From Candidatus Hydrogenedentota bacterium (GTDB lineage: Bacteria > Hydrogenedentota > Hydrogenedentia > Hydrogenedentales > SLHB01), in the NCBI GenBank assembly GCA_034408725.1, contig JAWXCN010000161.1, positions 1 through 52,177 on the forward strand: 52,177 nt of DNA. The letters run 5' to 3'. Below the pieces are notes generated by a model. That model did not search any database, was not told the origin of the DNA, and saw nothing but the letters and a program-made list of their open reading frames with translations. Below, piece by piece: positions 1 through 52,177 of the stretch. Position 1 is the stretch's first letter; each line of letters opens with the position of its first letter. The position numbers and the translations under genes were made by a program.

Positions 1-376
1 CCGCTTTTACCTTCGCGCGGCACACCGCCTTGTCGCCGCTCAACGAGATCGCTTCCGGACTCGGCCCGATAAATCCGATGTTGCACTCCCGGCACATCGC
101 CGCAAACTTCGCGTTCTCGGAAAGGAACCCGTAACCAGGATGGATCGCGTGCGCATCACAAATTTCTGCCGCGGTAATAATTCCGGGAATGTGCAGGTAA
201 CTCTCCGCAGCGGTAGCGGGACCAATGCAAATACTCTCATCGGCAAGGGACGCGTGCAGGCATTCGGTATCCGCCTGCGAGTACACCGCAATCGAGGTTA
301 TCCCCGATTCGCGGCAAGCGCGAATGATGCGCACGGCGATTTCGCCGCGATTTGCTATGAGTATCCTGCGGAACAT
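1..376 (-). CDS. accC: Acetyl-CoA carboxylase biotin carboxylase subunit (5' part; runs off window)
   Basis: Manual translation from ATG at 376: [23 protein letters not shown]...[14 protein letters not shown]...[15 protein letters not shown]; downstream of accB. Confidence 0.96.
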
Positions 377-381
377 GTTGA

Positions 382-861
382 TTAGCTCACAGTCACGGTT
401 TCACCCGCGCCACCTTCCCTCGCCCCGTCTTTTTCGTGCTCGTGCTCGTCTTCGTAATCGTCACTCGTAGTATCGACATACGCAACACCATCTTCACGAA
501 CGGCACTCTCGCGCTGGTCCGTCATTTTTGACAGCATCGACACAATTCTAAAAAGTAGTTCCTTGCCCGTGACAGTCTGGCTCGCATCAACAGCGGCGAC
601 TGTAACCAGCACATCCAGGGTCGCGGCACTTTCCATGGCCGAGCCCCGCGCTATTTCAAAATACCGTTTGCGTTCCGCCAAATGCCGTTTGCCATTCCCT
701 TCTGCGATATTGAGCGGGATAGATTGGCTTGAGCGCGTAAGTTGGTCTCGCGCGTTCCGGTGGCGTGAAGGAATCAGCGTGTTTAAGTCACTCACAAACC
801 TGACAAATTCGAGGCTGGCGCGGTAGACGTGAAGTTTCTCGTGGTCGAACTCCCGATTCAC
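382..861 (-). CDS. Four helix bundle protein (23S rRNA IVS/S23-like, bAvd-like family)
   Basis: FDHEKLHVY...[20 protein letters not shown]...[15 protein letters not shown] motifs; likely GTG start at 861. Confidence 0.92.
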
Positions 862-922
862 CGATTTAACTCGGGAACGGGAGTAACGAGTGCGATTACG
901 AATGACGAGCACGAGCACAAAA
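431..922. repeat. Imperfect ~38-bp inverted repeat arms (431-468 and 886-922) built of GAGCAC/GATTAC hexamers, enclosing the four-helix-bundle gene
   Basis: TTTTCGTGCTCGTGCTCGTCTTCGTAATCGTCACTCGT vs reverse complement of right arm TTTTGTGCTCGTGCTCGTCATTCGTAATCGCACTCGT. Confidence 0.9.
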
Positions 923-973
923 CGTCGCAGGCCTTTGCATGGCGTATACTCTCAATCCTCTTCATCCCGCGTG

Positions 974-1456
974 TCACTCCACCAATCTCACCGCAAACAT
1001 CGGCTGCCCATACTCCACCGGCTCCCCATTCTCCACAAGAACATTCACAATTTCGCATTTGAATTTCGACGCAACCTCGTTCATCAATTTCATCGCCTCG
1101 ACGATGCACACCGCCTGGTTCTCCTCGATGATATCCCCCGCCTTCACAAACGGAGGTTCGCCTGGTGACGGGGAGCCATAGAACACGCCGACCATGGGCG
1201 ATTCAATGGTGACGAGTGACTCGTCATGCTCGGCTTCCGTGGACACGGTGGAAATTACGCCGGGCGCGGGCACGGCCGCTGATGGCCCCGGCGATGGCGC
1301 GACCGCTGGAACGTGCGCGATCACATGCTGCGGGTGCTCGGCCACCGGCAAACTCTTCGTAAGCCGGATGCGGCGACCTTCTTCTTCAAATTCAATTTCC
1401 GAGAGACCGGATTCCTGAAATATTCCAATCAGCTCGCGAAGTTTATCCAAATCCAA
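974..1456 (-). CDS. accB: Biotin carboxyl carrier protein
   Basis: ESPMVGVFY and EAMKLMNE biotinylation motif, Pro/Ala linker. Confidence 0.97.
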   Translation of the reverse strand: MDLDKLRELIGIFQESGLSEIEFEEEGRRIRLTKSLPVAEHPQHVIAHVPAVAPSPGPSAAVPAPGVISTVSTEAEHDESLVTIESPMVGVFYGSPSPGEPPFVKAGDIIEENQAVCIVEAMKLMNEVASKFKCEIVNVLVENGEPVEYGQPMFAVRLVE

Positions 1457-1495
1457 TGCGCAGACCTCCCCGTGGGACTACTGCTTGACGGTGTG

Positions 1496-2053
1496 TTACG
1501 CGCGTTCGATGTAAGCCGAAGTGCGTGTATCCACTTTGATCGTTTCACCCTCGCCTACGAACAGCGGCACCTGTACGACCGCGCCCGTCTCGAGTGTGGC
1601 CGGTTTCGTTCCGCCGGTCGAGCGATCCCCCTGAATGCCGGGGTCGCACTTCGTAATCTTTAACGTCACCGTGATGGGCACTTTAACCATGATCACCTTC
1701 CCGTCGTGAAAGACGAGATTGACGATCATGTTTTCCTTGAACCATTTCGCGTTATCGCCGACGGTCGTCTCACCCACCGGAATCTGCTCGTAACTTTCCG
1801 GATGCATGAAGTGATACAAATCCCCGTCGTGATACAGATATTGCCAGCCAGCTTCCTCGAGCCGCACGTTCTCCATTTTTTCGCCCGATCGAAAGGTCTT
1901 CTCGATGACGCGGCCCGAAAGCACGTTCTTGAACTTCGTGCGCACAAACGCCCCGCCCTTGCCCGGCTTCACATGTTGAAACTCGATTATTTCCATGAGC
2001 TGGCCTTCCTGCAAAACCACCAGCCCATTCCGGAATTCCGCCGTCGAAATCAT
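1496..2053 (-). CDS. efp: Elongation factor P
   Basis: HVKPGKGGAFVRTK, KPATLETG, VPLFV..GE.IKVDTR. Confidence 0.98.
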   Translation of the reverse strand: MISTAEFRNGLVVLQEGQLMEIIEFQHVKPGKGGAFVRTKFKNVLSGRVIEKTFRSGEKMENVRLEEAGWQYLYHDGDLYHFMHPESYEQIPVGETTVGDNAKWFKENMIVNLVFHDGKVIMVKVPITVTLKITKCDPGIQGDRSTGGTKPATLETGAVVQVPLFVGEGETIKVDTRTSAYIERA

Positions 2054-3138
2054 ACTCCCAAAACCCTCAATTCCTTTGGAGCCTTACTCAGGTTCTCGCA
2101 TCCGTCCTCCGTCACAACGACAAGGTCCTCGATGCGGACTCCCCCCTGCCCTGGCAGGTAAATACCCGGTTCAACCGTCACCACCACGCCCGGCGACAAA
2201 ACCGCCGAAGACTCAGGGTTGAGCCGCGGAGTTTCGTGGATTTCTATCCCGACACCGTGACCCAAACCATGGCCAAAGTGTTTGCCATGACCGCCTTCCG
2301 TAATGATGTCCCGCGCAATCGCGTCTACATCACGGCAGGCTTTTCCCGGACCCACGGCCTCGAGCGCGCGGCGTTGCGCAGTCAGAGTGAGGTGATAAAT
2401 GTCCTCAAACCAAGCGCCGGGGATCGTACCGAAGGCAAAAGTTCGAGTCAAGTCACTGCAATACCCATTCAGCCTGCATCCGAAATCCAGCAGTACAATA
2501 TCCCCGTGCTCCAAAGGCTTGTCGCCCGGCTGACCGTGTGGCAACGACCCCCGCGACCCGAACAGCGCAATCGTATCGAACGATGCCCCGGTCGCGCCGC
2601 GCGCCTTGAACTCGAATTCAAACTTCGCCGCCAACTCGCGCTCGGTGATGCCCGGCTTCAACGTCTCAATCAGGTCTGCCAACACCCCTTCCGCCAACGC
2701 GCCCGCTGCCCGGATCGTGTCGATCTCTTCCTTGTCCTTCACCATCCGCAACGGCGACACAATATCCGGCGCCGGCCGCAGCTCGCCCGAATACGCCGAC
2801 TTCGTGTAGTCGAGATCGGCAACCGTCATATACCCCGGCTCGAATGCAACCGACGCCGCGCCAAGCTCCGCAAGCTTCTCGCCCGCGCGCATCTGGATGT
2901 TCCCCGGCACCTCCTGCAAGCTAAATCCCATCACCTGCGTCGCCGCCTGCTCCGTATACCGGAAATCATTCAAAAAAATCGCATCGCCCTGCGTCACAAT
3001 CACCGCAGAAGTCGACCCCCGAAACCCTGTCAACCACTGGTTCGTCGCCGGCGCAAAACTCAAAAACGCCTCGCAATCCGCATTCGCGAGGCGGGCCCGC
3101 AACCTATCTATTCTCACATTCATCCCCTCTATGCCCAT
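2050..3138 (-). CDS. Xaa-Pro aminopeptidase/dipeptidase (M24 family)
   Basis: DFGC..GYCSDLTRT, HGLGHGVGIEIHE, VEPGIY, GVRIED metal ligands; typical position upstream of efp. Confidence 0.95.
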   Translation of the reverse strand: MGIEGMNVRIDRLRARLANADCEAFLSFAPATNQWLTGFRGSTSAVIVTQGDAIFLNDFRYTEQAATQVMGFSLQEVPGNIQMRAGEKLAELGAASVAFEPGYMTVADLDYTKSAYSGELRPAPDIVSPLRMVKDKEEIDTIRAAGALAEGVLADLIETLKPGITERELAAKFEFEFKARGATGASFDTIALFGSRGSLPHGQPGDKPLEHGDIVLLDFGCRLNGYCSDLTRTFAFGTIPGAWFEDIYHLTLTAQRRALEAVGPGKACRDVDAIARDIITEGGHGKHFGHGLGHGVGIEIHETPRLNPESSAVLSPGVVVTVEPGIYLPGQGGVRIEDLVVVTEDGCENLSKAPKELRVLGV

Positions 3139-3148
3139 TAACTTCGAA

Positions 3149-3635
3149 TTATTCTCCGGCTGCCTTTAGCGTCAAAACCATTGCCCTGGCAGAAATTCGA
3201 AAACCGATTTTCGTTAACTTTTCGACTTTGGGACCGACCGCCTGGATAATCCCTGCCTGCTTTGCGTGGACTAATAATCCCAAGGTGCCAATGTACGGTA
3301 TACCCAGTCTCATAGCCATTTTGCGACCCCATGCGATCATCCAGCGCTGCGACCGTCTCTTGTATATTTATTATGGCGCACTTCAACACTTCTCGTTCAC
3401 CTGCGCCCAGACCCGACGCATCCAAAACTTTGTGAAAATAATCGGCGCCACAAACCTGTACCCAGGAAATTGTTTGAACGTCTGGAAGCACCACGCCGCG
3501 CGTGATCCCGGCATTGAGTTCGTCTAAGAAGGCCGCTGGGATTCTTACTACGGTCGAAATCGACGGTAAAACATGAAGAAGTTCGATTTGATACAAATAC
3601 TGTATAACAGACGTGTCACAAACCAAATCACGCAA
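3149..3635 (-). pseudogene. DUF3368 PIN-domain toxin, frameshifted
   Basis: N-half LVCDTSVIQYL...LGAGEREV...LDDRMG in one frame; C-half RKMAMRLGIPYIGTLGLLVHAKQAG in another; one extra G in the G4 run at 3327-3330. Confidence 0.85.
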
Positions 3636-3879
3636 GGTCTGCTTCGCCCTCAAATTCCTCCTCGCTGAAATCGAAAGTATCCACTCCGTAATCACCCAGC
3701 TTCTGAAGGAAAACGGTGCGAGGAATACCCGCGAACTCCGCCGCCGCGCCCGAAGACATGCGGCCCATCTCATACAACTTCACCGCAGCCAGCATGCGCA
3801 ATTCGTCTCCCATCGCATCCGGCGACACATGAAGCAAGTCCGCAGCCAGGTCTGGAAGGGATATGGTAATGGTGCTCAT
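3628..3879 (-). CDS. UPF0175 family putative antitoxin
   Basis: LRMLAAVKLYEMGRMSSGAAAEFAGIPRTVFL; overlaps DUF3368 start. Confidence 0.9.
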   Translation of the reverse strand: MSTITISLPDLAADLLHVSPDAMGDELRMLAAVKLYEMGRMSSGAAAEFAGIPRTVFLQKLGDYGVDTFDFSEEEFEGEADLA

Positions 3880-3949
3880 GATTCTATCTCCTCAACGCAC
3901 ATTCTCCGCCATTCCCACGCCAACCCGCAAATTGCCAACCCCAATACCA

Positions 3950-4144
3950 TTCACCACGAAGACACGAAGAAATTCCTCGAATTGTGCCTTCTTGACGAAG
4001 TTTTCCGGCTAGGCTTTTCGTGCAGCTATTCTTTCTCAAATCCCCGTGCTCCCCGTGTCCCCGTGGTCATATTTTTTTTGCGCCATTTGCGTTTTTTCGC
4101 GGCCATTCTTTCTTACTTCGTGTTCTTCGTGCCTTCGTGGTGAA
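3950..4144. repeat. Inverted pair of CACGAAG-type 9-nt-period arms (3950-3975 / 4116-4144) with two other repeat arms stacked inside
   Basis: TTCACCACGAAGACACGAAGAA vs CTTCGTGTTCTTCGTGCCTTCGTGGTGAA; internal CCCCGTGCTCCCCGTGTCCCCGTGGT (4042-4067) and TTTGCGCCATTTGCGTTTTTTCGCGGCC (4077-4104). Confidence 0.8.
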
Positions 4145-4177
4145 AAAAAAGGGCCGCACCCTTCGGCGCGGCCCTTT
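4143..4177 (-). terminator. Rho-independent terminator downstream of blaR1-like gene
   Basis: Minus strand GGGCCGCGCC-GAAG-GGTGCGGCCC followed by T8. Confidence 0.88.
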
Positions 4178-4187
4178 AATAATTTCC

Positions 4188-6542
4188 TTAACGCGATTCT
4201 ATTACGGCAATTTCCTTGACTGAATCTCCCGCGGCATTCTCAATTCCATCCAATCCCAACAGGGCGCCGATAAACGCCTCCGTCATCGGATATTTCCCCG
4301 GATACTCTACAAATTCCGCGTGCCCATCCATATACAACACGTTGGCCCCCATTTTTCCGTCCGGCCAGCTGCGCGGTCTGCCCACAATCACGGGAATTTT
4401 ACTTTGCTGTGTCGCGGCTTGCGTGGGGTCATTGATGTCTGTAATTAGAAACCGCTCAATTCCCTCTCGCAACAATCGCATTTTCTGCGCGGCCTTACCT
4501 TCGAAACCCACTTCCTGCGGCAACGGAGTTCCCTTGACAACTGTCTCGCGATAGGTCTCCACAAATTTCAGTCCTGCTGCCTCCTCTTGCGTCGCATACG
4601 GAATGTACCAATAGCTCCTATCGTCGAAATACGCGTCCGCATCATCGGTTCCGGGACGTTCCACCCATGGACTCAACAGCACTTTTGGATCGCTCAGATA
4701 TTCCGGATACACCGATTCCTGGTCCATGATGATTCGCCCCGCGCGTTCATCGATTAGGGGATACGAGCCTTCCTCGTCATTCGCATACATCTTCAACACG
4801 AGACCCAACTGCTTGAGGTTGTTCTGATCCGAAGCGATCTGTTCCCGCATAGTGCGAGCGACATCTTCGTTCGCCGATGGAACCGGTTTTCCTATGCGCG
4901 AACCAAGTGTGGGTCGCTCAACTTGCTGCGCTCCATCCTTTACTGCCGGAACGGGCTTTACTACTGGAACAGGTTTTACTACCGGAACGGCTTCGACAGT
5001 CGCGCCCGTGGAACGTGTCCCGATCTGCGCTCTAAATCCTTCATCCCTCAGCAGTTCGGGTGATGAAATCCAGATGTAGCCATCGTCGAAGGCGTAGTCC
5101 AATCCCATTGGACGCAGCAAGGCCGACAACGCCGCGCGCACGGTCACATTATTGAGTTTAATGCTGCTGACCGTACCCACGCTTCGATGGGTGGGATCTG
5201 TGACTTCGTTTTTAGACCGCACCACGCGGGCGTCAATCACGAAATTAAGTTCGGTAGAATCACTCAGGTATTGAAGCACGTCCTGAAGGTGCGTTTCCTC
5301 GAACTCCAGACTAATCGCGCTGTCAAGTTGTACAAGGGCCCATTCCGGAGTTGGTTCAGTATTTTTGGCCACGATGAATGATGCATCCGATAAAGTACTG
5401 CTTGATTCTGCTCGCGGCGCTGTTGACGGCTGGGTAATTAAATCGGTCCCCACGCTCGCATTTGTCAATCCGATACAAACCAGTATGGCGATCACCGCGA
5501 GCGCGAGCGCCGACCAGCCGTACGAGCCTTTCTTGAATAAAGCAATCATCGCGATTCTCCTTTTGAGGGCAGACTTGCCTTCGACAATTCCCACAACTCC
5601 GGGGACGGAATGAAACGCGCGTGAGCGATCCAGCAGCGCGAGGATGGTGTTACCGTAGGACTTCGCTTCATCCGTATCTGAAGCACTGAGCGCAAGCGCG
5701 TCACACGCCAGCTCGCGGTCAGACCGCATGCGATGAAACGCAAACCATAACAGCGGATTGAACCAATGCACGAGCAGCAGTAACGACGTGAGCCAATTCG
5801 CAAGGATGTCACGGCGCTTGTGGTGCGCTACTTCGTGCATGAAGACATGCCGCAATGTTGTCTGGTCCGCATCGCGCGCCAACGCGTTCGGAATCAATAT
5901 TCGAGGCCGTATCCAGCCAAACAGCGCAGGGCCGCGATCCCAATCCACCGCCACAACAGTCATCGGCGTCGCAACACCCAGCCGTTCCTTGCAATCTTCT
6001 AATACGTTCAACACCGCCGGATCGATCACCGGACGACACCGCCGCACACGCCGCAGCACCGCAATGTTGTTAACAGCCATAACGAAGCCCAGCGCGATCA
6101 CTCCCGCGATCCAAGCGACAGTCAGGCGGCCCCAAACCGTAAGCGTGCTACTCACGGAACGGTCCACATCCGCGGAACCAGCCACCAGCGCTGACGCTCC
6201 AGCAGAGATTTCGTTTGCGTCCGGCGGTGGCGGGAACTCCAGTTTATCAATTCCTGGCGCGGCCCCGACATACGACCAGCTTCCTTGAGGCAAATCTAGC
6301 TGAGTGGAGAAATTTTCTGGAAGCCGTAACAAATTAAAGACACTAATACTGCTCGAAGGGGCTACCGGCATCACCAGCCGAGCCACCACCACGAACCACA
6401 GCGCATAGCTCCAGCGCGGTGTCAGATTGCGCTTCAACGCAGCCTGCACAACCATTACTAAAACCACCAGCACCGCCGCTTGAAAAGACGTCGGTATCAC
6501 CCAACCCAACAAACCGATTGCGCTCGTCATCCAGTTGTCCAT
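4188..6542 (-). CDS. BlaR1/MecR1-like M56 metallopeptidase sensor with STN-like and DUF1559/H-X9-DG-like extracytoplasmic domains
   Basis: GPALFGWIRPRILIP, HEVAH..RRD, HWFNPLLW, DRELACD, LKRRI; then ISLEFEETHLQDVL...L.NVTVRAAL; then NNLKQLGLVLKMYAN...GANVLYMDGH. Confidence 0.9.
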   Translation of the reverse strand: MDNWMTSAIGLLGWVIPTSFQAAVLVVLVMVVQAALKRNLTPRWSYALWFVVVARLVMPVAPSSSISVFNLLRLPENFSTQLDLPQGSWSYVGAAPGIDKLEFPPPPDANEISAGASALVAGSADVDRSVSSTLTVWGRLTVAWIAGVIALGFVMAVNNIAVLRRVRRCRPVIDPAVLNVLEDCKERLGVATPMTVVAVDWDRGPALFGWIRPRILIPNALARDADQTTLRHVFMHEVAHHKRRDILANWLTSLLLLVHWFNPLLWFAFHRMRSDRELACDALALSASDTDEAKSYGNTILALLDRSRAFHSVPGVVGIVEGKSALKRRIAMIALFKKGSYGWSALALAVIAILVCIGLTNASVGTDLITQPSTAPRAESSSTLSDASFIVAKNTEPTPEWALVQLDSAISLEFEETHLQDVLQYLSDSTELNFVIDARVVRSKNEVTDPTHRSVGTVSSIKLNNVTVRAALSALLRPMGLDYAFDDGYIWISSPELLRDEGFRAQIGTRSTGATVEAVPVVKPVPVVKPVPAVKDGAQQVERPTLGSRIGKPVPSANEDVARTMREQIASDQNNLKQLGLVLKMYANDEEGSYPLIDERAGRIIMDQESVYPEYLSDPKVLLSPWVERPGTDDADAYFDDRSYWYIPYATQEEAAGLKFVETYRETVVKGTPLPQEVGFEGKAAQKMRLLREGIERFLITDINDPTQAATQQSKIPVIVGRPRSWPDGKMGANVLYMDGHAEFVEYPGKYPMTEAFIGALLGLDGIENAAGDSVKEIAVIESR

Positions 6543-6544
6543 GA

Positions 6545-6919
6545 CTAAGACCCCTTCTCGTCCAGAACACGCCGGAGTTCTTCAATCTCCTCCGCGCTCA
6601 GCTTTTCCAATTCAAGGAAATGCGACAGCATTGGTGTCAGTGCGCCCCGATACACCCGCTCCAGAAACGACCGGCTCTCCGCCCGCGCGCAATCCTCTTC
6701 CTGCACCAGAGGGTAGTAGTGGTAGATACGCCCGTTCGCCTCGTACCCCAGCGCCTTCTTTTTCACCAACCGGTTCAACAATGTCTTGATGGTTTGTGGG
6801 CTCCACGCCGTCTCCGCTTCCAAAGCCCCGACCACGTCATTCGCAGTCCGCGGTGATTTGTCCCATATCACCCGCATCACCACCCATTCCGAAACGGAGA
6901 TACCCGGTAAGTTCCGCAT
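6545..6919 (-). CDS. BlaI/MecI/CopY family repressor
   Basis: ISVSEWVVMRVIW, WSPQTIKTLLNRLVKK, LSAEEIEELRRVL; exact start uncertain (6919-6931). Confidence 0.95.
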   Translation of the reverse strand: MRNLPGISVSEWVVMRVIWDKSPRTANDVVGALEAETAWSPQTIKTLLNRLVKKKALGYEANGRIYHYYPLVQEEDCARAESRSFLERVYRGALTPMLSHFLELEKLSAEEIEELRRVLDEKGS

Positions 6920-6939
6920 TGAATGCATCATCCCTTTCT

Positions 6940-6987
6940 GATTACATCTGTAATCGCTATAATTACACATGTAATCAAAAAAGTCAA
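6940..6987 (-). promoter_or_regulatory. Two BlaI/CopY-type operator palindromes overlapping promoter
   Basis: GATTACA-TC-TGTAATC (6940-6955) and ATTACA-CA-TGTAAT (6962-6975) match TACAnnTGTA; TTGACT -35-like at 6987-6982. Confidence 0.88.
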
Positions 6988-6999
6988 TGCCCGGATTTT

Positions 7000-7128
7000 T
7001 TCACCACGAAGGCACGAAGAAATTCAAGAAACACCTCCCGTAGATGCGAGACACCCCGGAAAACTCCCGAATAAATCTGTTTCTTTTTTTTCAATTTCTT
7101 GTCTTCGTGCCCTTCGTGCCTTCGTGGT
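7000..7128. repeat. Second inverted pair of CACGAAG-type arms (7000-7030 / 7096-7128)
   Basis: TTCACCACGAAGGCACGAAGAAATTC vs CTTCGTGCCCTTCGTGCCTTCGTGGT. Confidence 0.82.
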
Positions 7129-7164
7129 AAAAAAAAACGGGGCCGCGCCTTTCGGCACGGCCCC
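7129..7164 (-). terminator. Rho-independent terminator
   Basis: Minus strand GGGGCCGTGCC-GAAA-GGCGCGGCCCC-G followed by T9. Confidence 0.9.
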
Positions 7165-7189
7165 TGGAAAAACAGTCCTGAACGCGCTC

Positions 7190-7297
7190 CTAACGCGACG
7201 GGCCTGAACGATTCTCCTGTTCGAGATTGCTCAATTTCATGACATGCATGGCATGCCCAACCCTGGCATCAGGAGACCACGTACTCGGACTACACAT
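7190..7297 (-). CDS. Possible 35-aa small ORF (MCSPSTWSPDARVGHAMHVMKLSNLEQENRSGPSR)
   Basis: ATG directly after the extended SD; no recognisable homology. Confidence 0.35.
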   Translation of the reverse strand: MCSPSTWSPDARVGHAMHVMKLSNLEQENRSGPSR

Positions 7298-7387
7298 AGG
7301 CTGGACCACCTCCTTCCCGGCGTCATCGCGCATCCCGGCCGCCCAACATTGTGCGCCTTCGTCACAACGAGCCACTTGTCGGATGAC

Positions 7388-7396
7388 ATTATACCA
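7388..7396 (-). promoter_or_regulatory. Extended -10 sigma70 promoter
   Basis: Minus strand TG-G-TATAAT, perfect consensus. Confidence 0.7.
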
Positions 7397-7414
7397 CAAG
7401 GTATGCGCACTGCC

Positions 7415-7968
7415 GATTTTAGATTTTAGATTTTGGATTTTAGATTCGTGGTCGCCGAAGCCCTCGCGAGTTGTTTCGGCTTATTCAAACCCCGCAGCGT
7501 TCGTATAGAAGCCACAATCATGGCCAAAATCTCATCTGTCTCGCGCATCAATGATTCGAGCTTCTTTTTTGGCAGAGTTTCCGAAGCCACAAACAGTTCC
7601 AGCCAGTACAGGGTCTAATCCGCTTCTTCTTCTACGATACCGAGTTTGCTTATGACATCCGCCGCACTTCTTCCCCTGCAAGCCGCACGGTAATTAGCGC
7701 CGACAGAAGTCGCGGAGCGAAGGAGCTGTCTTCCGATAGTCTGCGCAGTCATGTTTTTCGGTAACGCGTTCACAAGCCGAATGACTCTTAATCCCAGCCT
7801 CTTCGTCCGTGCCTTAAACTCCGCTTGGTTCATATTTCGAATCCAATAGGTTTAAAGGAGAGAGCAAATCCCCGATACAAAAACGACTGTTCGCACTCCA
7901 CGTTCAAAGTCTCCGCGCGTCCTTTCCCCAATCTAAAATCCAAAATCTAAAATCTAAAATCTAAAATC
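7415..7968. repeat. Perfect 32-bp inverted repeat of GATTTTA heptamers (7415-7446 / 7930-7968) enclosing second four-helix-bundle gene
   Basis: GATTTTAGATTTTAGATTTTGGATTTTAGATT vs AATCTAAAATCCAAAATCTAAAATCTAAAATC(TAAAATC); variant unit is mirrored. Confidence 0.95.
7426..7833 (-). pseudogene. Four helix bundle protein with in-frame TAG
   Basis: QLLRSATSVGANYRAACRGRS...IVEEEAD*TLYWLEL...EILAMIVASIRTL; TAG at 7617-7615 where Glu (GAG) is expected; frame continues to TAA at 7428-7426. Confidence 0.9.
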
Positions 7969-8983
7969 ATGCGATCCGCACGCACACTTTCCCAAAATGC
8001 TTCCCTGCCGCCATATACTCCACCGCGTTGTAAATATCCCGCATCGGGTATGCCTTGTCGATAACCGGCTTCAACTGGTGCAACGTAATTGCCCGGTTCA
8101 TCGCCTCAAACGCCTCTCTATGCCCCACAATCACGCCCTGCATCCGCACATCCTGCATCAGCACCGGCGTGAGGTTCAGCGGCGCCTCGGGACCGGAGAG
8201 CACGCCGATCAAACTGATCGTTCCTCCCATCTTCACGCTGCGCATCGATTGCGTCAGCGTGCCCGATCCGCCGACTTCAATGACGTGGTCCACGCCTTCG
8301 CCGCCGGTCAATTCGCGCACCTGCTTCGACCACTGCGGATTCTTTGCGTAGTTGATGCCGTGGGCCGCGCCGAGTTCCTTCACCCGCTCGAGTTTTTCGT
8401 CGCTGCTCGATGTCGCAATCACGTTCGCGCCCATCATCCGCGCAAATTGCAATGCGAATATCGAAACGCCGCCCGTGCCGAGCACCAGCACGGTGTCCCC
8501 CGGCCGCGTGTGACCATGCCGCGCAAGCGCGCTCCACGCGGTAAGTGCCGCGCACGGCAACGTCGCCGCTTCTTCATCATTCAAATGATCGGGGACCAGC
8601 ACCACGCCGTCTTCGTGCAACACGATGTATTCAGTCAGCATGCCATCCAGCGGCCCACCGAGCGTTGTGTTTTGCAGTTTTGTGCGCGTCGGGGGTCCGG
8701 CGATCCAGCCCTGCGCAAAACATCCCGCAACGCGATCACCCGTTTTCACGCGCGTCACCCCATCACCGATTTCCACTACCTCGCCCGCGCCGTCCGAGCA
8801 CGGCACCAGCGGCAACGGTTGCTTCGGATTATAGAATCCCTGAATTGTCAGCAAGTCGCGGTAATTCAGCGACGCAGCCTTCACCTTCACCAACACCTGC
8901 CCCGGCCCCGGCGACCTCTCCGGCCTGTCCACCAACGCCAAATGCTCAAACCCAAACGCGTCCCGAATCTCAATCGCTTTCAT
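7967..8983 (-). CDS. NAD(P)-dependent alcohol dehydrogenase-like oxidoreductase (MDR family)
   Basis: ASLNYRD, PCSDGAGEV, TLPCAALTAW, GTGGVS, GKHFGKV; start MKAIEI at 8983. Confidence 0.93.
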   Translation of the reverse strand: MKAIEIRDAFGFEHLALVDRPERSPGPGQVLVKVKAASLNYRDLLTIQGFYNPKQPLPLVPCSDGAGEVVEIGDGVTRVKTGDRVAGCFAQGWIAGPPTRTKLQNTTLGGPLDGMLTEYIVLHEDGVVLVPDHLNDEEAATLPCAALTAWSALARHGHTRPGDTVLVLGTGGVSIFALQFARMMGANVIATSSSDEKLERVKELGAAHGINYAKNPQWSKQVRELTGGEGVDHVIEVGGSGTLTQSMRSVKMGGTISLIGVLSGPEAPLNLTPVLMQDVRMQGVIVGHREAFEAMNRAITLHQLKPVIDKAYPMRDIYNAVEYMAAGKHFGKVCVRIA

Positions 8984-9094
8984 AAAAGTTCCCCATTTTT
9001 CCGCAGTATAACCCGTCCGTGCTTGTCGTGCTCGTCCAATAATCCCTATGCTACACTCTGCGCGGGTGCAATCAACGAAGGACATGCCACCGTG

Positions 9095-9901
9095 ATGCTG
9101 ACCTCGACAATTGGCTTTCTTGGATTCGGAAATATGGGGCGCGCAATCGCTGCCGGTCTAATCGAGCAAGGCGCGGTTTCAGCCGCGCAACTCGCCGCTT
9201 TCGACGTCGACCCTGAAAAGCGCGAGCAAGCCGTCGAGCTCGGCATCAAAACATTCGAGAATCCTTCGGACTTGGCCGCGCACTGCGATGCGCTCGTTCT
9301 CGCGGTGAAGCCCCAGTCCATGGACGAGGCCCTGAGATCCCTTGCGCCCGGCATTACACCCAAGACGCTCGTCATCTCGATCGCCGCGGGAATTTCCATC
9401 AGTTTCATTGCCAAACGCCTTGGCGATGAGTTTCGCATTGTCCGCGTCATGCCGAACACGCCCGCGCTCGTCAATGCCGGTGCGGCAGGCATCGCCCGAG
9501 CGGCGAACTGCACCGATTCCGACTTGGAAGTCGCACAGGCAATATTCGAATCCATCGGGATCGTCGAACTTGTCGAAGAATCCCTTATCGATGCCGTCAC
9601 CGCGCTGAGCGGAAGCGGCCCGGCCTATTTCTTCTATTTCGTAGAATGCCTTGTGAAGGCCGGCGTCGTGGAAGGATTAACGCACTCCCAGGCAACGCGG
9701 CTTGCCACGCAGACGTTGTTGGGCGCGGGAAAATTGCTGAGCGAATCGGGAGAACCTCCCGCCGTACTTCGCGAAAAGGTGACCTCGAAAGGCGGCACGA
9801 CCGAAGCCGCGCTAAATGCGCTAAAGGCCGCGGGATTCGAAGCGACCGTCGCGGGCGCTTTGCGCGCAGCCGTCGCGCGCGCAAGGGAACTGGGGAAATA
9901 A
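9095..9901 (+). CDS. proC: Pyrroline-5-carboxylate reductase
   Basis: GFLGFGNMG, LAVKPQ, SIAAG, RVMPNTP, ALSGSGPAY, VTSKGGTT. Confidence 0.97.
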   Translation: MLTSTIGFLGFGNMGRAIAAGLIEQGAVSAAQLAAFDVDPEKREQAVELGIKTFENPSDLAAHCDALVLAVKPQSMDEALRSLAPGITPKTLVISIAAGISISFIAKRLGDEFRIVRVMPNTPALVNAGAAGIARAANCTDSDLEVAQAIFESIGIVELVEESLIDAVTALSGSGPAYFFYFVECLVKAGVVEGLTHSQATRLATQTLLGAGKLLSESGEPPAVLREKVTSKGGTTEAALNALKAAGFEATVAGALRAAVARARELGK

Positions 9902-9902
9902 C

Positions 9903-10418
9903 ATGCGCCGATTCGCTTTACTTCCATTGCTCCTCGTCGCGCTGACCGGATGCGCCCGGCTCGATCCAAACGCTGTTTATTTTCTCGTCTCCGAGCAAAA
10001 GACCTTCCACGGCGATTCGTTTATCGTTCCTCTGACCGATCCCGATCACATTGCGCACGCGAGAGCGCTCATCGATAATCCGGAGAATGCCGGCTCTCCT
10101 ATTGTCGTCGCCGCTATCGAGCGCTGCACTGCGTGCGACGGCATCAATCGCGATCTCCTGAACGACGGCAATTACTGGTCGTGGTGCGTCACCGCGGTCG
10201 ATGGATTTGCGGATGTCTCCGCGGAAATCTATGACGGATGGCCTACCTATGTCGAGGAAAATCTGGATGCCTGGTTCGATACGACCCAAGGCAACATCGC
10301 CTTCTGGTCCTACACGGTGACTCGCGAACTCACTTCGCGGGAGGTGCTGTCTGGCCAGCTCGATCAGAAAATGAATTCGGGCCATTCGGCACAGTCTGGT
10401 TCGGAGCGTACCCAATGA
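9903..10418 (+). CDS. Lipoprotein, BP74-like domain
   Basis: Lipobox LTGC; F...LTDP..IAHARA.I...WSW...F.....EIYDG.P.YVE..L pattern resembles BP74-related proteins (from memory). Confidence 0.6.
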   Translation: MRRFALLPLLLVALTGCARLDPNAVYFLVSEQKTFHGDSFIVPLTDPDHIAHARALIDNPENAGSPIVVAAIERCTACDGINRDLLNDGNYWSWCVTAVDGFADVSAEIYDGWPTYVEENLDAWFDTTQGNIAFWSYTVTRELTSREVLSGQLDQKMNSGHSAQSGSERTQ

Positions 10419-11149
10419 AACACGACAAGTTGGTTTCCGACGTCCTTGGCGATGAAATTATTCTTTCGCCCAGCGATCTGCTCAACCAACAGTTTTCCCG
10501 CGCTCGCATTGGCGGATACGACCGGCGCCAGGTCGATGATTTCATCGAGCGCGTCGCGGACGTGTTCGAGGGCATGATTAACCAGGTCCGGCAGTTGCGC
10601 GAGAAGATTGATGAACAGCGAAAATCCATTGACGAGTTTCAGCAAATGGAAGCTGCCCTGCGCACCGCGCTGCTTTCGTCGCATCAACACGGCGAACACA
10701 TGCTGGACATGGCCCGCCGGGAGGCCAACGTGATTATCGAGGAGGCAAAGATCAAACGCGCCAAGTCACAGGAAGACGCGAGTAAGTTGCCGGTAAACCT
10801 GGCGCGGGATATTCACCTGCTCGAAAACCAGCGGTCGCGACTGCGCGTGGAAATGCTTGCCATTCTCGAAACGCATCGCCGCCTTATCGACAGTCTTGTG
10901 CCGGAAGACCCCATCGCCACTCCGGTAGGGTTCTTCGAAGTCGGCGCCTCAACCTTCAACGACTCGCCCCTCGCATTCGCCGAGGAACCCGTGACCTCGG
11001 TGGTCGAACGCGTCTCCGCTCAGATCGCGGAACTTGGGACAGTTTCCGGGGATCAATCAGTCACCGGGGAAATCGCCGATACCCTTGAAATTCCCGAAGA
11101 ACAGTCCCCGTTCGATAACGCCGATTTTGGAGATGGTAAAGATGAATAG
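10415..11149 (+). CDS. DivIVA domain protein
   Basis: LSPSDLLNQQFSR..IGGYDRRQVDDFIERV followed by coiled coil; ATG at 10415. Confidence 0.9.
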   Translation: MKHDKLVSDVLGDEIILSPSDLLNQQFSRARIGGYDRRQVDDFIERVADVFEGMINQVRQLREKIDEQRKSIDEFQQMEAALRTALLSSHQHGEHMLDMARREANVIIEEAKIKRAKSQEDASKLPVNLARDIHLLENQRSRLRVEMLAILETHRRLIDSLVPEDPIATPVGFFEVGASTFNDSPLAFAEEPVTSVVERVSAQIAELGTVSGDQSVTGEIADTLEIPEEQSPFDNADFGDGKDE

Positions 11150-11888
11150 TACCGTTGCGCGGTTGGGTCTGGCCGCCCTCGCGCTGTTGAGCTTTAACGC
11201 AACCGCCGAACCGCTTGACGACTTCTTTAAGGAGTTCGTCGCGAAACGCGAAAAAATCGCGTCGATACAGGCCAACTTCGTCCAGGAAAATATATCCCCG
11301 GATGAAACCCTCCGCAGCACGGGTCGTATTGCTTACGCAAAACCCAAACAGCTCCTGTTCGAATACTACGATCCAAAAATTATCTACGCCATCAACGGGC
11401 TCCGCGCGTACCAATACGAAGCCGATCTCGAACAGGTGCAGGTCTATGACGTCGGCGACAGCGCGCAGGCGGACGCGTTTTTCATCGCGTTCGACAACGA
11501 CCCGGGACGCTTGCGCGAAGCGTATGACGTGACCCTGCTCGAACCAGAGCCGGATGCTTGTGGCGCGCACGCGTTGAAACTCGTCCCCAAGGAAATCGCA
11601 GCAGCGACGGATGACGAATCACCGGCGCAGCCGTTTCGCGAAATCCGGCTGTACCTTCGCGCGGAAGATTTTCTCCCCTGCGAAATTCGCGCATTTAACC
11701 ACGACGACGCGGAAGTCCGCGTCAGCATACGCGACTACAAGCCAAACGACGCCGATGCCGCTTCCGCTGTGCGGTTTCACGTTCCCGAAGGAACGAGCAT
11801 AATCATCAACGAGGCAAAGGCCGAATTGGCCGGCCCCGGAGGGAAAACCTTGCCCGAAACTTCCACTCCCCCGCAATCGCAAAAATAA
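11142..11888 (+). CDS. lolA: Outer-membrane lipoprotein carrier LolA family
   Basis: Signal peptide; IQANFVQ, STGRIAYAKP.QLLFEY.DP, YEADLEQV. Confidence 0.8.
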   Translation: MNSTVARLGLAALALLSFNATAEPLDDFFKEFVAKREKIASIQANFVQENISPDETLRSTGRIAYAKPKQLLFEYYDPKIIYAINGLRAYQYEADLEQVQVYDVGDSAQADAFFIAFDNDPGRLREAYDVTLLEPEPDACGAHALKLVPKEIAAATDDESPAQPFREIRLYLRAEDFLPCEIRAFNHDDAEVRVSIRDYKPNDADAASAVRFHVPEGTSIIINEAKAELAGPGGKTLPETSTPPQSQK

Positions 11889-12490
11889 TGCGTATCGTCC
11901 TTGCATCAGGTTCGCCTCGCCGCCGCGCTCTGCTCGCCGCGCTGGGGATCGAATTCGAGGTCATGCCCAGCAATGCCCCCGAAATCGATGAAGGCGACGA
12001 CCCGACCGGAATCGTCGTCGCCAACGCGCGCCGTAAACGCGATGACGTCCAAGTCCGCCTCGAAACGCCTGCCCTTGTAATTGCCGCGGATACGCTGGTC
12101 TTTCTCAATGGCCACGTACTGAGCAAGCCGGTGGATCTTGAGGATGCCCGCGCGATGCTCCGCCGGCTCTCCGGACGCACGCACCAGGTCATCACCGGTC
12201 TCGCCATCACCGCTTTCAACGGCAATACGAACGAAGGCTACGAATGTACCGATGTGACCTTCCAGGAATTGACCGAACAGGAAATCGGCCACTTCCTCCA
12301 CGCCGTAAAACCGCTCGATCGCGCCGGAGCCTATACCGTCGATGGGCCCGGCACGTTGCTGGTCGCCCGATATAACGGCTGCTACCAGAATGTTCTCGGC
12401 CTGCCGATTGTTCGGTTGAATGCCTTGCTGAAACAACAGGGAATTGACCTTTTTGACCTGATGGACGGCCCGCGCGCCATCTTTTTGTAG
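11888..12490 (+). CDS. maf: Maf family nucleoside triphosphate pyrophosphatase
   Basis: IVLASGSPRRRALL, IAADTLV, KP, LSGRTHQVITG, DRAGAY, NVLGLP. Confidence 0.96.
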   Translation: MRIVLASGSPRRRALLAALGIEFEVMPSNAPEIDEGDDPTGIVVANARRKRDDVQVRLETPALVIAADTLVFLNGHVLSKPVDLEDARAMLRRLSGRTHQVITGLAITAFNGNTNEGYECTDVTFQELTEQEIGHFLHAVKPLDRAGAYTVDGPGTLLVARYNGCYQNVLGLPIVRLNALLKQQGIDLFDLMDGPRAIFL

Positions 12491-12546
12491 TCGCGAAATG
12501 TAGCAGCCGAACGCCGATTCGATGGCTTTCGCCTCTATCTGAAAAA

Positions 12547-12581
12547 TTGTCTAGACAACTCTTGACAAAATAGCGTATAAT
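12547..12581 (+). promoter_or_regulatory. Sigma70-like promoter with palindromic operator over -35
   Basis: TAGACA-18-TATAAT; perfect palindrome TTGTCTAGACAA at 12547-12558. Confidence 0.55.
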
Positions 12582-12611
12582 GCTTCCGGTTCAGTCAGTG
12601 GGAGGACAAAG

Positions 12612-13160
12612 ATGAGTACGTTCTATCGATTGGGATTCTTCGGCCTCGTCATCGGGCTTCTGGCCGCGCCCGTATCCTGGGCAGACCATTCTGCGCACTG
12701 CGGCTCGAAATCCTGCGGCGCGCATTGCGCAAAATCCCACGCCAACTGCACCGCCGAGTGTTGCGCCCCAACCGAATTTAAAGACCCCGCCAACGTGCAT
12801 TGGGTCCACAAACGCGTGTCGTTCGGCAATTACATGAAAATGGCCGCGGCGGAGGTCCCCGCGGTCGTGTTACCGGCGCCAGTCACTTTCGGTCCCGTAT
12901 TCTTCGACTTCAAGAAAACGCATCTGCGCCCCGAAAGCGTCGAGTCGTGCTACCAGCTCATTGAGTTCATGAAGGCCCACCCATCACAGACCGTCCTCAT
13001 CGACGGAACAAACGCGAAGATGGGCGCGCGCCGCGCGGAGATCGTAAAATCATTCCTCATGGAAAACGGCATTCCCGCCAGCCGCATTACCACCAACGCC
13101 GACCCCGCGAAGAATCCCACAGCCAACATCCACGTGCGCGTAGGCGAATCGCCCCGCTAA
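12612..13160 (+). CDS. Exported protein with Cys/His-rich N-terminus and degenerate OmpA-like C-terminal domain
   Basis: Signal peptide; PVFFDFKK..LRPES, RRAEIVKSFLMENGIPASRI. Confidence 0.75.
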   Translation: MSTFYRLGFFGLVIGLLAAPVSWADHSAHCGSKSCGAHCAKSHANCTAECCAPTEFKDPANVHWVHKRVSFGNYMKMAAAEVPAVVLPAPVTFGPVFFDFKKTHLRPESVESCYQLIEFMKAHPSQTVLIDGTNAKMGARRAEIVKSFLMENGIPASRITTNADPAKNPTANIHVRVGESPR

Positions 13161-13285
13161 AAGCTTTACATAGCACCACCGGAAGGTAGTGATGATCCGA
13201 TGCAGTCCAGTTAGTATGGGACTGCATCGCGCGTTTCTGTGAAAGCGAATTTAATCCCACACTGCAAGGCCACAGCCGTAACGCG

Positions 13286-13320
13286 GTCTTCATCGTGCAC
13301 GTGCTCGTCCTCGTAATCGA
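13286..13320. repeat. Solo GAGCAC/GATTAC-family repeat arm
   Basis: CGTGCACGTGCTCGTCCTCGTAATCG, same family as 431-468. Confidence 0.7.
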
Positions 13321-13393
13321 TCCAGCCCATTCGTTATCCTATGCGCTCCCAAACTTCGCCGCAGAGCGAATGAACTGTATTCAGGAGCAGTGC

Positions 13394-14758
13394 GTGATCA
13401 TCGACAACACCATCCGCGCCGCCGATCTGCGCGATGCGCTCGATAACTTCTTCGCAATAGCCGGCCCCAAAATCCGCAAGCTCAATAAATCCTGGGACCC
13501 CACCCAAGGCGCGCCGGTCTTCACGCGCAACGGCCGCTACACCTCCCGCGGATGGACGGAATGGACGCAGGGGTTCCAGTTCGGTTGCCAGATACTGCAA
13601 TTCGACGCGACCAACGACGAAGAACTTCTAAGCATGGGCCGGGAAAACACAATCCAGTACATGGCGCCGCACGTCAGCCACATCGGCGTACACGATCACG
13701 GCTTCAACAATGTTTCCACCTACGGCAACCTCCGCCGTCTCGCGCGCGAAGGCCGCACACCCGATACCGCCGACGCGTTGCACTTCTACGAGATGGCCCT
13801 GAAAACGTCCGGCGCAGTGCAGGCCGCGCGATGGACTACCATCGACGACGGCACAGGCTATATCCATTCGTTCAACGGTCCGCACTCGCTCTTCTGCGAC
13901 ACCATCCGCTCGTGCCGCTCGCTCGTCCTCGCGCACCAACTCGGCCATTGCCTGATGGGCGAGAACGACCGCCGCATCTCCCTGCTCGTGCGCACGATCG
14001 AACACGGCCTCACCACCGCGCGCTATAACGTCTATTACGGCGAAGGCCGCGACACCTACGACGTCCGTGGCCGCGTTGCGCACGAGAGCATCTTCAACAC
14101 TACCGGCGGCCGTTACCGCTGCCCGAGCACGCAGCAGGGCTACTCGCCATTCACCACGTGGACACGCGGCCTCGCGTGGATCATCCTTGGTTACGCGGAA
14201 CTGCTCGAATCGTTTACCACCATGCCGGAGGACGAGTTCAATCCCTACGGCGGCAAGGAAGAAGTCCAGGCCGTTTTCCTCATGACCGCAACTGCCGCCG
14301 CAGATTTCTACATCGAAAGCACGCCGGCGGACGGCATCCCTTATTGGGACACCGGCGCGCCCGGCCTTGCGCACATGCCGGGCTACCTCGACCGGCCCGC
14401 GCAAATCGACAATCCCCACGAGCCGGTGGACAGCTCCGCCGCCGCAATCACCGCGCAAGGCCTCCTGCGGCTCGGCCAGTTGCTGGGCACAAAGGGAAAA
14501 CGCTACACGCAGGCGGGCCTTTCCGTCGCGCGGACCGTCCTGACGCCGCCATATTTATCTGAAAACAAAAAGCACGACGGCCTGCTGCTCCACACCGTCT
14601 ACCACCGGCCCAACGGCTGGGACCACGTCCCCGCCGGCAAACAGGTCCCCCAGGGCGAATCGTGCATGTGGGGCGATTACCATGCGATGGAGCTGGCGGT
14701 GTATCTTATGAGGGTTATTATCGGGGGACCGTACCTCGCGTTTTTCGACCGGGAGTGA
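13394..14758 (+). CDS. Glycoside hydrolase family 88-like (unsaturated glucuronyl hydrolase-like)
   Basis: WTEWTQGF, HDHGF, QGYSPFTTWTRGLAW, PYWD, DSSAAAI, WGDY; GTG start after AGGAG. Confidence 0.85.
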   Translation: MIIDNTIRAADLRDALDNFFAIAGPKIRKLNKSWDPTQGAPVFTRNGRYTSRGWTEWTQGFQFGCQILQFDATNDEELLSMGRENTIQYMAPHVSHIGVHDHGFNNVSTYGNLRRLAREGRTPDTADALHFYEMALKTSGAVQAARWTTIDDGTGYIHSFNGPHSLFCDTIRSCRSLVLAHQLGHCLMGENDRRISLLVRTIEHGLTTARYNVYYGEGRDTYDVRGRVAHESIFNTTGGRYRCPSTQQGYSPFTTWTRGLAWIILGYAELLESFTTMPEDEFNPYGGKEEVQAVFLMTATAAADFYIESTPADGIPYWDTGAPGLAHMPGYLDRPAQIDNPHEPVDSSAAAITAQGLLRLGQLLGTKGKRYTQAGLSVARTVLTPPYLSENKKHDGLLLHTVYHRPNGWDHVPAGKQVPQGESCMWGDYHAMELAVYLMRVIIGGPYLAFFDRE

Positions 14759-14815
14759 CGGTGCAAATTGGTGTGCGCGATGGGCTGCGACTGTCGCGTG
14801 CACTCGGGGGATAAA

Positions 14816-15169
14816 ATGATGGCGGAAACAACTACGCAACGACGGCGCGTTACTGCAAAAGATTTTCCGAAGCGGGAGATTAAGTTGGATGTCGTGGAAC
14901 CCATAATCGCGCCTTCACTACCGGTCTGGTACCTCGCGCCAAGCGCGTTGCCGGCGGCGTTGGCGATCTTCCTGCCGTCGCTCGGCGCGATGTGGGCTGC
15001 CATCGCCGCGACGATTGTTTGGCTCGGCTTCTACGGCCTGCTCCTGTTCGAGCGCAAGCGCAAAGACTTCGACGTTGGCCGCGAGATTGTGCTGTCAATC
15101 ACGCGCACGGTTGCCTTCGGACTCGCGCTCGGGGCGTGGGGTTATGTGATCTACTCCGGACTCCGTTGA
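14816..15169 (+). CDS. Hypothetical membrane protein
   Basis: Three hydrophobic segments; plausible RBS. Confidence 0.7.
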   Translation: MMAETTTQRRRVTAKDFPKREIKLDVVEPIIAPSLPVWYLAPSALPAALAIFLPSLGAMWAAIAATIVWLGFYGLLLFERKRKDFDVGREIVLSITRTVAFGLALGAWGYVIYSGLR

Positions 15170-15307
15170 ACTCGCTTTCTTCCAGTGAGCGTCATCGTAA
15201 TCGGATCGATCGTGCCCACCAACGAAATCAAGAAACGCGACGAGGACTTATCGCTACACAGTTCGGGAACCCCTAAGCGCGCCATCAACCAAAAACCTGA
15301 ATGATTC

Positions 15308-15751
15308 ATGCACATCACCGAAGCAACCCACGATGACATCCCCGAACTCGCGGAACTCCTCGGCATTCTCTTCACACAGGAATCCGACTTCAATCCCGAC
15401 GCCGCCCGCCAACGCGAAGGACTCAGCCGCATCATCGCCGCGCCTGTCACCGGCCGCGTTCTCGTCTGGCGGGAACACGGTCGCGCGCGCGGTATGGTAA
15501 ACCTCCTCTTCACGATCAGCACCGCGCTCGGCGCAAACGTCGCCATCCTCGAAGACATGATCGTCCACCCCGACTACCGCAACAAACGCATCGGCTCACA
15601 ACTCATCACCGCGGCCATCGACTGGTGCAAAACGAACGGATTCCATCGCATCTCCCTCCTCACCGACGCCACAAACGACTCTGCCCAACGCTTCTACACC
15701 CGCCACGGCTTCCGTGCCTCCGAAGTCATCGTCATGCGGCTGCACCTATAA
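15308..15751 (+). CDS. GNAT family N-acetyltransferase
   Basis: VHPDYRNKRIGSQL acetyl-CoA motif; N..AQRFY..HGF. Confidence 0.92.
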   Translation: MHITEATHDDIPELAELLGILFTQESDFNPDAARQREGLSRIIAAPVTGRVLVWREHGRARGMVNLLFTISTALGANVAILEDMIVHPDYRNKRIGSQLITAAIDWCKTNGFHRISLLTDATNDSAQRFYTRHGFRASEVIVMRLHL

Positions 15752-15818
15752 CCACACAGCGCGTTGCACTGACATTCGCCTCCCGGCCCACCGTAGCTTC
15801 AGCATATAATCCCTACCA

Positions 15819-15852
15819 GTCTCATACGTCCCATTTGTCCCATACTTCCCAT
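15819..15852. repeat. GTCCCAT-type 9-nt-period repeat arm
   Basis: GTCTCATAC-GTCCCATTT-GTCCCATAC-TTCCCAT. Confidence 0.65.
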
Positions 15853-15910
15853 CAACGCTACACTTGCATACTCGCGGCGAAGTGAAACTGATCCATGGGG
15901 GAACGCGATC

Positions 15911-17053
15911 TTGACCCAACGCATCGGAATCATCATGAACGGCGTCACGGGCCGCATGGGCACCAACCAGCACCTCGTGCGCTCGATCCTCGCGATCCGC
16001 GCGCACGGCGGCATCACCGGACCCGACGGCACAACTGTCATCCCTGAACCGGTGCTTGTTGGCCGCAACGAATCGAAACTCGCGCGCCTCGCTGAATCGC
16101 ACGGGGGCCTCGCCTACTCCACCGATCTCGCGTCGCTCCTCAAAGATGACCGATACACGATCTACTTTGATGCGCAAACGACGTTGCGCCGTTTTGAAGA
16201 CGTGACCAAAGCCATCGCCGCGGGCAAGCACGTCTACTGCGAAAAACCCGTCGCGACCACCTCCAAAGACGGATTCGATCTGCATAAACGCGCCGTCGCC
16301 AAAGGCGTCAAACACGGCGTCGTACAAGACAAACTCTGGCTGCCCGGCCTGCTCAAACTGAAATACCTCATCGACACCAACTTCTTCGGCGAAATCCTCA
16401 GCGTGCGCGGCGACTTCGGCTACTGGGTGTTCACCGGCGAACGCCAGCCCTGCCAACGCCCGTCGTGGAACTACCGCAAAAAAGAAGGCGGCGGCCTCAT
16501 CCTCGACATGTTCTGCCACTGGCGCTACGTCATCGACAACCTTTTTGGCAACGTCACCAGTGTCTTCGCACACGGCGCAACCCACATCAAACAACGCTGG
16601 GACGAAGAAGGCAAACCCTACACCTGCGATACCGACGACGCCGCCTACGCCCTGTTCACCACCGACCGCGGCATCACGTGCCAGTTCAACTCATCATGGT
16701 GTACACGGGTCCGCCGCGACGACCTGCTCACGCTCCACGTCGACGGCACACAAGGCTCCGCCGTCGCCGGACTCCGCCAATGCTGGGTCCAGTCCGATGC
16801 CACAACCCCGCGCCCCGTCTGGAACCCCGACATCGACAGCCCCATCGACTTCCGCGCCGGCTGGCAAACCGTCCCCAACAACATCGCCTACGACAACGCC
16901 TTCAAAACCCAATGGGAACTCTTCCTCCGCCACATCGCCTTCAACGAACCCTTCCGCTGGGATCTAAGGGAAGGTGCAAAGGGCGTGCAATTGGCGGAAC
17001 TGGGATTGCAGTCGTGGAAGGAGCGGAAGTGGATCGACGTACCGAGCGTTTAA
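15911..17053 (+). CDS. Gfo/Idh/MocA family oxidoreductase
   Basis: NGVTGRMG Rossmann motif, AGKHVYCEKP, GGGLILDMFCH. Confidence 0.93.
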   Translation: MTQRIGIIMNGVTGRMGTNQHLVRSILAIRAHGGITGPDGTTVIPEPVLVGRNESKLARLAESHGGLAYSTDLASLLKDDRYTIYFDAQTTLRRFEDVTKAIAAGKHVYCEKPVATTSKDGFDLHKRAVAKGVKHGVVQDKLWLPGLLKLKYLIDTNFFGEILSVRGDFGYWVFTGERQPCQRPSWNYRKKEGGGLILDMFCHWRYVIDNLFGNVTSVFAHGATHIKQRWDEEGKPYTCDTDDAAYALFTTDRGITCQFNSSWCTRVRRDDLLTLHVDGTQGSAVAGLRQCWVQSDATTPRPVWNPDIDSPIDFRAGWQTVPNNIAYDNAFKTQWELFLRHIAFNEPFRWDLREGAKGVQLAELGLQSWKERKWIDVPSV

Positions 17054-17520
17054 CCACCGATAAACTCCGATTCACACCGATGAATGCGGGAACCCCCGCT
17101 TGTCCGCAGATTACACAGATTCTCGCAGAAGAACCGTACTTATTCGCCCAGCACGTTGCACATGAGAGCTGGCAGCTACACGATTGATGGGGGGGGTGCA
17201 TGGATCTTTTTTGGCGATTCAAGGGGGGGGTGTTGGCGAAACAAGGGACAGTTTTGTGCCTGGAAACACGTTGTTTAACCACCGATAACACTGATAAACA
17301 CCGATAGTCCACAGATGACGCAGATTTGCGCAGTTGAACCGTACTTACATGGCCAGCGCGTTGCACTTGAGCGCTGGAAAAATACAAGGGGGTGTCTGGA
17401 CTGGGGACGAGTTAATCAACGTTTCTTTTCTGTGCCTTTTTGCGTTTGTTGCGGCCATGCATTGTGTGTTAATCGGAATTCATCGGTGGTTCATCTGCGG
17501 AAATCTGCGTCATCTGCGGA
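17051..17520. repeat. Duplicated ~150-200 bp module with ACCGAT- and CAGAT-type 9-nt-period arms, followed by their inverted counterparts
   Basis: Plus-sense arms 17051-17083/17103-17130 and 17276-17305/17308-17333, each followed by GAACCGTACTTA...GTTGCAC; inverted arms 17472-17491 and 17493-17520. Confidence 0.8.
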
Positions 17521-17736
17521 CTACCGTGTTGTTCCCCGCTCCCGCGCGATCCGAATCAAAAACCGCAACGCCTCATTCACTGATTCCGCGTCGGGAAACA
17601 CCTCCGACACGTCCTGCTCAAGACGTACAACCGATTCTCCGAAGCGCTTCCGACCCGGCCCCAACCGCCGCACGCGCAGATTTTTCAGGTCATACTCCGG
17701 CCTTAATTCGTCTACTGCCTCTTTAACCTTCTTCAT
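17521..17736 (-). CDS. BrnA-like antitoxin (orphan)
   Basis: DELRPEYD...VRLEQDVSEVFPDAESVNEALR; no BrnT gene seen upstream. Confidence 0.75.
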   Translation of the reverse strand: MKKVKEAVDELRPEYDLKNLRVRRLGPGRKRFGESVVRLEQDVSEVFPDAESVNEALRFLIRIARERGTTR

Positions 17737-17771
17737 ATTCTTTTCTCTCTTGCGCGGCTTTGCGGCGAAGA

Positions 17772-17960
17772 CTACGATTCTTTCGGTTCGCCGAGATATT
17801 TCAGAATGTGCTTTGCCAGCGATTCGTCAATTTCTGTATGACGCGGCTCCGGCTGCTTGCGGCCCGTAATAGGGTTGATGTAGATATCATGACGAGACCC
17901 GTGCCGATGAAGCTTGCAACCGTTCTGAACGAGCGCGCGAACCAGGTGCGCCCGTTTCAC
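17772..17960 (-). CDS. hicA: HicA family toxin
   Basis: MKR..LVRAL..NGC.L.RHGSRHDIYINP...PRH.EI. Confidence 0.9.
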   Translation of the reverse strand: MKRAHLVRALVQNGCKLHRHGSRHDIYINPITGRKQPEPRHTEIDESLAKHILKYLGEPKES

Positions 17961-18148
17961 AAAGCGAGTTCCTTCATCTGATAATCCTCCGGCACGTCCT
18001 CCAGAACCATCATCCGATAGGCGTCGCGCATGTTCTCTTCTAATTCCTCAAGCGTTTCCCCCTGTGTCATGATGTCAGGAAGCTCCAGGAACTTGCCGAG
18101 CCAGAAATGCTCGCCCTTCCAATAGATCATCGTCAATTGTTTGTCCAT
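17957..18148 (-). CDS. hicB: Short HicB family antitoxin
   Basis: ELPDIMTQGETLEELEENMRDA; 4-nt overlap with hicA. Confidence 0.9.
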   Translation of the reverse strand: MDKQLTMIYWKGEHFWLGKFLELPDIMTQGETLEELEENMRDAYRMMVLEDVPEDYQMKELAL

Positions 18149-18252
18149 GATTCCTCGCCGATGGCTAATTCCCATGCTTTCCGAATTCCACCCAAATTGT
18201 ACCTCACAGCGGCATCATCGCGGAATTCCACGGAGCGCGGATTTCCAACCCG

Positions 18253-18369
18253 CTGTATTTGAATCGCGAGGACGCGGGAGGGCGCCGCCTCCCCGCGTGG
18301 CATCTTTGACTTCAGCCCCTCTCTGTATTTGAATCGCGCGGCGCGGGAGGGCGCGCGTCCCCGCGCGCC
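18253..18369 (+). repeat. Tandem duplicated GGAG-type REP-like palindromes
   Basis: CTGTATTTGAATCGCG..GCGGGAGGGCGC...CCCCGCG twice; hairpin GGCGCGCG-TCCC-CGCGCGCC. Confidence 0.7.
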
Positions 18370-18446
18370 TAATTAGCACAAAAGCCGCGAGCTTAAAGCC
18401 TTTTTATTTCTTTCGTGTTCCTTAGCGGCTATGCGTTAGATGTTTT

Positions 18447-18513
18447 ATCTGTGTTCATCGTTATCCATCGGTGGTTCAAATCTTCATCTGCGAAAATCTG
18501 CGTCATCTGCGGA
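18447..18513. repeat. Inverted-sense ACCGAT- and CAGAT-type arms
   Basis: ATCTGTGTTCATCGTTATCCATCGGTGGTT and ATCTGCGAAAATCTGCGTCATCTGCGGA; near copies of 17472-17520. Confidence 0.8.
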
Positions 18514-18523
18514 CGCTCGGTAT

Positions 18524-19060
18524 TCATCCCCGCCACTCCGTCTCCAACATCCCAAACACCACCGTGTCCCACCACCGATCCCTCATCCACTCCTTCTCCC
18601 GCAACACGCCTTCCCGCCGCATGCCGATCTTCTCCAGCACACGCGCCGACCCGGCGTTCTCCGCGACACACCACGCCGCGATCCGGTGCAACCCTAACGT
18701 CCCAAACCCGAACTCCACCATCGCCCGCGCCGCCTCCGTCGCGTACCCTCGCCCCCAATGCTCCGGCGCAATCTCGTAGCCCAGCTCCGCCTCATGCGCG
18801 TCCGCCCGCGCCTTCCGTATCCCGCAATTGCCAATCAACTCCTGCGTCCCGCGCAACACAATCGCGACCTGAAACTCCACCCGCGGCCCGACCAACTGCT
18901 GCGCAACAAACTGTTCCACCATCTGCCGCACATCCTCCGGCTTCCGCGCATCCCACCGCGTGTACCGCAAATAACGCCCATCCGACTGATACGCCAATAC
19001 CGCCGGCCAGTCGTCGGGGACGAATTCGCGGAGGAGGAGACGGTTGGTTGTGAGTTCCAT
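18524..19060 (-). CDS. RimJ/RimL-type GNAT acetyltransferase
   Basis: LTTNRLLLREF, ELGY, WGRGYATEAA, N.GSARVLEKIGM.REG. Confidence 0.93.
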   Translation of the reverse strand: MELTTNRLLLREFVPDDWPAVLAYQSDGRYLRYTRWDARKPEDVRQMVEQFVAQQLVGPRVEFQVAIVLRGTQELIGNCGIRKARADAHEAELGYEIAPEHWGRGYATEAARAMVEFGFGTLGLHRIAAWCVAENAGSARVLEKIGMRREGVLREKEWMRDRWWDTVVFGMLETEWRG

Positions 19061-19250
19061 TGCGTCAATGCCTTCGTGTCTTGATCCTATGCGCAATTCT
19101 AATCGATGAATACCCGCATGGAAACTTACGCCCCTGCGCACTCGCGCCGGTGTCACCTAGCAAGCTGGGAGATCTCGTCTGAGCACACCGAGTTAGTAGT
19201 TCGCCCGCCTTAGAATGTAGACTTCTAAAAAACGTGGAGAAGTTTGGAAG

Positions 19251-22200
19251 ATGACATTTACTCTGGATTGGAAGTCCATCCGCGTTCTGAACCGTTCGCA
19301 GGCCGACGGCTTTCAGGCGCTATGTGTACAGCTGGCGGAAGCAGAAACTCCAATACGGAAGGATTTTAACCCGAAAGGTTCGCCGGACGCAGGTGTCGAA
19401 TGTCTGACGATATTTGAGGATGATAGCGAATGGGGATGGCAATCCAAGTTTTTCGACACATTAGGGAGTGCGCAATGGTCGCAGATTGACGAATCGGTCA
19501 AAACAGCGCTAGAAAAACACCCACGCCTTGTTAAATATCTCGTCTGCGTACCATTGAATCGTTCCGATCCACGCATTAAGGGTCGAAAATCAGCCCAAGA
19601 GAAATGGGACGACCACGTACGAAAGTGGAAGAATTGGGCTGCTCAACTGAATATGGATGTGAAATTCGTCTGGTGGGGCGAGCATGAGCTTCTTGAACGG
19701 CTATCCCAAACCAAACACATTGGCCGTGTATTCTTTTGGTTCGGAAAGCGTGGCTTCGATTTGGAGTGGTTTGATCAGCGCCTCAGAGAAGCGATAAAGG
19801 TCGCTGGACCGCGCTATACCCCCGAAGTTCATGTGACCCTGCCAATCGCGGGCCAGTTTGAAGCTTTTGGACGCACTGAGATTTTCTTCAATGCAATTAA
19901 AGCGAGAATTAAGGATATACGAAGTGAAATCCGCAGACTAAAATATATCGCAGAAAAACCCCTCAATGAACTTGTTGATTCTCAAATCTCAACCTTCTGG
20001 GATCAAGCAAACGCGCTCTTGCCGTACTTTTCTCTTATCGCCCCTGTCCCGACGGGTCCTCTACATTTTACTGAACTATTGTGTGCGTTAGAAGCGGCAA
20101 TACAAAGCTGTTCATTATTGCAGTCCGAACTGTTCAATCGCGAAATGGAATACAGCCATGAGAAGGAAACTCGCGAGCGAGGATTTCACTACGCAAACCC
20201 ATACAGCGAGCGAAGATACAGTATCATGTCTTTCTTGGCAATCCTTGAGGACGTTCGAGAACAAATAAGGTACTCCGTCAGTCTCGCAGAGGCCAACGTA
20301 CTGATCGTCACCGGACGGGCTGGGACAGGAAAAACCCATCTTCTGTGCGACCTAACCACTAACCGCCTCAAGGCGGGCATGCCCACCTTAATTTTGTTGG
20401 GGCAATGGTTTCAGGGTCAGACAACCCTTGGACGCAAATGGCCCACATGATTGGTATCCCAGGAGCAAATGCCGAGGAAATAATTGGTTCCCTTGAATGT
20501 GCAGCTCAGATTGCTGGATGCAGGGCAGTACTGATTATCGACGCGATTAATGAAGGAAATGGGCGCATTCTATGGCCGGCGCATCTATCTTCATTTTTAT
20601 CCCGTATAGAGCGATCTCCGTGGATCGCTACGGTCTTATCAGTGCGCACTCCTTATGAAGACATAGTCGACCCCGATCACACAGCTCGCGACCTTGCAAT
20701 CACTTTAGTCCATGAAGGGTTTGCAGATCACGAGTACAACGCCATTAAAACGTTCTTCACGTATTATCGCCTAGAGCTTCCGTCGACACCAATGTTAGTC
20801 CCCGAATATAGCAATCCCCTTTTTCTAAAGACGTTATGTAAGGGCCTTGAAATGATGGGTGAGCACAGATTACCACGCGGCTTCCACGGACTATCTCAGA
20901 TATTCGGACTATACATAGAGGGGGCAAACAGACGCCTTTCAGCTCAATTAGATTTTGACCCAAATGACAACTTAGTCCTTGACGCGTTAAAAGCCTTTAG
21001 TGGTGCTTTAGCAATTGAGGGGAAGCGTTGGATACCAAGAACTGAAGCTCTAACTTTAGTTAATCGACTTCTTCCCGGGCGAAACCATTCCACATCCCTT
21101 TATCGCGGATTGATAACAGAAGGTCTACTACTAGAGGATGCGATCTATGCCGCACCGAACGGCGTGACGGAGGTGGTTCAGATTTCATATGAACGATTTG
21201 CGGACCACTTACTTGCGCGAAATCTGATCGAAACGCACGTACATGAGCTAAATCCAAGCAAGGCTTTTGTTTTGGAGGCTCCGCTTGCAGTCTTTCGCGA
21301 TCCCAAATGTCGCGTTCCGTCCGGCATCATTGAATCATTTTGCATGCAGCTTCCAGAACTTCGGCATGCGGAACTTACCGATTTAGCACCAGAGCTCTAT
21401 GATAGATGGGGTTTTCGCGATATCTTTCGCCAGAGCCTAATTTGGCGTGATTCTAATGCTTTCACCGATGCCACACTTGATGCGATAAGGAGATGCTCGA
21501 CTAACGAGCATGACCATCATGATATGTTGGAGGTCCTTTTAACGTGCGCCACGCTCCCCAAACACCCATTGAATGCATTGTTTCTCGACAAAACTCTTAG
21601 GCGACAAAAGTTGCCGGATCGTGATGCATGGTGGAGTACTTTTCTGCACAAGAGTTATCAAACAAATGGTGCAATCGATCGTTTACTTCATTGGACAAAG
21701 ACACTTTTGCCGAACACGCCACTGTCTGATGAATCCACAGACTTATGCGCAATAACACTTGCTTGGATGCTTACATCTTCAAATAGATTTCTCAGGGACA
21801 AAACTACTAAGGCTTTAGTAATCCTCTTGACATCTCGTTTGCCTGCTGCAATTCGGCTGATTGAGCGATTCTCAGAAATCGACGATCTTTATATTTCGGA
21901 ACGTATTTATGCCGTGGCATACGGGGTTGCAATGCGGTGTAACGACGCCCTCCTGGTAGGAACTATGGCTCAAACCATTTATGACCTTGTATTCACGAAC
22001 GGGTTGCCGCCACCACATATTCTTTTGCGCGATTATGCTCGGGGCACAGTTGAGCGTGCGCTGCACCTAGGCGCCGATATCAGAATTGACGAGACGTTAT
22101 TTCGACCGCCGTATTCAAGTCGATGGCCGCGAATTTCGTCTAAGAGGAAAATCGAATTGCTAGTCGACGATGATGATGATGCTCGTCGTGCATTTCATCT

Positions 22201-23818
22201 AGGAGACTATGGCCGTAGAGAGGTAATCAGGTCGGTTACCAATGACGATTTTGCAACATATGTGATAGGATACAATTCTGATTGGTTACCTTTGCGTCTG
22301 ACGAAACCACGATGGACTTCTGCCCGAGAGCGCGAGGTTTCACTAATTAAAGAGTTTTCAGCGGCGGAAAATAAAGCGTGGAATGACTATAGAAACTCGG
22401 AATCATCAATGCACGGCCATGCATGGCAAAAATTCCAAGGCTACCTTGATCAGGGGCGTAATGCGGGTAACTCTAACCATGAGCGGGCCTCAGCAAAAAC
22501 TGCATTTATTAAATCTCAAAAGAGTCTATTCGCGACCCTAACTAAAGAACACGCAGTTGCTGCAAAGTGCTTAATGAGGATGCGCAATGGTCACATGCCG
22601 CCGCGTTTTGATCATCGAATATTGCAACGCTATATCATTTCGCGAGTCTTTAACTTGGGCTGGACAGCGAAAAGATTCGGGTACTTTGACACTCATGAAA
22701 TCCGGCCAGTTGGTCGCGAGGCGAGAAAAGCGGAACGTATAGGTAAAAAATATCAATGGATTGCCTATCACGAGATATTGGCGTTTATGTCCGATCACTT
22801 CCAGTTCAGAGACAATTTTCATGGAGAAGAATCTGTTTTTCCCTATGACGGTCCATGGCAAAACAACGAGCGAGACATTGACCCATCTTGTACACTTTCA
22901 ACAGCTGTGGGTGGTACCGTGTGGGCTTCTCACGCTCGAAATTGGTGGTGCGACATTGTATATGACGATTGGGGTTCCAGCGATTACGTCACATGGAGCA
23001 AACGTAATGACGTTCCTTCAATCCCGCAGTTGCTTTGTGTGAAGGAGCCGCAAAGTAACAATACATGGTTGAATTTGAATGGACATTTAAGGTGGAACCG
23101 TACAGAAAAAGAAGAATTCGACCATGAGGAAGACGAGCGACGTGATTTGGTAATATTTGTCGAGGCTTTTCTCGTGCGGCAGACTGACGCTGGGGATTTT
23201 ATTAGCTGGGCAAAGAAGATTAGCACTTGGGGCCGATTTTGGCGCGATTCACCATCGGTTTTCGGAATGTTTCTAGGAGAGTATGCCTGGTCCGCTGCGT
23301 CCGAGTACTTCCAGCGACCATATTTTGGCGACGTAGGTTGGAGAAGACCCGAGGGTGATTGCCCCGTGGAACTCCGGCATACGTCAGTAGGCTATAGTGC
23401 CGCTTTGAGTAGCTACGACTGTTCTATCGATGATAGCTTTACGTTGAGATTGCCGATAACAGACATTCTTAATGGAATGAACTTGCGCTGGACTGGACGC
23501 GGAGCAGAGTTCGCTAACGAATCCTCGGCTATCATAGCCTTTGACCCAACTGCCGATGCGCCAGGGCCAGGCGCACTTTTGATTCGAGAAAGAGAATTCA
23601 CGCACTTCCTTAAGAAAAATGGATACACGGTATGTTGGGCACTTTTTGGGGAAAAGGCGGCTCACGGACCAGGATTAGTCGACGGATACTATGCTGCATT
23701 AAAATTCTTGGGAGCCTATACACTAACCGATCAAGGAATCGCAGGTTTTACACAACCTGTTCAACACATCAATGCAGCCAAGCGTGGAATCCCAATTGTC
23801 ACAAATTACGTTACGTAA
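19251..23818 (+). pseudogene. Avs (AVAST)-like STAND NTPase with N-terminal restriction-endonuclease-like domain, split by a frameshift at ~20410
   Basis: N-terminal DAGVE...WGWQSKFF; Walker A GRAGTGKT in ORF 19251-20450, Walker B LIIDAINE in ORF 20405-23818; ERIGKKYQWIA; visibly AT-richer than flanks. Confidence 0.8.
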
Positions 23819-23844
23819 CGTAACCCATAGCCGGTATAACGTTT

Positions 23845-23970
23845 TCACTGCCGCCCCGCCGACAACTCCGCAATCATCGCCTCCATTCTCTCCAACCGCT
23901 TCGCCATTGCTTCCAGCAAATCTTCCTTCTCGGGTTGTTCCGGTTCGAGGAACCATGTTGCGGCGAGGCC
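23845..23970 (-). pseudogene. 3' gene remnant (coiled-coil tail, possibly of a small ion-channel gene)
   Basis: LAATWFLEPEQPEKEDLLEAMAKRLERMEAMIAEL; diverged second copy at 25011-25092. Confidence 0.4.
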
Positions 23971-24060
23971 GTGCGCAGAGTCGGGTATTGGGTCTAGCGG
24001 CCGATTTCTCGTTAGTCGGCGGATGGTCATCGGCGCGAACGACCGCCAGAACACGTCGTC

Positions 24061-24101
24061 TTGCGTCACGCCAAAGCTTTCGGTATGATAATAAGTCATA
24101 C
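24061..24101 (+). promoter_or_regulatory. TA operon promoter with inverted-repeat operator
   Basis: TTGCGT-17-TATGAT; GTATGA-N7-TCATAC (24083-24101). Confidence 0.65.
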
Positions 24102-24110
24102 TAAAGGAAT

Positions 24111-24359
24111 ATGATCATGAGCCGGACGAAAGTGGCGATAACGCTGGAACGAACCACCCTCGCCGAAGTGGACGCGTTGGTTGCGCGGCGTGTGTTTCCG
24201 AACCGGAGCCGCGCGATTCAGGAGGCGGTGCAGGAAAAACTGGGGCGCATGAGCCGCAACCGGCTCGCGCGTGAGTGCGCGAAGCTCGATCCCGGCTACG
24301 AGAAAGCGCTCGCGGAGGAAGGGCTGTCTGAGGACGCGTCGTCGTGGCCCGAATACTGA
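24111..24359 (+). CDS. Ribbon-helix-helix antitoxin
   Basis: KVAITL...LAEVDALV....[12 protein letters not shown]; overlaps mazF-like gene. Confidence 0.9.
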
Positions 24360-24682
24360 GGGGCGAGATTCGCTGGTCCGATCTAAACCCAACCGTCGGA
24401 CATGAGCAGGGCGGGCACCGGCCCGTCCTGATTCTCAGTCACGATATTTTCAACGAACACTCCGGCACCGTCATCGCCCTCGCGCTGACCAGCCAGGAGC
24501 CGCTCGCCGGGTTCCCGCTCACCCACGAACTCGCCAATGCGAAACTCCCGAAGCGATCCTGGGCGAAAATCAGTCAGATTCGAACGCTGTCAGTTGATCG
24601 CATTGGCGCTAAGATCGCCAAGGCCCATCCCGACGAACTCGCGCGCATTATCGAAGGGCTGAACGAAATCATTGGCGAATAG
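24344..24682 (+). CDS. mazF: PemK/MazF family toxin
   Basis: [37 protein letters not shown]. Confidence 0.95.
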
Positions 24683-24696
24683 CGATGAGTCAAACT

Positions 24697-24886
24697 CAAC
24701 CACCGATGAATGCCGATAAATACCGATAATAGGGAGGGCGCGCGTCCACTCTTTCTGGTTCCCAAATTTCTATTTGGGAAACCTCGCTCTTGAAAAGCTC
24801 CGCTTTGAGTCTTGATTCCTGATTAGTCAATGCGTCAAAGCAGCGCTTTTCGGGAATGCATTCCCAAATGGAAATTTGGGAACGAG
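24697..24886. repeat. ACCGAT-type arm, truncated GGAG REP, and REPIN-like inverted pair of palindromes
   Basis: CAACCACCGATGAATGCCGATAAATACCGAT; TTCCCAAAT-TTCT-ATTTGGGAA (24759-24780) and TTCCCAAAT-GGAA-ATTTGGGAA (24861-24882) with internal complementary segments. Confidence 0.75.
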
Positions 24887-25010
24887 TGGGAAAAAAGAAA
24901 GGCCCCCCAAAGTGAGCGTGCTTGCACAGAGGCTTGCTAAAGTAAATTTAGCCACTCCATTTAGTTTTGTCAACCGGTCTCAATGTATTCAGATTTACAA
25001 ATAAAGTAAT

Positions 25011-25092
25011 TCATCCCCGGCCCGCCGCCAACTCCGCGATCTTCGCCTCCATCTTTCCATCCACTTCGCCATCGCCGCCAGCGAATCTTCCT
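25011..25092 (-). repeat. Diverged direct copy of 23845-23927 gene remnant
   Basis: Aligns by eye with one gap. Confidence 0.75.
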
Positions 25093-25139
25093 GCACCGCC
25101 ACGCGCTTTCGGATGGGCGTGACAGTTTGCAGCTTCCGC

Positions 25140-25168
25140 TTGACATATATATCTGCTGCGGATATAGT
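25140..25168 (+). promoter_or_regulatory. Sigma70 promoter with PadR-like operator
   Basis: TTGACA-17-TATAGT; TATATC-N7-GATATA palindrome 25148-25166. Confidence 0.8.
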
Positions 25169-25176
25169 ATGAGGCC

Positions 25177-25545
25177 ATGGCCAAGAAGGACATATCCCAT
25201 ACGCCCCTCACCCCTGCAGTGCTGCATATCCTCCTCGCGCTGTCCACGCAGGAACGGCACGGGTACGGCATCATGAAAAAGGTGGAGGCCGATTCGGAGG
25301 GGAAGGTGAAGATGGGGCCGGGCACGTTGTACGGCTCGATTGGCCGGATGATCGAAGCGGGATTGATTCGCGGGAGCGACAAGAAGATCGACCCGGCATT
25401 GGACGACGAGCGGCGCATTTATTACGCGATCACCGGGCTTGGACAACAGGCGCTCGCGGCGGAATTGGAGCGGTACCGCGCCGTCGTGGCGGTAGCAAAA
25501 CAGAAACGGCTCCTGCCGAAGACATGGGTGCATGACGGCCTCTAA
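25177..25545 (+). CDS. PadR family transcriptional regulator
   Basis: ILLALS..ERHGYGIM, GPGTLY, RRIYYAITGLG. Confidence 0.95.
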   Translation: MAKKDISHTPLTPAVLHILLALSTQERHGYGIMKKVEADSEGKVKMGPGTLYGSIGRMIEAGLIRGSDKKIDPALDDERRIYYAITGLGQQALAAELERYRAVVAVAKQKRLLPKTWVHDGL

Positions 25546-25566
25546 AAAGGCCAACTGATCGAGTAT

Positions 25567-25594
25567 TCGATTACGAGCACGAGCACGAGCACGA
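25567..25594. repeat. Solo GATTAC(GAGCAC)3 repeat arm
   Basis: TCGATTACGAGCACGAGCACGAGCACGA. Confidence 0.8.
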
Positions 25595-25651
25595 ATGTGA
25601 GGCTGTGGCATATCCTCAAATTGATGCAGTCGTACGAATGTGGATTGACCT

Positions 25652-26461
25652 GTGGACAAGAAATCGGAACACTCCATACGCCGGTACCGGCGCTGGTACG
25701 CGACGCTGTTGCGCCTCTATTCGAAGCCGTACCACGAGCGCTTCAGCGAGGAGATGGAGCAAACCTTTACCGATCAGCTTCGGGAACGCGCGGCGGACGA
25801 GCGGGGCGTAGTGCGTTGCGCGCTCTGGATGTTCGCAGAAACCTTTATGGGAATTGTGAGACAAAACATGTCCAGCACCATGATGAAAAACAAGCGCATC
25901 GTCGTGATTGTGTTCGTGGTCGCGTGCATCTTGATGGCGCCCTTCGTCGCGATGCAGTTCACCGACGAAGTTACGTGGAGCCTCTTAGATTTCGTTGCCG
26001 CGGGCGGCCTTCTCTTGGGCGCGGGCCTCACCTACGAATTCATATCGCGGTTGGCGGGCAACACTGCGTACAAGGCCGCCGTTGCCGTGGCGGTCGCGAC
26101 GGGCCTGATCCTCGTCTGGATCAATCTCGCCGTGGGGATCATCGGGTCGGAAAACAACTCCGCCAACCTTATGTATTTTGGGGTGCTCCAAATCGGATTC
26201 ATCGGGGCCATCATCGCGCGCCTGCAGCCGCGCGGCATGGCGCGCGCCATGTATGCGACCGCGATCGGGCAAGCCCTGGCGCCGGTGATTGCGCTGTTCA
26301 TGTGGAATGCCCAGGGCGTTTCCGCCGCGACATTCTTCGGTGGCGCGGGCGTGCTGGGCGTGTTCGTTCTGAATACCTTCTTCGTCGCAATGTGGATCGC
26401 ATCGGCCACGCTCTTTCACAGTGCGCGGGTGAAGCCAAAGGAAACCGCATTGCCGGGGTGA
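25652..26461 (+). CDS. PadR-associated multi-pass membrane protein
   Basis: YATLLRLYSKPYHERFSEEMEQTF N-terminal motif typical of PadR neighbours; about 6 TM segments. Confidence 0.8.
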   Translation: MDKKSEHSIRRYRRWYATLLRLYSKPYHERFSEEMEQTFTDQLRERAADERGVVRCALWMFAETFMGIVRQNMSSTMMKNKRIVVIVFVVACILMAPFVAMQFTDEVTWSLLDFVAAGGLLLGAGLTYEFISRLAGNTAYKAAVAVAVATGLILVWINLAVGIIGSENNSANLMYFGVLQIGFIGAIIARLQPRGMARAMYATAIGQALAPVIALFMWNAQGVSAATFFGGAGVLGVFVLNTFFVAMWIASATLFHSARVKPKETALPG

Positions 26462-26771
26462 CAAGATATCGGAAATAATTGGCGCACGGGCTAGTCAGCC
26501 CTGGTACGGCATGCGCGGTGCGGCCAATAGCAAAGCTACGAAATCCCCTTAAAACCCCTTGAAATAATCGGCAGGGTTCCGGCTCAGTTACTGCAACGCC
26601 GTAGGCGAAAGTATAGCGTCTCGCGTGCGAGGCAGGTTCGCGATCGCACGTTTTTGGAGTGCGGTTGAAGAGAAGCACCGCCGCGGGAGGGTGCGTTTGG
26701 TGGTTAGAATGCGCTGCCGGGAGCAGACCTTCCGTGCTATATTCGTAATCATGTACGCCTTCCCGAGGTCC

Positions 26772-28241
26772 ATGCGCCACTTTTCCATATTTTCAGTGCT
26801 TTTGATTGGCTGCACCGCGTTCGCGCAAGTCTCAACGGCGTTGCAGGCACAGAAAACTGTGGAACTTATCGCCAAGTTCGGGGATGTTGACGCAAACGTT
26901 CGGCGAATAGCGGTGATGGACCTCGTGAAAATGGATGCTGTCGCAGTCCCATCATTGCTTGAAGCGCTGGATAGCGCAGAAGATAAAACGGCACGCTATG
27001 CCGCTGACGCGCTTGTCGGCATAGGGCAAAATGCAATGCCCGGTTTAATCGCTGCTTTTGAAAGTGCTAGCAAAAGGTCGCAATTCCGCATCGTGCGTAT
27101 CTGGTCCAGACTTGGCCCGATCGCTAAAGACGCGGCGCCTCCGCTAATTCTGCTTTATGATGAAAATGCGGAGATGCGTCGCGCCGCAATTTTTGCGCTT
27201 GCCAGCATTGGACCTGAGAGCAGTGAGGCCACGCGAAAGCTGCTTGAAGTTCAGCATGGTAGCGATAAGGATGCTCGTTCCACGGCAATATTCGCGCTCG
27301 AGAATGCCGCTCGCGACGCCAGGAGTTTGATCGATTCAGTCTCATCTCTTCCCTTTGATGTGAGCAACGCTTTAGCTGCTGTAGATTATGAAAAGCTATG
27401 TGAGGAGGAAGCAACGTCAACACAGTATCGGGATGATACGGCCGAACTGGTCTATTCAGTCAATCGGAAAAGCATCCCGAGCGATATGGAAGGGTTTTGT
27501 CATTACGAAGTAACAATCCAATTCGAAGGAAGCCCCAAGGCCATCTTTCTTGCCCGGCTTCGTGTTCCGATACCCGATTTCATTTATGGGCGTATGGGCA
27601 TTGCCGAAAGCACACTTTCTCTTGAGTCGTTGGAAAATGGCCGACTACTTCATCTTTACTGGCGCACATGCCCTATGGGACAGGGAACCAATACCATACA
27701 AACCCACCTGCTGCTTCGAAGGGAGGGTGAGTGTTGGGACGAAATATTCAGGGATACACAGGATTTTTACGGACGTGATGGGCCTTTGGTTCGATACACC
27801 TATCGGTACGATTCAGATTCTCTTGTCCTCTCAATCGAGGCAGAAGATTCTTCGGGACTTAATCGAGCATACCGCGACCCTACGCCAAGACTGCGTGAGG
27901 ACGCCGTCACCAGAGACGACGTAATTTTTATCACCGAATGGCGGTTTCGAGTTTCGAAAGACGAGTTGGAGTATCTTGGTGGCTCTCGCCGCGTCGACGT
28001 CGACCAACGCGCGTTGCACGTGTATTCCCCCCAGCTTGAAACTCGGACGCCACGCGAATTCAAGATTGAAAGCCTCGCCCGTTTTCTCTATCCGAACAAA
28101 ATAGAGGAGACTATTGAACGAATTCGTCAGCTCAATCCAACGCTGAAATCCAGTGATGTCTGCTCGGGCGTTGTCCTAATTGAGACTCATGTAAGATGGC
28201 GAGGCGCGAACGAGAAACACTATTACTCTATGGAGGAATAG
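26772..28241 (+). CDS. Exported HEAT-repeat protein with unknown C-terminal region
   Basis: Signal peptide MRHFSIFSVLLIG..AFA; VRR.A..L, R.AA.AL..IG..A.P.L HEAT units. Confidence 0.75.
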   Translation: MRHFSIFSVLLIGCTAFAQVSTALQAQKTVELIAKFGDVDANVRRIAVMDLVKMDAVAVPSLLEALDSAEDKTARYAADALVGIGQNAMPGLIAAFESASKRSQFRIVRIWSRLGPIAKDAAPPLILLYDENAEMRRAAIFALASIGPESSEATRKLLEVQHGSDKDARSTAIFALENAARDARSLIDSVSSLPFDVSNALAAVDYEKLCEEEATSTQYRDDTAELVYSVNRKSIPSDMEGFCHYEVTIQFEGSPKAIFLARLRVPIPDFIYGRMGIAESTLSLESLENGRLLHLYWRTCPMGQGTNTIQTHLLLRREGECWDEIFRDTQDFYGRDGPLVRYTYRYDSDSLVLSIEAEDSSGLNRAYRDPTPRLREDAVTRDDVIFITEWRFRVSKDELEYLGGSRRVDVDQRALHVYSPQLETRTPREFKIESLARFLYPNKIEETIERIRQLNPTLKSSDVCSGVVLIETHVRWRGANEKHYYSMEE

Positions 28242-28307
28242 CTACGATTCGGTGGGGCTGATTAATCACCACTGATGAAGGGCGGTGAACCCCGATAATT
28301 GCGATAC

Positions 28308-28332
28308 GGCGCGCGGGGACGCGCACCCTTCC
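28308..28332 (-). repeat. GGAG-type REP-like palindrome
   Basis: Reverse complement GGAAGGGTGCGCGTCCCCGCGCGCC, matching the copy ending at 18369. Confidence 0.7.
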
Positions 28333-28480
28333 GAGGCGTGTCGGTGGTTAAATCAATCCAGGGCGGAATTAGAAATAAATATGATATGTTATGTTCCTGC
28401 CGGTGTATGGGTTGTACGCCGGGCGCGTGCTGCGGCGTTGTGTGGTCTCGAACTAAAGCGATCTATGGGAGGAAAGCGTC

Positions 28481-28561
28481 ATGACGATTCTCGAACAACT
28501 CATCCGATTTATCCGAATTCTTCTTCTCCTACTATCCGGCGGGCCATTCGTGCGCGCGTAG
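28481..28561 (+). CDS. Possible 26-aa hydrophobic peptide MTILEQLIRFIRILLLLLSGGPFVRA
   Basis: GGAGG 8 nt before ATG. Confidence 0.4.
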   Translation: MTILEQLIRFIRILLLLLSGGPFVRA

Positions 28562-28910
28562 CGCGCGAGTTTCTTAGCGCATGCTGTCGTCTTTAGTGCT
28601 CCGCGGACAGCCAGTTCGGGGCACTGGAGTTTCATGCTTCCGCATCGAACCAAGCCCCTCAGCGTGGCCACACTCCAGACTGCCGCGTCCGCTGCAACGC
28701 CCCGGTCATATCAGTAAGGGGTTCACGAGGGGCTAGCGTTTTATCGCCCCCTGGGCAGAAGTATCTCAGGCAGACGGAGAATTTTTCCGCGCAAACCGGC
28801 ATATTCGCACAATCCAGACTGTTCAAGGTGTTGCGCCCGTGTTCACGGATGCCCGGGCGCGTGGCAGTGGAAGGCAGCAGCATCTGTGGAAAACAGGAAG
28901 GAATTTCATC

Positions 28911-29018
28911 ATGGAAGTGGAACAGGATCTACCCCCAATTATTCGAATCCTTGTGTTTCTTTTTCGCGCAATGCGGTTATTGCTCGACGGATTTACCGGA
29001 CCAGTCGTCGCGGAATAG
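28911..29018 (+). CDS. Possible 35-aa hydrophobic peptide MEVEQDLPPIIRILVFLFRAMRLLLDGFTGPVVAE
   Basis: AGGAAGGA 8 nt before ATG. Confidence 0.4.
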   Translation: MEVEQDLPPIIRILVFLFRAMRLLLDGFTGPVVAE

Positions 29019-29216
29019 TCCGCGTATCCTCGAATAATTGCCGGTTGCGCCGTGCGCCGGCGTGAAGCCTCGTACCGCGAACGATTTGCGGTAGGGAAGG
29101 ACTCACGACACAAACCTTGCGGCATGCGGAAGTGTGGGCTTCCATCGCGATGCGCGTAATTTCGTGCCCGCGGGTGGAAGCCCGCGCTCATCTTAAGGCA
29201 TAATCACGCCCTTCAC

Positions 29217-29293
29217 GGGCGGCTAGCTCAGCTGGTTAGAGCATCTGCTTTACACGCAGGGGGTCGGGGGTTCGAATCCCTCGCCGCCCACCA
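29217..29293 (+). tRNA. tRNA-Val(TAC)
   Basis: GGGCGGC...GCCGCCC-ACCA acceptor, TTTACAC anticodon loop, GTTCGAATC T-loop. Confidence 0.97.
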
Positions 29294-29308
29294 TTTTCGA
29301 CTGTAGAC

Positions 29309-31645
29309 CTAATGCCGTGGGGCCTCGTAATTGACAGGGGCGCGCAGAATGCTCTCGGTACGCGACCGAACTTCGCGGACAAGGTCTGCACGTTCCGGGC
29401 TGTCAGAAAATGCCACTGCAGGGGTCTGTCGAAGCAGTCTGACTGCGACGCGGCACTCGGCCACGAGGGTGTCCTGATTTCCCCCTATTTCGACCCAAGC
29501 TTCGGTAAACTTCTTGCACTTCTCGGCGGCGTCATTGCCATCATAATCAAGGAGTTCCGAGCGGAATTCCTTGGCCAGATTTGTGGCGTACTTTACCGTC
29601 TTGATGCTTTCCGTGTTTTTCGCAATAGCACTGTCGATTTGATCCGTCAGTCTCACCATGTCCTGGATGTAGGGCGCTAGACCGGGGTTCTTTTTCTCGT
29701 ACTTTTGTAAGAAGTCCCGCAGTTCCTCGGAAAAGGTTTGATATTTATCGATACGGCCGCGAATGAGGGTGATGAATGCGACGACGTCATCTAGAGCCTT
29801 TTCCACATCAGCGCGACGCTCTTTTTGCTGGCCGCTTTCGTAGATCTCGTCCAGGGTGTCCCTCACCGTGCAGGTAGGCATTCCGGCAAAGGCTTCGTGT
29901 TGGCCTTCCACATCAAGGATGTACTCACAGGGTCCCACACCGAGACTGGTTCGCACCAAGTCCACGACGGTAAATTTGTCGAGGGGCGTGTCTGTTAAAC
30001 GGTTTAGCGGATAAATGATTGCCGGCCCGCGGAAGTTTGGCGTCCCTTCCAATGGAGCATATGACCCCCAGCTTTCGGTCAACAACGGCTCGAGCCAACC
30101 TTGGCCTTGGCGGTCCACCCAACACGGATAATGGAACCGCCCAAGACCCGAAGCGATCCGCGTACGGGTGCCCGATCCCCACCAGTCTTGTGCAGTCCAG
30201 GAGTCCTCTTCTTCCTCAAACAATCCATGCTTTTTAAATTTTCCGTCGCGCATCTCGGTCAGCATTTCCCAGCTATCGGTCAGATCGTCTGAACGTTTCC
30301 AGTCAACCCGCCAAAGCGCCGGATATGGACGCTGCCAGTCGAGCGGCAGCACCTTGCCCTTCTCGGTCTCCTTCACGTCGCGCATGTGCCAGACGCCATT
30401 GGCCGCGAGGAGGGCGACCCAAACTGATCCGTCCTTGCCGAAGGCGATTTCCGACGATTGAATCTGACGACTAAAGGCGTCGCCGTCCAGGACGACCCTA
30501 ATATCCTGATCGCGGTTATTCCAGACGTCCATCACGATCGCCTCGCCATCGCCGACCATGTGGAGGAGAAAGTTTTCACTGGGCAGCTCGGCCGTGTCGG
30601 CCAATACCTCCCTTGCGTCGACGACGATGTCATCCGCGAAGAAGTCGGGCAAAACCGCAAAACGGCTTGGAGCTTCCACGCGCAGCCCTGTTGCTCCAGC
30701 GACAGGTGTTACCTTTGCGATGACTTGGCCCATAGCGAGTTCGTAGCGCATTTTTATCGGCTGTCCATCGCTGGCACGGTGAGACACCTCTACAATTACT
30801 TCGTCCTGTTCACATTTTGTGATAGTGAGGGAGTCCATACCCTGCGCGGCGCCGGCGTTGCCAATGGGAACAAGATTGGCGTATGTCTTCTGAAATCCGG
30901 TGGTCTGTCCGCAAAGCTCCGCTCCGCTACCCGCTTTCCGAAGCACGACAGCCACTTGATTGTTCATCAGGACGGCGTCACCGGCAAACGTATGACCGGT
31001 CTCTCCTTCGGGCACCTGCGTCCATCCAGTCTGGGACGTAAGTTCACCTTGCGTGTAGGGTTTTGGTGATGCGGAGCCTGTGTCGTAGATGGTGGTGAAC
31101 GGCGAATTCGAGCTACTCGCCATCTCCCTACGCATTGCCTTGTCAATCTCTGCCTGCTGAGAAGGGGTGCCTGTCACGTCTGCCCGTTGCGGACGATCGC
31201 CGAACTCATTGCCCGGAGTCACGCCCCTCCAGTAAGCAAACAGAAAAAATGCCGCTGCGGCAACGCCAATCACGGCGACGACAACGCCAATGCCGACAAC
31301 GGGTAACCGGCTGCCGCTTTTGGCGCGCGAAATTGACGTTGACCGTATCGCGCCTTGCGCGGGAGTACCCGGACTCGGCGCAAGTTTCGGGTCACCCTCA
31401 AGACGAACCTTCAAATCACGCGCACGAGCATCCTGAAACAGCGCTTCAAGCGATTTGCACACCTGCAGGGCCTCGCCTTTCTGGCCCAGCGCCGCCAGAC
31501 ACAACGCCCGCGGGTACATGATGTCCTTCGTTAAGGGTAGGTCTGAATCGAGTTGGTTAAGGAGTTGCAGGGCTTCCGGATATCGCTTTTCGCGGTACAG
31601 CGCGGTCGCCTGCCCGAACTTGCGGTCCGCATCATTCGTGCTCAC
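29309..31645 (-). CDS. Unknown protein, paralog A: N-terminal TPR-like unit + TM anchor + ~590-aa conserved unknown domain
   Basis: Shares VLPDFFADDIV, LPSENFLL, LGVGPCxYILD etc. with 35362-37233 and 37240-38991. Confidence 0.85.
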   Translation of the reverse strand: MSTNDADRKFGQATALYREKRYPEALQLLNQLDSDLPLTKDIMYPRALCLAALGQKGEALQVCKSLEALFQDARARDLKVRLEGDPKLAPSPGTPAQGAIRSTSISRAKSGSRLPVVGIGVVVAVIGVAAAAFFLFAYWRGVTPGNEFGDRPQRADVTGTPSQQAEIDKAMRREMASSSNSPFTTIYDTGSASPKPYTQGELTSQTGWTQVPEGETGHTFAGDAVLMNNQVAVVLRKAGSGAELCGQTTGFQKTYANLVPIGNAGAAQGMDSLTITKCEQDEVIVEVSHRASDGQPIKMRYELAMGQVIAKVTPVAGATGLRVEAPSRFAVLPDFFADDIVVDAREVLADTAELPSENFLLHMVGDGEAIVMDVWNNRDQDIRVVLDGDAFSRQIQSSEIAFGKDGSVWVALLAANGVWHMRDVKETEKGKVLPLDWQRPYPALWRVDWKRSDDLTDSWEMLTEMRDGKFKKHGLFEEEEDSWTAQDWWGSGTRTRIASGLGRFHYPCWVDRQGQGWLEPLLTESWGSYAPLEGTPNFRGPAIIYPLNRLTDTPLDKFTVVDLVRTSLGVGPCEYILDVEGQHEAFAGMPTCTVRDTLDEIYESGQQKERRADVEKALDDVVAFITLIRGRIDKYQTFSEELRDFLQKYEKKNPGLAPYIQDMVRLTDQIDSAIAKNTESIKTVKYATNLAKEFRSELLDYDGNDAAEKCKKFTEAWVEIGGNQDTLVAECRVAVRLLRQTPAVAFSDSPERADLVREVRSRTESILRAPVNYEAPRH

Positions 31646-31801
31646 GGCATTGATCCCCCAGCCATTTCGGTCACAGATTCTCCCTCTTGGCCGAACGTGA
31701 GTTCCGAAGGCTGATCTACCAGCAATTGTAGTCCGTTATGGCCATGCCTTCAACATCGACTACGCTGTAGATCGCAATGGTGGATTAGATTTTGTGGCGT
31801 G

Positions 31802-32950
31802 TTATCGATCAAGGAATGTGCGGAATGAATCGCTTTCCAGCAAAAACGTCGCGAGTGCAACATATCCTTCCGCGATAGGATGGCTCGCATCAGCGTACAA
31901 CCCGCTCGGAAGGACGGCCGGAGCCAAATGATCCACGTGGCTCTGAACGAGCCATGCGTCCATATCGGCGTGAATATCGGCAAAAATCGCGCGGCTCTCG
32001 TCAGTCAACATGTGCTCGTTAAATGGGCCGAGTATCACGAACACGCGATTCCCGCGACTCTGGAGCGTGGACAATGATCGCTTAAAGAACGCCCATTGCA
32101 GGGAATTCTCCGGCGCCACCCAATCGAAGGACTGGGACCGTGCGTCCTTCTCCGCCCACGGAATCGGATCGCTCGGCGCTGAATCCTCGGGCTGCGGAAG
32201 CCGGAGAGTGAGCGCGCCCAGCGGGTTCGCGTATGGATTTTCAATGGCCCACGACGCGAGACTTTGATTGTCAAAATAAGTCCTTCGTAGGTGCGCCGTC
32301 CAACTCAAAAATGTGAAATCACGCGCAATAGCAATGCTTAAACGGTCAGACACGGTTGCGTCATAGCACGGAATGCGTGGGTAAAACTGCGGAACGAGCT
32401 GGGGGTGGTTGAACGTCGTGGCCTTGGTGATTTGCAGGTCGCGACGTTTTGAACTCATCCAGAGAGGATTGTATTGCAGAATGATCTTGCGATCCGCGAT
32501 CGCGGCTCCGTAGTACGTAATTAGCCCGGACAGAGCGACTGGGTGGCTTCCATTCACGCCCAGGTTTGCAAACTCGGTCTTACCCGTCTGCTTGTTCAGC
32601 GCGTGAGACAGCGTTTCGCCGGGGCGCACGTATTGGCCCCAGATCACGGAATCGCCGACGACTGGAATTATGTCTCGATTTTTCAATACCGTCTTTGCGT
32701 ATCGCTCATACAGCCAATAATCCTCGCTTAACGAATAGGGAATTCGATGGTCTGGTGTTATTTCCAGAGGTTCGATCCATTGCCAGACGCGCGGCAATCC
32801 CATGTAGATAGTGGTCAGGATTACTGCGGCTACGATCCACTGTACCGCGCCAAGTCGCACGGCATTCGAGCCAAATAGCACGCCACTGGGCGGGTCCAGG
32901 TATTGCCCCAGTTCGTTCGATTGTATTCGCTCTCGCGGCAACAGCTTCAT
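31802..32950 (-). CDS. Membrane-anchored SGNH/DltD-like protein
   Basis: VVGDSVIWG, NLGVNG, YNP, DASH motifs; N-terminal TM; ATG at 32950 directly after MBOAT stop. Confidence 0.8.
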   Translation of the reverse strand: MKLLPRERIQSNELGQYLDPPSGVLFGSNAVRLGAVQWIVAAVILTTIYMGLPRVWQWIEPLEITPDHRIPYSLSEDYWLYERYAKTVLKNRDIIPVVGDSVIWGQYVRPGETLSHALNKQTGKTEFANLGVNGSHPVALSGLITYYGAAIADRKIILQYNPLWMSSKRRDLQITKATTFNHPQLVPQFYPRIPCYDATVSDRLSIAIARDFTFLSWTAHLRRTYFDNQSLASWAIENPYANPLGALTLRLPQPEDSAPSDPIPWAEKDARSQSFDWVAPENSLQWAFFKRSLSTLQSRGNRVFVILGPFNEHMLTDESRAIFADIHADMDAWLVQSHVDHLAPAVLPSGLYADASHPIAEGYVALATFLLESDSFRTFLDR

Positions 32951-32952
32951 CC

Positions 32953-34332
32953 TTAGAATTGGAAATAGATAAACGCCTGTTCGCCCGATGATGCGAACAG
33001 TGCGACACAGAGCATCATTCCCACCACACACGCGATCCGCACCGGTGCGAGTTCTAACACCTTGCGCGCCGGTGACTCATACACGAATTGGTAAGCCCAA
33101 ATGGATGCCACAAGACCGAGCGCAACGAGCGGAAATCCCGGATCGGCCGTCCAACTCGCCGTAGCAATTCTGGTAACAATGGTCCACGCGTGTTCCACGC
33201 TCGTGGCGCGGAAGAAGATCCAAGCGAATGTTACGAACGAGAATACGAAAACTTGTTTAAGCAAACGCGGCACACGTTCGCGGTAAAACGTGGTCCGTTC
33301 GAGTTCGCGCGTCAACATGCGTCCGATGGCGTGCAGGGCGCCCCAGATAACAAAATTCCACGCAGCGCCGTGCCACAATCCGGATATGATCATGGTAAGA
33401 AAGATATTGCGATACAACTGCAACGCACCGCCGCGATTGCCGCCGAGAGGAACGTACACATAGTCCCGGAACCATGACGAAAGGCTGATATGCCAGCGGG
33501 ACCAAAAATCACCCAAGTCCGTTGCGAGGTAAGGATTTCGAAAATTGAGCACCAACTGAAATCCCATGACGCTTCCTATGCCGCGGGCCATATCGGTGTA
33601 TCCGCTGAAATCGAAATAGATTTGCCACGCGAATGCAAATGTCGCAAGGGCCAACGCCGCAGCATCGAATTCGGTCGGATCTGCGTAGACCTTGTCGACG
33701 TAAAGCGCGAGAAAATCGGCCAAAACGATTTTCTTGAACAGTCCAACAACGAAGAGCGAGATGCCGTCCGTAACATTCCTGGACGTAATACGGGATTCTC
33801 CCTGCAACTGAGGTAACAGATGGCGTGCACGTTCGATTGGACCCGCGACCAACTGCGGAAAGAACGAGACGAAGGTCATATACCGCAACAGATTTTTCTC
33901 GCGTTCAATCTTGCCGCCATAGTAATCGATGATGTAACTCAGGGACTGGAAAACGTGAAACGAAATCCCGACGGGCAATGTCACGTCTAGTATGTTTACC
34001 GCGTATCCAACGTGAAAGGCGGCCAACCCGGCATTGAGATTTTCGACGAGGAAGTCCCCGTATTTGAAGAAGGCAAGTATCCCGATATTATTAACGATAC
34101 TGACCGCCAACCAGAGTCCCTTGCGTTGGCTTCGTTCCATAAACGCGACGGCAACAAAATCGACGGCGCTCGCGTAACCAATCAGCAGGAGGTAGAAGGG
34201 GTTCCACCAGCCATAGAACACGTAGGAGGCGAGAAACAACCAAGGGGTGCGCAGCCTTGTATTCCTCACGACGAGAAAGACGGGATACACAATGGAAAAG
34301 AAAATCAGAAATGTCCACGTATGAAAAAGCAA
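32953..34332 (-). CDS. MBOAT family O-acyltransferase (AlgI/DltB/PatA-like)
   Basis: LPVGISFH.FQ, FFPQLVAGPIER, QIYFDFSGYTD, FWSRWHISLSSWFRDY, GLWHGA. Confidence 0.96.
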   Translation of the reverse strand: MLFHTWTFLIFFSIVYPVFLVVRNTRLRTPWLFLASYVFYGWWNPFYLLLIGYASAVDFVAVAFMERSQRKGLWLAVSIVNNIGILAFFKYGDFLVENLNAGLAAFHVGYAVNILDVTLPVGISFHVFQSLSYIIDYYGGKIEREKNLLRYMTFVSFFPQLVAGPIERARHLLPQLQGESRITSRNVTDGISLFVVGLFKKIVLADFLALYVDKVYADPTEFDAAALALATFAFAWQIYFDFSGYTDMARGIGSVMGFQLVLNFRNPYLATDLGDFWSRWHISLSSWFRDYVYVPLGGNRGGALQLYRNIFLTMIISGLWHGAAWNFVIWGALHAIGRMLTRELERTTFYRERVPRLLKQVFVFSFVTFAWIFFRATSVEHAWTIVTRIATASWTADPGFPLVALGLVASIWAYQFVYESPARKVLELAPVRIACVVGMMLCVALFASSGEQAFIYFQF

Positions 34333-34407
34333 GACGTCCCCTTGGTCCCTGAAACCCCGAAACCGATCTGCAGTCGCGCGGGCTACAAATCAACTGCCCG
34401 CTGCAAT

Positions 34408-35310
34408 TTAGTTGCCCGGCGCAACCGCGCGCTTTACGCAGCGGAACCCGTAAGCGTCGTATCCGAAGCAGACATCCGCGAGGCCGGGCGCCTCGCTGTA
34501 CCGCGCGGAGGCACGGCAAAGATCGGGTCCGCTGTTCCATCCGCCGCCGCGCAATACCCGTTCGTCCCCTTCTCCCGTGTTGCACGGATTCCCGGCGGGA
34601 CTTTGCGCAAAATAGTCTTCGTTGTACACGTCAATGCACCACTCGAAAACATTACCGTGCATATCGTACAGACCCCAGGCGTTGGGCTGCTTCTCACCGA
34701 CCGGATGTGTGCTGTCGCCTGCGTTCGCCTTGTACCAACCGGCTTCGCCAAGTTTGCTCTCGCCGCCGGTAAACGAAAATTCGCCGGTGGTCCCGGCGCG
34801 GCACGCATATTCCCATTCGGCCTCGGTGGGCAACCGATAGCCATCAGCCTCGAAATTGCACGCCAACGTATCGAGATTGTAGCAGGCCTTGAGCCCTTCC
34901 TTGAGCGAACGCATGTTGCAATACTTGATCGCTGCCAACCAACCGAGTTGCTCAACAGGTTGGCGCGGGTCTTTGTGTTTCGACGGGTTCGTCCCCATGA
35001 ACGTTTCGTACGACTCCTGGGTCACTTCATATACGTCCATATAGAACCCGTCGATCTTCACCGAATGTGCGGGACGTTCATCCTCCTCGCCAGCATCGTT
35101 TCCCATGATGAAATCGGCCGCTGGAATCGCCACCATCTTGATACCCGCAGCCGTAGTGATCGCCGTGCTCGCTTTAAGCTTCGCGGCCTTCGATTGCTCG
35201 GTTGGAACGGCGGGCGCCTGCGGTGTCCCGGTCTTTTCCACGCCGCAACTCACGACCAAGCACAGAAATATAACGACGCAAATCGTCCGACCGCATCTGC
35301 CGTTGCCCAT
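34408..35310 (-). CDS. FGE-sulfatase (SUMF1-like) domain lipoprotein
   Basis: Lipobox-like VVSC; RLPTEAEWEYACRAG, PNAWGLYDMHGNVFEW, RVLRGGGW, GFRC. Confidence 0.93.
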   Translation of the reverse strand: MGNGRCGRTICVVIFLCLVVSCGVEKTGTPQAPAVPTEQSKAAKLKASTAITTAAGIKMVAIPAADFIMGNDAGEEDERPAHSVKIDGFYMDVYEVTQESYETFMGTNPSKHKDPRQPVEQLGWLAAIKYCNMRSLKEGLKACYNLDTLACNFEADGYRLPTEAEWEYACRAGTTGEFSFTGGESKLGEAGWYKANAGDSTHPVGEKQPNAWGLYDMHGNVFEWCIDVYNEDYFAQSPAGNPCNTGEGDERVLRGGGWNSGPDLCRASARYSEAPGLADVCFGYDAYGFRCVKRAVAPGN

Positions 35311-35361
35311 AGTCCGCCAGTCCTTTCGTTGTCACCGCGTTGTTCCTTTCCCGGCTCGCGT

Positions 35362-37233
35362 TCAATGACGCGCAGCCTCGTAGTTCACGGGGTCCCTGAG
35401 CACCGCCTGAGTGCGCGTTCGGATTTCCGCCACGATGGGCGCGACGCGTGAATCGCGCGCCATTTCTAGCGCAGCCCGTTGTCTCAACACTTTTACGGCG
35501 CGGCGACATTCGGCCACTAATTCGTCCTGGTTGTCACCGATCTTCACGAATCCGCTCGTCAGCGTCTCACACCGCTTAGATGCATCCGGTCCTAGGTAGC
35601 CAACAAGCGTGGTTCGGAATTCGTCGACCAACGCGGTCGCATGTTCTGGCGTATTCATTCCTTCTTTGCGCCGCTCTACACCCGCGTCAATTTCGCGGGC
35701 AAGTTCCAGCATCTCGTCGAGGAAGTCTGTCAGTCCCGGGTTTTTGCCCCGCTGATCACTCAAATACGCCTGCATGTCATTTCCGAACCCACTATACTGC
35801 TCGATGCGTCCGCGAATCAGCCGCATGAACACCAATACGTCGTCGAGCGCCTGATTTACATCCGCCGTGCGGCTACCCTGTTCACCTTTTTCGTAAATGG
35901 GGTCCAAGAAATCGCGTATGGCGCATGTGGGTTTGCCTTTGAAGGACAAACCCTGCCCTTCCAAGTCGAGGATGTACTGGCAGGGGCCCACCCCAAGGGT
36001 GTTCCGAACGACGTCCGTTACCGTGTAGTCGGAGAGCGGCGTGTCCGAGCTTCGATTGATGGGATAGACAACCGCCGGCCCCGCGAACCTGGTTCCCTTC
36101 TTGAGAGGCTGTAGATACGCCTTTCCCTCTTTGTCGAACCAACATGGGTACCAGTAGCCGCCGATTCCGCCCGTGTTCCAGCGCCGGCGCGGCTTGTTGT
36201 CGAACCACCAATCCTCGTCTGTCCAATCGTCCCGGCTGACTTCGAACAGATCGCTCTTTCGGAACGAGCCGTCCGGGTTTTCAATAGCCATCTCCCAACT
36301 GTCCGTCAACGAATCGGCCGTCCGCCAATCCACCCGCCAAACCGCCGGAAACGGGCGCATCCAATCCAGAGAAAGGATCTTGTCGCTGTCTTTCTCCGAC
36401 ACGAAGCGTCCATGCCAAATGCCAGGCCGTGTCATCACCGCGACCCAGACCGCGTTGCCTTCGCCAAATTCAATCTCTGTGCTTTCAATGACCGACCGGC
36501 CCGCCGCTTTCCCCATGGTTACGCGAACGTCTTGATTACGCTTGTCCCAGACGTTCATGACGATTCCATTTCCTTGATCGAAAAGCTGCAGCAAGAAATT
36601 CTCGCTCGGCAACTCAGCCGTTTGCGCGGGAATATCTTCCGCCCCAATCACGATGTCATCGGCGAAGAAATCCGGCAAAACGACGTAATCGCAAGGCGCG
36701 CCGACGATAATTGCGCGCGCACGTTTTAGTGGCTGCACCTTAACGAAAGGTTGGCCAACGGTCAGTTCAAGCCGCATCCCCTGGGGTTCGCCATTTGCGG
36801 CGCTGTACTCCGCTTCGATTGCAACGTTGTCCTGGACATTGTTTGCAATCTTCAACGACTGCAATGGTGTCGCGCCGTCGCTGTCGGTGAGCGTTAACGA
36901 CGCGCACGAGACTGGTCCTTCCGGACCGAACGAAAAAACCTCCGCGCCATGGCCTGACCGGCGCACCATGATCGCGATTCGATCATTAAGAATCACCGCG
37001 TCACCTTTGAAGGAATGCTCCACCGTGTCCTCAGGCACGGCTATCCATCCAGCGCGCGCCGAAATATTCGCGGATTGAATCGACACTTCCGACGATGTGT
37101 TCGTATCGAAGATGCGGGTGAAAGGTTCGGTCACGCTGTTGTCGCCCAAGGCTACTCCGGGCATCGCTACCGAACCCGCCGCGAGTATCGCAATCGCGAA
37201 CACGTCGCGGCGAGAATTCCTGCTACTCCACAT
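35362..37233 (-). CDS. Unknown exported protein, paralog B (possible Tat signal SRRDVF)
   Basis: Shared motif blocks with paralogs A and C; ends PVNYEAARH. Confidence 0.85.
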   Translation of the reverse strand: MWSSRNSRRDVFAIAILAAGSVAMPGVALGDNSVTEPFTRIFDTNTSSEVSIQSANISARAGWIAVPEDTVEHSFKGDAVILNDRIAIMVRRSGHGAEVFSFGPEGPVSCASLTLTDSDGATPLQSLKIANNVQDNVAIEAEYSAANGEPQGMRLELTVGQPFVKVQPLKRARAIIVGAPCDYVVLPDFFADDIVIGAEDIPAQTAELPSENFLLQLFDQGNGIVMNVWDKRNQDVRVTMGKAAGRSVIESTEIEFGEGNAVWVAVMTRPGIWHGRFVSEKDSDKILSLDWMRPFPAVWRVDWRTADSLTDSWEMAIENPDGSFRKSDLFEVSRDDWTDEDWWFDNKPRRRWNTGGIGGYWYPCWFDKEGKAYLQPLKKGTRFAGPAVVYPINRSSDTPLSDYTVTDVVRNTLGVGPCQYILDLEGQGLSFKGKPTCAIRDFLDPIYEKGEQGSRTADVNQALDDVLVFMRLIRGRIEQYSGFGNDMQAYLSDQRGKNPGLTDFLDEMLELAREIDAGVERRKEGMNTPEHATALVDEFRTTLVGYLGPDASKRCETLTSGFVKIGDNQDELVAECRRAVKVLRQRAALEMARDSRVAPIVAEIRTRTQAVLRDPVNYEAARH

Positions 37234-37239
37234 GGCGCA

Positions 37240-38991
37240 TTATTCTTTCGCCTGAAAGGCCTCGTTGATGCACGCGACAATCTTTTCCGCGAGCAGCGCA
37301 GAACTCGATGCATTCGACTCCACGGACAGACAGTATTGCTTAAGGCGGCGCAGATCCATCCGGCACTTCGCCAGCGTGCGGTCCTGCGCGGCGCCTATCG
37401 ACCGAAGTTCGGAATCCACTCGCGTAAACGATTCCTGCCAATTCGCCTGGCCCACCAGGCCGGCCAACTCGTCCGCAAGCGCCTTGGCGTCCTTCGGCGA
37501 ACGTCTCGCCGGCGCAAGTTGCGCGATCGTCGCGTCTAATTCGTCGAGTATACGAACCATTTCCCTGGATTCAGCATTGTCCGATAGAGACGCACTGCCA
37601 GCGATGGAACGGATTTTTTCGCTAAGCGCCGCGTAGGCGGCGACCCGCGCGTCAGCGTGTTCAAGGTGCCCAGCCATTGCGTCGATGCGCTCGCGCATGG
37701 CTGCGGGATCTTGCCGCGACTTGTTCTTCTTCAATTTGCTCGCGACGTACTCACATACCAGCGCGGGCGTGGGAGACGTCTGCGCATCAAGCCCTTCCAC
37801 GTCCAGAATGTATTGGCAGGGTCCGACGCCAAGCGTGCTACGCATCACATCGACCAATAAGAACTCGTTCAGCGGCGTGGCCTGCGATCGATCGATGGGG
37901 TACACCACTGCGCGCATCGGTGACGACGACTCGAATGGCGGAGCGTGGATGTACGGCGTGTTGTCCGTGAACCAACTGGGATACACAATCGTCCCCATTG
38001 CCGGCGAATTGTAATCTGCAATACGCGCATCGGCGAAGTTCCACGATTGCGCCACTTCGGAATCCGCCACGAGGCTTGCGCGCCACTTCGCCGGAAACGG
38101 CGCCCGCCATTTGAGCGCCACGTCCGCCTTTTGTTCGTCTTCAGCAATCGATCGCGCGTGCCAAAGGTTGGAGCGTTCCGCAAAGGCCACCCATACCGGC
38201 TTGCCGGCGGAACATTCGATTTCCGAGCGCGCGATGGTCCGCTTCTCGCTTTCGCCGCCGAAAACCGCGCGCGCTGTGCGCCCAGTCGATTGCCAGACGC
38301 ATGTAATAATCGAACTCCCGTCGCCCGATAGATGGAAGAAGAAATTTTCCGCGGGAAGCGCCGCCGATTTTTCGTTGCCGCGGCGCGCATCGTACACGAT
38401 GTCGTCCGCGAAGAAATCTGGCACAACCAGGAAATGGGTCTGGCCTTCGACAAGGATTGCATCCACGTAGTTTTTCGGCATCACCTGGACCTGAATCTGT
38501 CCTGTAGTCAACCGATACGTTAGTGAGAGGGGTTTGCCTTGCCGTGTCCCATATTCCGTTTCGACCTCCGTAGCCCCAGTTGTATTCTCGACAATTTCCA
38601 GCCGCCGCAATTTCGTCGTCTCATCGCCCGGCATGGCAGCCGGCGCGATTGTCGCACGGTAGACGGGGCCATTCTCGCCAAGCGCGTACACTTCCGGGCC
38701 GGCAGCTTCACGCCTAATGACAACCGCAATCCGATCATTTAACAGAACCGTATCGCCCGTGAACGCATGAGCGTGGTCGTCTTCCGCCAGCAGCCTCCAG
38801 CCCATTTTGTCCGCGATGGCGTTCGATGCAAGCCGTGATGACGATGGGCTGCCCGTATCGAGAATGTAGGTAAAAATTGGCCCCGTGTCTTGAATGACTT
38901 GATTGATGCTGACCTGCGCGAACACGAACATCGGGCACAACGCAACGATCGCAGCCTTTGTGATTGTCGACCTCATTACTCTGAAACCCAT
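37240..38991 (-). CDS. Unknown exported protein, paralog C
   Basis: Shared motif blocks; Sec-like signal; start at 38991 or 38976. Confidence 0.85.
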   Translation of the reverse strand: MGFRVMRSTITKAAIVALCPMFVFAQVSINQVIQDTGPIFTYILDTGSPSSSRLASNAIADKMGWRLLAEDDHAHAFTGDTVLLNDRIAVVIRREAAGPEVYALGENGPVYRATIAPAAMPGDETTKLRRLEIVENTTGATEVETEYGTRQGKPLSLTYRLTTGQIQVQVMPKNYVDAILVEGQTHFLVVPDFFADDIVYDARRGNEKSAALPAENFFFHLSGDGSSIITCVWQSTGRTARAVFGGESEKRTIARSEIECSAGKPVWVAFAERSNLWHARSIAEDEQKADVALKWRAPFPAKWRASLVADSEVAQSWNFADARIADYNSPAMGTIVYPSWFTDNTPYIHAPPFESSSPMRAVVYPIDRSQATPLNEFLLVDVMRSTLGVGPCQYILDVEGLDAQTSPTPALVCEYVASKLKKNKSRQDPAAMRERIDAMAGHLEHADARVAAYAALSEKIRSIAGSASLSDNAESREMVRILDELDATIAQLAPARRSPKDAKALADELAGLVGQANWQESFTRVDSELRSIGAAQDRTLAKCRMDLRRLKQYCLSVESNASSSALLAEKIVACINEAFQAKE

Positions 38992-38996
38992 AATCG

Positions 38997-39902
38997 CTAC
39001 TTCCAGTCCGGGGTCATGTCCGATCCGTCGTTCGTCAGCTTGACGGGATGTCCACCCTTGATCGAGACGACGTACAATTCCCAAGGCCCTTTCTCGCTGA
39101 CGCCCTGACAATAGACGATATGCTGGCCGTCCGGGCTCGAACGACCGTAACGCTGCACTCCGGCCTGGAACGTGATCATCCGATTCTTTTGTCCGTCGGG
39201 TTGTACCGTGCAGATGTTCGTTTCAGTCTCGTAAACGATGAGTGCGCCATCCGGCGTAAAGTGGGGTTCACACGCGCCCTTCTTGTCGTATACTTTGGTG
39301 GGTTCCCCACCGTCGGGCGGCATGAGGAAGATGGCATTCCCCGCGTCCCACCGCGCCGCGAAAGCCAGCGAACTGCCATCCGGGCGCCACGTAGGACCGG
39401 AGCAGTTCGGGTAGGATTCAGGGCTGACGGATTTTTCTTCCCCTGAGGCGAGTGTCCGCACCCAGACTCGTTTGTCACGCCGAAATGCGATTTTCTTTTC
39501 ATCTGGAGACCACTCAGCCTGATCCCCGTCACAGATGCGATCGGGCGTTCCGCCGATTGTTGCAATCGTCCAGATGCCAACCGCTCCGCCGCGCGTCGAG
39601 CTGAACAGCACTTTTGAGCCATCGGCGTTAAAGTCCGGGTCTACATCCTGCTCTTCAGTGTCGCCAAGCGTGAGTTGTCGCAAATCCGTTCCATCGGCAT
39701 TGACTAGCCAGAGCCGCCAGGGTCCGGACCGATCACTCGAAAAAACGATCGTGCCCTTAATCTCTTCTGGTGCCTGCGCCTGCGCGTTCGTACAAGCGAT
39801 CCCAACCGACACCATGACTCCAATCGCAGCTGCGTACCCAAGCCTAACCCATGTCGCCGTACGCGTGAAATTCAATATCGTCTCCTCTTCGCCAGGATTC
39901 AA
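38997..39902 (-). CDS. TolB-like beta-propeller (PD40 repeats) exported protein
   Basis: IVFSSDRSG, repeated P.W/FSPDG..I.F units; exact start uncertain. Confidence 0.88.
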   Translation of the reverse strand: MNPGEEETILNFTRTATWVRLGYAAAIGVMVSVGIACTNAQAQAPEEIKGTIVFSSDRSGPWRLWLVNADGTDLRQLTLGDTEEQDVDPDFNADGSKVLFSSTRGGAVGIWTIATIGGTPDRICDGDQAEWSPDEKKIAFRRDKRVWVRTLASGEEKSVSPESYPNCSGPTWRPDGSSLAFAARWDAGNAIFLMPPDGGEPTKVYDKKGACEPHFTPDGALIVYETETNICTVQPDGQKNRMITFQAGVQRYGRSSPDGQHIVYCQGVSEKGPWELYVVSIKGGHPVKLTNDGSDMTPDWK

Positions 39903-40548
39903 TGGTCTTTAGGTCGGGCGCACCGTTCCCTGGAATGAAGCATGGATGCCCAGCGAACTCGTCTGCGATAGCCCCAGGCGCGCACTTCGCTCAGTATAAT
40001 TGTCCTTGCGGAGTCTATCAATGCCAATTCTGTTTTTGAGATATACGTGCTTGCCTAAAAGATGTCCGACGCCGATTATTGCGCGATCCATTTGATCGGG
40101 ATGTTAGTAACTTTTGGATTGACGAGAATTTTCGTCATTGGAAGGTTCCCGTGGCTAAAACGACGGTGAATTATCGCTCCTGGCGTTGCCAGTGAAGTTG
40201 TTGGTCTGTCCCTTCGCGACCGCAACGCGGTTCACCGTCGTTGTGATCGCGGCCATTGTATTGCGCAGGGTCTCAGCGCTTGTCGCTCCATGTTAGTTCG
40301 AAAATTCGCCGCTGCATGGCAACAGCGAGACGGTATGAATGGGATTTTGTCGCAGCTTGGGACTGTTCAAATCCAGTTCCTACTTCAGCATTCGCCGATT
40401 TGTCACACGTACACGCATTGGCGCGCCGCTGGCCTTGAGGGCGCTGATCCGTTTGTTCCGAATATCGACTGCGGGGGGAGCATGGGCTATAGTGCTTTCA
40501 TCGGGGGTCAGCCGGCGTGTCCGCGGCGCCGTTTCAGAGGAAGTATTC

Positions 40549-42765
40549 ATGGGGTTCATCGCACTGAAGTCCACGAAGTGGGCTTTAGACATCGCGACCA
40601 AGATGATCAAGGCCAATATCCGCGTCCACAACATCGAGCATGTGAAGGACGACATGGCGATAGTCTACGTCGTCAATCATTTCACCCGCGTCGAAACCGT
40701 GTTGCTGCCGTATATTCTGCACAAGTACACGGGCAAGGAAATCTGGTCGTTGGCGGCGGCGGAATTGTTCGAGGGGAAGATCGGCGAGTATTTGTTGTCG
40801 ATGGGGAACGTCTCGACGAAGAACCCCGATCGCGACACGATCATCGTCAATTCGCTGTTAACCGGCGAACATCCCTGGATCATTTTTCCCGAAGGCGGCA
40901 TGATTAAAGACAAGAAGGTCGTCGATCAAAAAGGCGATTTCAAAGTGTACAGCAAGGGCACGCGCCGCCCTCCGCATACGGGCGCGGCGGTGCTGGCGTT
41001 GCGCGCGGAATATTTCCGGCAGCGTCTCGCGTGTTTCAAGGATCGGCCCGGCAAACAGGAAGTGATCCAGCCGATCCTCTCGAAACTCGGCCTGACGGAC
41101 ATTGATCAGGCGTTCAAGAAACGTACGTACATCGTGCCCGTGAACATCACGTATTTTCCGATCCGCGCGCGGGACAATATGATGCTGCGCATCGCCCGCG
41201 CGTTTGCAAAAGACCTCAGCAAACGTGCCATCGAGGAACTGTCCGTCGAAGGCACGGTGCTCTCGGCGGACACTGACATTGACGTCACTTTCGGCGATCC
41301 CATCGAAGTCGGGCATTTCCTCCAGGAGACCGACTGCAAACTGCTTGTCGAGTCCATCGAAACGGACCTGAACACGCTTGAAGAAGATCCCGAATCCGGG
41401 TTCAACGAGGCCGCGCGCCGTCTGATGGTCCGGTTCATGGCGGACATCTACCGCAACACAACGGTGAACTACGACCACATTTTCGGCACGCTGATTCGCA
41501 ACCAGCGCGCGCGAAAATTCACCGACCGCGCGTACCGGAACCGCATCTTCCTCGCGGTTCACCAGATTAAGCAACTGGGCCAACACCGGCTGCACCACGT
41601 GCTCGACCGGTCATACCGCGATATTCTGTATGAAGACGCAAGCCCGATCCTCACTGACTTCCTCGACCTGTGTCTCAGCGAAGGCATTCTGCTGAAGCAG
41701 GGCAACGAGTACGTGCGTAACACACAGGCGCGCACGGTGGAAGCCGATTTCCATAACGTGCGCAAGGAAGAAGTGACGTCGGTCATCGCCAATGAAGTCG
41801 AACCGTTGACTATCCTCACGGGTATCATCCAGAACGTTGCGCGGTTGCCGCGCCCGATGTTGTCGAGCAAGATTCGCGCGATCTTCCTGAAGGAAGACCT
41901 CGACCTGTTTGAACATGATTATGCGAACTACGCCACGTCCGGCGAGAACAAACCCCCGGACGTCGGCCGGCCATTCCTTCTGACACCGCAAAAGTTCAAG
42001 GCAGGGATCGTGCTTGTTCACGGATACATGGCCGCGCCGCTGGAAGTAAAGGCGATGGCGGATTACTTCGCCCAGCGCGGCTTCGCCGTCTACGCAGTGC
42101 GCCTCAAAGGCCACGGCACGTCCGCGGAAGACCTCGCCCGCACGCCCTGGGAAGAATGGTACGAGTCCGTCAACCGCGGCTACGCGATCGTCAAAAGCCT
42201 GACGGACAATATCGTGCTCGGTGGGTTCTCGACCGGGGGCGTGCTCGCGCTCCTCGCCGCTGGCCGGAAGAAGGACAAAGTCAAAGCGGTGTTTTCGATC
42301 AATGCGCCGCTGCAACTCCGCAATTACATGGCGCGGTTCGCCTCCCAAATCGTGTCCATGAACAGCCTGATCGCCCGGCTCAAGCGCGGCACCGGCTGGG
42401 TCTATATCGAAAACAATCCGGAGAACAAGCACATCAATTACACGCGAAATCCGATCACCGGGGTGCGTGAGCTCGGCAAGGCGATGTCGGCGATGGAAGG
42501 CGCGCTGAAAGACATTTCCGTGCCGACGCTCATTGTCCAGGGATACCGGGACCCGATAGTTGACCCGACCAGCGGCCAAAATATTTTCAGCCAGATCGGC
42601 ACCCATCAGAAAGAGCTTATCGTGATCGATGCCGCGCGCCACGGCATCATCAACGGCGAAGGTTCGGTCGACGTGTATGACCGCATAGATCGGTTCCTCA
42701 TGCGCGCCCGCGAGCACGAAAACGCCGCCATCGCGACGGAGAGCGAAGCCGCCGAAGCGGGATAG
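40549..42765 (+). CDS. Glycerolipid acyltransferase (PlsC/PlsB-like) fused to alpha/beta hydrolase
   Basis: NHFTRVE and FPEGG acyltransferase blocks; LVHGY, GHGT, GFSTGG, DPIV, RHGI hydrolase motifs; ATG after GAGGA. Confidence 0.88.
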   Translation: MGFIALKSTKWALDIATKMIKANIRVHNIEHVKDDMAIVYVVNHFTRVETVLLPYILHKYTGKEIWSLAAAELFEGKIGEYLLSMGNVSTKNPDRDTIIVNSLLTGEHPWIIFPEGGMIKDKKVVDQKGDFKVYSKGTRRPPHTGAAVLALRAEYFRQRLACFKDRPGKQEVIQPILSKLGLTDIDQAFKKRTYIVPVNITYFPIRARDNMMLRIARAFAKDLSKRAIEELSVEGTVLSADTDIDVTFGDPIEVGHFLQETDCKLLVESIETDLNTLEEDPESGFNEAARRLMVRFMADIYRNTTVNYDHIFGTLIRNQRARKFTDRAYRNRIFLAVHQIKQLGQHRLHHVLDRSYRDILYEDASPILTDFLDLCLSEGILLKQGNEYVRNTQARTVEADFHNVRKEEVTSVIANEVEPLTILTGIIQNVARLPRPMLSSKIRAIFLKEDLDLFEHDYANYATSGENKPPDVGRPFLLTPQKFKAGIVLVHGYMAAPLEVKAMADYFAQRGFAVYAVRLKGHGTSAEDLARTPWEEWYESVNRGYAIVKSLTDNIVLGGFSTGGVLALLAAGRKKDKVKAVFSINAPLQLRNYMARFASQIVSMNSLIARLKRGTGWVYIENNPENKHINYTRNPITGVRELGKAMSAMEGALKDISVPTLIVQGYRDPIVDPTSGQNIFSQIGTHQKELIVIDAARHGIINGEGSVDVYDRIDRFLMRAREHENAAIATESEAAEAG

Positions 42766-42820
42766 CTCCTCCACTCCCCCAGTCAGGGCGAACCGGAATA
42801 CAAGGCTACCGATAAGCCTA

Positions 42821-42849
42821 TTGACACAAAGTTCATCAATCCGTACAAT
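42821..42849 (+). promoter_or_regulatory. Sigma70 promoter
   Basis: TTGACA-17-TACAAT. Confidence 0.8.
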
Positions 42850-42891
42850 ATTAGAAACCATTCACAAATAAACCAGTTTTTGGGGGGCATA

Positions 42892-44466
42892 ATGGGGACT
42901 ATGGCTCGGGGCGGAGTATTAGGCATGCTTTGCGTCGTTCTTACGCATGCCGAATTGCAGAGCGTCGAGGTGGGTGGAAAGCTTGAGATTTACGGCCACT
43001 GGTACACGGGGTTGGCCGAATCAGCGGGGACATCCGAACGAATCCCAAGTTTCTTTCTGCCACTTCGTCCTATTGGGCCCTACAACACCGCTTCATGGCT
43101 GCAAGCGGGTGACGGCGGGAACAATGAAGGACATGTGGAGCAGCGGACCCGATTGCACGTCGCCGCGGAATTCACTAACGACGTCAGCGCATTTTTCGAG
43201 ATCAACCAGGTTGATGTGTGGGGCGACGACTTCCGGTCGGACTACCGGACTGGGATCGACTCACGCGCAACCTCCGCTGACGATTTGGAAGTGAACCAGG
43301 CCTACGTCAGTGTCGACAACGTGCTGGGCTTGCCTGCGCGACTTCGAATCGGAAGGCAAGCCATGGAATTTGGTTCCGGTTGGCTGGTCGCCAGCGATAT
43401 TAGTCCCGCTCCGTTTCTCGATACGACGTATGACGCCATTCGCCTCACGGTTGCAATCGAGTCGTTGCGCGTAGACGCATGGATCAGCGAGCTCGCGGAA
43501 AGCGGCGCGGCGGAGGAAAACGGAGACGTCGATTTTTACGGCGTTTACGCTACGTGGCTTCCGGGCTCGGGCGCCAATCATGAATCCGCGAATCTCGAAT
43601 TCGACGTGTATTACCTGTTCCTGCGGGACGCGCGCAGTCTGAACGATACAAATTTCGCCGCTCCGATTGAGCGGCTGGAAAACTTCGTGGGTCTTGATGA
43701 CTACGGCGCAACGGAGTTGCACGTCGCTGGCGCGCGAGGCGCCGGGGTTTGGAACCAATTCGATTGGGAGATCGAGGCCGCGTATCAGTGGGGCGTCGCG
43801 GACGCAGTCGGTTTCCTGTTCAAACCCGCGGGACAGTTGTACGGCGATGACGATGCGCGGCGGAACACCTGGGGCGGTCACGCAGAAGCGGGTTGGACCA
43901 CGCGATTGCCCTGGAGAATCCGTTTTTTCGCGGGAGGCGCGTACTACGGAGGAGAAGATAACCGCGGCATTTCATTTCGCGATTGGGTAAACCCATTTGA
44001 TCGTTCCGAAGCCAGTATCTCGTTCAATCGCCTTTTTACCTCCTGGCATGAGGACGCCTTCATCGAAGGCACCAGCATGTCAAACTTCTGGAAAGCGTAT
44101 CTCGGCGCGAACGCATACCCGAGCGACAACGTGGAGATGGGGTTGAACGCGACCTACTACGAAATTCTGGAGCCCTTTGACAGTCCCGTGTCCGTATCGC
44201 TTGGTGGATGGAAAGTGCCGGTAGCGCCGGCGCTTTCGTTCTGGACCACGGAAGGATCGACCGAACTGGGGTGGCAGGTTTCGTTGTGGGCAGTCTACGC
44301 TTATTCCGAGGACCTGTCGTTTGAGGTCGGATGGTCCCATTGGTTCACGGGCGACGCGATAGGCGAGGGCGCTGCATTTATCGACGAGAACGGTCTGAGA
44401 AATGTTGGTGGCCGCGACGACGAAGATCAGGAATACTTCTACTTCCTGACGACCATCGAATTTTAG
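42892..44466 (+). CDS. Alginate export family outer-membrane beta-barrel
   Basis: EQRTRL, QAYV, LRIGRQ..EFG.G.LV, YDAIR, EAAYQWG, terminal Phe. Confidence 0.82.
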   Translation: MGTMARGGVLGMLCVVLTHAELQSVEVGGKLEIYGHWYTGLAESAGTSERIPSFFLPLRPIGPYNTASWLQAGDGGNNEGHVEQRTRLHVAAEFTNDVSAFFEINQVDVWGDDFRSDYRTGIDSRATSADDLEVNQAYVSVDNVLGLPARLRIGRQAMEFGSGWLVASDISPAPFLDTTYDAIRLTVAIESLRVDAWISELAESGAAEENGDVDFYGVYATWLPGSGANHESANLEFDVYYLFLRDARSLNDTNFAAPIERLENFVGLDDYGATELHVAGARGAGVWNQFDWEIEAAYQWGVADAVGFLFKPAGQLYGDDDARRNTWGGHAEAGWTTRLPWRIRFFAGGAYYGGEDNRGISFRDWVNPFDRSEASISFNRLFTSWHEDAFIEGTSMSNFWKAYLGANAYPSDNVEMGLNATYYEILEPFDSPVSVSLGGWKVPVAPALSFWTTEGSTELGWQVSLWAVYAYSEDLSFEVGWSHWFTGDAIGEGAAFIDENGLRNVGGRDDEDQEYFYFLTTIEF

Positions 44467-44500
44467 ACGGGCGCGAAGCGCGGGTTACCGATGGTTTTGT

Positions 44501-46342
44501 CTACCGCGACAGGTTCGCCGCGGCTTGAATCGGTTTCACTTCCGCGGGTTGCGGTTCATCCCCCGACGGAAAACTCATTAGTGGTGGTACTGGCGGCGCG
44601 TTGCGAATCCATTTCATCAACTGCCCCTGAAACTTGTCGCGCACGGGAAACCCGGCGGTGAACATGTCGCTCAAATAACTTTCGGTGGTCTCGCGCGCGC
44701 ACAACGCGCGATAGTAGGCCTGTTTCTTGAACGCATCGGAAAACGCCACGACTCCATCTTTTACGGGCGTGTCCATGTGTTTCGCGGTTGCCGCTTCCTT
44801 GCTGCCGAATGATGCGCCCCAACGGATTTCGGGCGCGTGGTTTGGATCGAACGACATGTCGTATAGCCGTCGTTCGATATCAAGCAAAGATAGCGTAACC
44901 TTTTCACCCGCGGAATTCGTGTACTCCATGTAACGCGTCCGGAACACGCGGTCTTTCTCGGCGACGAGCGCGCGCGCCAGGTTCGCGCGATCGCCGAGAT
45001 AGTACGGTTCGAGCCCGGCGAGATCGACAAAGCCTGGCCGGCGGTTATGCCAGCGGATGACGTTGTCCATCCAGTCCGCGAGATAGTAATAGCGTCCGCG
45101 GATATCGACGTCCGACGACGCGGAACTGAACTGTCCCCAGCGGCCGCCCGCGGTGAATATATTCTCTAAGCGATCATTCTCGGGATAGAATATCGCGCCG
45201 TTCGCGTTGACGTCGCGCCAGCCCTCCTGCACGAGTGCTTCACGCAGTTTGTATAAGCCGATGAGTTCGTCGGCGTACTGCGTGAGGAATTCCGTTGGCG
45301 AAACATGATTGACGGAGCGCATGCGTTCGAGGATTAACTCGTGAAAACTCTCAAGCGGCACGTTGTTCTCGACAATTTTTTGCGTCTTTGCGATTTCCTC
45401 GATGCGATCATACTGTTCGAGGGACCAGCCAAACTCACGCATTTCCTGATCGGTGCGGCGGCGCACGGCTACGACTTCTCCTGTCTCATCGACTTCGGCG
45501 ATAGGATAGCGGAAGATGCGCAGTCCCTGGAAGCATCCGGCGTATTCGTTGCCGGCGCGGCCAGTATGTTTCGGCGGGATGCCCATGACGGCGTTCAGCC
45601 CGTTGAAGCTGTAGATGTCGCGCGAGGCGGCCGTGGTGGAATCGAGAAAGCGAAGTTCGCCGTTCTTGTCTATGTCGGCAAGCACGAGGACGTGGCCATC
45701 GAGGTAGTGCATCGCGCCGGGGATGAGGAATTGTTTGTTGATCGCGATCGGTACGGTATCCGATTGCTGGCTGTTTTCGCCATAAGGTTCGACACGATAG
45801 TTGCCGGTGCAAAATCCGGTAACCGCGTTGCGGAAGAAGTATTCAAGGGACTCCGCGGTAAAGCTGTTGAGCTCGCCTGCGGGAATGTTGTTGTGCGCGG
45901 TACGGAGGTCGCCTCCGCCCGAGCGCACATAGCTGATCATCCACGGCAGTCCGCGCCGGTACGAGTAGTACGATGAAAGCGAAACAGTGAGCTTGCCGCA
46001 GTCGAGAATACTGTGCATGACACCCATGAGATTATCGGGCAATTGCGGGTTGGACTGTTCCCCCGCGAATTCGGGGTCGAGCAGGAGATTCATTTCGGGA
46101 TCGGTGAGCACACGCACGAGTTTCGCGCGACGCTGCTCGAGCGTGCCCTGGGTTTTAAGTTTGTAGATATTGTTGATCCACACCGCGTAGTGGTGGCTTT
46201 CGGCGACGTTCCATTGCCGGCGAACGGGCCATGCCCCTTCGTCACTGTGAATCGATGGCGGGTTCGGGTCTGCGGCGAACAGCGGCAACCCGCAAGCCGA
46301 AAGCAGGATACAGACCGACCACCTGCGTACTGAGCAAAGCAT
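44501..46342 (-). CDS. Secreted protein of unknown family with putative Cys-His-Asp triad (paralog 1)
   Basis: Signal peptide; DCGK...DGHVLVLA...FLDS; colinear with 46410-48266. Confidence 0.85.
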   Translation of the reverse strand: MLCSVRRWSVCILLSACGLPLFAADPNPPSIHSDEGAWPVRRQWNVAESHHYAVWINNIYKLKTQGTLEQRRAKLVRVLTDPEMNLLLDPEFAGEQSNPQLPDNLMGVMHSILDCGKLTVSLSSYYSYRRGLPWMISYVRSGGGDLRTAHNNIPAGELNSFTAESLEYFFRNAVTGFCTGNYRVEPYGENSQQSDTVPIAINKQFLIPGAMHYLDGHVLVLADIDKNGELRFLDSTTAASRDIYSFNGLNAVMGIPPKHTGRAGNEYAGCFQGLRIFRYPIAEVDETGEVVAVRRRTDQEMREFGWSLEQYDRIEEIAKTQKIVENNVPLESFHELILERMRSVNHVSPTEFLTQYADELIGLYKLREALVQEGWRDVNANGAIFYPENDRLENIFTAGGRWGQFSSASSDVDIRGRYYYLADWMDNVIRWHNRRPGFVDLAGLEPYYLGDRANLARALVAEKDRVFRTRYMEYTNSAGEKVTLSLLDIERRLYDMSFDPNHAPEIRWGASFGSKEAATAKHMDTPVKDGVVAFSDAFKKQAYYRALCARETTESYLSDMFTAGFPVRDKFQGQLMKWIRNAPPVPPLMSFPSGDEPQPAEVKPIQAAANLSR

Positions 46343-46409
46343 AGTGTCCCCCGAAACCATCATCCGACCCCAAAATCACCCAACGAAATCAAGCGAGCCC
46401 CCACTTTCG

Positions 46410-48266
46410 TCATTGCTGCTGCCCGGTCGCGACCGGTTCCGCGGGTTTGGATCCCGCGGTCTGTGATGCCTGCGCGAGGCGTTCCGGGTAACGCGCATAG
46501 AGCCATTTGTCGAGTTGCTGGTCGAACTTGACGCGCACGGGGTAGCCCGCGGTGAACATCGTGCGCAGGTAGCTGCGTTCAGTTTCCCGCTGGCACACAG
46601 TGCGGTAGTACGCCTGCTTGGCATAGGCGACTTCAAACGGCACAGCGCCGCCCTTGGGCACAGGAGTGGGGTTGATCTTCGCGGTGGCATATTCCGGCGT
46701 GCCGGGTTTTGCGCCCCAGCGAATTTCCGGCGCATGATTCGGGTCGAACGACATGTCGTAGATGCGTTCCTCGATATCCGCGAGCGACAGCTTTACCTTT
46801 TGCCCGGCGGTATTTGCATATTCCACGAAGTGTTCTTTGAATATTTTTTGCTTTTCAGCAACGATGGCTTCGGCAAAATCCTCTTTATTCTTGATGCTGT
46901 AGGATTCGAATCCCTTCAAGTCAATCAAATGCGGGGCGGATTCGTACCAGCGTACGGCGTTATCCATCCAGTCGGCGAGATAGAAATACTTGTTGCGGCG
47001 GTCCACGTCGGACGACGGCGAGCTCCAGTCTTCCCAACGGCCGTGGGCCTGAAAAATATTCGAGTCTTCCACCTGTTCTGGGTACGTGATCAATCCGCCG
47101 GTTTTGACGTTCGTCCATGCGTCCTGCACGAAGATATCGCGCTGCTGATACATATCGGCGAGTTCAACGACGTATTCGTGCATGAACTCCATCGGCACAA
47201 TCTTGTCCACGGTCTTCATGCGATACCGGATGAACTCGTGCATGCTTTGGAGGCGCAACCCGTCTTCGACGATCACGTGGTCAGTGACGATCTGCGTGAT
47301 CTTCTCATACTGCTCGATTGACCCGCCAAACTCTTCCATCTCCCGGTCGGTGCGCCTGCGCACTTTCGTCACGCGCCCGCTGCTGTCCGTCTCGGCAATC
47401 GGGTACCGGAAAATGCGCATACCCTGAAAACAACCCTTGAGGGGATTGGGCCCTTCCGACGTCATCGGTTCGATCCCCGCGACGGTATTCATTCCATTGA
47501 ACGTGAAAATATCGCGGGTGCGGTTAATACTGGCATTGATGAAATGTAGCTCACCGTATTTATCCACCTGCGCAAGCAACAAGCAGTGTCCGTCCGTGTA
47601 GTTCATGGCTCCCGGCAACAGATACTGCCGGTTAATTGCGACGGGCACAGTATCGGATTGATCCGAACGCGTGCTATTCGGTTCCACGCGATAATTACCG
47701 GAGCTGATTCCCGTCACCATGTTCCGGAAGAATGCGTCGGCGGAACCCGACGTGAAACTGTTCAGGTTTCCACCCGGAATGTTCGCGGGCGCGGTGCGCA
47801 CGTCGCCTTTGGTCGCCGATACATACGAAATCATCCAGGGCAGCGCGCGGCGGTAGGCGTAGTACGCCGGCAAGGTCATGCTGAACTTCGCGCAGTCGGT
47901 GATGTTGTGCAGGAACGAAATAGTGCCTTTGCCCAGTTGCGGGTTCGAACCTTGTCCGGCGAACGATGGGTCGAGCAACAGATTGATCTTGGGGTCTGTC
48001 AGGATACGGTCCAACTTCGCGATGCGCTGATCGACGTCCCCCTTGGTCTTCGCTACGTAAATGTGCTCCATCCATTTCGCGAAATGTTGCGTCTCTTCGG
48101 GGTTCCATTGCCGGCGGATGGGCCACGCGCCTTGAGACGACCGGACCGTGGGCGGGTTCGGGTCCTGCGCCAGGACGATGGGCGCAATCAGGCCGGCCAA
48201 TACGGTAGCGAACAGTCTGCGCGGTTTGCTGCAAACCGGCCAGAAATAGGAAAAGTATGTGTGCAT
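46410..48266 (-). CDS. Secreted protein of unknown family with putative Cys-His-Asn triad (paralog 2)
   Basis: Signal peptide; DCAK...DGHCLLLA...FINAS; ATG at 48266 after GAGG. Confidence 0.85.
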   Translation of the reverse strand: MHTYFSYFWPVCSKPRRLFATVLAGLIAPIVLAQDPNPPTVRSSQGAWPIRRQWNPEETQHFAKWMEHIYVAKTKGDVDQRIAKLDRILTDPKINLLLDPSFAGQGSNPQLGKGTISFLHNITDCAKFSMTLPAYYAYRRALPWMISYVSATKGDVRTAPANIPGGNLNSFTSGSADAFFRNMVTGISSGNYRVEPNSTRSDQSDTVPVAINRQYLLPGAMNYTDGHCLLLAQVDKYGELHFINASINRTRDIFTFNGMNTVAGIEPMTSEGPNPLKGCFQGMRIFRYPIAETDSSGRVTKVRRRTDREMEEFGGSIEQYEKITQIVTDHVIVEDGLRLQSMHEFIRYRMKTVDKIVPMEFMHEYVVELADMYQQRDIFVQDAWTNVKTGGLITYPEQVEDSNIFQAHGRWEDWSSPSSDVDRRNKYFYLADWMDNAVRWYESAPHLIDLKGFESYSIKNKEDFAEAIVAEKQKIFKEHFVEYANTAGQKVKLSLADIEERIYDMSFDPNHAPEIRWGAKPGTPEYATAKINPTPVPKGGAVPFEVAYAKQAYYRTVCQRETERSYLRTMFTAGYPVRVKFDQQLDKWLYARYPERLAQASQTAGSKPAEPVATGQQQ

Positions 48267-48489
48267 AACTACTGCCTCGTAAAGTTCAGTACGATAATTG
48301 AGAGCGCGCGGGAGTCCCGCCGCACTCGACGCGCCAAGTATAGCCGAAACCGCGTTAGTTTGCCTGTCCGGGCGCGGGCGATCCTCCTTGTTCAATTTCC
48401 GCACGAAGGATTTTCGAGTCTTTATGGTCCGTATTGCTTTTTAGCAGGAGGTCCAATTCCTCAAGCGCCAAGGCCGCTCTGCCTTGCAA

Positions 48490-48775
48490 CTAATGAGACA
48501 GCGCCAGGTAGTAGCGGGCATGGGCGTAGTCCGGATTGATGCGCAACGCGCTGGCGTAGGCGGCTTCCGCGTTCGTGAAGTGATGCCCGCCCGCGCTGTC
48601 ACCGAAACATTCAACGTCGGCCATGTGCGACAGCCAGGTCAATGGATGCCAGTTGCTGCGCGTGCCAGTCGTGAAGGCCCAGCCCACGCCTTCCCACGAG
48701 AGGCCAGCCTGCACCATCGCATTTTCGTATACATAGCCGGGATCGTCGAATACGATGAACGGGTGCGAAGCTGTG
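48490..48775 (-). pseudogene. Internally deleted TMTC-like (GT-C + TPR) gene remnant
   Basis: F..FDDPGYV.EN..V..GLSW...WAFT....NWHPLTWLSH..D...FG....GHH.TN joined directly to terminal TPR AEAAYASALRINPDYAHA. Confidence 0.75.
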
Positions 48776-48813
48776 CGCAGGTCCCGTCGCGCTTCGTGAA
48801 GTGAAAATAAAAT

Positions 48814-48890
<77 letters not shown>

Positions 48891-49195
48891 GCCGGAAAAT
48901 AAGCGCCCTGGCGGTAGATGGTCGCCAAGGCGGAAGAGAGTATAGCAGTCGGCTCGCGGGACAATCAAAAAACTGTTGGGTCTCGGCCCGCATTTGCCTG
49001 CGTACTTTCACCGCAGACACGCACGAGCGGAAGGTAGCGCGCGTCCCCGTGCGCCTGGTCTTGCACATGCGCACCGGGTCGTAAAGCGTCCCACCATCGC
49101 ATTCGGACACTTCGGAGGCAGGTTTCCTAGCTCGCTATATTCACTGGGGGTACAAATGGCGGGTTAGAAAGCCCACCCTCCGTTCAGTATGCCCC

Positions 49196-49528
49196 TCACA
49201 GCAACATTAAATGCGCCGCAACCTGATCTTGAACAAATTCGCGGATTGCCTCCGCGTGTGTTCTCAACAAGTCTTCAATCGGCTTGACAGGACAATTCCC
49301 GACACGGATCCAAATGAATTTCGGCGGAAAACCGTGCAACAAACTACGCTGCTGAAAATCGGAATCTTTCGAAACGCTTACAAACTCATTGTCCTTCGCG
49401 AACTGCCATATATCCGCATCGGAAGCGTCGCGCAACTCCACGTCGCGTACATGCACGCTATCGGGATAAATATTTGTGAGAAGACGAGGCAGGTGAGGCG
49501 AAAGGTTTTGGTCGAACAGCAGCTTCAC
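49196..49528 (-). CDS. DUF5615 PIN-like toxin (VapC45-like)
   Basis: MKLLFDQNLS, HV.D..L..ASD.DIW, SKDSDF. Confidence 0.92.
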   Translation of the reverse strand: MKLLFDQNLSPHLPRLLTNIYPDSVHVRDVELRDASDADIWQFAKDNEFVSVSKDSDFQQRSLLHGFPPKFIWIRVGNCPVKPIEDLLRTHAEAIREFVQDQVAAHLMLL

Positions 49529-49758
49529 GCAGGCAACGTAGCCAATTTACGCTCACGGTCCGCCGCAATCGCCAAACACGCGCGAATATCCTCATCCGTT
49601 AGATCAGGAAACTCCGCCAGCAGTTCCTCGTGCGACATGCCCCCCGCAAGGTATTCAAGCACATCCGTCACCGTCATACGCGTCCCGCGTATACACGGCT
49701 TTCCGCTACGCTTGCCGGGCTCGATAGTAATGATTGCGCTGTAGTCCATGTGTTCCAT
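49525..49758 (-). CDS. DUF433 antitoxin (VapB45-like)
   Basis: PGKRSGKPCIRGTRMTV, EFPDLTDEDIRACL. Confidence 0.94.
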   Translation of the reverse strand: MEHMDYSAIITIEPGKRSGKPCIRGTRMTVTDVLEYLAGGMSHEELLAEFPDLTDEDIRACLAIAADRERKLATLPA

Positions 49759-49789
49759 GACTCAATAATACCACGGATGCTCATTGATA

Positions 49790-51025
49790 CTATCTTGCTG
49801 CCGCCCCTGCGGCAGCGCCGCTTTCGTCTCCGTTGCTCCGCTTCAATACGTACGCCTCCGCGCGGAGGAGTTCGCTATTCTTCCCCGCGAGCACTTCGGC
49901 GGGATCAGGCTCGACCACTTCGTCCGGTTCGATGCCGTTAAACTCGATCGGCTTGCCGTCGGCGCGCCAACGGCTGCGCGTGGGCAGTGAGACGGTGGCG
50001 ATGCCGGATGGGAATTTCCATTGCCGTTTTGAGCTCGAAGCGCCGGCGGTGGTTGAACCGAAAAGGCGGGCTTCTGCGAGCTCCGCGAAATCGCGCGCCA
50101 GGGTTTCGCCCGCGGAAATGCAACCCGCATCGATGATGACGGCGACGGGCTTGGGCACGCTCTTCACCATGTCGAGCAGCGCCTGATCGTATCCGCCGCC
50201 GCCGTTCCCGCGGAGATCGACGACCCAGCCTTTGACGTCCTTGTGTTTGTCGAGTGCTTCTTTCATGCCCTCCGTCACACTTTGATCGACACGGCGCAGG
50301 TACATGTAGCCCACGCCGCTTTCGAGCGTGCCGTAGAGAAATGATCGGCCGAATCGGGTGAGCGGTTCGGGCATGTTGTAAACGTGGGGCCAGCCGCGGG
50401 CTTCGGCGTTGTTTGTGACTGTGATTTCCTTTTCTTCGCCGTCCACGAGGTAATGAATTATGTGGGATTCACCCTGCTTTCCGCGAAGGGGGATGCGGTA
50501 AGCGTATAGCCGAGCGCGTTGAAACGAGGATGCGAACATGGTTTCCCAGTTTTTTTGGACCTGTTTTTCGAGGTGGGTGTAGGCATCATCGCCGTCGATT
50601 CGCAGAATGATCGTGCCCACTTTCAGATCGGGCGAGAGATTTGGATCAACGGTCATGACGATTACGCGGTGATCGGTTGCGGGCATGAACGTTATCCGGG
50701 GGCAATATTCGGGTTCCGGTTGCGGCAGCGGCGTCTGGGTATCGGACAACGACATATGCGAATCACGGAGCACGCGAAATGCGTCGATGATTAGGCCGAG
50801 AAACGCTGCGTCGGTCGTACAGGCTTTGGCGTGTTCTTCCAGTTGGGGCTTGGCGGTATTCCAGTCCGCGCGAATGTTTTTCAGATCGAAGAAAGGATAA
50901 GTGTCGTCGATTTCCTTGGCGAACGCCTTCCAGTCCGCGACATAGGTTGTGGGATCGCTCTCTGCGAAACTGCACATACCAATCGCCACGACCAAAAGCG
51001 CATATCGCGAGAAACTGGGTGACAT
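49790..51025 (-). CDS. S41 family peptidase, exported
   Basis: LRDSH, VGYMYL, DLRGNGGG, SAGE, G.TTAG, GIEPD. Confidence 0.9.
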   Translation of the reverse strand: MSPSFSRYALLVVAIGMCSFAESDPTTYVADWKAFAKEIDDTYPFFDLKNIRADWNTAKPQLEEHAKACTTDAAFLGLIIDAFRVLRDSHMSLSDTQTPLPQPEPEYCPRITFMPATDHRVIVMTVDPNLSPDLKVGTIILRIDGDDAYTHLEKQVQKNWETMFASSFQRARLYAYRIPLRGKQGESHIIHYLVDGEEKEITVTNNAEARGWPHVYNMPEPLTRFGRSFLYGTLESGVGYMYLRRVDQSVTEGMKEALDKHKDVKGWVVDLRGNGGGGYDQALLDMVKSVPKPVAVIIDAGCISAGETLARDFAELAEARLFGSTTAGASSSKRQWKFPSGIATVSLPTRSRWRADGKPIEFNGIEPDEVVEPDPAEVLAGKNSELLRAEAYVLKRSNGDESGAAAGAAAR

Positions 51026-51046
51026 CTGGATTGCCCTCTTTTTTAA

Positions 51047-51081
51047 GGACTTATGGGACTTATACGAGTTATGGGACTTAT
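51047..51081. repeat. ATGGGAC-type 9-nt-period repeat arm
   Basis: GGACTTATGGGACTTATACGAGTTATGGGACTTAT; inverse-sense relative of 15819-15852. Confidence 0.65.
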
Positions 51082-51094
51082 AGCTTTTGACTTT

Positions 51095-51952
51095 TCAAGC
51101 TTTGGCAAATGCAGCCGTATACCACACCCATGGCGCGCTGGTTACTGCGGCGACGTTCCAGCATACCAATAAAAATGATGCGTATCGCGCGGGGTATGGG
51201 CGGTCTTTCAGGAGCAGCGTGGCATCGATAATAAACCATATTGCGCCGATGACCAACACCGTTGCGACAACTGTCTCTCCAAACCATATATGTACCCAGA
51301 ATGCTTCGGCGATCAATGCGATGCCGATCAAAATCTTGGATCGCATGCGACCCAGGACAACGGCGGTGGTTTTGCGGCCGGCCTTTGCGTCCGGTTCGAT
51401 GTCCATCACCGCGCCAAAGAGGTGCGAGTGCATGGCGAATGCCGCGCCGAATACGAACGTCTGCCACGGGAGCTGCGGCGCGCCGTTCAGCCAACTGCTA
51501 AGCACGAACACGAGCAGGTAACTGGATTGAATCAGCAGATCGAGGCAAGGCCAGTTTTTCATTCCAACGCGGGGCCAGTTGTTCAGCGTTACCGCGATGG
51601 CGGCGACGGCGAACAGCGCAATGATTTTCGGACCTTCGGCCACCAAGAAATAAATGAAGAACGGAAGCTGAACGGCGAGGATGCGGAGCGGAAGTTTTGT
51701 TCGCTCCCGCTCCGTGAGGCGCGCGCCAAACAAATAGCTGTCTTTGCGCGGATTGATTTGGTCGGTGGCGTAGTCGGTGAAATCGTTCCAGCCGTAGATG
51801 AACATGCCGAGCGGTAGCGTGACGTAGAAGAGTCCGATGTAGAATGCGGGGTCCTGGAACATGTCCATGCCGCCGACGGGGAGTAAATAAAACCACATGG
51901 CGGTGGTCCACAAACCCGGACGCGACACTTTCAACCAAACGGAGAATCGCAT
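51095..51952 (-). CDS. UbiA family prenyltransferase
   Basis: KVSRP..W, NDFTDYATDQINPRK, DIEPDAKAGRKTTA Asp-rich motifs; multi-TM. Confidence 0.9.
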   Translation of the reverse strand: MRFSVWLKVSRPGLWTTAMWFYLLPVGGMDMFQDPAFYIGLFYVTLPLGMFIYGWNDFTDYATDQINPRKDSYLFGARLTERERTKLPLRILAVQLPFFIYFLVAEGPKIIALFAVAAIAVTLNNWPRVGMKNWPCLDLLIQSSYLLVFVLSSWLNGAPQLPWQTFVFGAAFAMHSHLFGAVMDIEPDAKAGRKTTAVVLGRMRSKILIGIALIAEAFWVHIWFGETVVATVLVIGAIWFIIDATLLLKDRPYPARYASFLLVCWNVAAVTSAPWVWYTAAFAKA

Positions 51953-52014
51953 GACACCTCGGCTCAGAGTTGCAGGGACGATACGCGGTTGGAGTTTTGG
52001 GCGCAAGGGGCGCC

Positions 52015-52177
52015 TTGGAGTGCGGCAGCGGGTAGCTGCCGCTTTGACTTCACCTGGCAACGTCGCTTCGCGATTAAGCGTGTTTACCGTGTTTTCTATT
52101 CACGTGTTCCTGAAGCCTTCAACTTTATTGGAGGATTTCGAGTACCCCGAAGTGAAAGCGGCGCTGACACGCCGCAG
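52015..52177. repeat. TTGGAGTGCGG-type REP-like inverted pair (truncated at window end)
   Basis: TTGGAGTGCGGCAGC-GGGTA-GCTGCCGCTTTG ... AAAGCGGCG..CGCCGCA; degenerate copy near 26653-26685. Confidence 0.6.

Follow-up and report, generated by a model that had tools for sequence, protein, structure and literature searches.

Paired tandem-repeat arrays in a Hydrogenedentota genome as probable arms of small palindromic intergenic cassettes

The window analysed here, 52,177 nucleotides of contig JAWXCN010000161.1 from a Candidatus Hydrogenedentota bacterium, carries short tandem repeats in many of the spacers between its genes, and the question is what these repeats are. The initial annotation had read them as footprints of a system that captures and loses genes. 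We consider them, on balance, to be the arms and debris of small palindromic cassettes that resemble the intervening sequences (IVS) of 23S rRNA genes and lie outside rRNA, in intergenic spacers. Tandem repeats of 6–9 nt in intergenic DNA have been reported repeatedly without explanation, and the four-helix-bundle "23S IVS" proteins and the GxxExxY PD-(D/E)XK proteins are two huge families of small proteins without known function; here the repeats and both families are joined as one kind of insert.

Repeat arrays in the window and in the genome

Tandem Repeats Finder (TRF) and direct reading placed arrays of 2 to 5.6 units at every position that the initial annotation had listed for its six repeat families. 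All window arrays are intergenic by the gene calls, and pair scoring with direct reading recovered the gene-filled pairs, near-empty pairs, solo arrays and stacks that had been described. By pair scoring and folding, the window pairs have terminal inverted repeats that join into a long stem. Two of the four pairs hold an open reading frame (ORF) of the four-helix-bundle family PF05635, and the other two are empty.

The first gene-bearing pair lies between accC and accB. Its left arm (432–468; TCGTGC three times, then TCGTAA) and its right arm (886–922; GATTAC followed by GAGCAC twice) are reverse complements, with an inverted-repeat score of 27.5. A profile search assigned the associated 178-aa ORF (382–918, minus strand) to PF05635 (71 bits, cut-off 33.8) and TIGR02436 (64.1 bits, cut-off 24), and the nearest solved structure is 2GSC (XCC0516; E 2e-10). 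The ORF runs through the arm, which is code for the ORF's tail. Folded as RNA, the two arms are predicted to pair over about 36 bp and to enclose the ORF in a stem-loop (z −5.9). In the second pair, GATTTTA repeated 4.6 times (7415–7446) faces AAAATCT repeated 5.6 times (7930–7968), which abuts the stop of an alcohol dehydrogenase gene; the score is 32 for 7415–7446 with 7930–7961. Between them lies a four-helix-bundle pseudogene with one in-frame TAG (7513–7809, minus strand; PF05635, 58.9 bits; intact part 7615–7833).

One of the other two pairs, near-empty, has a left arm ACCACGAAG-N-CACGAAG (3950–3972) and a right arm of CTTCGTG three times plus GTG (4116–4144), beside a terminator-like hairpin after the BlaR1 gene. 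Nested in this pair is a solo array of three CCCCGTG units (4041–4065), a right-arm type of the CACGGGG family. The second is an empty hairpin upstream of blaI, in which the left arm ACCACGAAG-N-CACGAAG (7000–7022) pairs with three CTTCGTG units (7103–7126; predicted fold −52.5 kcal/mol, z −6.1).

Solo arrays do not fold on their own. Direct reading gave a left-type TCGTGC/TCGTAA array (13286–13320) and a degenerate TCGTAA-type array (15190–15215). Two solos have a period of 9 and no fold: GTCCCAT-NN upstream of a GFO/IDH/MocA gene (15819–15852) and ATGGGAC-NN between the S41 peptidase and UbiA genes (51047–51081). A left-type ACCGAT array (24702–24729) begins about 15 bp after the mazF stop, and a right-type array of GATTAC plus 3.7 units of GAGCAC was found by TRF and direct reading at 25567–25594.

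The stacks cluster downstream of the GFO gene. Three ACCGAT units followed by three CGCAGAT units, both of left type, begin at its stop codon (17051–17130), and a second copy (17276–17335) belongs to a tandem duplication of about 225 bp. A right-type stack of ATCGGT and then three ATCTGCG units (17466–17520) is interleaved with these left stacks, not nested in them, and a second right-type stack of ATCGGT plus three ATCTGCG units was seen at 18447–18511 by direct reading and TRF. Simple nested insertion cannot produce the interleaved stacks of 17051–18511. Between the two right-type stacks, which are in direct orientation, lie on the minus strand hicA (17772–17960; PF07927, E 1e-9) and a HicB-like ORF (17957–18175) recognised by eye only.

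Outside 29309–48266, 10 of the 14 gaps of at least 100 bp contain an array, the one at 13286, which straddles a gap end, having been entered by eye. The initial annotation had called 29309–48266 array-free, and TRF returned no rows between 26564 and 51047; this stretch has just three gaps of at least 100 bp, which makes it weak evidence of a real absence. The idea that the repeat lexicon is private to the window did not survive, with 0.48 arrays per kb in the window and 0.41 genome-wide. At TRF score 30, the genome gave 2101 rows and a Markov-4 simulation 1044, so that low-scoring arrays are largely noise. At scores of at least 40, the genome and simulated counts were 69 and 0 for period 6, 113 and 0 for periods 7–8, 71 and 5 for period 9, and 68 and 30 for periods 10–11. 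Repeat arrays are thus far above chance genome-wide, and this one genome has at least 9 unrelated unit families.

Pairing, enclosed genes and distribution

An inverted partner within 1.5 kb was found for 104 of 735 arrays in the genome, and a direct partner for 29. Most pairs are empty hairpins; hairpin pairs span 65–270 bp, are intergenic and have defined termini. Their polarity is fixed, the left arm holding its family's same unit in all 59 classified pairs (CACG-type 20, TCGTGC 13, GATTTT 9, CGGGT 6, CAGAT 4, others 7), a count that leaves out 5 unclassified pairs. The order of unit variants in one arm is mirrored in its partner. The interiors of 45 empty pairs have no core in common, only nested arrays. 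Relative to adjoining genes, array orientation was random (71 versus 90 for solos, 36 versus 44 for paired arms). Among 36 pairs we counted 19 sense-strand G.U and 26 A.C mismatches; this wobble test shows no trace of RNA-level selection.

Arms scoring at least 25 surround all five loci of PF13366 (PD-(D/E)XK, GxxExxY-type) in this genome and three of its six assessable loci of PF05635 (four-helix-bundle, 23S-rRNA-IVS protein); only 2 of 300 random small ORFs reach an arm score of 16 or more. One four-helix-bundle gene (contig C183) is flanked by direct rather than inverted arrays, and another (contig C255) by a weak non-repetitive inverted repeat. Inside left–right pairs, PF05635 and PF13366 were the only gene families found, and the prediction that arms would enclose four-helix-bundle and GxxExxY genes proved correct, the arms bounding discrete inserts with exactly those genes. 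Toxin-antitoxin genes, also expected there, and defence genes were inside none of the inverted pairs: HicAB sits between two arm stacks, but in direct orientation, and MazEF and Avs2 are outside any left–right pair. Gene loss, another expectation, is visible as decay in the pseudogene at 7513–7809 and in a seemingly empty pair on contig C67, which retains a 36-residue four-helix-bundle remnant (E 6e-13). Such a remnant occurs in just 1 of 45 empty pairs; most empty pairs may therefore never have held a gene.

Comparison of the accB|accC spacer showed that the cassettes are discrete inserts, missing from orthologous sites of other genera. The spacer measures 12–117 bp at 25 loci in other genera, and 600, 603 and 559 bp in three genomes of this genus (G000, G001 and G003) that have an orthologous four-helix-bundle gene. 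The arm units of the G003 cassette differ (CGTAAT); arm sequence varies among orthologous cassettes, and each cassette's two arms remain complementary. The spacer of congener G002 (171 bp) holds an empty ACCGAT hairpin and that of G004 (332 bp) other DNA. Sites around the GFO gene also vary among congeners. The insert enters even an essential operon, with rapid turnover among species of one genus. Repeated insertion at hot spots, as first suggested, found support at one site, accB|accC, which is empty elsewhere and holds different elements in congeners. No target-site duplication was visible there or beside the pairs inspected, in a comparison without an exact empty site from a near-identical strain.

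Beyond the genus, the arm CACGRRG-N-CACGRRG-NN-CACGRRG was found in 39 of 121 genomes of the order, and a reversed control pattern in none. This triple arm recurs in many phyla with the same motif and spacing, and 20 of 22 cross-phylum loci with both arms have the left-then-right order. Of 72 assessable metagenomic relatives of the four-helix-bundle protein encoded in the window, 58 are accompanied by inverted arms. The association of the arms with the two small gene families also holds across phyla.

Weighing the explanations

In the palindromic-cassette explanation, a complete element would have as its left arm 2–8 tandem units of 6–10 nt and as its right arm their reverse complement; between the two would lie a purine-rich leader and then one small gene. 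The gene would encode either a four-helix-bundle protein (PF05635), a relative of Avd, the accessory protein of DGRs, or a PD-(D/E)XK protein (PF13366). Most near-empty hairpins, solos and stacks would be what gene loss and rearrangement have left behind. Once transcribed, the arms may form a stem of 20–36 bp that is cut by RNase III, by analogy with the Coxiella IVS; an insert inside the accBC operon could be tolerated because of this cut. Arm complementarity is probably kept at the DNA level, by fold-back copying or conversion between arms, as there is neither a wobble bias nor an orientation bias relative to transcription. As for movement, our guess is that a nuclease helps to copy the cassettes into spacers and that copies without a gene are mobilised in trans.

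A bolder version, which we put forward tentatively, sees in the arms the termini of fold-back mobile cassettes that would form an undescribed class spanning phyla, with a PD-(D/E)XK nuclease, an Avd-like partner and a 3′ arm in double use. At the DNA level, one arm would be the template for copying the other, the PD-(D/E)XK (GxxExxY) protein would open hairpin or cruciform targets in spacers, and the Avd-like four-helix-bundle protein would be its nucleic-acid-binding partner. In a large four-helix-bundle subfamily, the 3′ arm would pair in the stem and at the same time encode an acidic (Asp/Glu-X)n tail, and this double use would fix the arm period at six bases. If true, such a class would link the excess of 6–9 nt repeats in bacteria, the rRNA intervening sequences and the two huge small-protein families.

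Among the alternatives, the arrays could be rows of sites to which a DNA- or RNA-binding protein attaches, in the manner of iterons or for translational control, with the link to cassettes secondary. We regard this as unlikely overall. In its favour, solo arrays are unstructured, the CACGRRG triple keeps its 1-then-2 nt spacing across phyla, which suggests protein recognition, and such a role was proposed for the TAACTGA heptamers of Beggiatoaceae (MacGregor 2015, PMC4679880). The GTCCCAT-NN array at 15819 is kept at the orthologous site upstream of the GFO gene in G002 although the surrounding DNA has diverged, and this solo fits a binding site better than debris. Against a general binding role stand the random orientation relative to adjoining genes, the many unrelated unit families in one genome and the insert/empty-site polymorphisms whose borders these same arms form; no candidate for such a protein was found.

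Only slightly less plausible are non-autonomous, MITE- or REPIN-like transposons moved in trans, for example by a Y1/RAYT transposase, with the genes as passengers. The short intergenic hairpin pairs with defined termini and fixed polarity agree with this, as do four PF01797 matches in the genome. Their support is offset by the lack of a common core in the 45 empty interiors, by the contrast of many arm families with one strong Y1 gene, by the target-site duplication that is not visible at accB|accC, and by cross-phylum arms that accompany the two small gene families. The initial annotation had suggested looking for a co-occurring recombinase, nuclease or reverse transcriptase. No recombinase, RAYT or reverse transcriptase is linked to the arrays: of five such genes, four for Y1 enzymes and one for a reverse transcriptase, none lies within 1.5 kb of an array.

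The initial reading itself, integron-like capture and loss of arbitrary accessory genes at arm-marked hot spots, now seems improbable. Arrays do edge variable DNA: congener synteny ends near 3.8 kb, beside the 3950–4144 element, 15 bp separate the end of the low-GC Avs2–MazEF stretch from the array at 24702, and HicAB sits between two stacks. However, the left–right pairs hold just two gene families, the arms flanking toxin-antitoxin and defence genes have the wrong relative orientation, and the window has no ordered one-directional cassette array. What stands of that reading is the discrete inserts, the predicted genes, the turnover and the decay; the capture of toxin-antitoxin and defence genes, a linked enzyme and a non-random orientation do not. 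Replication slippage producing simple-sequence repeats without any element, a very improbable account to which the variable copy number among arms and species and the chance expectation for about half of the TRF-score-30 arrays lend some weight, is already contradicted by the fixed polarity of 59/59 pairs, the mirrored order of unit variants and the cross-phylum identity of motif and spacing with zero control matches.

Related elements and annotation

The arrays are not CRISPR, as the initial annotation had recognised: their units are contiguous and 6–10 nt long, without direct repeats of 24–48 nt separated by unique spacers of similar length. Nor are they classical REP, the arms being tandem arrays and not single palindromic units. 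Like REPIN/RAYT and MITEs, they are small intergenic hairpin-forming inverted repeats with many copies per genome; unlike them, they have tandem-array arms, no conserved core and no flanked RAYT gene. REPIN/RAYT was rejected with no flanked Y1 (RAYT) gene and none of the four PF01797 matches within 1.5 kb of an array, and in place of the conserved internal parent-IS sequence of a MITE the 45 empty interiors have only nested arrays in common. Drosophila Foldback (FB) transposons have long inverted termini of short tandem repeats and an optional coding middle, and an FB element's own two arms are more alike than arms taken from different copies. Unlike the window cassettes, FB elements belong to eukaryotes, are far larger and carry unrelated coding sequence; the likeness is one of architecture only.

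Cyanobacterial STRR heptamers form short intergenic tandem arrays comparable to the TAACTGA heptamers. The latter are direct repeats in Beggiatoaceae, Cyanobacteria and Bacteroidetes and share with our arrays the short intergenic runs of 2–6 units and a patchy cross-phylum spread suggesting horizontal transfer, but they lie just upstream of start codons, with one inverted case reported (MacGregor 2015, PMC4679880), whereas many families here regularly form inverted pairs, and the arrays are oriented at random with respect to genes. The GGGAATC heptamers of Xanthomonas, described as G-quadruplex-forming, are intergenic tandem arrays with 70–75 close convergent pairs, in which array length varies between species and the single or paired type is kept (Rehm et al. 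2015, PMC4692102). The window's intergenic units of about 7 nt, often in two convergent arrays, are similar; the unit sequences differ, and the passages of that paper on these repeats draw no link to enclosed genes (PMC4692102).

The design was first seen as ORF-bearing IVS of 23S rRNA genes and is here found in ordinary spacers. In the 23S IVS of Coxiella burnetii and Leptospira (S23p), too, a PF05635 ORF is enclosed by a long stem formed from terminal inverted repeats, the ORF decays, and the IVS is of unknown origin, with a mobile element suspected (PMC4990558). The Coxiella IVS has a 28-bp stem, within which RNase III cuts, and its arm contains two to three tandem GACAGAT heptamers, variable in number between strains, that resemble the window's CACAGAT/CGCAGAT units (PMC4990558). 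Unlike the 23S IVS, which sit in helix 25 or 45 of a 23S rRNA gene, the window elements are found between genes for proteins, even within an operon, have many arm families and a second cargo gene, PF13366, and are mostly gene-less. The part examined of this genome's own 23S rRNA gene (contig C151) has no tandem array or inverted repeat. The view that no formal description exists was half right: the Coxiella IVS heptamers and the Xanthomonas inverted arrays are in print, and the cassette link was not found in the literature searched. This bears on annotation too: in metagenome-assembled genomes, many of the ORFs labelled "hypothetical" and of the unusual hairpins between genes are such elements, and ORF callers read through the arms, as in the 178-aa ORF at 382–918.

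Short repeat arrays and their inverted pairing

Tandem Repeats Finder (TRF) returned 25 short arrays in the window, which is the complete contig C161 (52,177 bp) of a 92% complete assembly of 5.17 Mb in 280 contigs. TRF and direct reading of the sequence together confirmed an array at every coordinate named in the initial annotation. All window arrays lay in intergenic gaps; outside 29309–48266, 14 gaps measured 100 bp or more, and 10 of them had an array. The interval 29309–48266, which had been described as free of arrays, did hold none, but it has just three gaps of at least 100 bp, so that this emptiness is weakly informative. With 0.48 arrays/kb against 0.41/kb genome-wide, the window was ordinary for its genome (G000). 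At a TRF score of 30, the real and a Markov-4 simulated genome contained 2101 and 1044 arrays, respectively; as the simulation yields about half of the real count, the weakest arrays are not evidence. At a score of 40, the real genome had 113 arrays of period 7–8 and 69 of period 6, versus 0 in the simulation for both classes. Arrays of non-triplet period (score of at least 40) fell in 83 of 145 cases within the 9% of the genome left by a crude ORF mask covering 91%. Recurrent unit families included, by genome-wide count, ACGAGC (49), AAAATCC (28), AATCGT (22), ACCCGAT (16) and CACGAAG-type units (11), plus others. Eight DNA runs were listed for the window, seven from microbial mat and one from soil, and four of them contained at least half of the sampled words. 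No matching RNA runs were listed, and Rfam at gathering thresholds returned two tRNAs and nothing else in the window.

An inverted partner within 1.5 kb was found for 104 of 735 arrays and a direct partner for 29. There were about 64 distinct inverted pairs, with interiors mostly of 18–300 nt and a second cluster at 400–700 nt. The left-arm unit was constant in all 59 classifiable pairs, and the reverse arrangement was never seen among classified pairs for CACNNNN, TCGTGC, GGATTTT, CGGGTAT, GTGGAC and AGGAAG. Hence, each element has a defined boundary on either side, as in (T)CACCACGAAG...CTTCGTGGTG(A). Folded as RNA, the arms at 432–468 and 886–922 formed a stem of ~36 bp closing around the enclosed ORF (z −5.9), and the empty element at 7000–7126, a pair without a gene, folded into a hairpin (z −6.1). 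Solo arrays tested in the same way gave no fold. A placement of sense-strand arrays directly 3′ of stop codons fitted the window and failed genome-wide (solos: 71 yes vs 90 no). On the minus strand, each of two much alike, G+C-rich, terminator-like hairpins (4145–4178 and 7127–7165) gives way to a T run and, immediately after it, a CACGAAG arm, with which this hairpin may travel.

The stacks at 17051–18511, where arrays of different families lie together, were interleaved (A B ... A′ B′) and not nested. This region includes a tandem duplication of ~225 bp (17040–17264 and 17265–17490), each copy consisting of an ACCGAT array, a CGCAGAT array and a common core of ~50 nt (GAACCGTACTTA...GTTGCAC...GCTGG). 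On contig C35 of the same genome, positions 46710–47198 are a higher-order tandem of arm stacks, with five copies, at ~117 bp spacing, of a unit in which CACAGATTG and CACGGAG/CACGGGG arrays alternate.

Enclosed genes and turnover of the inserts

The proposal that four-helix-bundle and GxxExxY genes lie between the arms was supported across the genome, which has seven matches to PF05635, the 23S-rRNA-IVS protein family, and six to PF13366, the PD-(D/E)XK family of GxxExxY type, these six lying at five loci. Arms scoring at least 25 were present at 5/5 PF13366 loci and at 3/6 assessable PF05635 loci, one further PF05635 locus at a contig end being left out of the count. Of the remaining PF05635 loci, two had weak inverted repeats, scoring 14 and 13, and one had direct arrays; among random small ORFs, a score of 16 was reached by 2 of 300. 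In the window, the intact four-helix-bundle ORF (382–918, minus strand; PF05635/TIGR02436) lies between accC and accB. Its closest solved relative is XCC0516 (PDB 2GSC), and PF05635 proteins have been regarded as homologues of Avd, a retroelement accessory protein (PMC10053308).

The placement of toxin-antitoxin genes within arm pairs did not hold. Both hicA (PF07927) with the HicB-like ORF upstream of it (17772–18175, minus strand) and a mazEF-type pair (24111–24682, plus strand), in which a ribbon-helix-helix ORF overlaps a PemK/MazF toxin gene, lie outside left–right pairs. A 71-aa ORF at 17521–17736 (minus strand) has an antitoxin-like look and no family match. An Avs2-type anti-phage NTPase gene (19251–23818, plus strand; NF041813, 1119 bits) is split into overlapping ORFs at 19251–20450 and 20405–23818, through a frameshift or else an assembly error; the first ORF additionally matches the N-terminal part of Avs4, and the region is low in GC (47–48% vs ~56%). 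Linkage to a RAYT or reverse transcriptase was rejected (0/5 genes with an array nearby): none of the four Y1-transposase matches, nor the sole reverse-transcriptase match, had an array in its vicinity. No target duplication was visible at accB|accC or next to the pairs inspected.

We compared single sites with four congeners (G001–G004), since synteny with the window ends after ~3.8 kb, just before a minus-strand pair (4188–6970) that encodes a repressor of BlaI type and an M56 sensor protease of BlaR1 type carrying an STN (secretin/TonB N-terminal) domain. Outside the genus, accB and accC are 12–117 bp apart (25 loci from the same family and order). The spacer holds an orthologous four-helix-bundle gene in G000 (600 bp), G001 (603 bp) and G003 (559 bp). 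That of G002 (171 bp) has an empty hairpin from an unrelated family, ACCGAT, and that of G004 (332 bp) other DNA, in which no four-helix-bundle remnant was found. The orthologous cassettes differ in their arms, with a CTCCTGCTC variant mirrored by GAGCAGGAG in G001 and CGTAAT units in G003; the arms of each remain complementary despite these differences. The cassette at 7415–7968 was missing downstream of the ADH gene in 4/4 congeners, in which the gene neighbours differ, so that this is not an exact empty site.

Gene decay was evident at two sites: the window's broken four-helix-bundle ORF (7513–7809, minus strand; PF05635/TIGR02436), a pseudogene, and, on contig C67, an 'empty' pair in which 36 four-helix-bundle residues are still encoded (E = 6e-13). 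The other 44 of 45 empty pairs showed neither a gene remnant nor a common core; the idea that empties are in general gene remnants was rejected (1/45). Upstream of the GFO gene, whose product is 85% identical in G002, the GTCCCAT-NN array was kept at the G002 locus L175 while the spacer around it had diverged, which suggests that constraint acts on this solo array. At the same site G003 has an empty TCGTGC pair in place of the array, and in G004 a compact ACCGAT hairpin directly follows the GFO stop codon, the position of the ACCGAT stack in G000. Solos lack structure, and conservation across species was seen for one of them; certain arrays may themselves serve as binding sites.

Distribution and the 3′ arm as coding sequence

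The arm CACGRRG-N-CACGRRG-NN-CACGRRG was present in 39 genomes of a 121-genome sample of the order, versus 0/121 for a reversed control pattern. Among the matches listed, record names included Acidobacteriota, Gemmatimonadales, Planctomycetota, Verrucomicrobia, Chloroflexi, several proteobacterial classes, Bacteroidia, a Dolichospermum and others, and left-then-right order was observed in 20 of the 22 loci having both arms. Cultured carriers of this arm include Geothrix limicola Red804 and Methylobacter tundripaludum OWC-G53F. Co-occurrence with PF13366 across the order was weak (37/39 arm-positive vs 66/82 arm-negative genomes), these genomes being kin and not independent, and numbers of genes and arms did not scale (33 genes and 1 arm in G007, 5 genes and 46 arms in G115).

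The window's four-helix-bundle protein had 80 metagenomic relatives (47–64% identical), 72 with sufficient flank. Inverted arms were found in 58 of the 72 and direct repeats of equal score in 14; the arm period was almost always six. The ORF traverses the 3′ arm in 33 of the 58 and terminates inside it in 6, and the frame almost always gives alternating acidic residues (119 Asp and 55 Glu of 375 residues), as in DPDTDTDPDP and EYEYEY. The window protein itself has an arm-coded C-terminal tail of 10 residues. Thus, the 3′ arm in this subfamily doubles as coding sequence for an acidic tail, a double use that would explain the six-base period.

Likeness to 23S rRNA intervening sequences

Intergenic tandem heptamer arrays are known in themselves, STRR being one case. 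TAACTGA arrays have been published (PMC4679880), as have convergent pairs of heptamer arrays in Xanthomonas (PMC4692102) and heptamers in the stem of a true intervening sequence, IVS (PMC4990558). A paper tying repeat-built inverted arms to PF05635/PF13366 cassettes outside rRNA was not found in searches of open-access papers. The repeat-armed cassettes are real, widespread and barely described. The closest described system is the ORF-bearing IVS of 23S rRNA. That of Coxiella has a terminal stem of 28 bp, a 5′ arm with three tandem GACAGAT heptamers whose number is strain-dependent, and a decaying S23p ORF, and RNase III cleaves within its stem (PMC4990558); the window arm units CACAGAT and CGCAGAT are near GACAGAT. 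By analogy, the arms would pair in transcripts and then be cut or at least tolerated, so that accBC could accommodate a cassette.

A wobble test gave no sign of selection for arm complementarity at the RNA level, as mismatches showed no excess of sense-strand G·U (19 vs 26). The arrays also had no preferred orientation relative to adjoining genes; we therefore argue that complementarity is kept at the DNA level. The order of unit variants in one arm was mirrored in the other, which suggests that one arm is copied from the other or that conversion occurs between arms.

No IVS was seen in the examined part of the 23S gene of G000 itself. On contig C151 (381–2508), the 23S rRNA match extends over 2128 nt against 2030 positions of the model and includes small insertions or breaks, later parts matching as separate pieces. 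Just inside several right arms in the window (4066–4115, 17434–17470 and 18405–18440) lies a related stretch, which on the minus strand reads as a purine-rich leader followed by ATGGCCGC and a short Lys/Arg-rich ORF of 16–26 codons.

Follow-up and report, generated by a model that had tools for sequence, protein, structure and literature searches.

A candidate structured small mRNA of Hydrogenedentota with a ribosome-binding site complementary to the whole free 16S rRNA tail

The predicted transcription unit and its fold

The window analyzed here is a stretch of 52,177 nt from contig JAWXCN010000161.1 of a Candidatus Hydrogenedentota bacterium (assembly GCA_034408725.1). Its minus strand carries a predicted promoter-to-terminator unit of ~250 nt (~7381-7130) and, on the same strand, the genes for a BlaI-type repressor (6970-6545) and a BlaR1/M56 protein (6542-4188). 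An earlier note on this DNA had described the unit as a standalone transcript with a perfect extended -10 element (7396-7388) and a strong intrinsic terminator. All the features it listed lie where it had placed them (Table 1), including two AGGAG..CGTTCAGG repeats, and the -10 element is accompanied by a -35-like hexamer. In the terminator, a stem of 11 bp (7164-7139), ten of them G-C pairs, is followed by G and nine T.

Table 1. Features of the predicted transcription unit and of the RNA it would encode
Feature	Position	Strand	Basis or remark
-35-like hexamer TCGGCA	7411-7416	minus	spacer 17; scores 10/12 together with the -10
Extended -10 TGGTATAAT (with TG)	7388-7396	minus	promoter scan
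Structured 5' domain (P1/P2 outer stem, internal loop, hairpin P3)	7319-7373	minus	fold and covariation
Extended Shine-Dalgarno (SD), 17 nt, GGGAAGGAGGUGGUCCA	7302-7318	minus	complement of 16S 3' end UGGAUCACCUCCUUUCU, three G·U
Motif of the earlier note, AAGGAGGTGGTCCAGCC	7299-7315	minus	last 3 nt (7301-7299) pair here, not conserved
Masking helix (alternative), 5' strand GUCCAGCCU	7298-7306	minus	would cover the 3' part of the SD and the spacer
Start codon AUG	7295-7297	minus	4 nt past the 17-mer
Small ORF, 35 codons and TAG stop (MCSPSTWSPDARVGHAMHVMKLSNLEQENRSGPSR)	7190-7297	minus	TAG at 7192-7190
Long irregular hairpin P4/P5	7173-7292	minus	fold and covariation (helix 5 is 87.5% paired); encloses most of the ORF
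P4	7292-7287 with 7178-7173	minus	fold
P5	about 7275-7255 with 7210-7187	minus	fold
Masking helix (alternative), 3' strand GGGUUGGGC	7255-7263	minus	overlaps the 5' strand of P5
Intrinsic terminator	7130-7164	minus	11-bp G+C-rich stem, GAAA loop, U run

Both signals recur in related genomes. Of 67 distinct homologs, 60 have a TANNNT resembling a -10 element immediately before the RNA, compared with 3 of 36 control windows. Where 200 nt or more of downstream sequence is available (66 homologs), a terminator-like hairpin with a T-run follows in 60. The gene neighbors of the RNA vary between genomes, and its context is not conserved. Conserved promoter and terminator signals in variable surroundings thus point to a standalone gene, as had been proposed. 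Among the sequencing runs recorded as containing this DNA (nine entries), all are of DNA and none of RNA.

The phylum was searched with a covariance model, as the earlier note had suggested; of its 135 genomes, 71 contain the unit (49 of the 86 high-quality ones), nearly all of them in a single copy. In the species-genome collection, 48 stretches have the exact signature; 31 of them are labelled Hydrogenedentota, and ten bear labels that begin with Nitrospir. Three of the latter records and the sole record labelled Rhodothermaeota seem to match genomes placed in the phylum of the window. The homologs used to train the covariance model had been collected via the motif, and some ascertainment bias remains.

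Several sequences were set aside. In a blastn search of 61 relatives, 16 genomes matched, three of them (G026, G008, and G035) only over 21-30 nt lacking the motif; these matches and a second short match in G038 were dropped (L017, L018, L020, and L021). The copy cut at a contig end (L006) was kept out of the alignments. The family analyses leave out L073 and L078, which resemble ordinary protein genes with strong SDs; the incomplete copies L024, L054, L089, and L099; and L037, L083, and L094 together with six Planctomycetota-type units, which match the search pattern and have a different body. Weak model matches (L159-L161, 24-27 bits) are not part of the substitution table of 67 homologs.

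Covariation shows the predicted fold of the RNA, which consists of a 5' domain and a long hairpin. In the 5' domain, the outer stem P1/P2 encloses a conserved internal loop (ACGAAG / GGGAUG) and hairpin P3, and the domain abuts the SD directly. It is found in all 68 strong covariance-model matches; its helices 1-4 are 89-92% paired, and 9 of 15 pairs have changed on both sides. The same is true for 7 of 9 pairs in helix 6. The nested fold as a whole is 88.1% paired compared with 80.8% in shuffles, double-change pairs number 25 versus 12.4, and none of 500 shuffles attains any of five measures. P4, a stable hairpin, begins 6 nt after the AUG.

An alternative helix would mask the 3' part of the SD. 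Its 3' strand overlaps the 5' strand of P5, and therefore the two helices are mutually exclusive. In the window this masking helix has 9 bp and a predicted energy of -15.7 kcal/mol. Across the non-B subfamilies, 85.2% of cells are paired, versus 29-43% when the helix is slid, with weak covariation; a second test gave 92.0%, and the slid controls over both tests range from 24 to 45%. In the window's own subfamily, the covariation of this helix is not significant, its score being reached by 28 of 500 shuffles and the percentage paired by 61 of 500. Duplex energies are barely better than those of shuffles (median z -1.1; 17 of 69 below -2), and the argument for the helix is based on its constant position and on the pairing percentages, not on these energies. 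In subfamily A the masking helix competes with the much better supported P5. The predicted accessibility of the 17-mer is highest at its 5' AAA (0.60-0.82) and lowest at UCY (0.14-0.25).

At curated thresholds, Rfam recognizes only two tRNAs in the window. The possibility of a housekeeping RNA (6S, SRP, tmRNA, or RNase P) was rejected, as no Rfam family matches and the fold is dissimilar by eye.

The 16S rRNA complement and the short frame

The earlier note had proposed, from the usual ending of bacterial 16S rRNAs, that AAGGAGGTGGTCCAGCC could pair with the 16S 3' end over 17 nt. The 16S rRNA of the window genome itself terminates in GCGGCUGGAUCACCUCCUUUCU; thus, the 17-nt complementarity with one G·U does exist in this organism. 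It reaches well beyond GGAGG, and two further G·U pairs extend it to 20 nt (7318-7299). Watson-Crick runs of 9 and 7 nt flank the single G·U. The motif is unique in the window even with two mismatches allowed, and none of 100 shuffles produced a match. Among all GGAGG-containing sites of the genome, setting aside the antisense of the 16S gene itself, the 20-nt run is the longest (G·U counted), and the next best has 14 nt. SD sequences are in normal use in this organism, and GGAG/GAGG peaks at -12. The GGAGG core of the RNA is at -15/-16 from the AUG, off the genome optimum of about -12. A relic of a 16S gene on the plus strand was considered and rejected, because the similarity stops at 17-20 nt.

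Comparison of the homologs moves the conserved element slightly. The complement noted earlier is real, but its conserved part spans 7318-7302, 3 nt upstream of the segment first described (7315-7299). Likewise, pairing into helix 45 of the 16S rRNA is conserved over 2 nt, not over 5 nt, as GCC at 7301-7299 is not conserved. In the window copy, three of the 17 conserved-complement positions (7318-7302) form G·U pairs.

The family consensus of the complement, derived from 67 distinct homologs, is GGAAAGGAGGUGRUCYR, 17 nt. The eight positions opposite a C or A of the 16S rRNA are all invariant in 67 of 67 homologs. Of the nine positions opposite a U or G, seven vary, and every variable position belongs to this class (Fisher p about 0.002, computed from the substitution table of these homologs). 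Five of the seven show only transitions that keep the pair; the sixth has an insertion in one row, and at the seventh the pairing is broken in two rows. Counts at the purine sites (A/G or G/A) are 62/5, 66/1, 66/1, 52/14 (plus one row with an insertion), and 50/17; the remaining variable sites have C/U 56/11 and G/A 48/17 with two exceptions. At the position right after the 17-mer, where pairing would need G, the homologs have T50/G12/C5. The 16S tail itself was compared in 39 assembled copies (35 genomes, including carriers of GGUGAUCC and of GGUGGUCC) and is the same in 38. Fourteen of the 67 homologs carry GGUGAUCC, in which 16 of the 17 pairs are Watson-Crick, and most family members have one to three G·U pairs in the complement. 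Variation almost entirely restricted to wobble pairs against a constant 16S tail thus indicates that selection for pairing acts on the long match to the 16S 3' end. The comparison gives evidence of such selection at all 17 positions, those outside the SD core included. Selection of this kind could not be shown in the paper on the rre mRNAs (see below), where the sequences are described as near-identical (PMC5711450).

The start codon, which follows the complement by 3-5 nt, is AUG in 66 of the 67 homologs and GUG at the same place in one (L133). Every strong homolog retains such a start together with an open frame. In complete Hydrogenedentota-type copies the frame stays open for 23-42 codons, while the medians for the other two frames are 10 and 4. 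Among close relatives, indels within the ORF are of 3 nt, 3 nt, and a compensated +1/-1 (three events only), and those in the 5' domain are of 1 nt (93), 2 nt (12), and 4 nt (1). An open frame of such length is not very improbable by chance at 57% G+C.

The 35-residue peptide, which starts from the ATG at 7297 and for which the earlier note had recognized no homology, has no match in a Pfam search. Its sequence is not conserved in the family and gives almost no sign of purifying selection: the pooled pN/pS is 0.68, the three codon positions have 218/234/278 differences, and in several of the closest pairs every difference is non-synonymous. The peptides, of 23 to 42 residues, are not alignable between subfamilies; they are polar, rich in Arg, Cys, and Pro, variable, and lack a hydrophobic segment. 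An N-terminal M-x-S-P is common, and AGUCC, which encodes S-P, is kept in 64 of 67 homologs and doubles as the 5' strand of P4. Hence the comparison between RNA structure and peptide suggested by the earlier note comes out on the side of structure, with strong covariation of the fold. The outcome that the note had set against its own reading, namely homologs keeping only a normal SD and a conserved peptide, is the opposite of what we observed, as the 17-nt complement is kept and the peptide is not.

Relation to rre and other known RNAs

Small mRNAs with an extended SD, rreB and rreR ("rre"), were described in Alphaproteobacteria, with genes reported in Caulobacterales (Hahn et al., RNA Biol 2016/2017, PMC5711450). 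According to this account, rreB, an mRNA of 165 nt, is complementary to the 16S end over 17 nt, co-sediments with 30S subunits, is weakly translated, and shows start-codon-dependent decay; only the 5'-most nucleotides of its SD are predicted to be single-stranded and seed-like, the rest and the start region being helical. In the literature searched, mini-mRNAs matching the whole 16S tail are in print only from Alphaproteobacteria (PMC5711450).

The Hydrogenedentota RNA resembles rre in several respects. Both are short standalone transcripts with their own promoter and terminator, here predicted signals, and both have a long 16S-end complement before a tiny ORF (16-17 nt in rre; here 17 nt, and 20 nt in the window, G·U counted). 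Gene context is not conserved in either case (for rre, across orders), and there is no peptide similarity between clades. The seed-like SD of rreB may be compared with the accessibility profile found here, which is highest at the SD 5' end, and with the masking helix, 85%/92% paired with weak covariation.

There are also differences. The Hydrogenedentota RNA belongs to another phylum, lacks detectable sequence or structure homology to rre, and is about 250 nt long compared with 165 nt for rreB. A conserved structured domain of ~55 nt precedes its SD, whereas the SD of rreB lies 8 nt from the 5' end. Its start codon is almost always AUG and stands past the complement, while rre mRNAs start with GUG, the first base of which is the last paired nucleotide. 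Its ORF of 23-42 codons encodes a peptide that is unconserved within the family; in rre, the ORF has 14-18 codons and the peptide is conserved within a clade. Finally, 30S binding, weak translation, and start-codon-dependent decay were demonstrated with rreB; the Hydrogenedentota RNA is predicted from sequence. Judged by these features and by analogy, the RNA is a variant of the rre-type design in another phylum.

One Rfam family touches on this design. A permissive Rfam search of the window gave sub-threshold matches to CC2171 and to BjrC68, the latter over the terminator region. The match to CC2171 (RF01867) scores 27.7 bits, below the gathering score of 75, with the alignment limited to the SD and the terminator; of 20 further homologs of the window RNA, none matches RF01867 at an E of 0.1 or better. 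Expression of CC2171 was confirmed by Northern blot in Methylorubrum too, as reported in a preprint (bioRxiv 10.1101/2022.01.24.477521). The RF01867 consensus starts with GAAAGGAGGUGAUCCA-GUG, followed by a long-range helix that encloses hairpins and by a terminator, as in the rre design. It is filed by Rfam as an sRNA, not an mRNA; in our view, CC2171 looks like an rre-type RNA.

Ribosome standby on mRNAs with structured ribosome-binding sites (the model of de Smit and van Duin; tisB) involves a single-stranded landing site beside a masked start. The Hydrogenedentota RNA likewise has a predicted single-stranded landing site adjoining a putatively masked start region. Unlike in standby mRNAs, this landing site is the SD itself and runs into the masked part as an uninterrupted 17-nt complement.

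Proposed mechanism and alternative explanations

Taken together with the rre precedent, the sequence data are probably best explained by a ~250-nt standalone, structured small mRNA of the rre kind, with a ribosome-binding site that would pair with the entire free 16S tail and about 2 nt of helix 45. Among the roles considered in the earlier note, the mRNA with an extreme ribosome clamp is the best fit, given that the AUG/GUG start and the open frame are kept and that rreB, as described, binds 30S subunits (PMC5711450). For the present RNA, we infer such binding from sequence statistics and analogy.

The following scenario can be suggested. As the conserved signals imply, transcription would begin at the RNA's own sigma-70-type promoter and end at its own terminator. 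The RNA folds, as covariation shows, into the 5' domain and the long hairpin. The exposed 5' part of the 17-mer, GGAAAGGAGG, would then nucleate pairing with the anti-SD of a free 30S subunit, the partner being the subunit with the 16S tail GGAUCACCUCCUUUCU. Pairing may zip in the 3' direction through UGRUCYR and displace the masking helix, a step suggested by the conserved complementarity, with weak covariation. The displaced helix would cover the 3' part of the 17-mer and the spacer and, in most lineages although not in the window's own copy, also the AUG. The resulting duplex of 15-17 bp would anchor the RNA on the 30S subunit, the AUG lying 3-5 nt further downstream. The maintenance of start codon and frame suggests that ribosomes enter the short frame. 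It is probably translated inefficiently, as the rreB experiments suggest, since the over-long SD helix must break and P4/P5 must unwind. In this scenario, selection preserves ribosome engagement as such and not the sequence of the peptide. Most plausibly, this engagement controls the RNA's own conformation or turnover.

A more elaborate scenario, tentative and taken as a whole improbable, is that the RNA senses the pool of free 30S subunits. Here the exposed GGAAAGGAGG would be a toehold for the 16S tail, and pairing with the 16S rRNA would strand-displace an internal segment that resembles this tail (UGGAC / UGGAUC), switching the RNA between two folds, one with the masking helix and the other with P5. 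The conserved 5' domain, absent from rre RNAs, would be the effector or a ligand-binding module. If this is true, then together with the Planctomycetota variant "tail-clamping" mini-mRNAs would make up a class of ribosome-coupled regulators found across bacteria, either ancient or invented repeatedly.

Another possibility, which we regard as unlikely, is a non-coding riboregulator (a decoy, sponge, hibernation, or maturation RNA) that uses its SD and AUG to dock in the mRNA channel and P site and acts by occupying or remodelling the 30S subunit, with no productive translation. The lack of peptide conservation, a fold better conserved than the peptide, and a 17-mer that covers all of the free tail plus 2 nt of helix 45 would suit such an RNA, and the stable P4 so close behind the AUG would hinder accommodation. 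However, the frame remains open for 23-42 codons, and all three indel events among close relatives preserve it. Moreover, an RNA with one copy per genome and an ordinary promoter could hardly titrate ribosomes; in the published account of rreB, 20-fold overproduction left growth unaffected, and the authors discount simple ribosome recruitment (PMC5711450). No support was found for the sponge, hibernation, or maturation roles put forward in the earlier note.

There is only a slight chance that the unit is an ordinary small-protein gene whose 35-residue product is the purpose of the transcript, the long SD ensuring strong initiation on a structured mRNA. The AUG, the open frame with its frame-preserving indels, the common M-x-S-P N terminus, and the retention of AGUCC in 64 of 67 homologs are what such a gene would display. 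But AGUCC is also the 5' strand of P4, and the remainder of the peptide speaks for a different explanation, with pN/pS at about 0.68, closest pairs differing only non-synonymously, lengths from 23 to 42 residues, no alignment between subfamilies, and no Pfam match. In addition, over-long SDs are reported to have reduced translation in rreB (PMC5711450).

It is very improbable that the RNA is a cis-acting leader or attenuator, in which translation of the short frame controls terminator read-through into the blaI/blaR1-like operon. In the window, the strand shared with these genes and a leader-peptide-like frame followed by a terminator do invite this interpretation. In other genomes the downstream genes differ and are often on the opposite strand, and here the blaI-like gene has its own promoter-like site (6987-6959), overlapping a palindrome. 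The distance from the stop codon to the terminator stem is 25 nt in the window's subfamily and about 60 nt in subfamily B, and hence the geometry of an attenuator is not conserved.

Two further explanations are very unlikely. An RNA titrating CsrA/RsmA through GGA motifs, the alternative raised in the earlier note, would agree with the presence of a csrA gene in the genome (90.7 bits) and of four GGA-containing motifs in the RNA, but there are no more than 3-4 such motifs, mostly within helices and not in hairpin loops, and CsrA recognition explains neither 17 contiguous constrained positions nor the wobble-only substitutions that follow the 16S tail. A type I toxin mRNA, a structured, translationally masked message for a small toxic peptide, is just as unlikely: the small standalone structured mRNA and a long-range helix able to mask the start region fit, whereas the polar, variable peptides lacking a hydrophobic segment, the single copy per genome, the phylum-wide, vertical-looking distribution, and a promoter scan of the region that gave no antisense promoter do not.

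In summary, we favor the structured small mRNA of the rre kind. The occurrence of this design with unrelated sequence in an uncultured phylum, along with the Planctomycetota variant, suggests that the solution is a general one and not peculiar to one lineage. The family also provides natural variation, in G·U versus A-U pairs, in the two-state fold, and in the added 5' domain, for testing the effects of over-long SDs on 30S binding, start-codon placement, and promoter-distal clearance.

A predicted transcription unit matched to the organism's own 16S rRNA

The earlier note had placed an extended -10 and a strong intrinsic terminator on either side of a stretch complementary to the 3' end of 16S rRNA, and a promoter and terminator scan of the minus strand over 6400-8100 recovered both signals (table). 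The motif occurs once in the window with up to two mismatches allowed, and none of 100 shuffled sequences yielded it. Elsewhere in the window, GGAAGTGATCCAGCC (41058-41072, plus strand) matches the 16S-complement pattern with one mismatch. The 258-nt RNA has a folding energy of -109.4 kcal/mol, compared with -95.2 ± 4.7 for shuffles (z = -3.0), one of 200 being equally good.

Features of the unit and its neighbors
Feature	Position	Strand	Remarks
Upstream gene, 23S rRNA intervening-sequence protein family PF05635	7429-7833	minus	33.7 bits, cut-off 33.8
-35 hexamer TCGGCA	7416-7411	minus	17-nt spacer to TATAAT; scores 10 of 12
TATAAT preceded by TG	7396-7388	minus	sole strong promoter-like site of the scan
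5' domain, P1-P3	7373-7319	minus	RNAalifold
Motif of the earlier note, AAGGAGGTGGTCCAGCC	7315-7299	minus	between promoter-like and terminator-like sites
Unpaired SD and AUG	between 5' domain and long hairpin	minus	RNAalifold
35-codon ORF	ATG 7297, TAG 7192-7190	minus	downstream of the motif
Long hairpin P4	7292-7287 / 7178-7173	minus	P5 inside; RNAalifold
Masking helix (alternative pairing)	7306-7298 / 7263-7255	minus	3' part of 17-mer and spacer (plus AUG in most lineages) with downstream 16S-tail-like UGGAC or UGGAUC
Terminator-like site	7164-7139 (stem)	minus	11 bp, 10 of them G-C, then G and nine T; one strong site in the scan; fourth element of the RNAalifold fold
BlaI-type repressor (PF03965) and 784-residue BlaR1/M56 protein with STN domain	4188-6987	minus	downstream of the unit

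The only assembled 16S gene of this genome ends in GCGGCUGGAUCACCUCCUUUCU, so the proposed 17 nt can indeed pair with the rRNA of this organism, a single G·U included; the run grows to 20 nt (7318-7299) if two more G·U pairs are counted. In the 5.17-Mb assembly, pairing with the 16S tail was extended from every GGAGG-containing site, G·U being allowed. The distribution drops from 3,290 sites at 5 nt to two at 14 nt, and just two sites exceed 14 nt: the window motif with 20 nt and, with 22 nt, the antisense strand of the 16S gene. Shine-Dalgarno (SD) use in this organism is ordinary: ahead of starts called by a crude method, GGAG/GAGG peaks at a distance of about 12 nt, with as many as 69 occurrences per 1,000 genes at one position and a background near 5.

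The upstream PF05635 gene has an in-frame TAG after codon 72, beyond which the frame resumes, an interruption due either to pseudogenization or to faulty assembly. On both sides of it lie AATCTAAAATC-type repeat runs (7417-7450 and about 7830-7850), which by sequence look like a dispersed short repeat; the 18-mer AATCTAAAATCTAAAATC has 11 genomic copies. A long REP-like inverted repeat, ACCACGAAGGCACGAAG ... CTTCGTGCCTTCGTGGT (6997-7134), separates the terminator from the promoter of the blaI-like gene, and its 15-mer core has 13 genomic occurrences. That promoter-like site lies at 6987-6959, and a TACA..TGTA palindrome overlapping it is a likely operator.

Distribution and related RNAs

A blastn search recovered the RNA from each of the four genomes in the genus and from further genera in the family, after removal of four short matches that lacked the motif. 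An exact signature (13-mer, 4-5 nt, ATG, 4 nt, GTCC) was matched by 48 stretches in the species-genome collection, labeled as Hydrogenedentota (31), names beginning with Nitrospir (10), Planctomycetota (3), and others (4), as well as by 32 metagenome stretches. We read the labels of three of the Nitrospir records and the single Rhodothermaeota record as binning or naming noise, these genomes probably belonging in the window's phylum.

The search of related genomes proposed in the earlier note was run with a covariance model built on the 98 nt shared at the 5' end, and 71 of 135 phylum genomes proved positive (49 of 86 high-quality ones), nearly all with a single copy. Carriers are distributed among families of the phylum as f1 41/53, f3 11/14, f8 4/4, f5 4/15, f10 3/6, f11 2/23 (weak matches to the model only), and f13 0/10. 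A 16-mer search did not find the RNA in f11 or f13, because each occurrence there is the end of a 16S gene.

Of 67 distinct homologs, 60 have a -10-like hexamer directly ahead of the RNA, versus 3 of 36 control windows, and a hairpin with a T-run follows in 60 of 66, at a median of 159 nt past the modeled part. Neighboring ORFs belong to differing clusters and orientations except among close relatives. Conserved promoter and terminator signals combined with changing flanks argue against a cis-acting leader of the following blaI/blaR1-like genes. The RNA is read as a conserved, standalone gene.

Several other predicted small RNAs were noticed among the matches. Planctomycetota-labeled and related metagenome contigs (loci L035, L053, L064, L080, L082, L092, and also L037) carry a different terminated RNA with the same GAAAGGAGGUGGUCY, followed after 4-5 nt by AUG and GUAGUCC; its frame has only 10-11 codons and encodes a conserved peptide, MCSPYQRWLA or MCSPQIQRWLT. 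The masking helix was not detected in these RNAs (z >= 0). A second type resembling rre, the alphaproteobacterial small mRNAs with an extended SD, is found in one genus (loci L167, G134:C548, and L172, G035:C84). It consists of GAAAGGAGGUGGUCCG, a GUG 6 nt on, a frame of 27-28 codons, and a terminator, and its distinct 5' region is missed by the covariance model; genome G035 harbors both types. In the metagenome variant L083, CCACCUCC about 25 nt upstream of GAAAGGAGGUGGUCC might tie up the entire SD within a hairpin. The homolog L006 (G003:C561) is cut at its contig end, an assembly artefact of that MAG, by what is presumably a transposase-library adapter.

Conservation of pairing and fold

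Because the early homolog sets were collected by means of the motif, its invariance in them is no evidence. The covariance-model search is less biased, and 24 of its 71 matches deviate from the motif-based pattern; GUCC after the start codon, a part of that pattern, is kept in 64 of 67 and so is not invariant. The 67 distinct strong matches give the 17-mer consensus GGAAAGGAGGUGRUCYR, which in the window (7318-7302) begins 3 nt upstream of the motif of the earlier note. Seven positions vary, each opposite U or G of the 16S tail: the first (G/A 48/17, plus one T and one C), three A/G positions (62/5, 66/1, and 66/1), a G/A position (52/14, with an insertion in homolog L132), a C/U position (56/11), and a further A/G position (50/17). 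All variants retain pairing save the L132 insertion and the T and C at the first position, whereas the eight transition-intolerant positions, opposite C or A, are unchanged in 67 of 67. Variability at seven of nine wobble-tolerant versus none of eight intolerant positions has an exact-test p of about 0.002, overstated owing to sequence relatedness. The 16S partner is constant: of 39 copies assembled from 35 genomes, 38 share the same final 22 nt, and these genomes include some whose RNA has GGUGAUCC and some with GGUGGUCC. The comparison indicates that the 17-mer is under selection for 16S pairing.

The next position would need G for pairing and shows T (50), G (12), or C (5); thus, conserved pairing ends at the 17-mer. 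Pairing into helix 45, as first suggested, holds for this genome but not as a conserved trait to the extent claimed, since the last three bases of the original motif pair here only. In E. coli numbering, the conserved duplex would take in all of the single-stranded tail plus the final two pairs of helix 45 (G1529, U1528).

The consensus fold of 12 sequences of the window's subfamily has 88.1% of cells paired versus 80.8 ± 0.9% in shuffles, and 25 versus 12.4 pairs changed on both sides; none of five measures was reached in any of 500 shuffles. Slid partners gave 34-45%, a control flattered by deriving the structure from the same alignment.

The best partner of the masking helix keeps a constant distance from the AUG, about 25 nt downstream for the window's group and 55-65 nt for subfamily B; in the window itself the AUG stays outside the helix. 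Among 29 B-type sequences, 92.0% of cells are paired versus 24-45% slid, the covariation score is reached by 3 of 500 shuffles, and RNAalifold predicts the helix. The 29 non-B sequences have 85.2% of cells paired versus 29-43% slid, with shuffles nearly equal at 83.9% and the score reached by 28 of 500. In six sequences C->U in the 17-mer is accompanied by G->A in the partner. In the window's subfamily the masking helix overlaps P5, for which support is better, so it would there be an alternative state outside the single fold. Across 58 sequences, predicted accessibility peaks at the 5' AAA (0.60-0.82 unpaired) and is lowest at UCY (0.14-0.25).

Reading frame and comparison with rre mRNAs

The start codon is AUG in 66 of 67 homologs and GUG in one (L133). 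It follows the 17-mer by 3-5 nt, so that the GGAGG core falls at -15/-16, toward the distant end of the SD range in this genome. In complete Hydrogenedentota-type copies its frame is open for 23-42 codons versus medians of 10 and 4 in the other frames, a non-independent comparison, as conserved bases shut those frames early. Among close relatives only three indel events fall within the frame (two of 3 nt and one compensated +1/-1), and the 5' domain has indels of 1 (93), 2 (12), and 4 (1) nt. The ORF had been described as lacking recognizable homology, and a Pfam search of its peptide indeed gave no match. The frame is kept open, yet the peptide is not conserved: differences at the three codon positions number 218/234/278, pooled pN/pS is 0.68, several closest pairs have exclusively non-synonymous differences, and peptides are unalignable between subfamilies. 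Thus, reading of the frame, rather than its product, seems to matter.

In overall design the RNA is like rreB of Bradyrhizobium, an mRNA of 165 nt in which 17 nt are perfectly complementary to the 16S 3' end (PMC5711450). There, a predicted helix takes up the GUG start and all but the five 5'-most complement nucleotides, co-sedimentation with 30S requires the 5' extension of the SD, and weak translation is attributed to the long SD and GUG start; 20-fold overproduction left growth unaffected, and the function was termed elusive (PMC5711450). Within the literature collection searched, rre genes have no follow-up studies and are described from Alphaproteobacteria alone. The Rfam family CC2171 (RF01867), whose consensus opens GAAAGGAGGUGAUCCA-GUG and which therefore looks like the Caulobacterales rre gene, scores 27.7 bits against the window, below the threshold of 75. 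Unlike the rre mRNAs, the window family has neither a GUG start inside the complement nor a short conserved peptide; it has a conserved 5' domain in addition and lacks homology to rreB/rreR and CC2171. Judged by its sequence, the unit is best described as an rre-like mini-mRNA and a predicted ribosome tether, which would bind 30S subunits, may be translated, and may have a physiological role.
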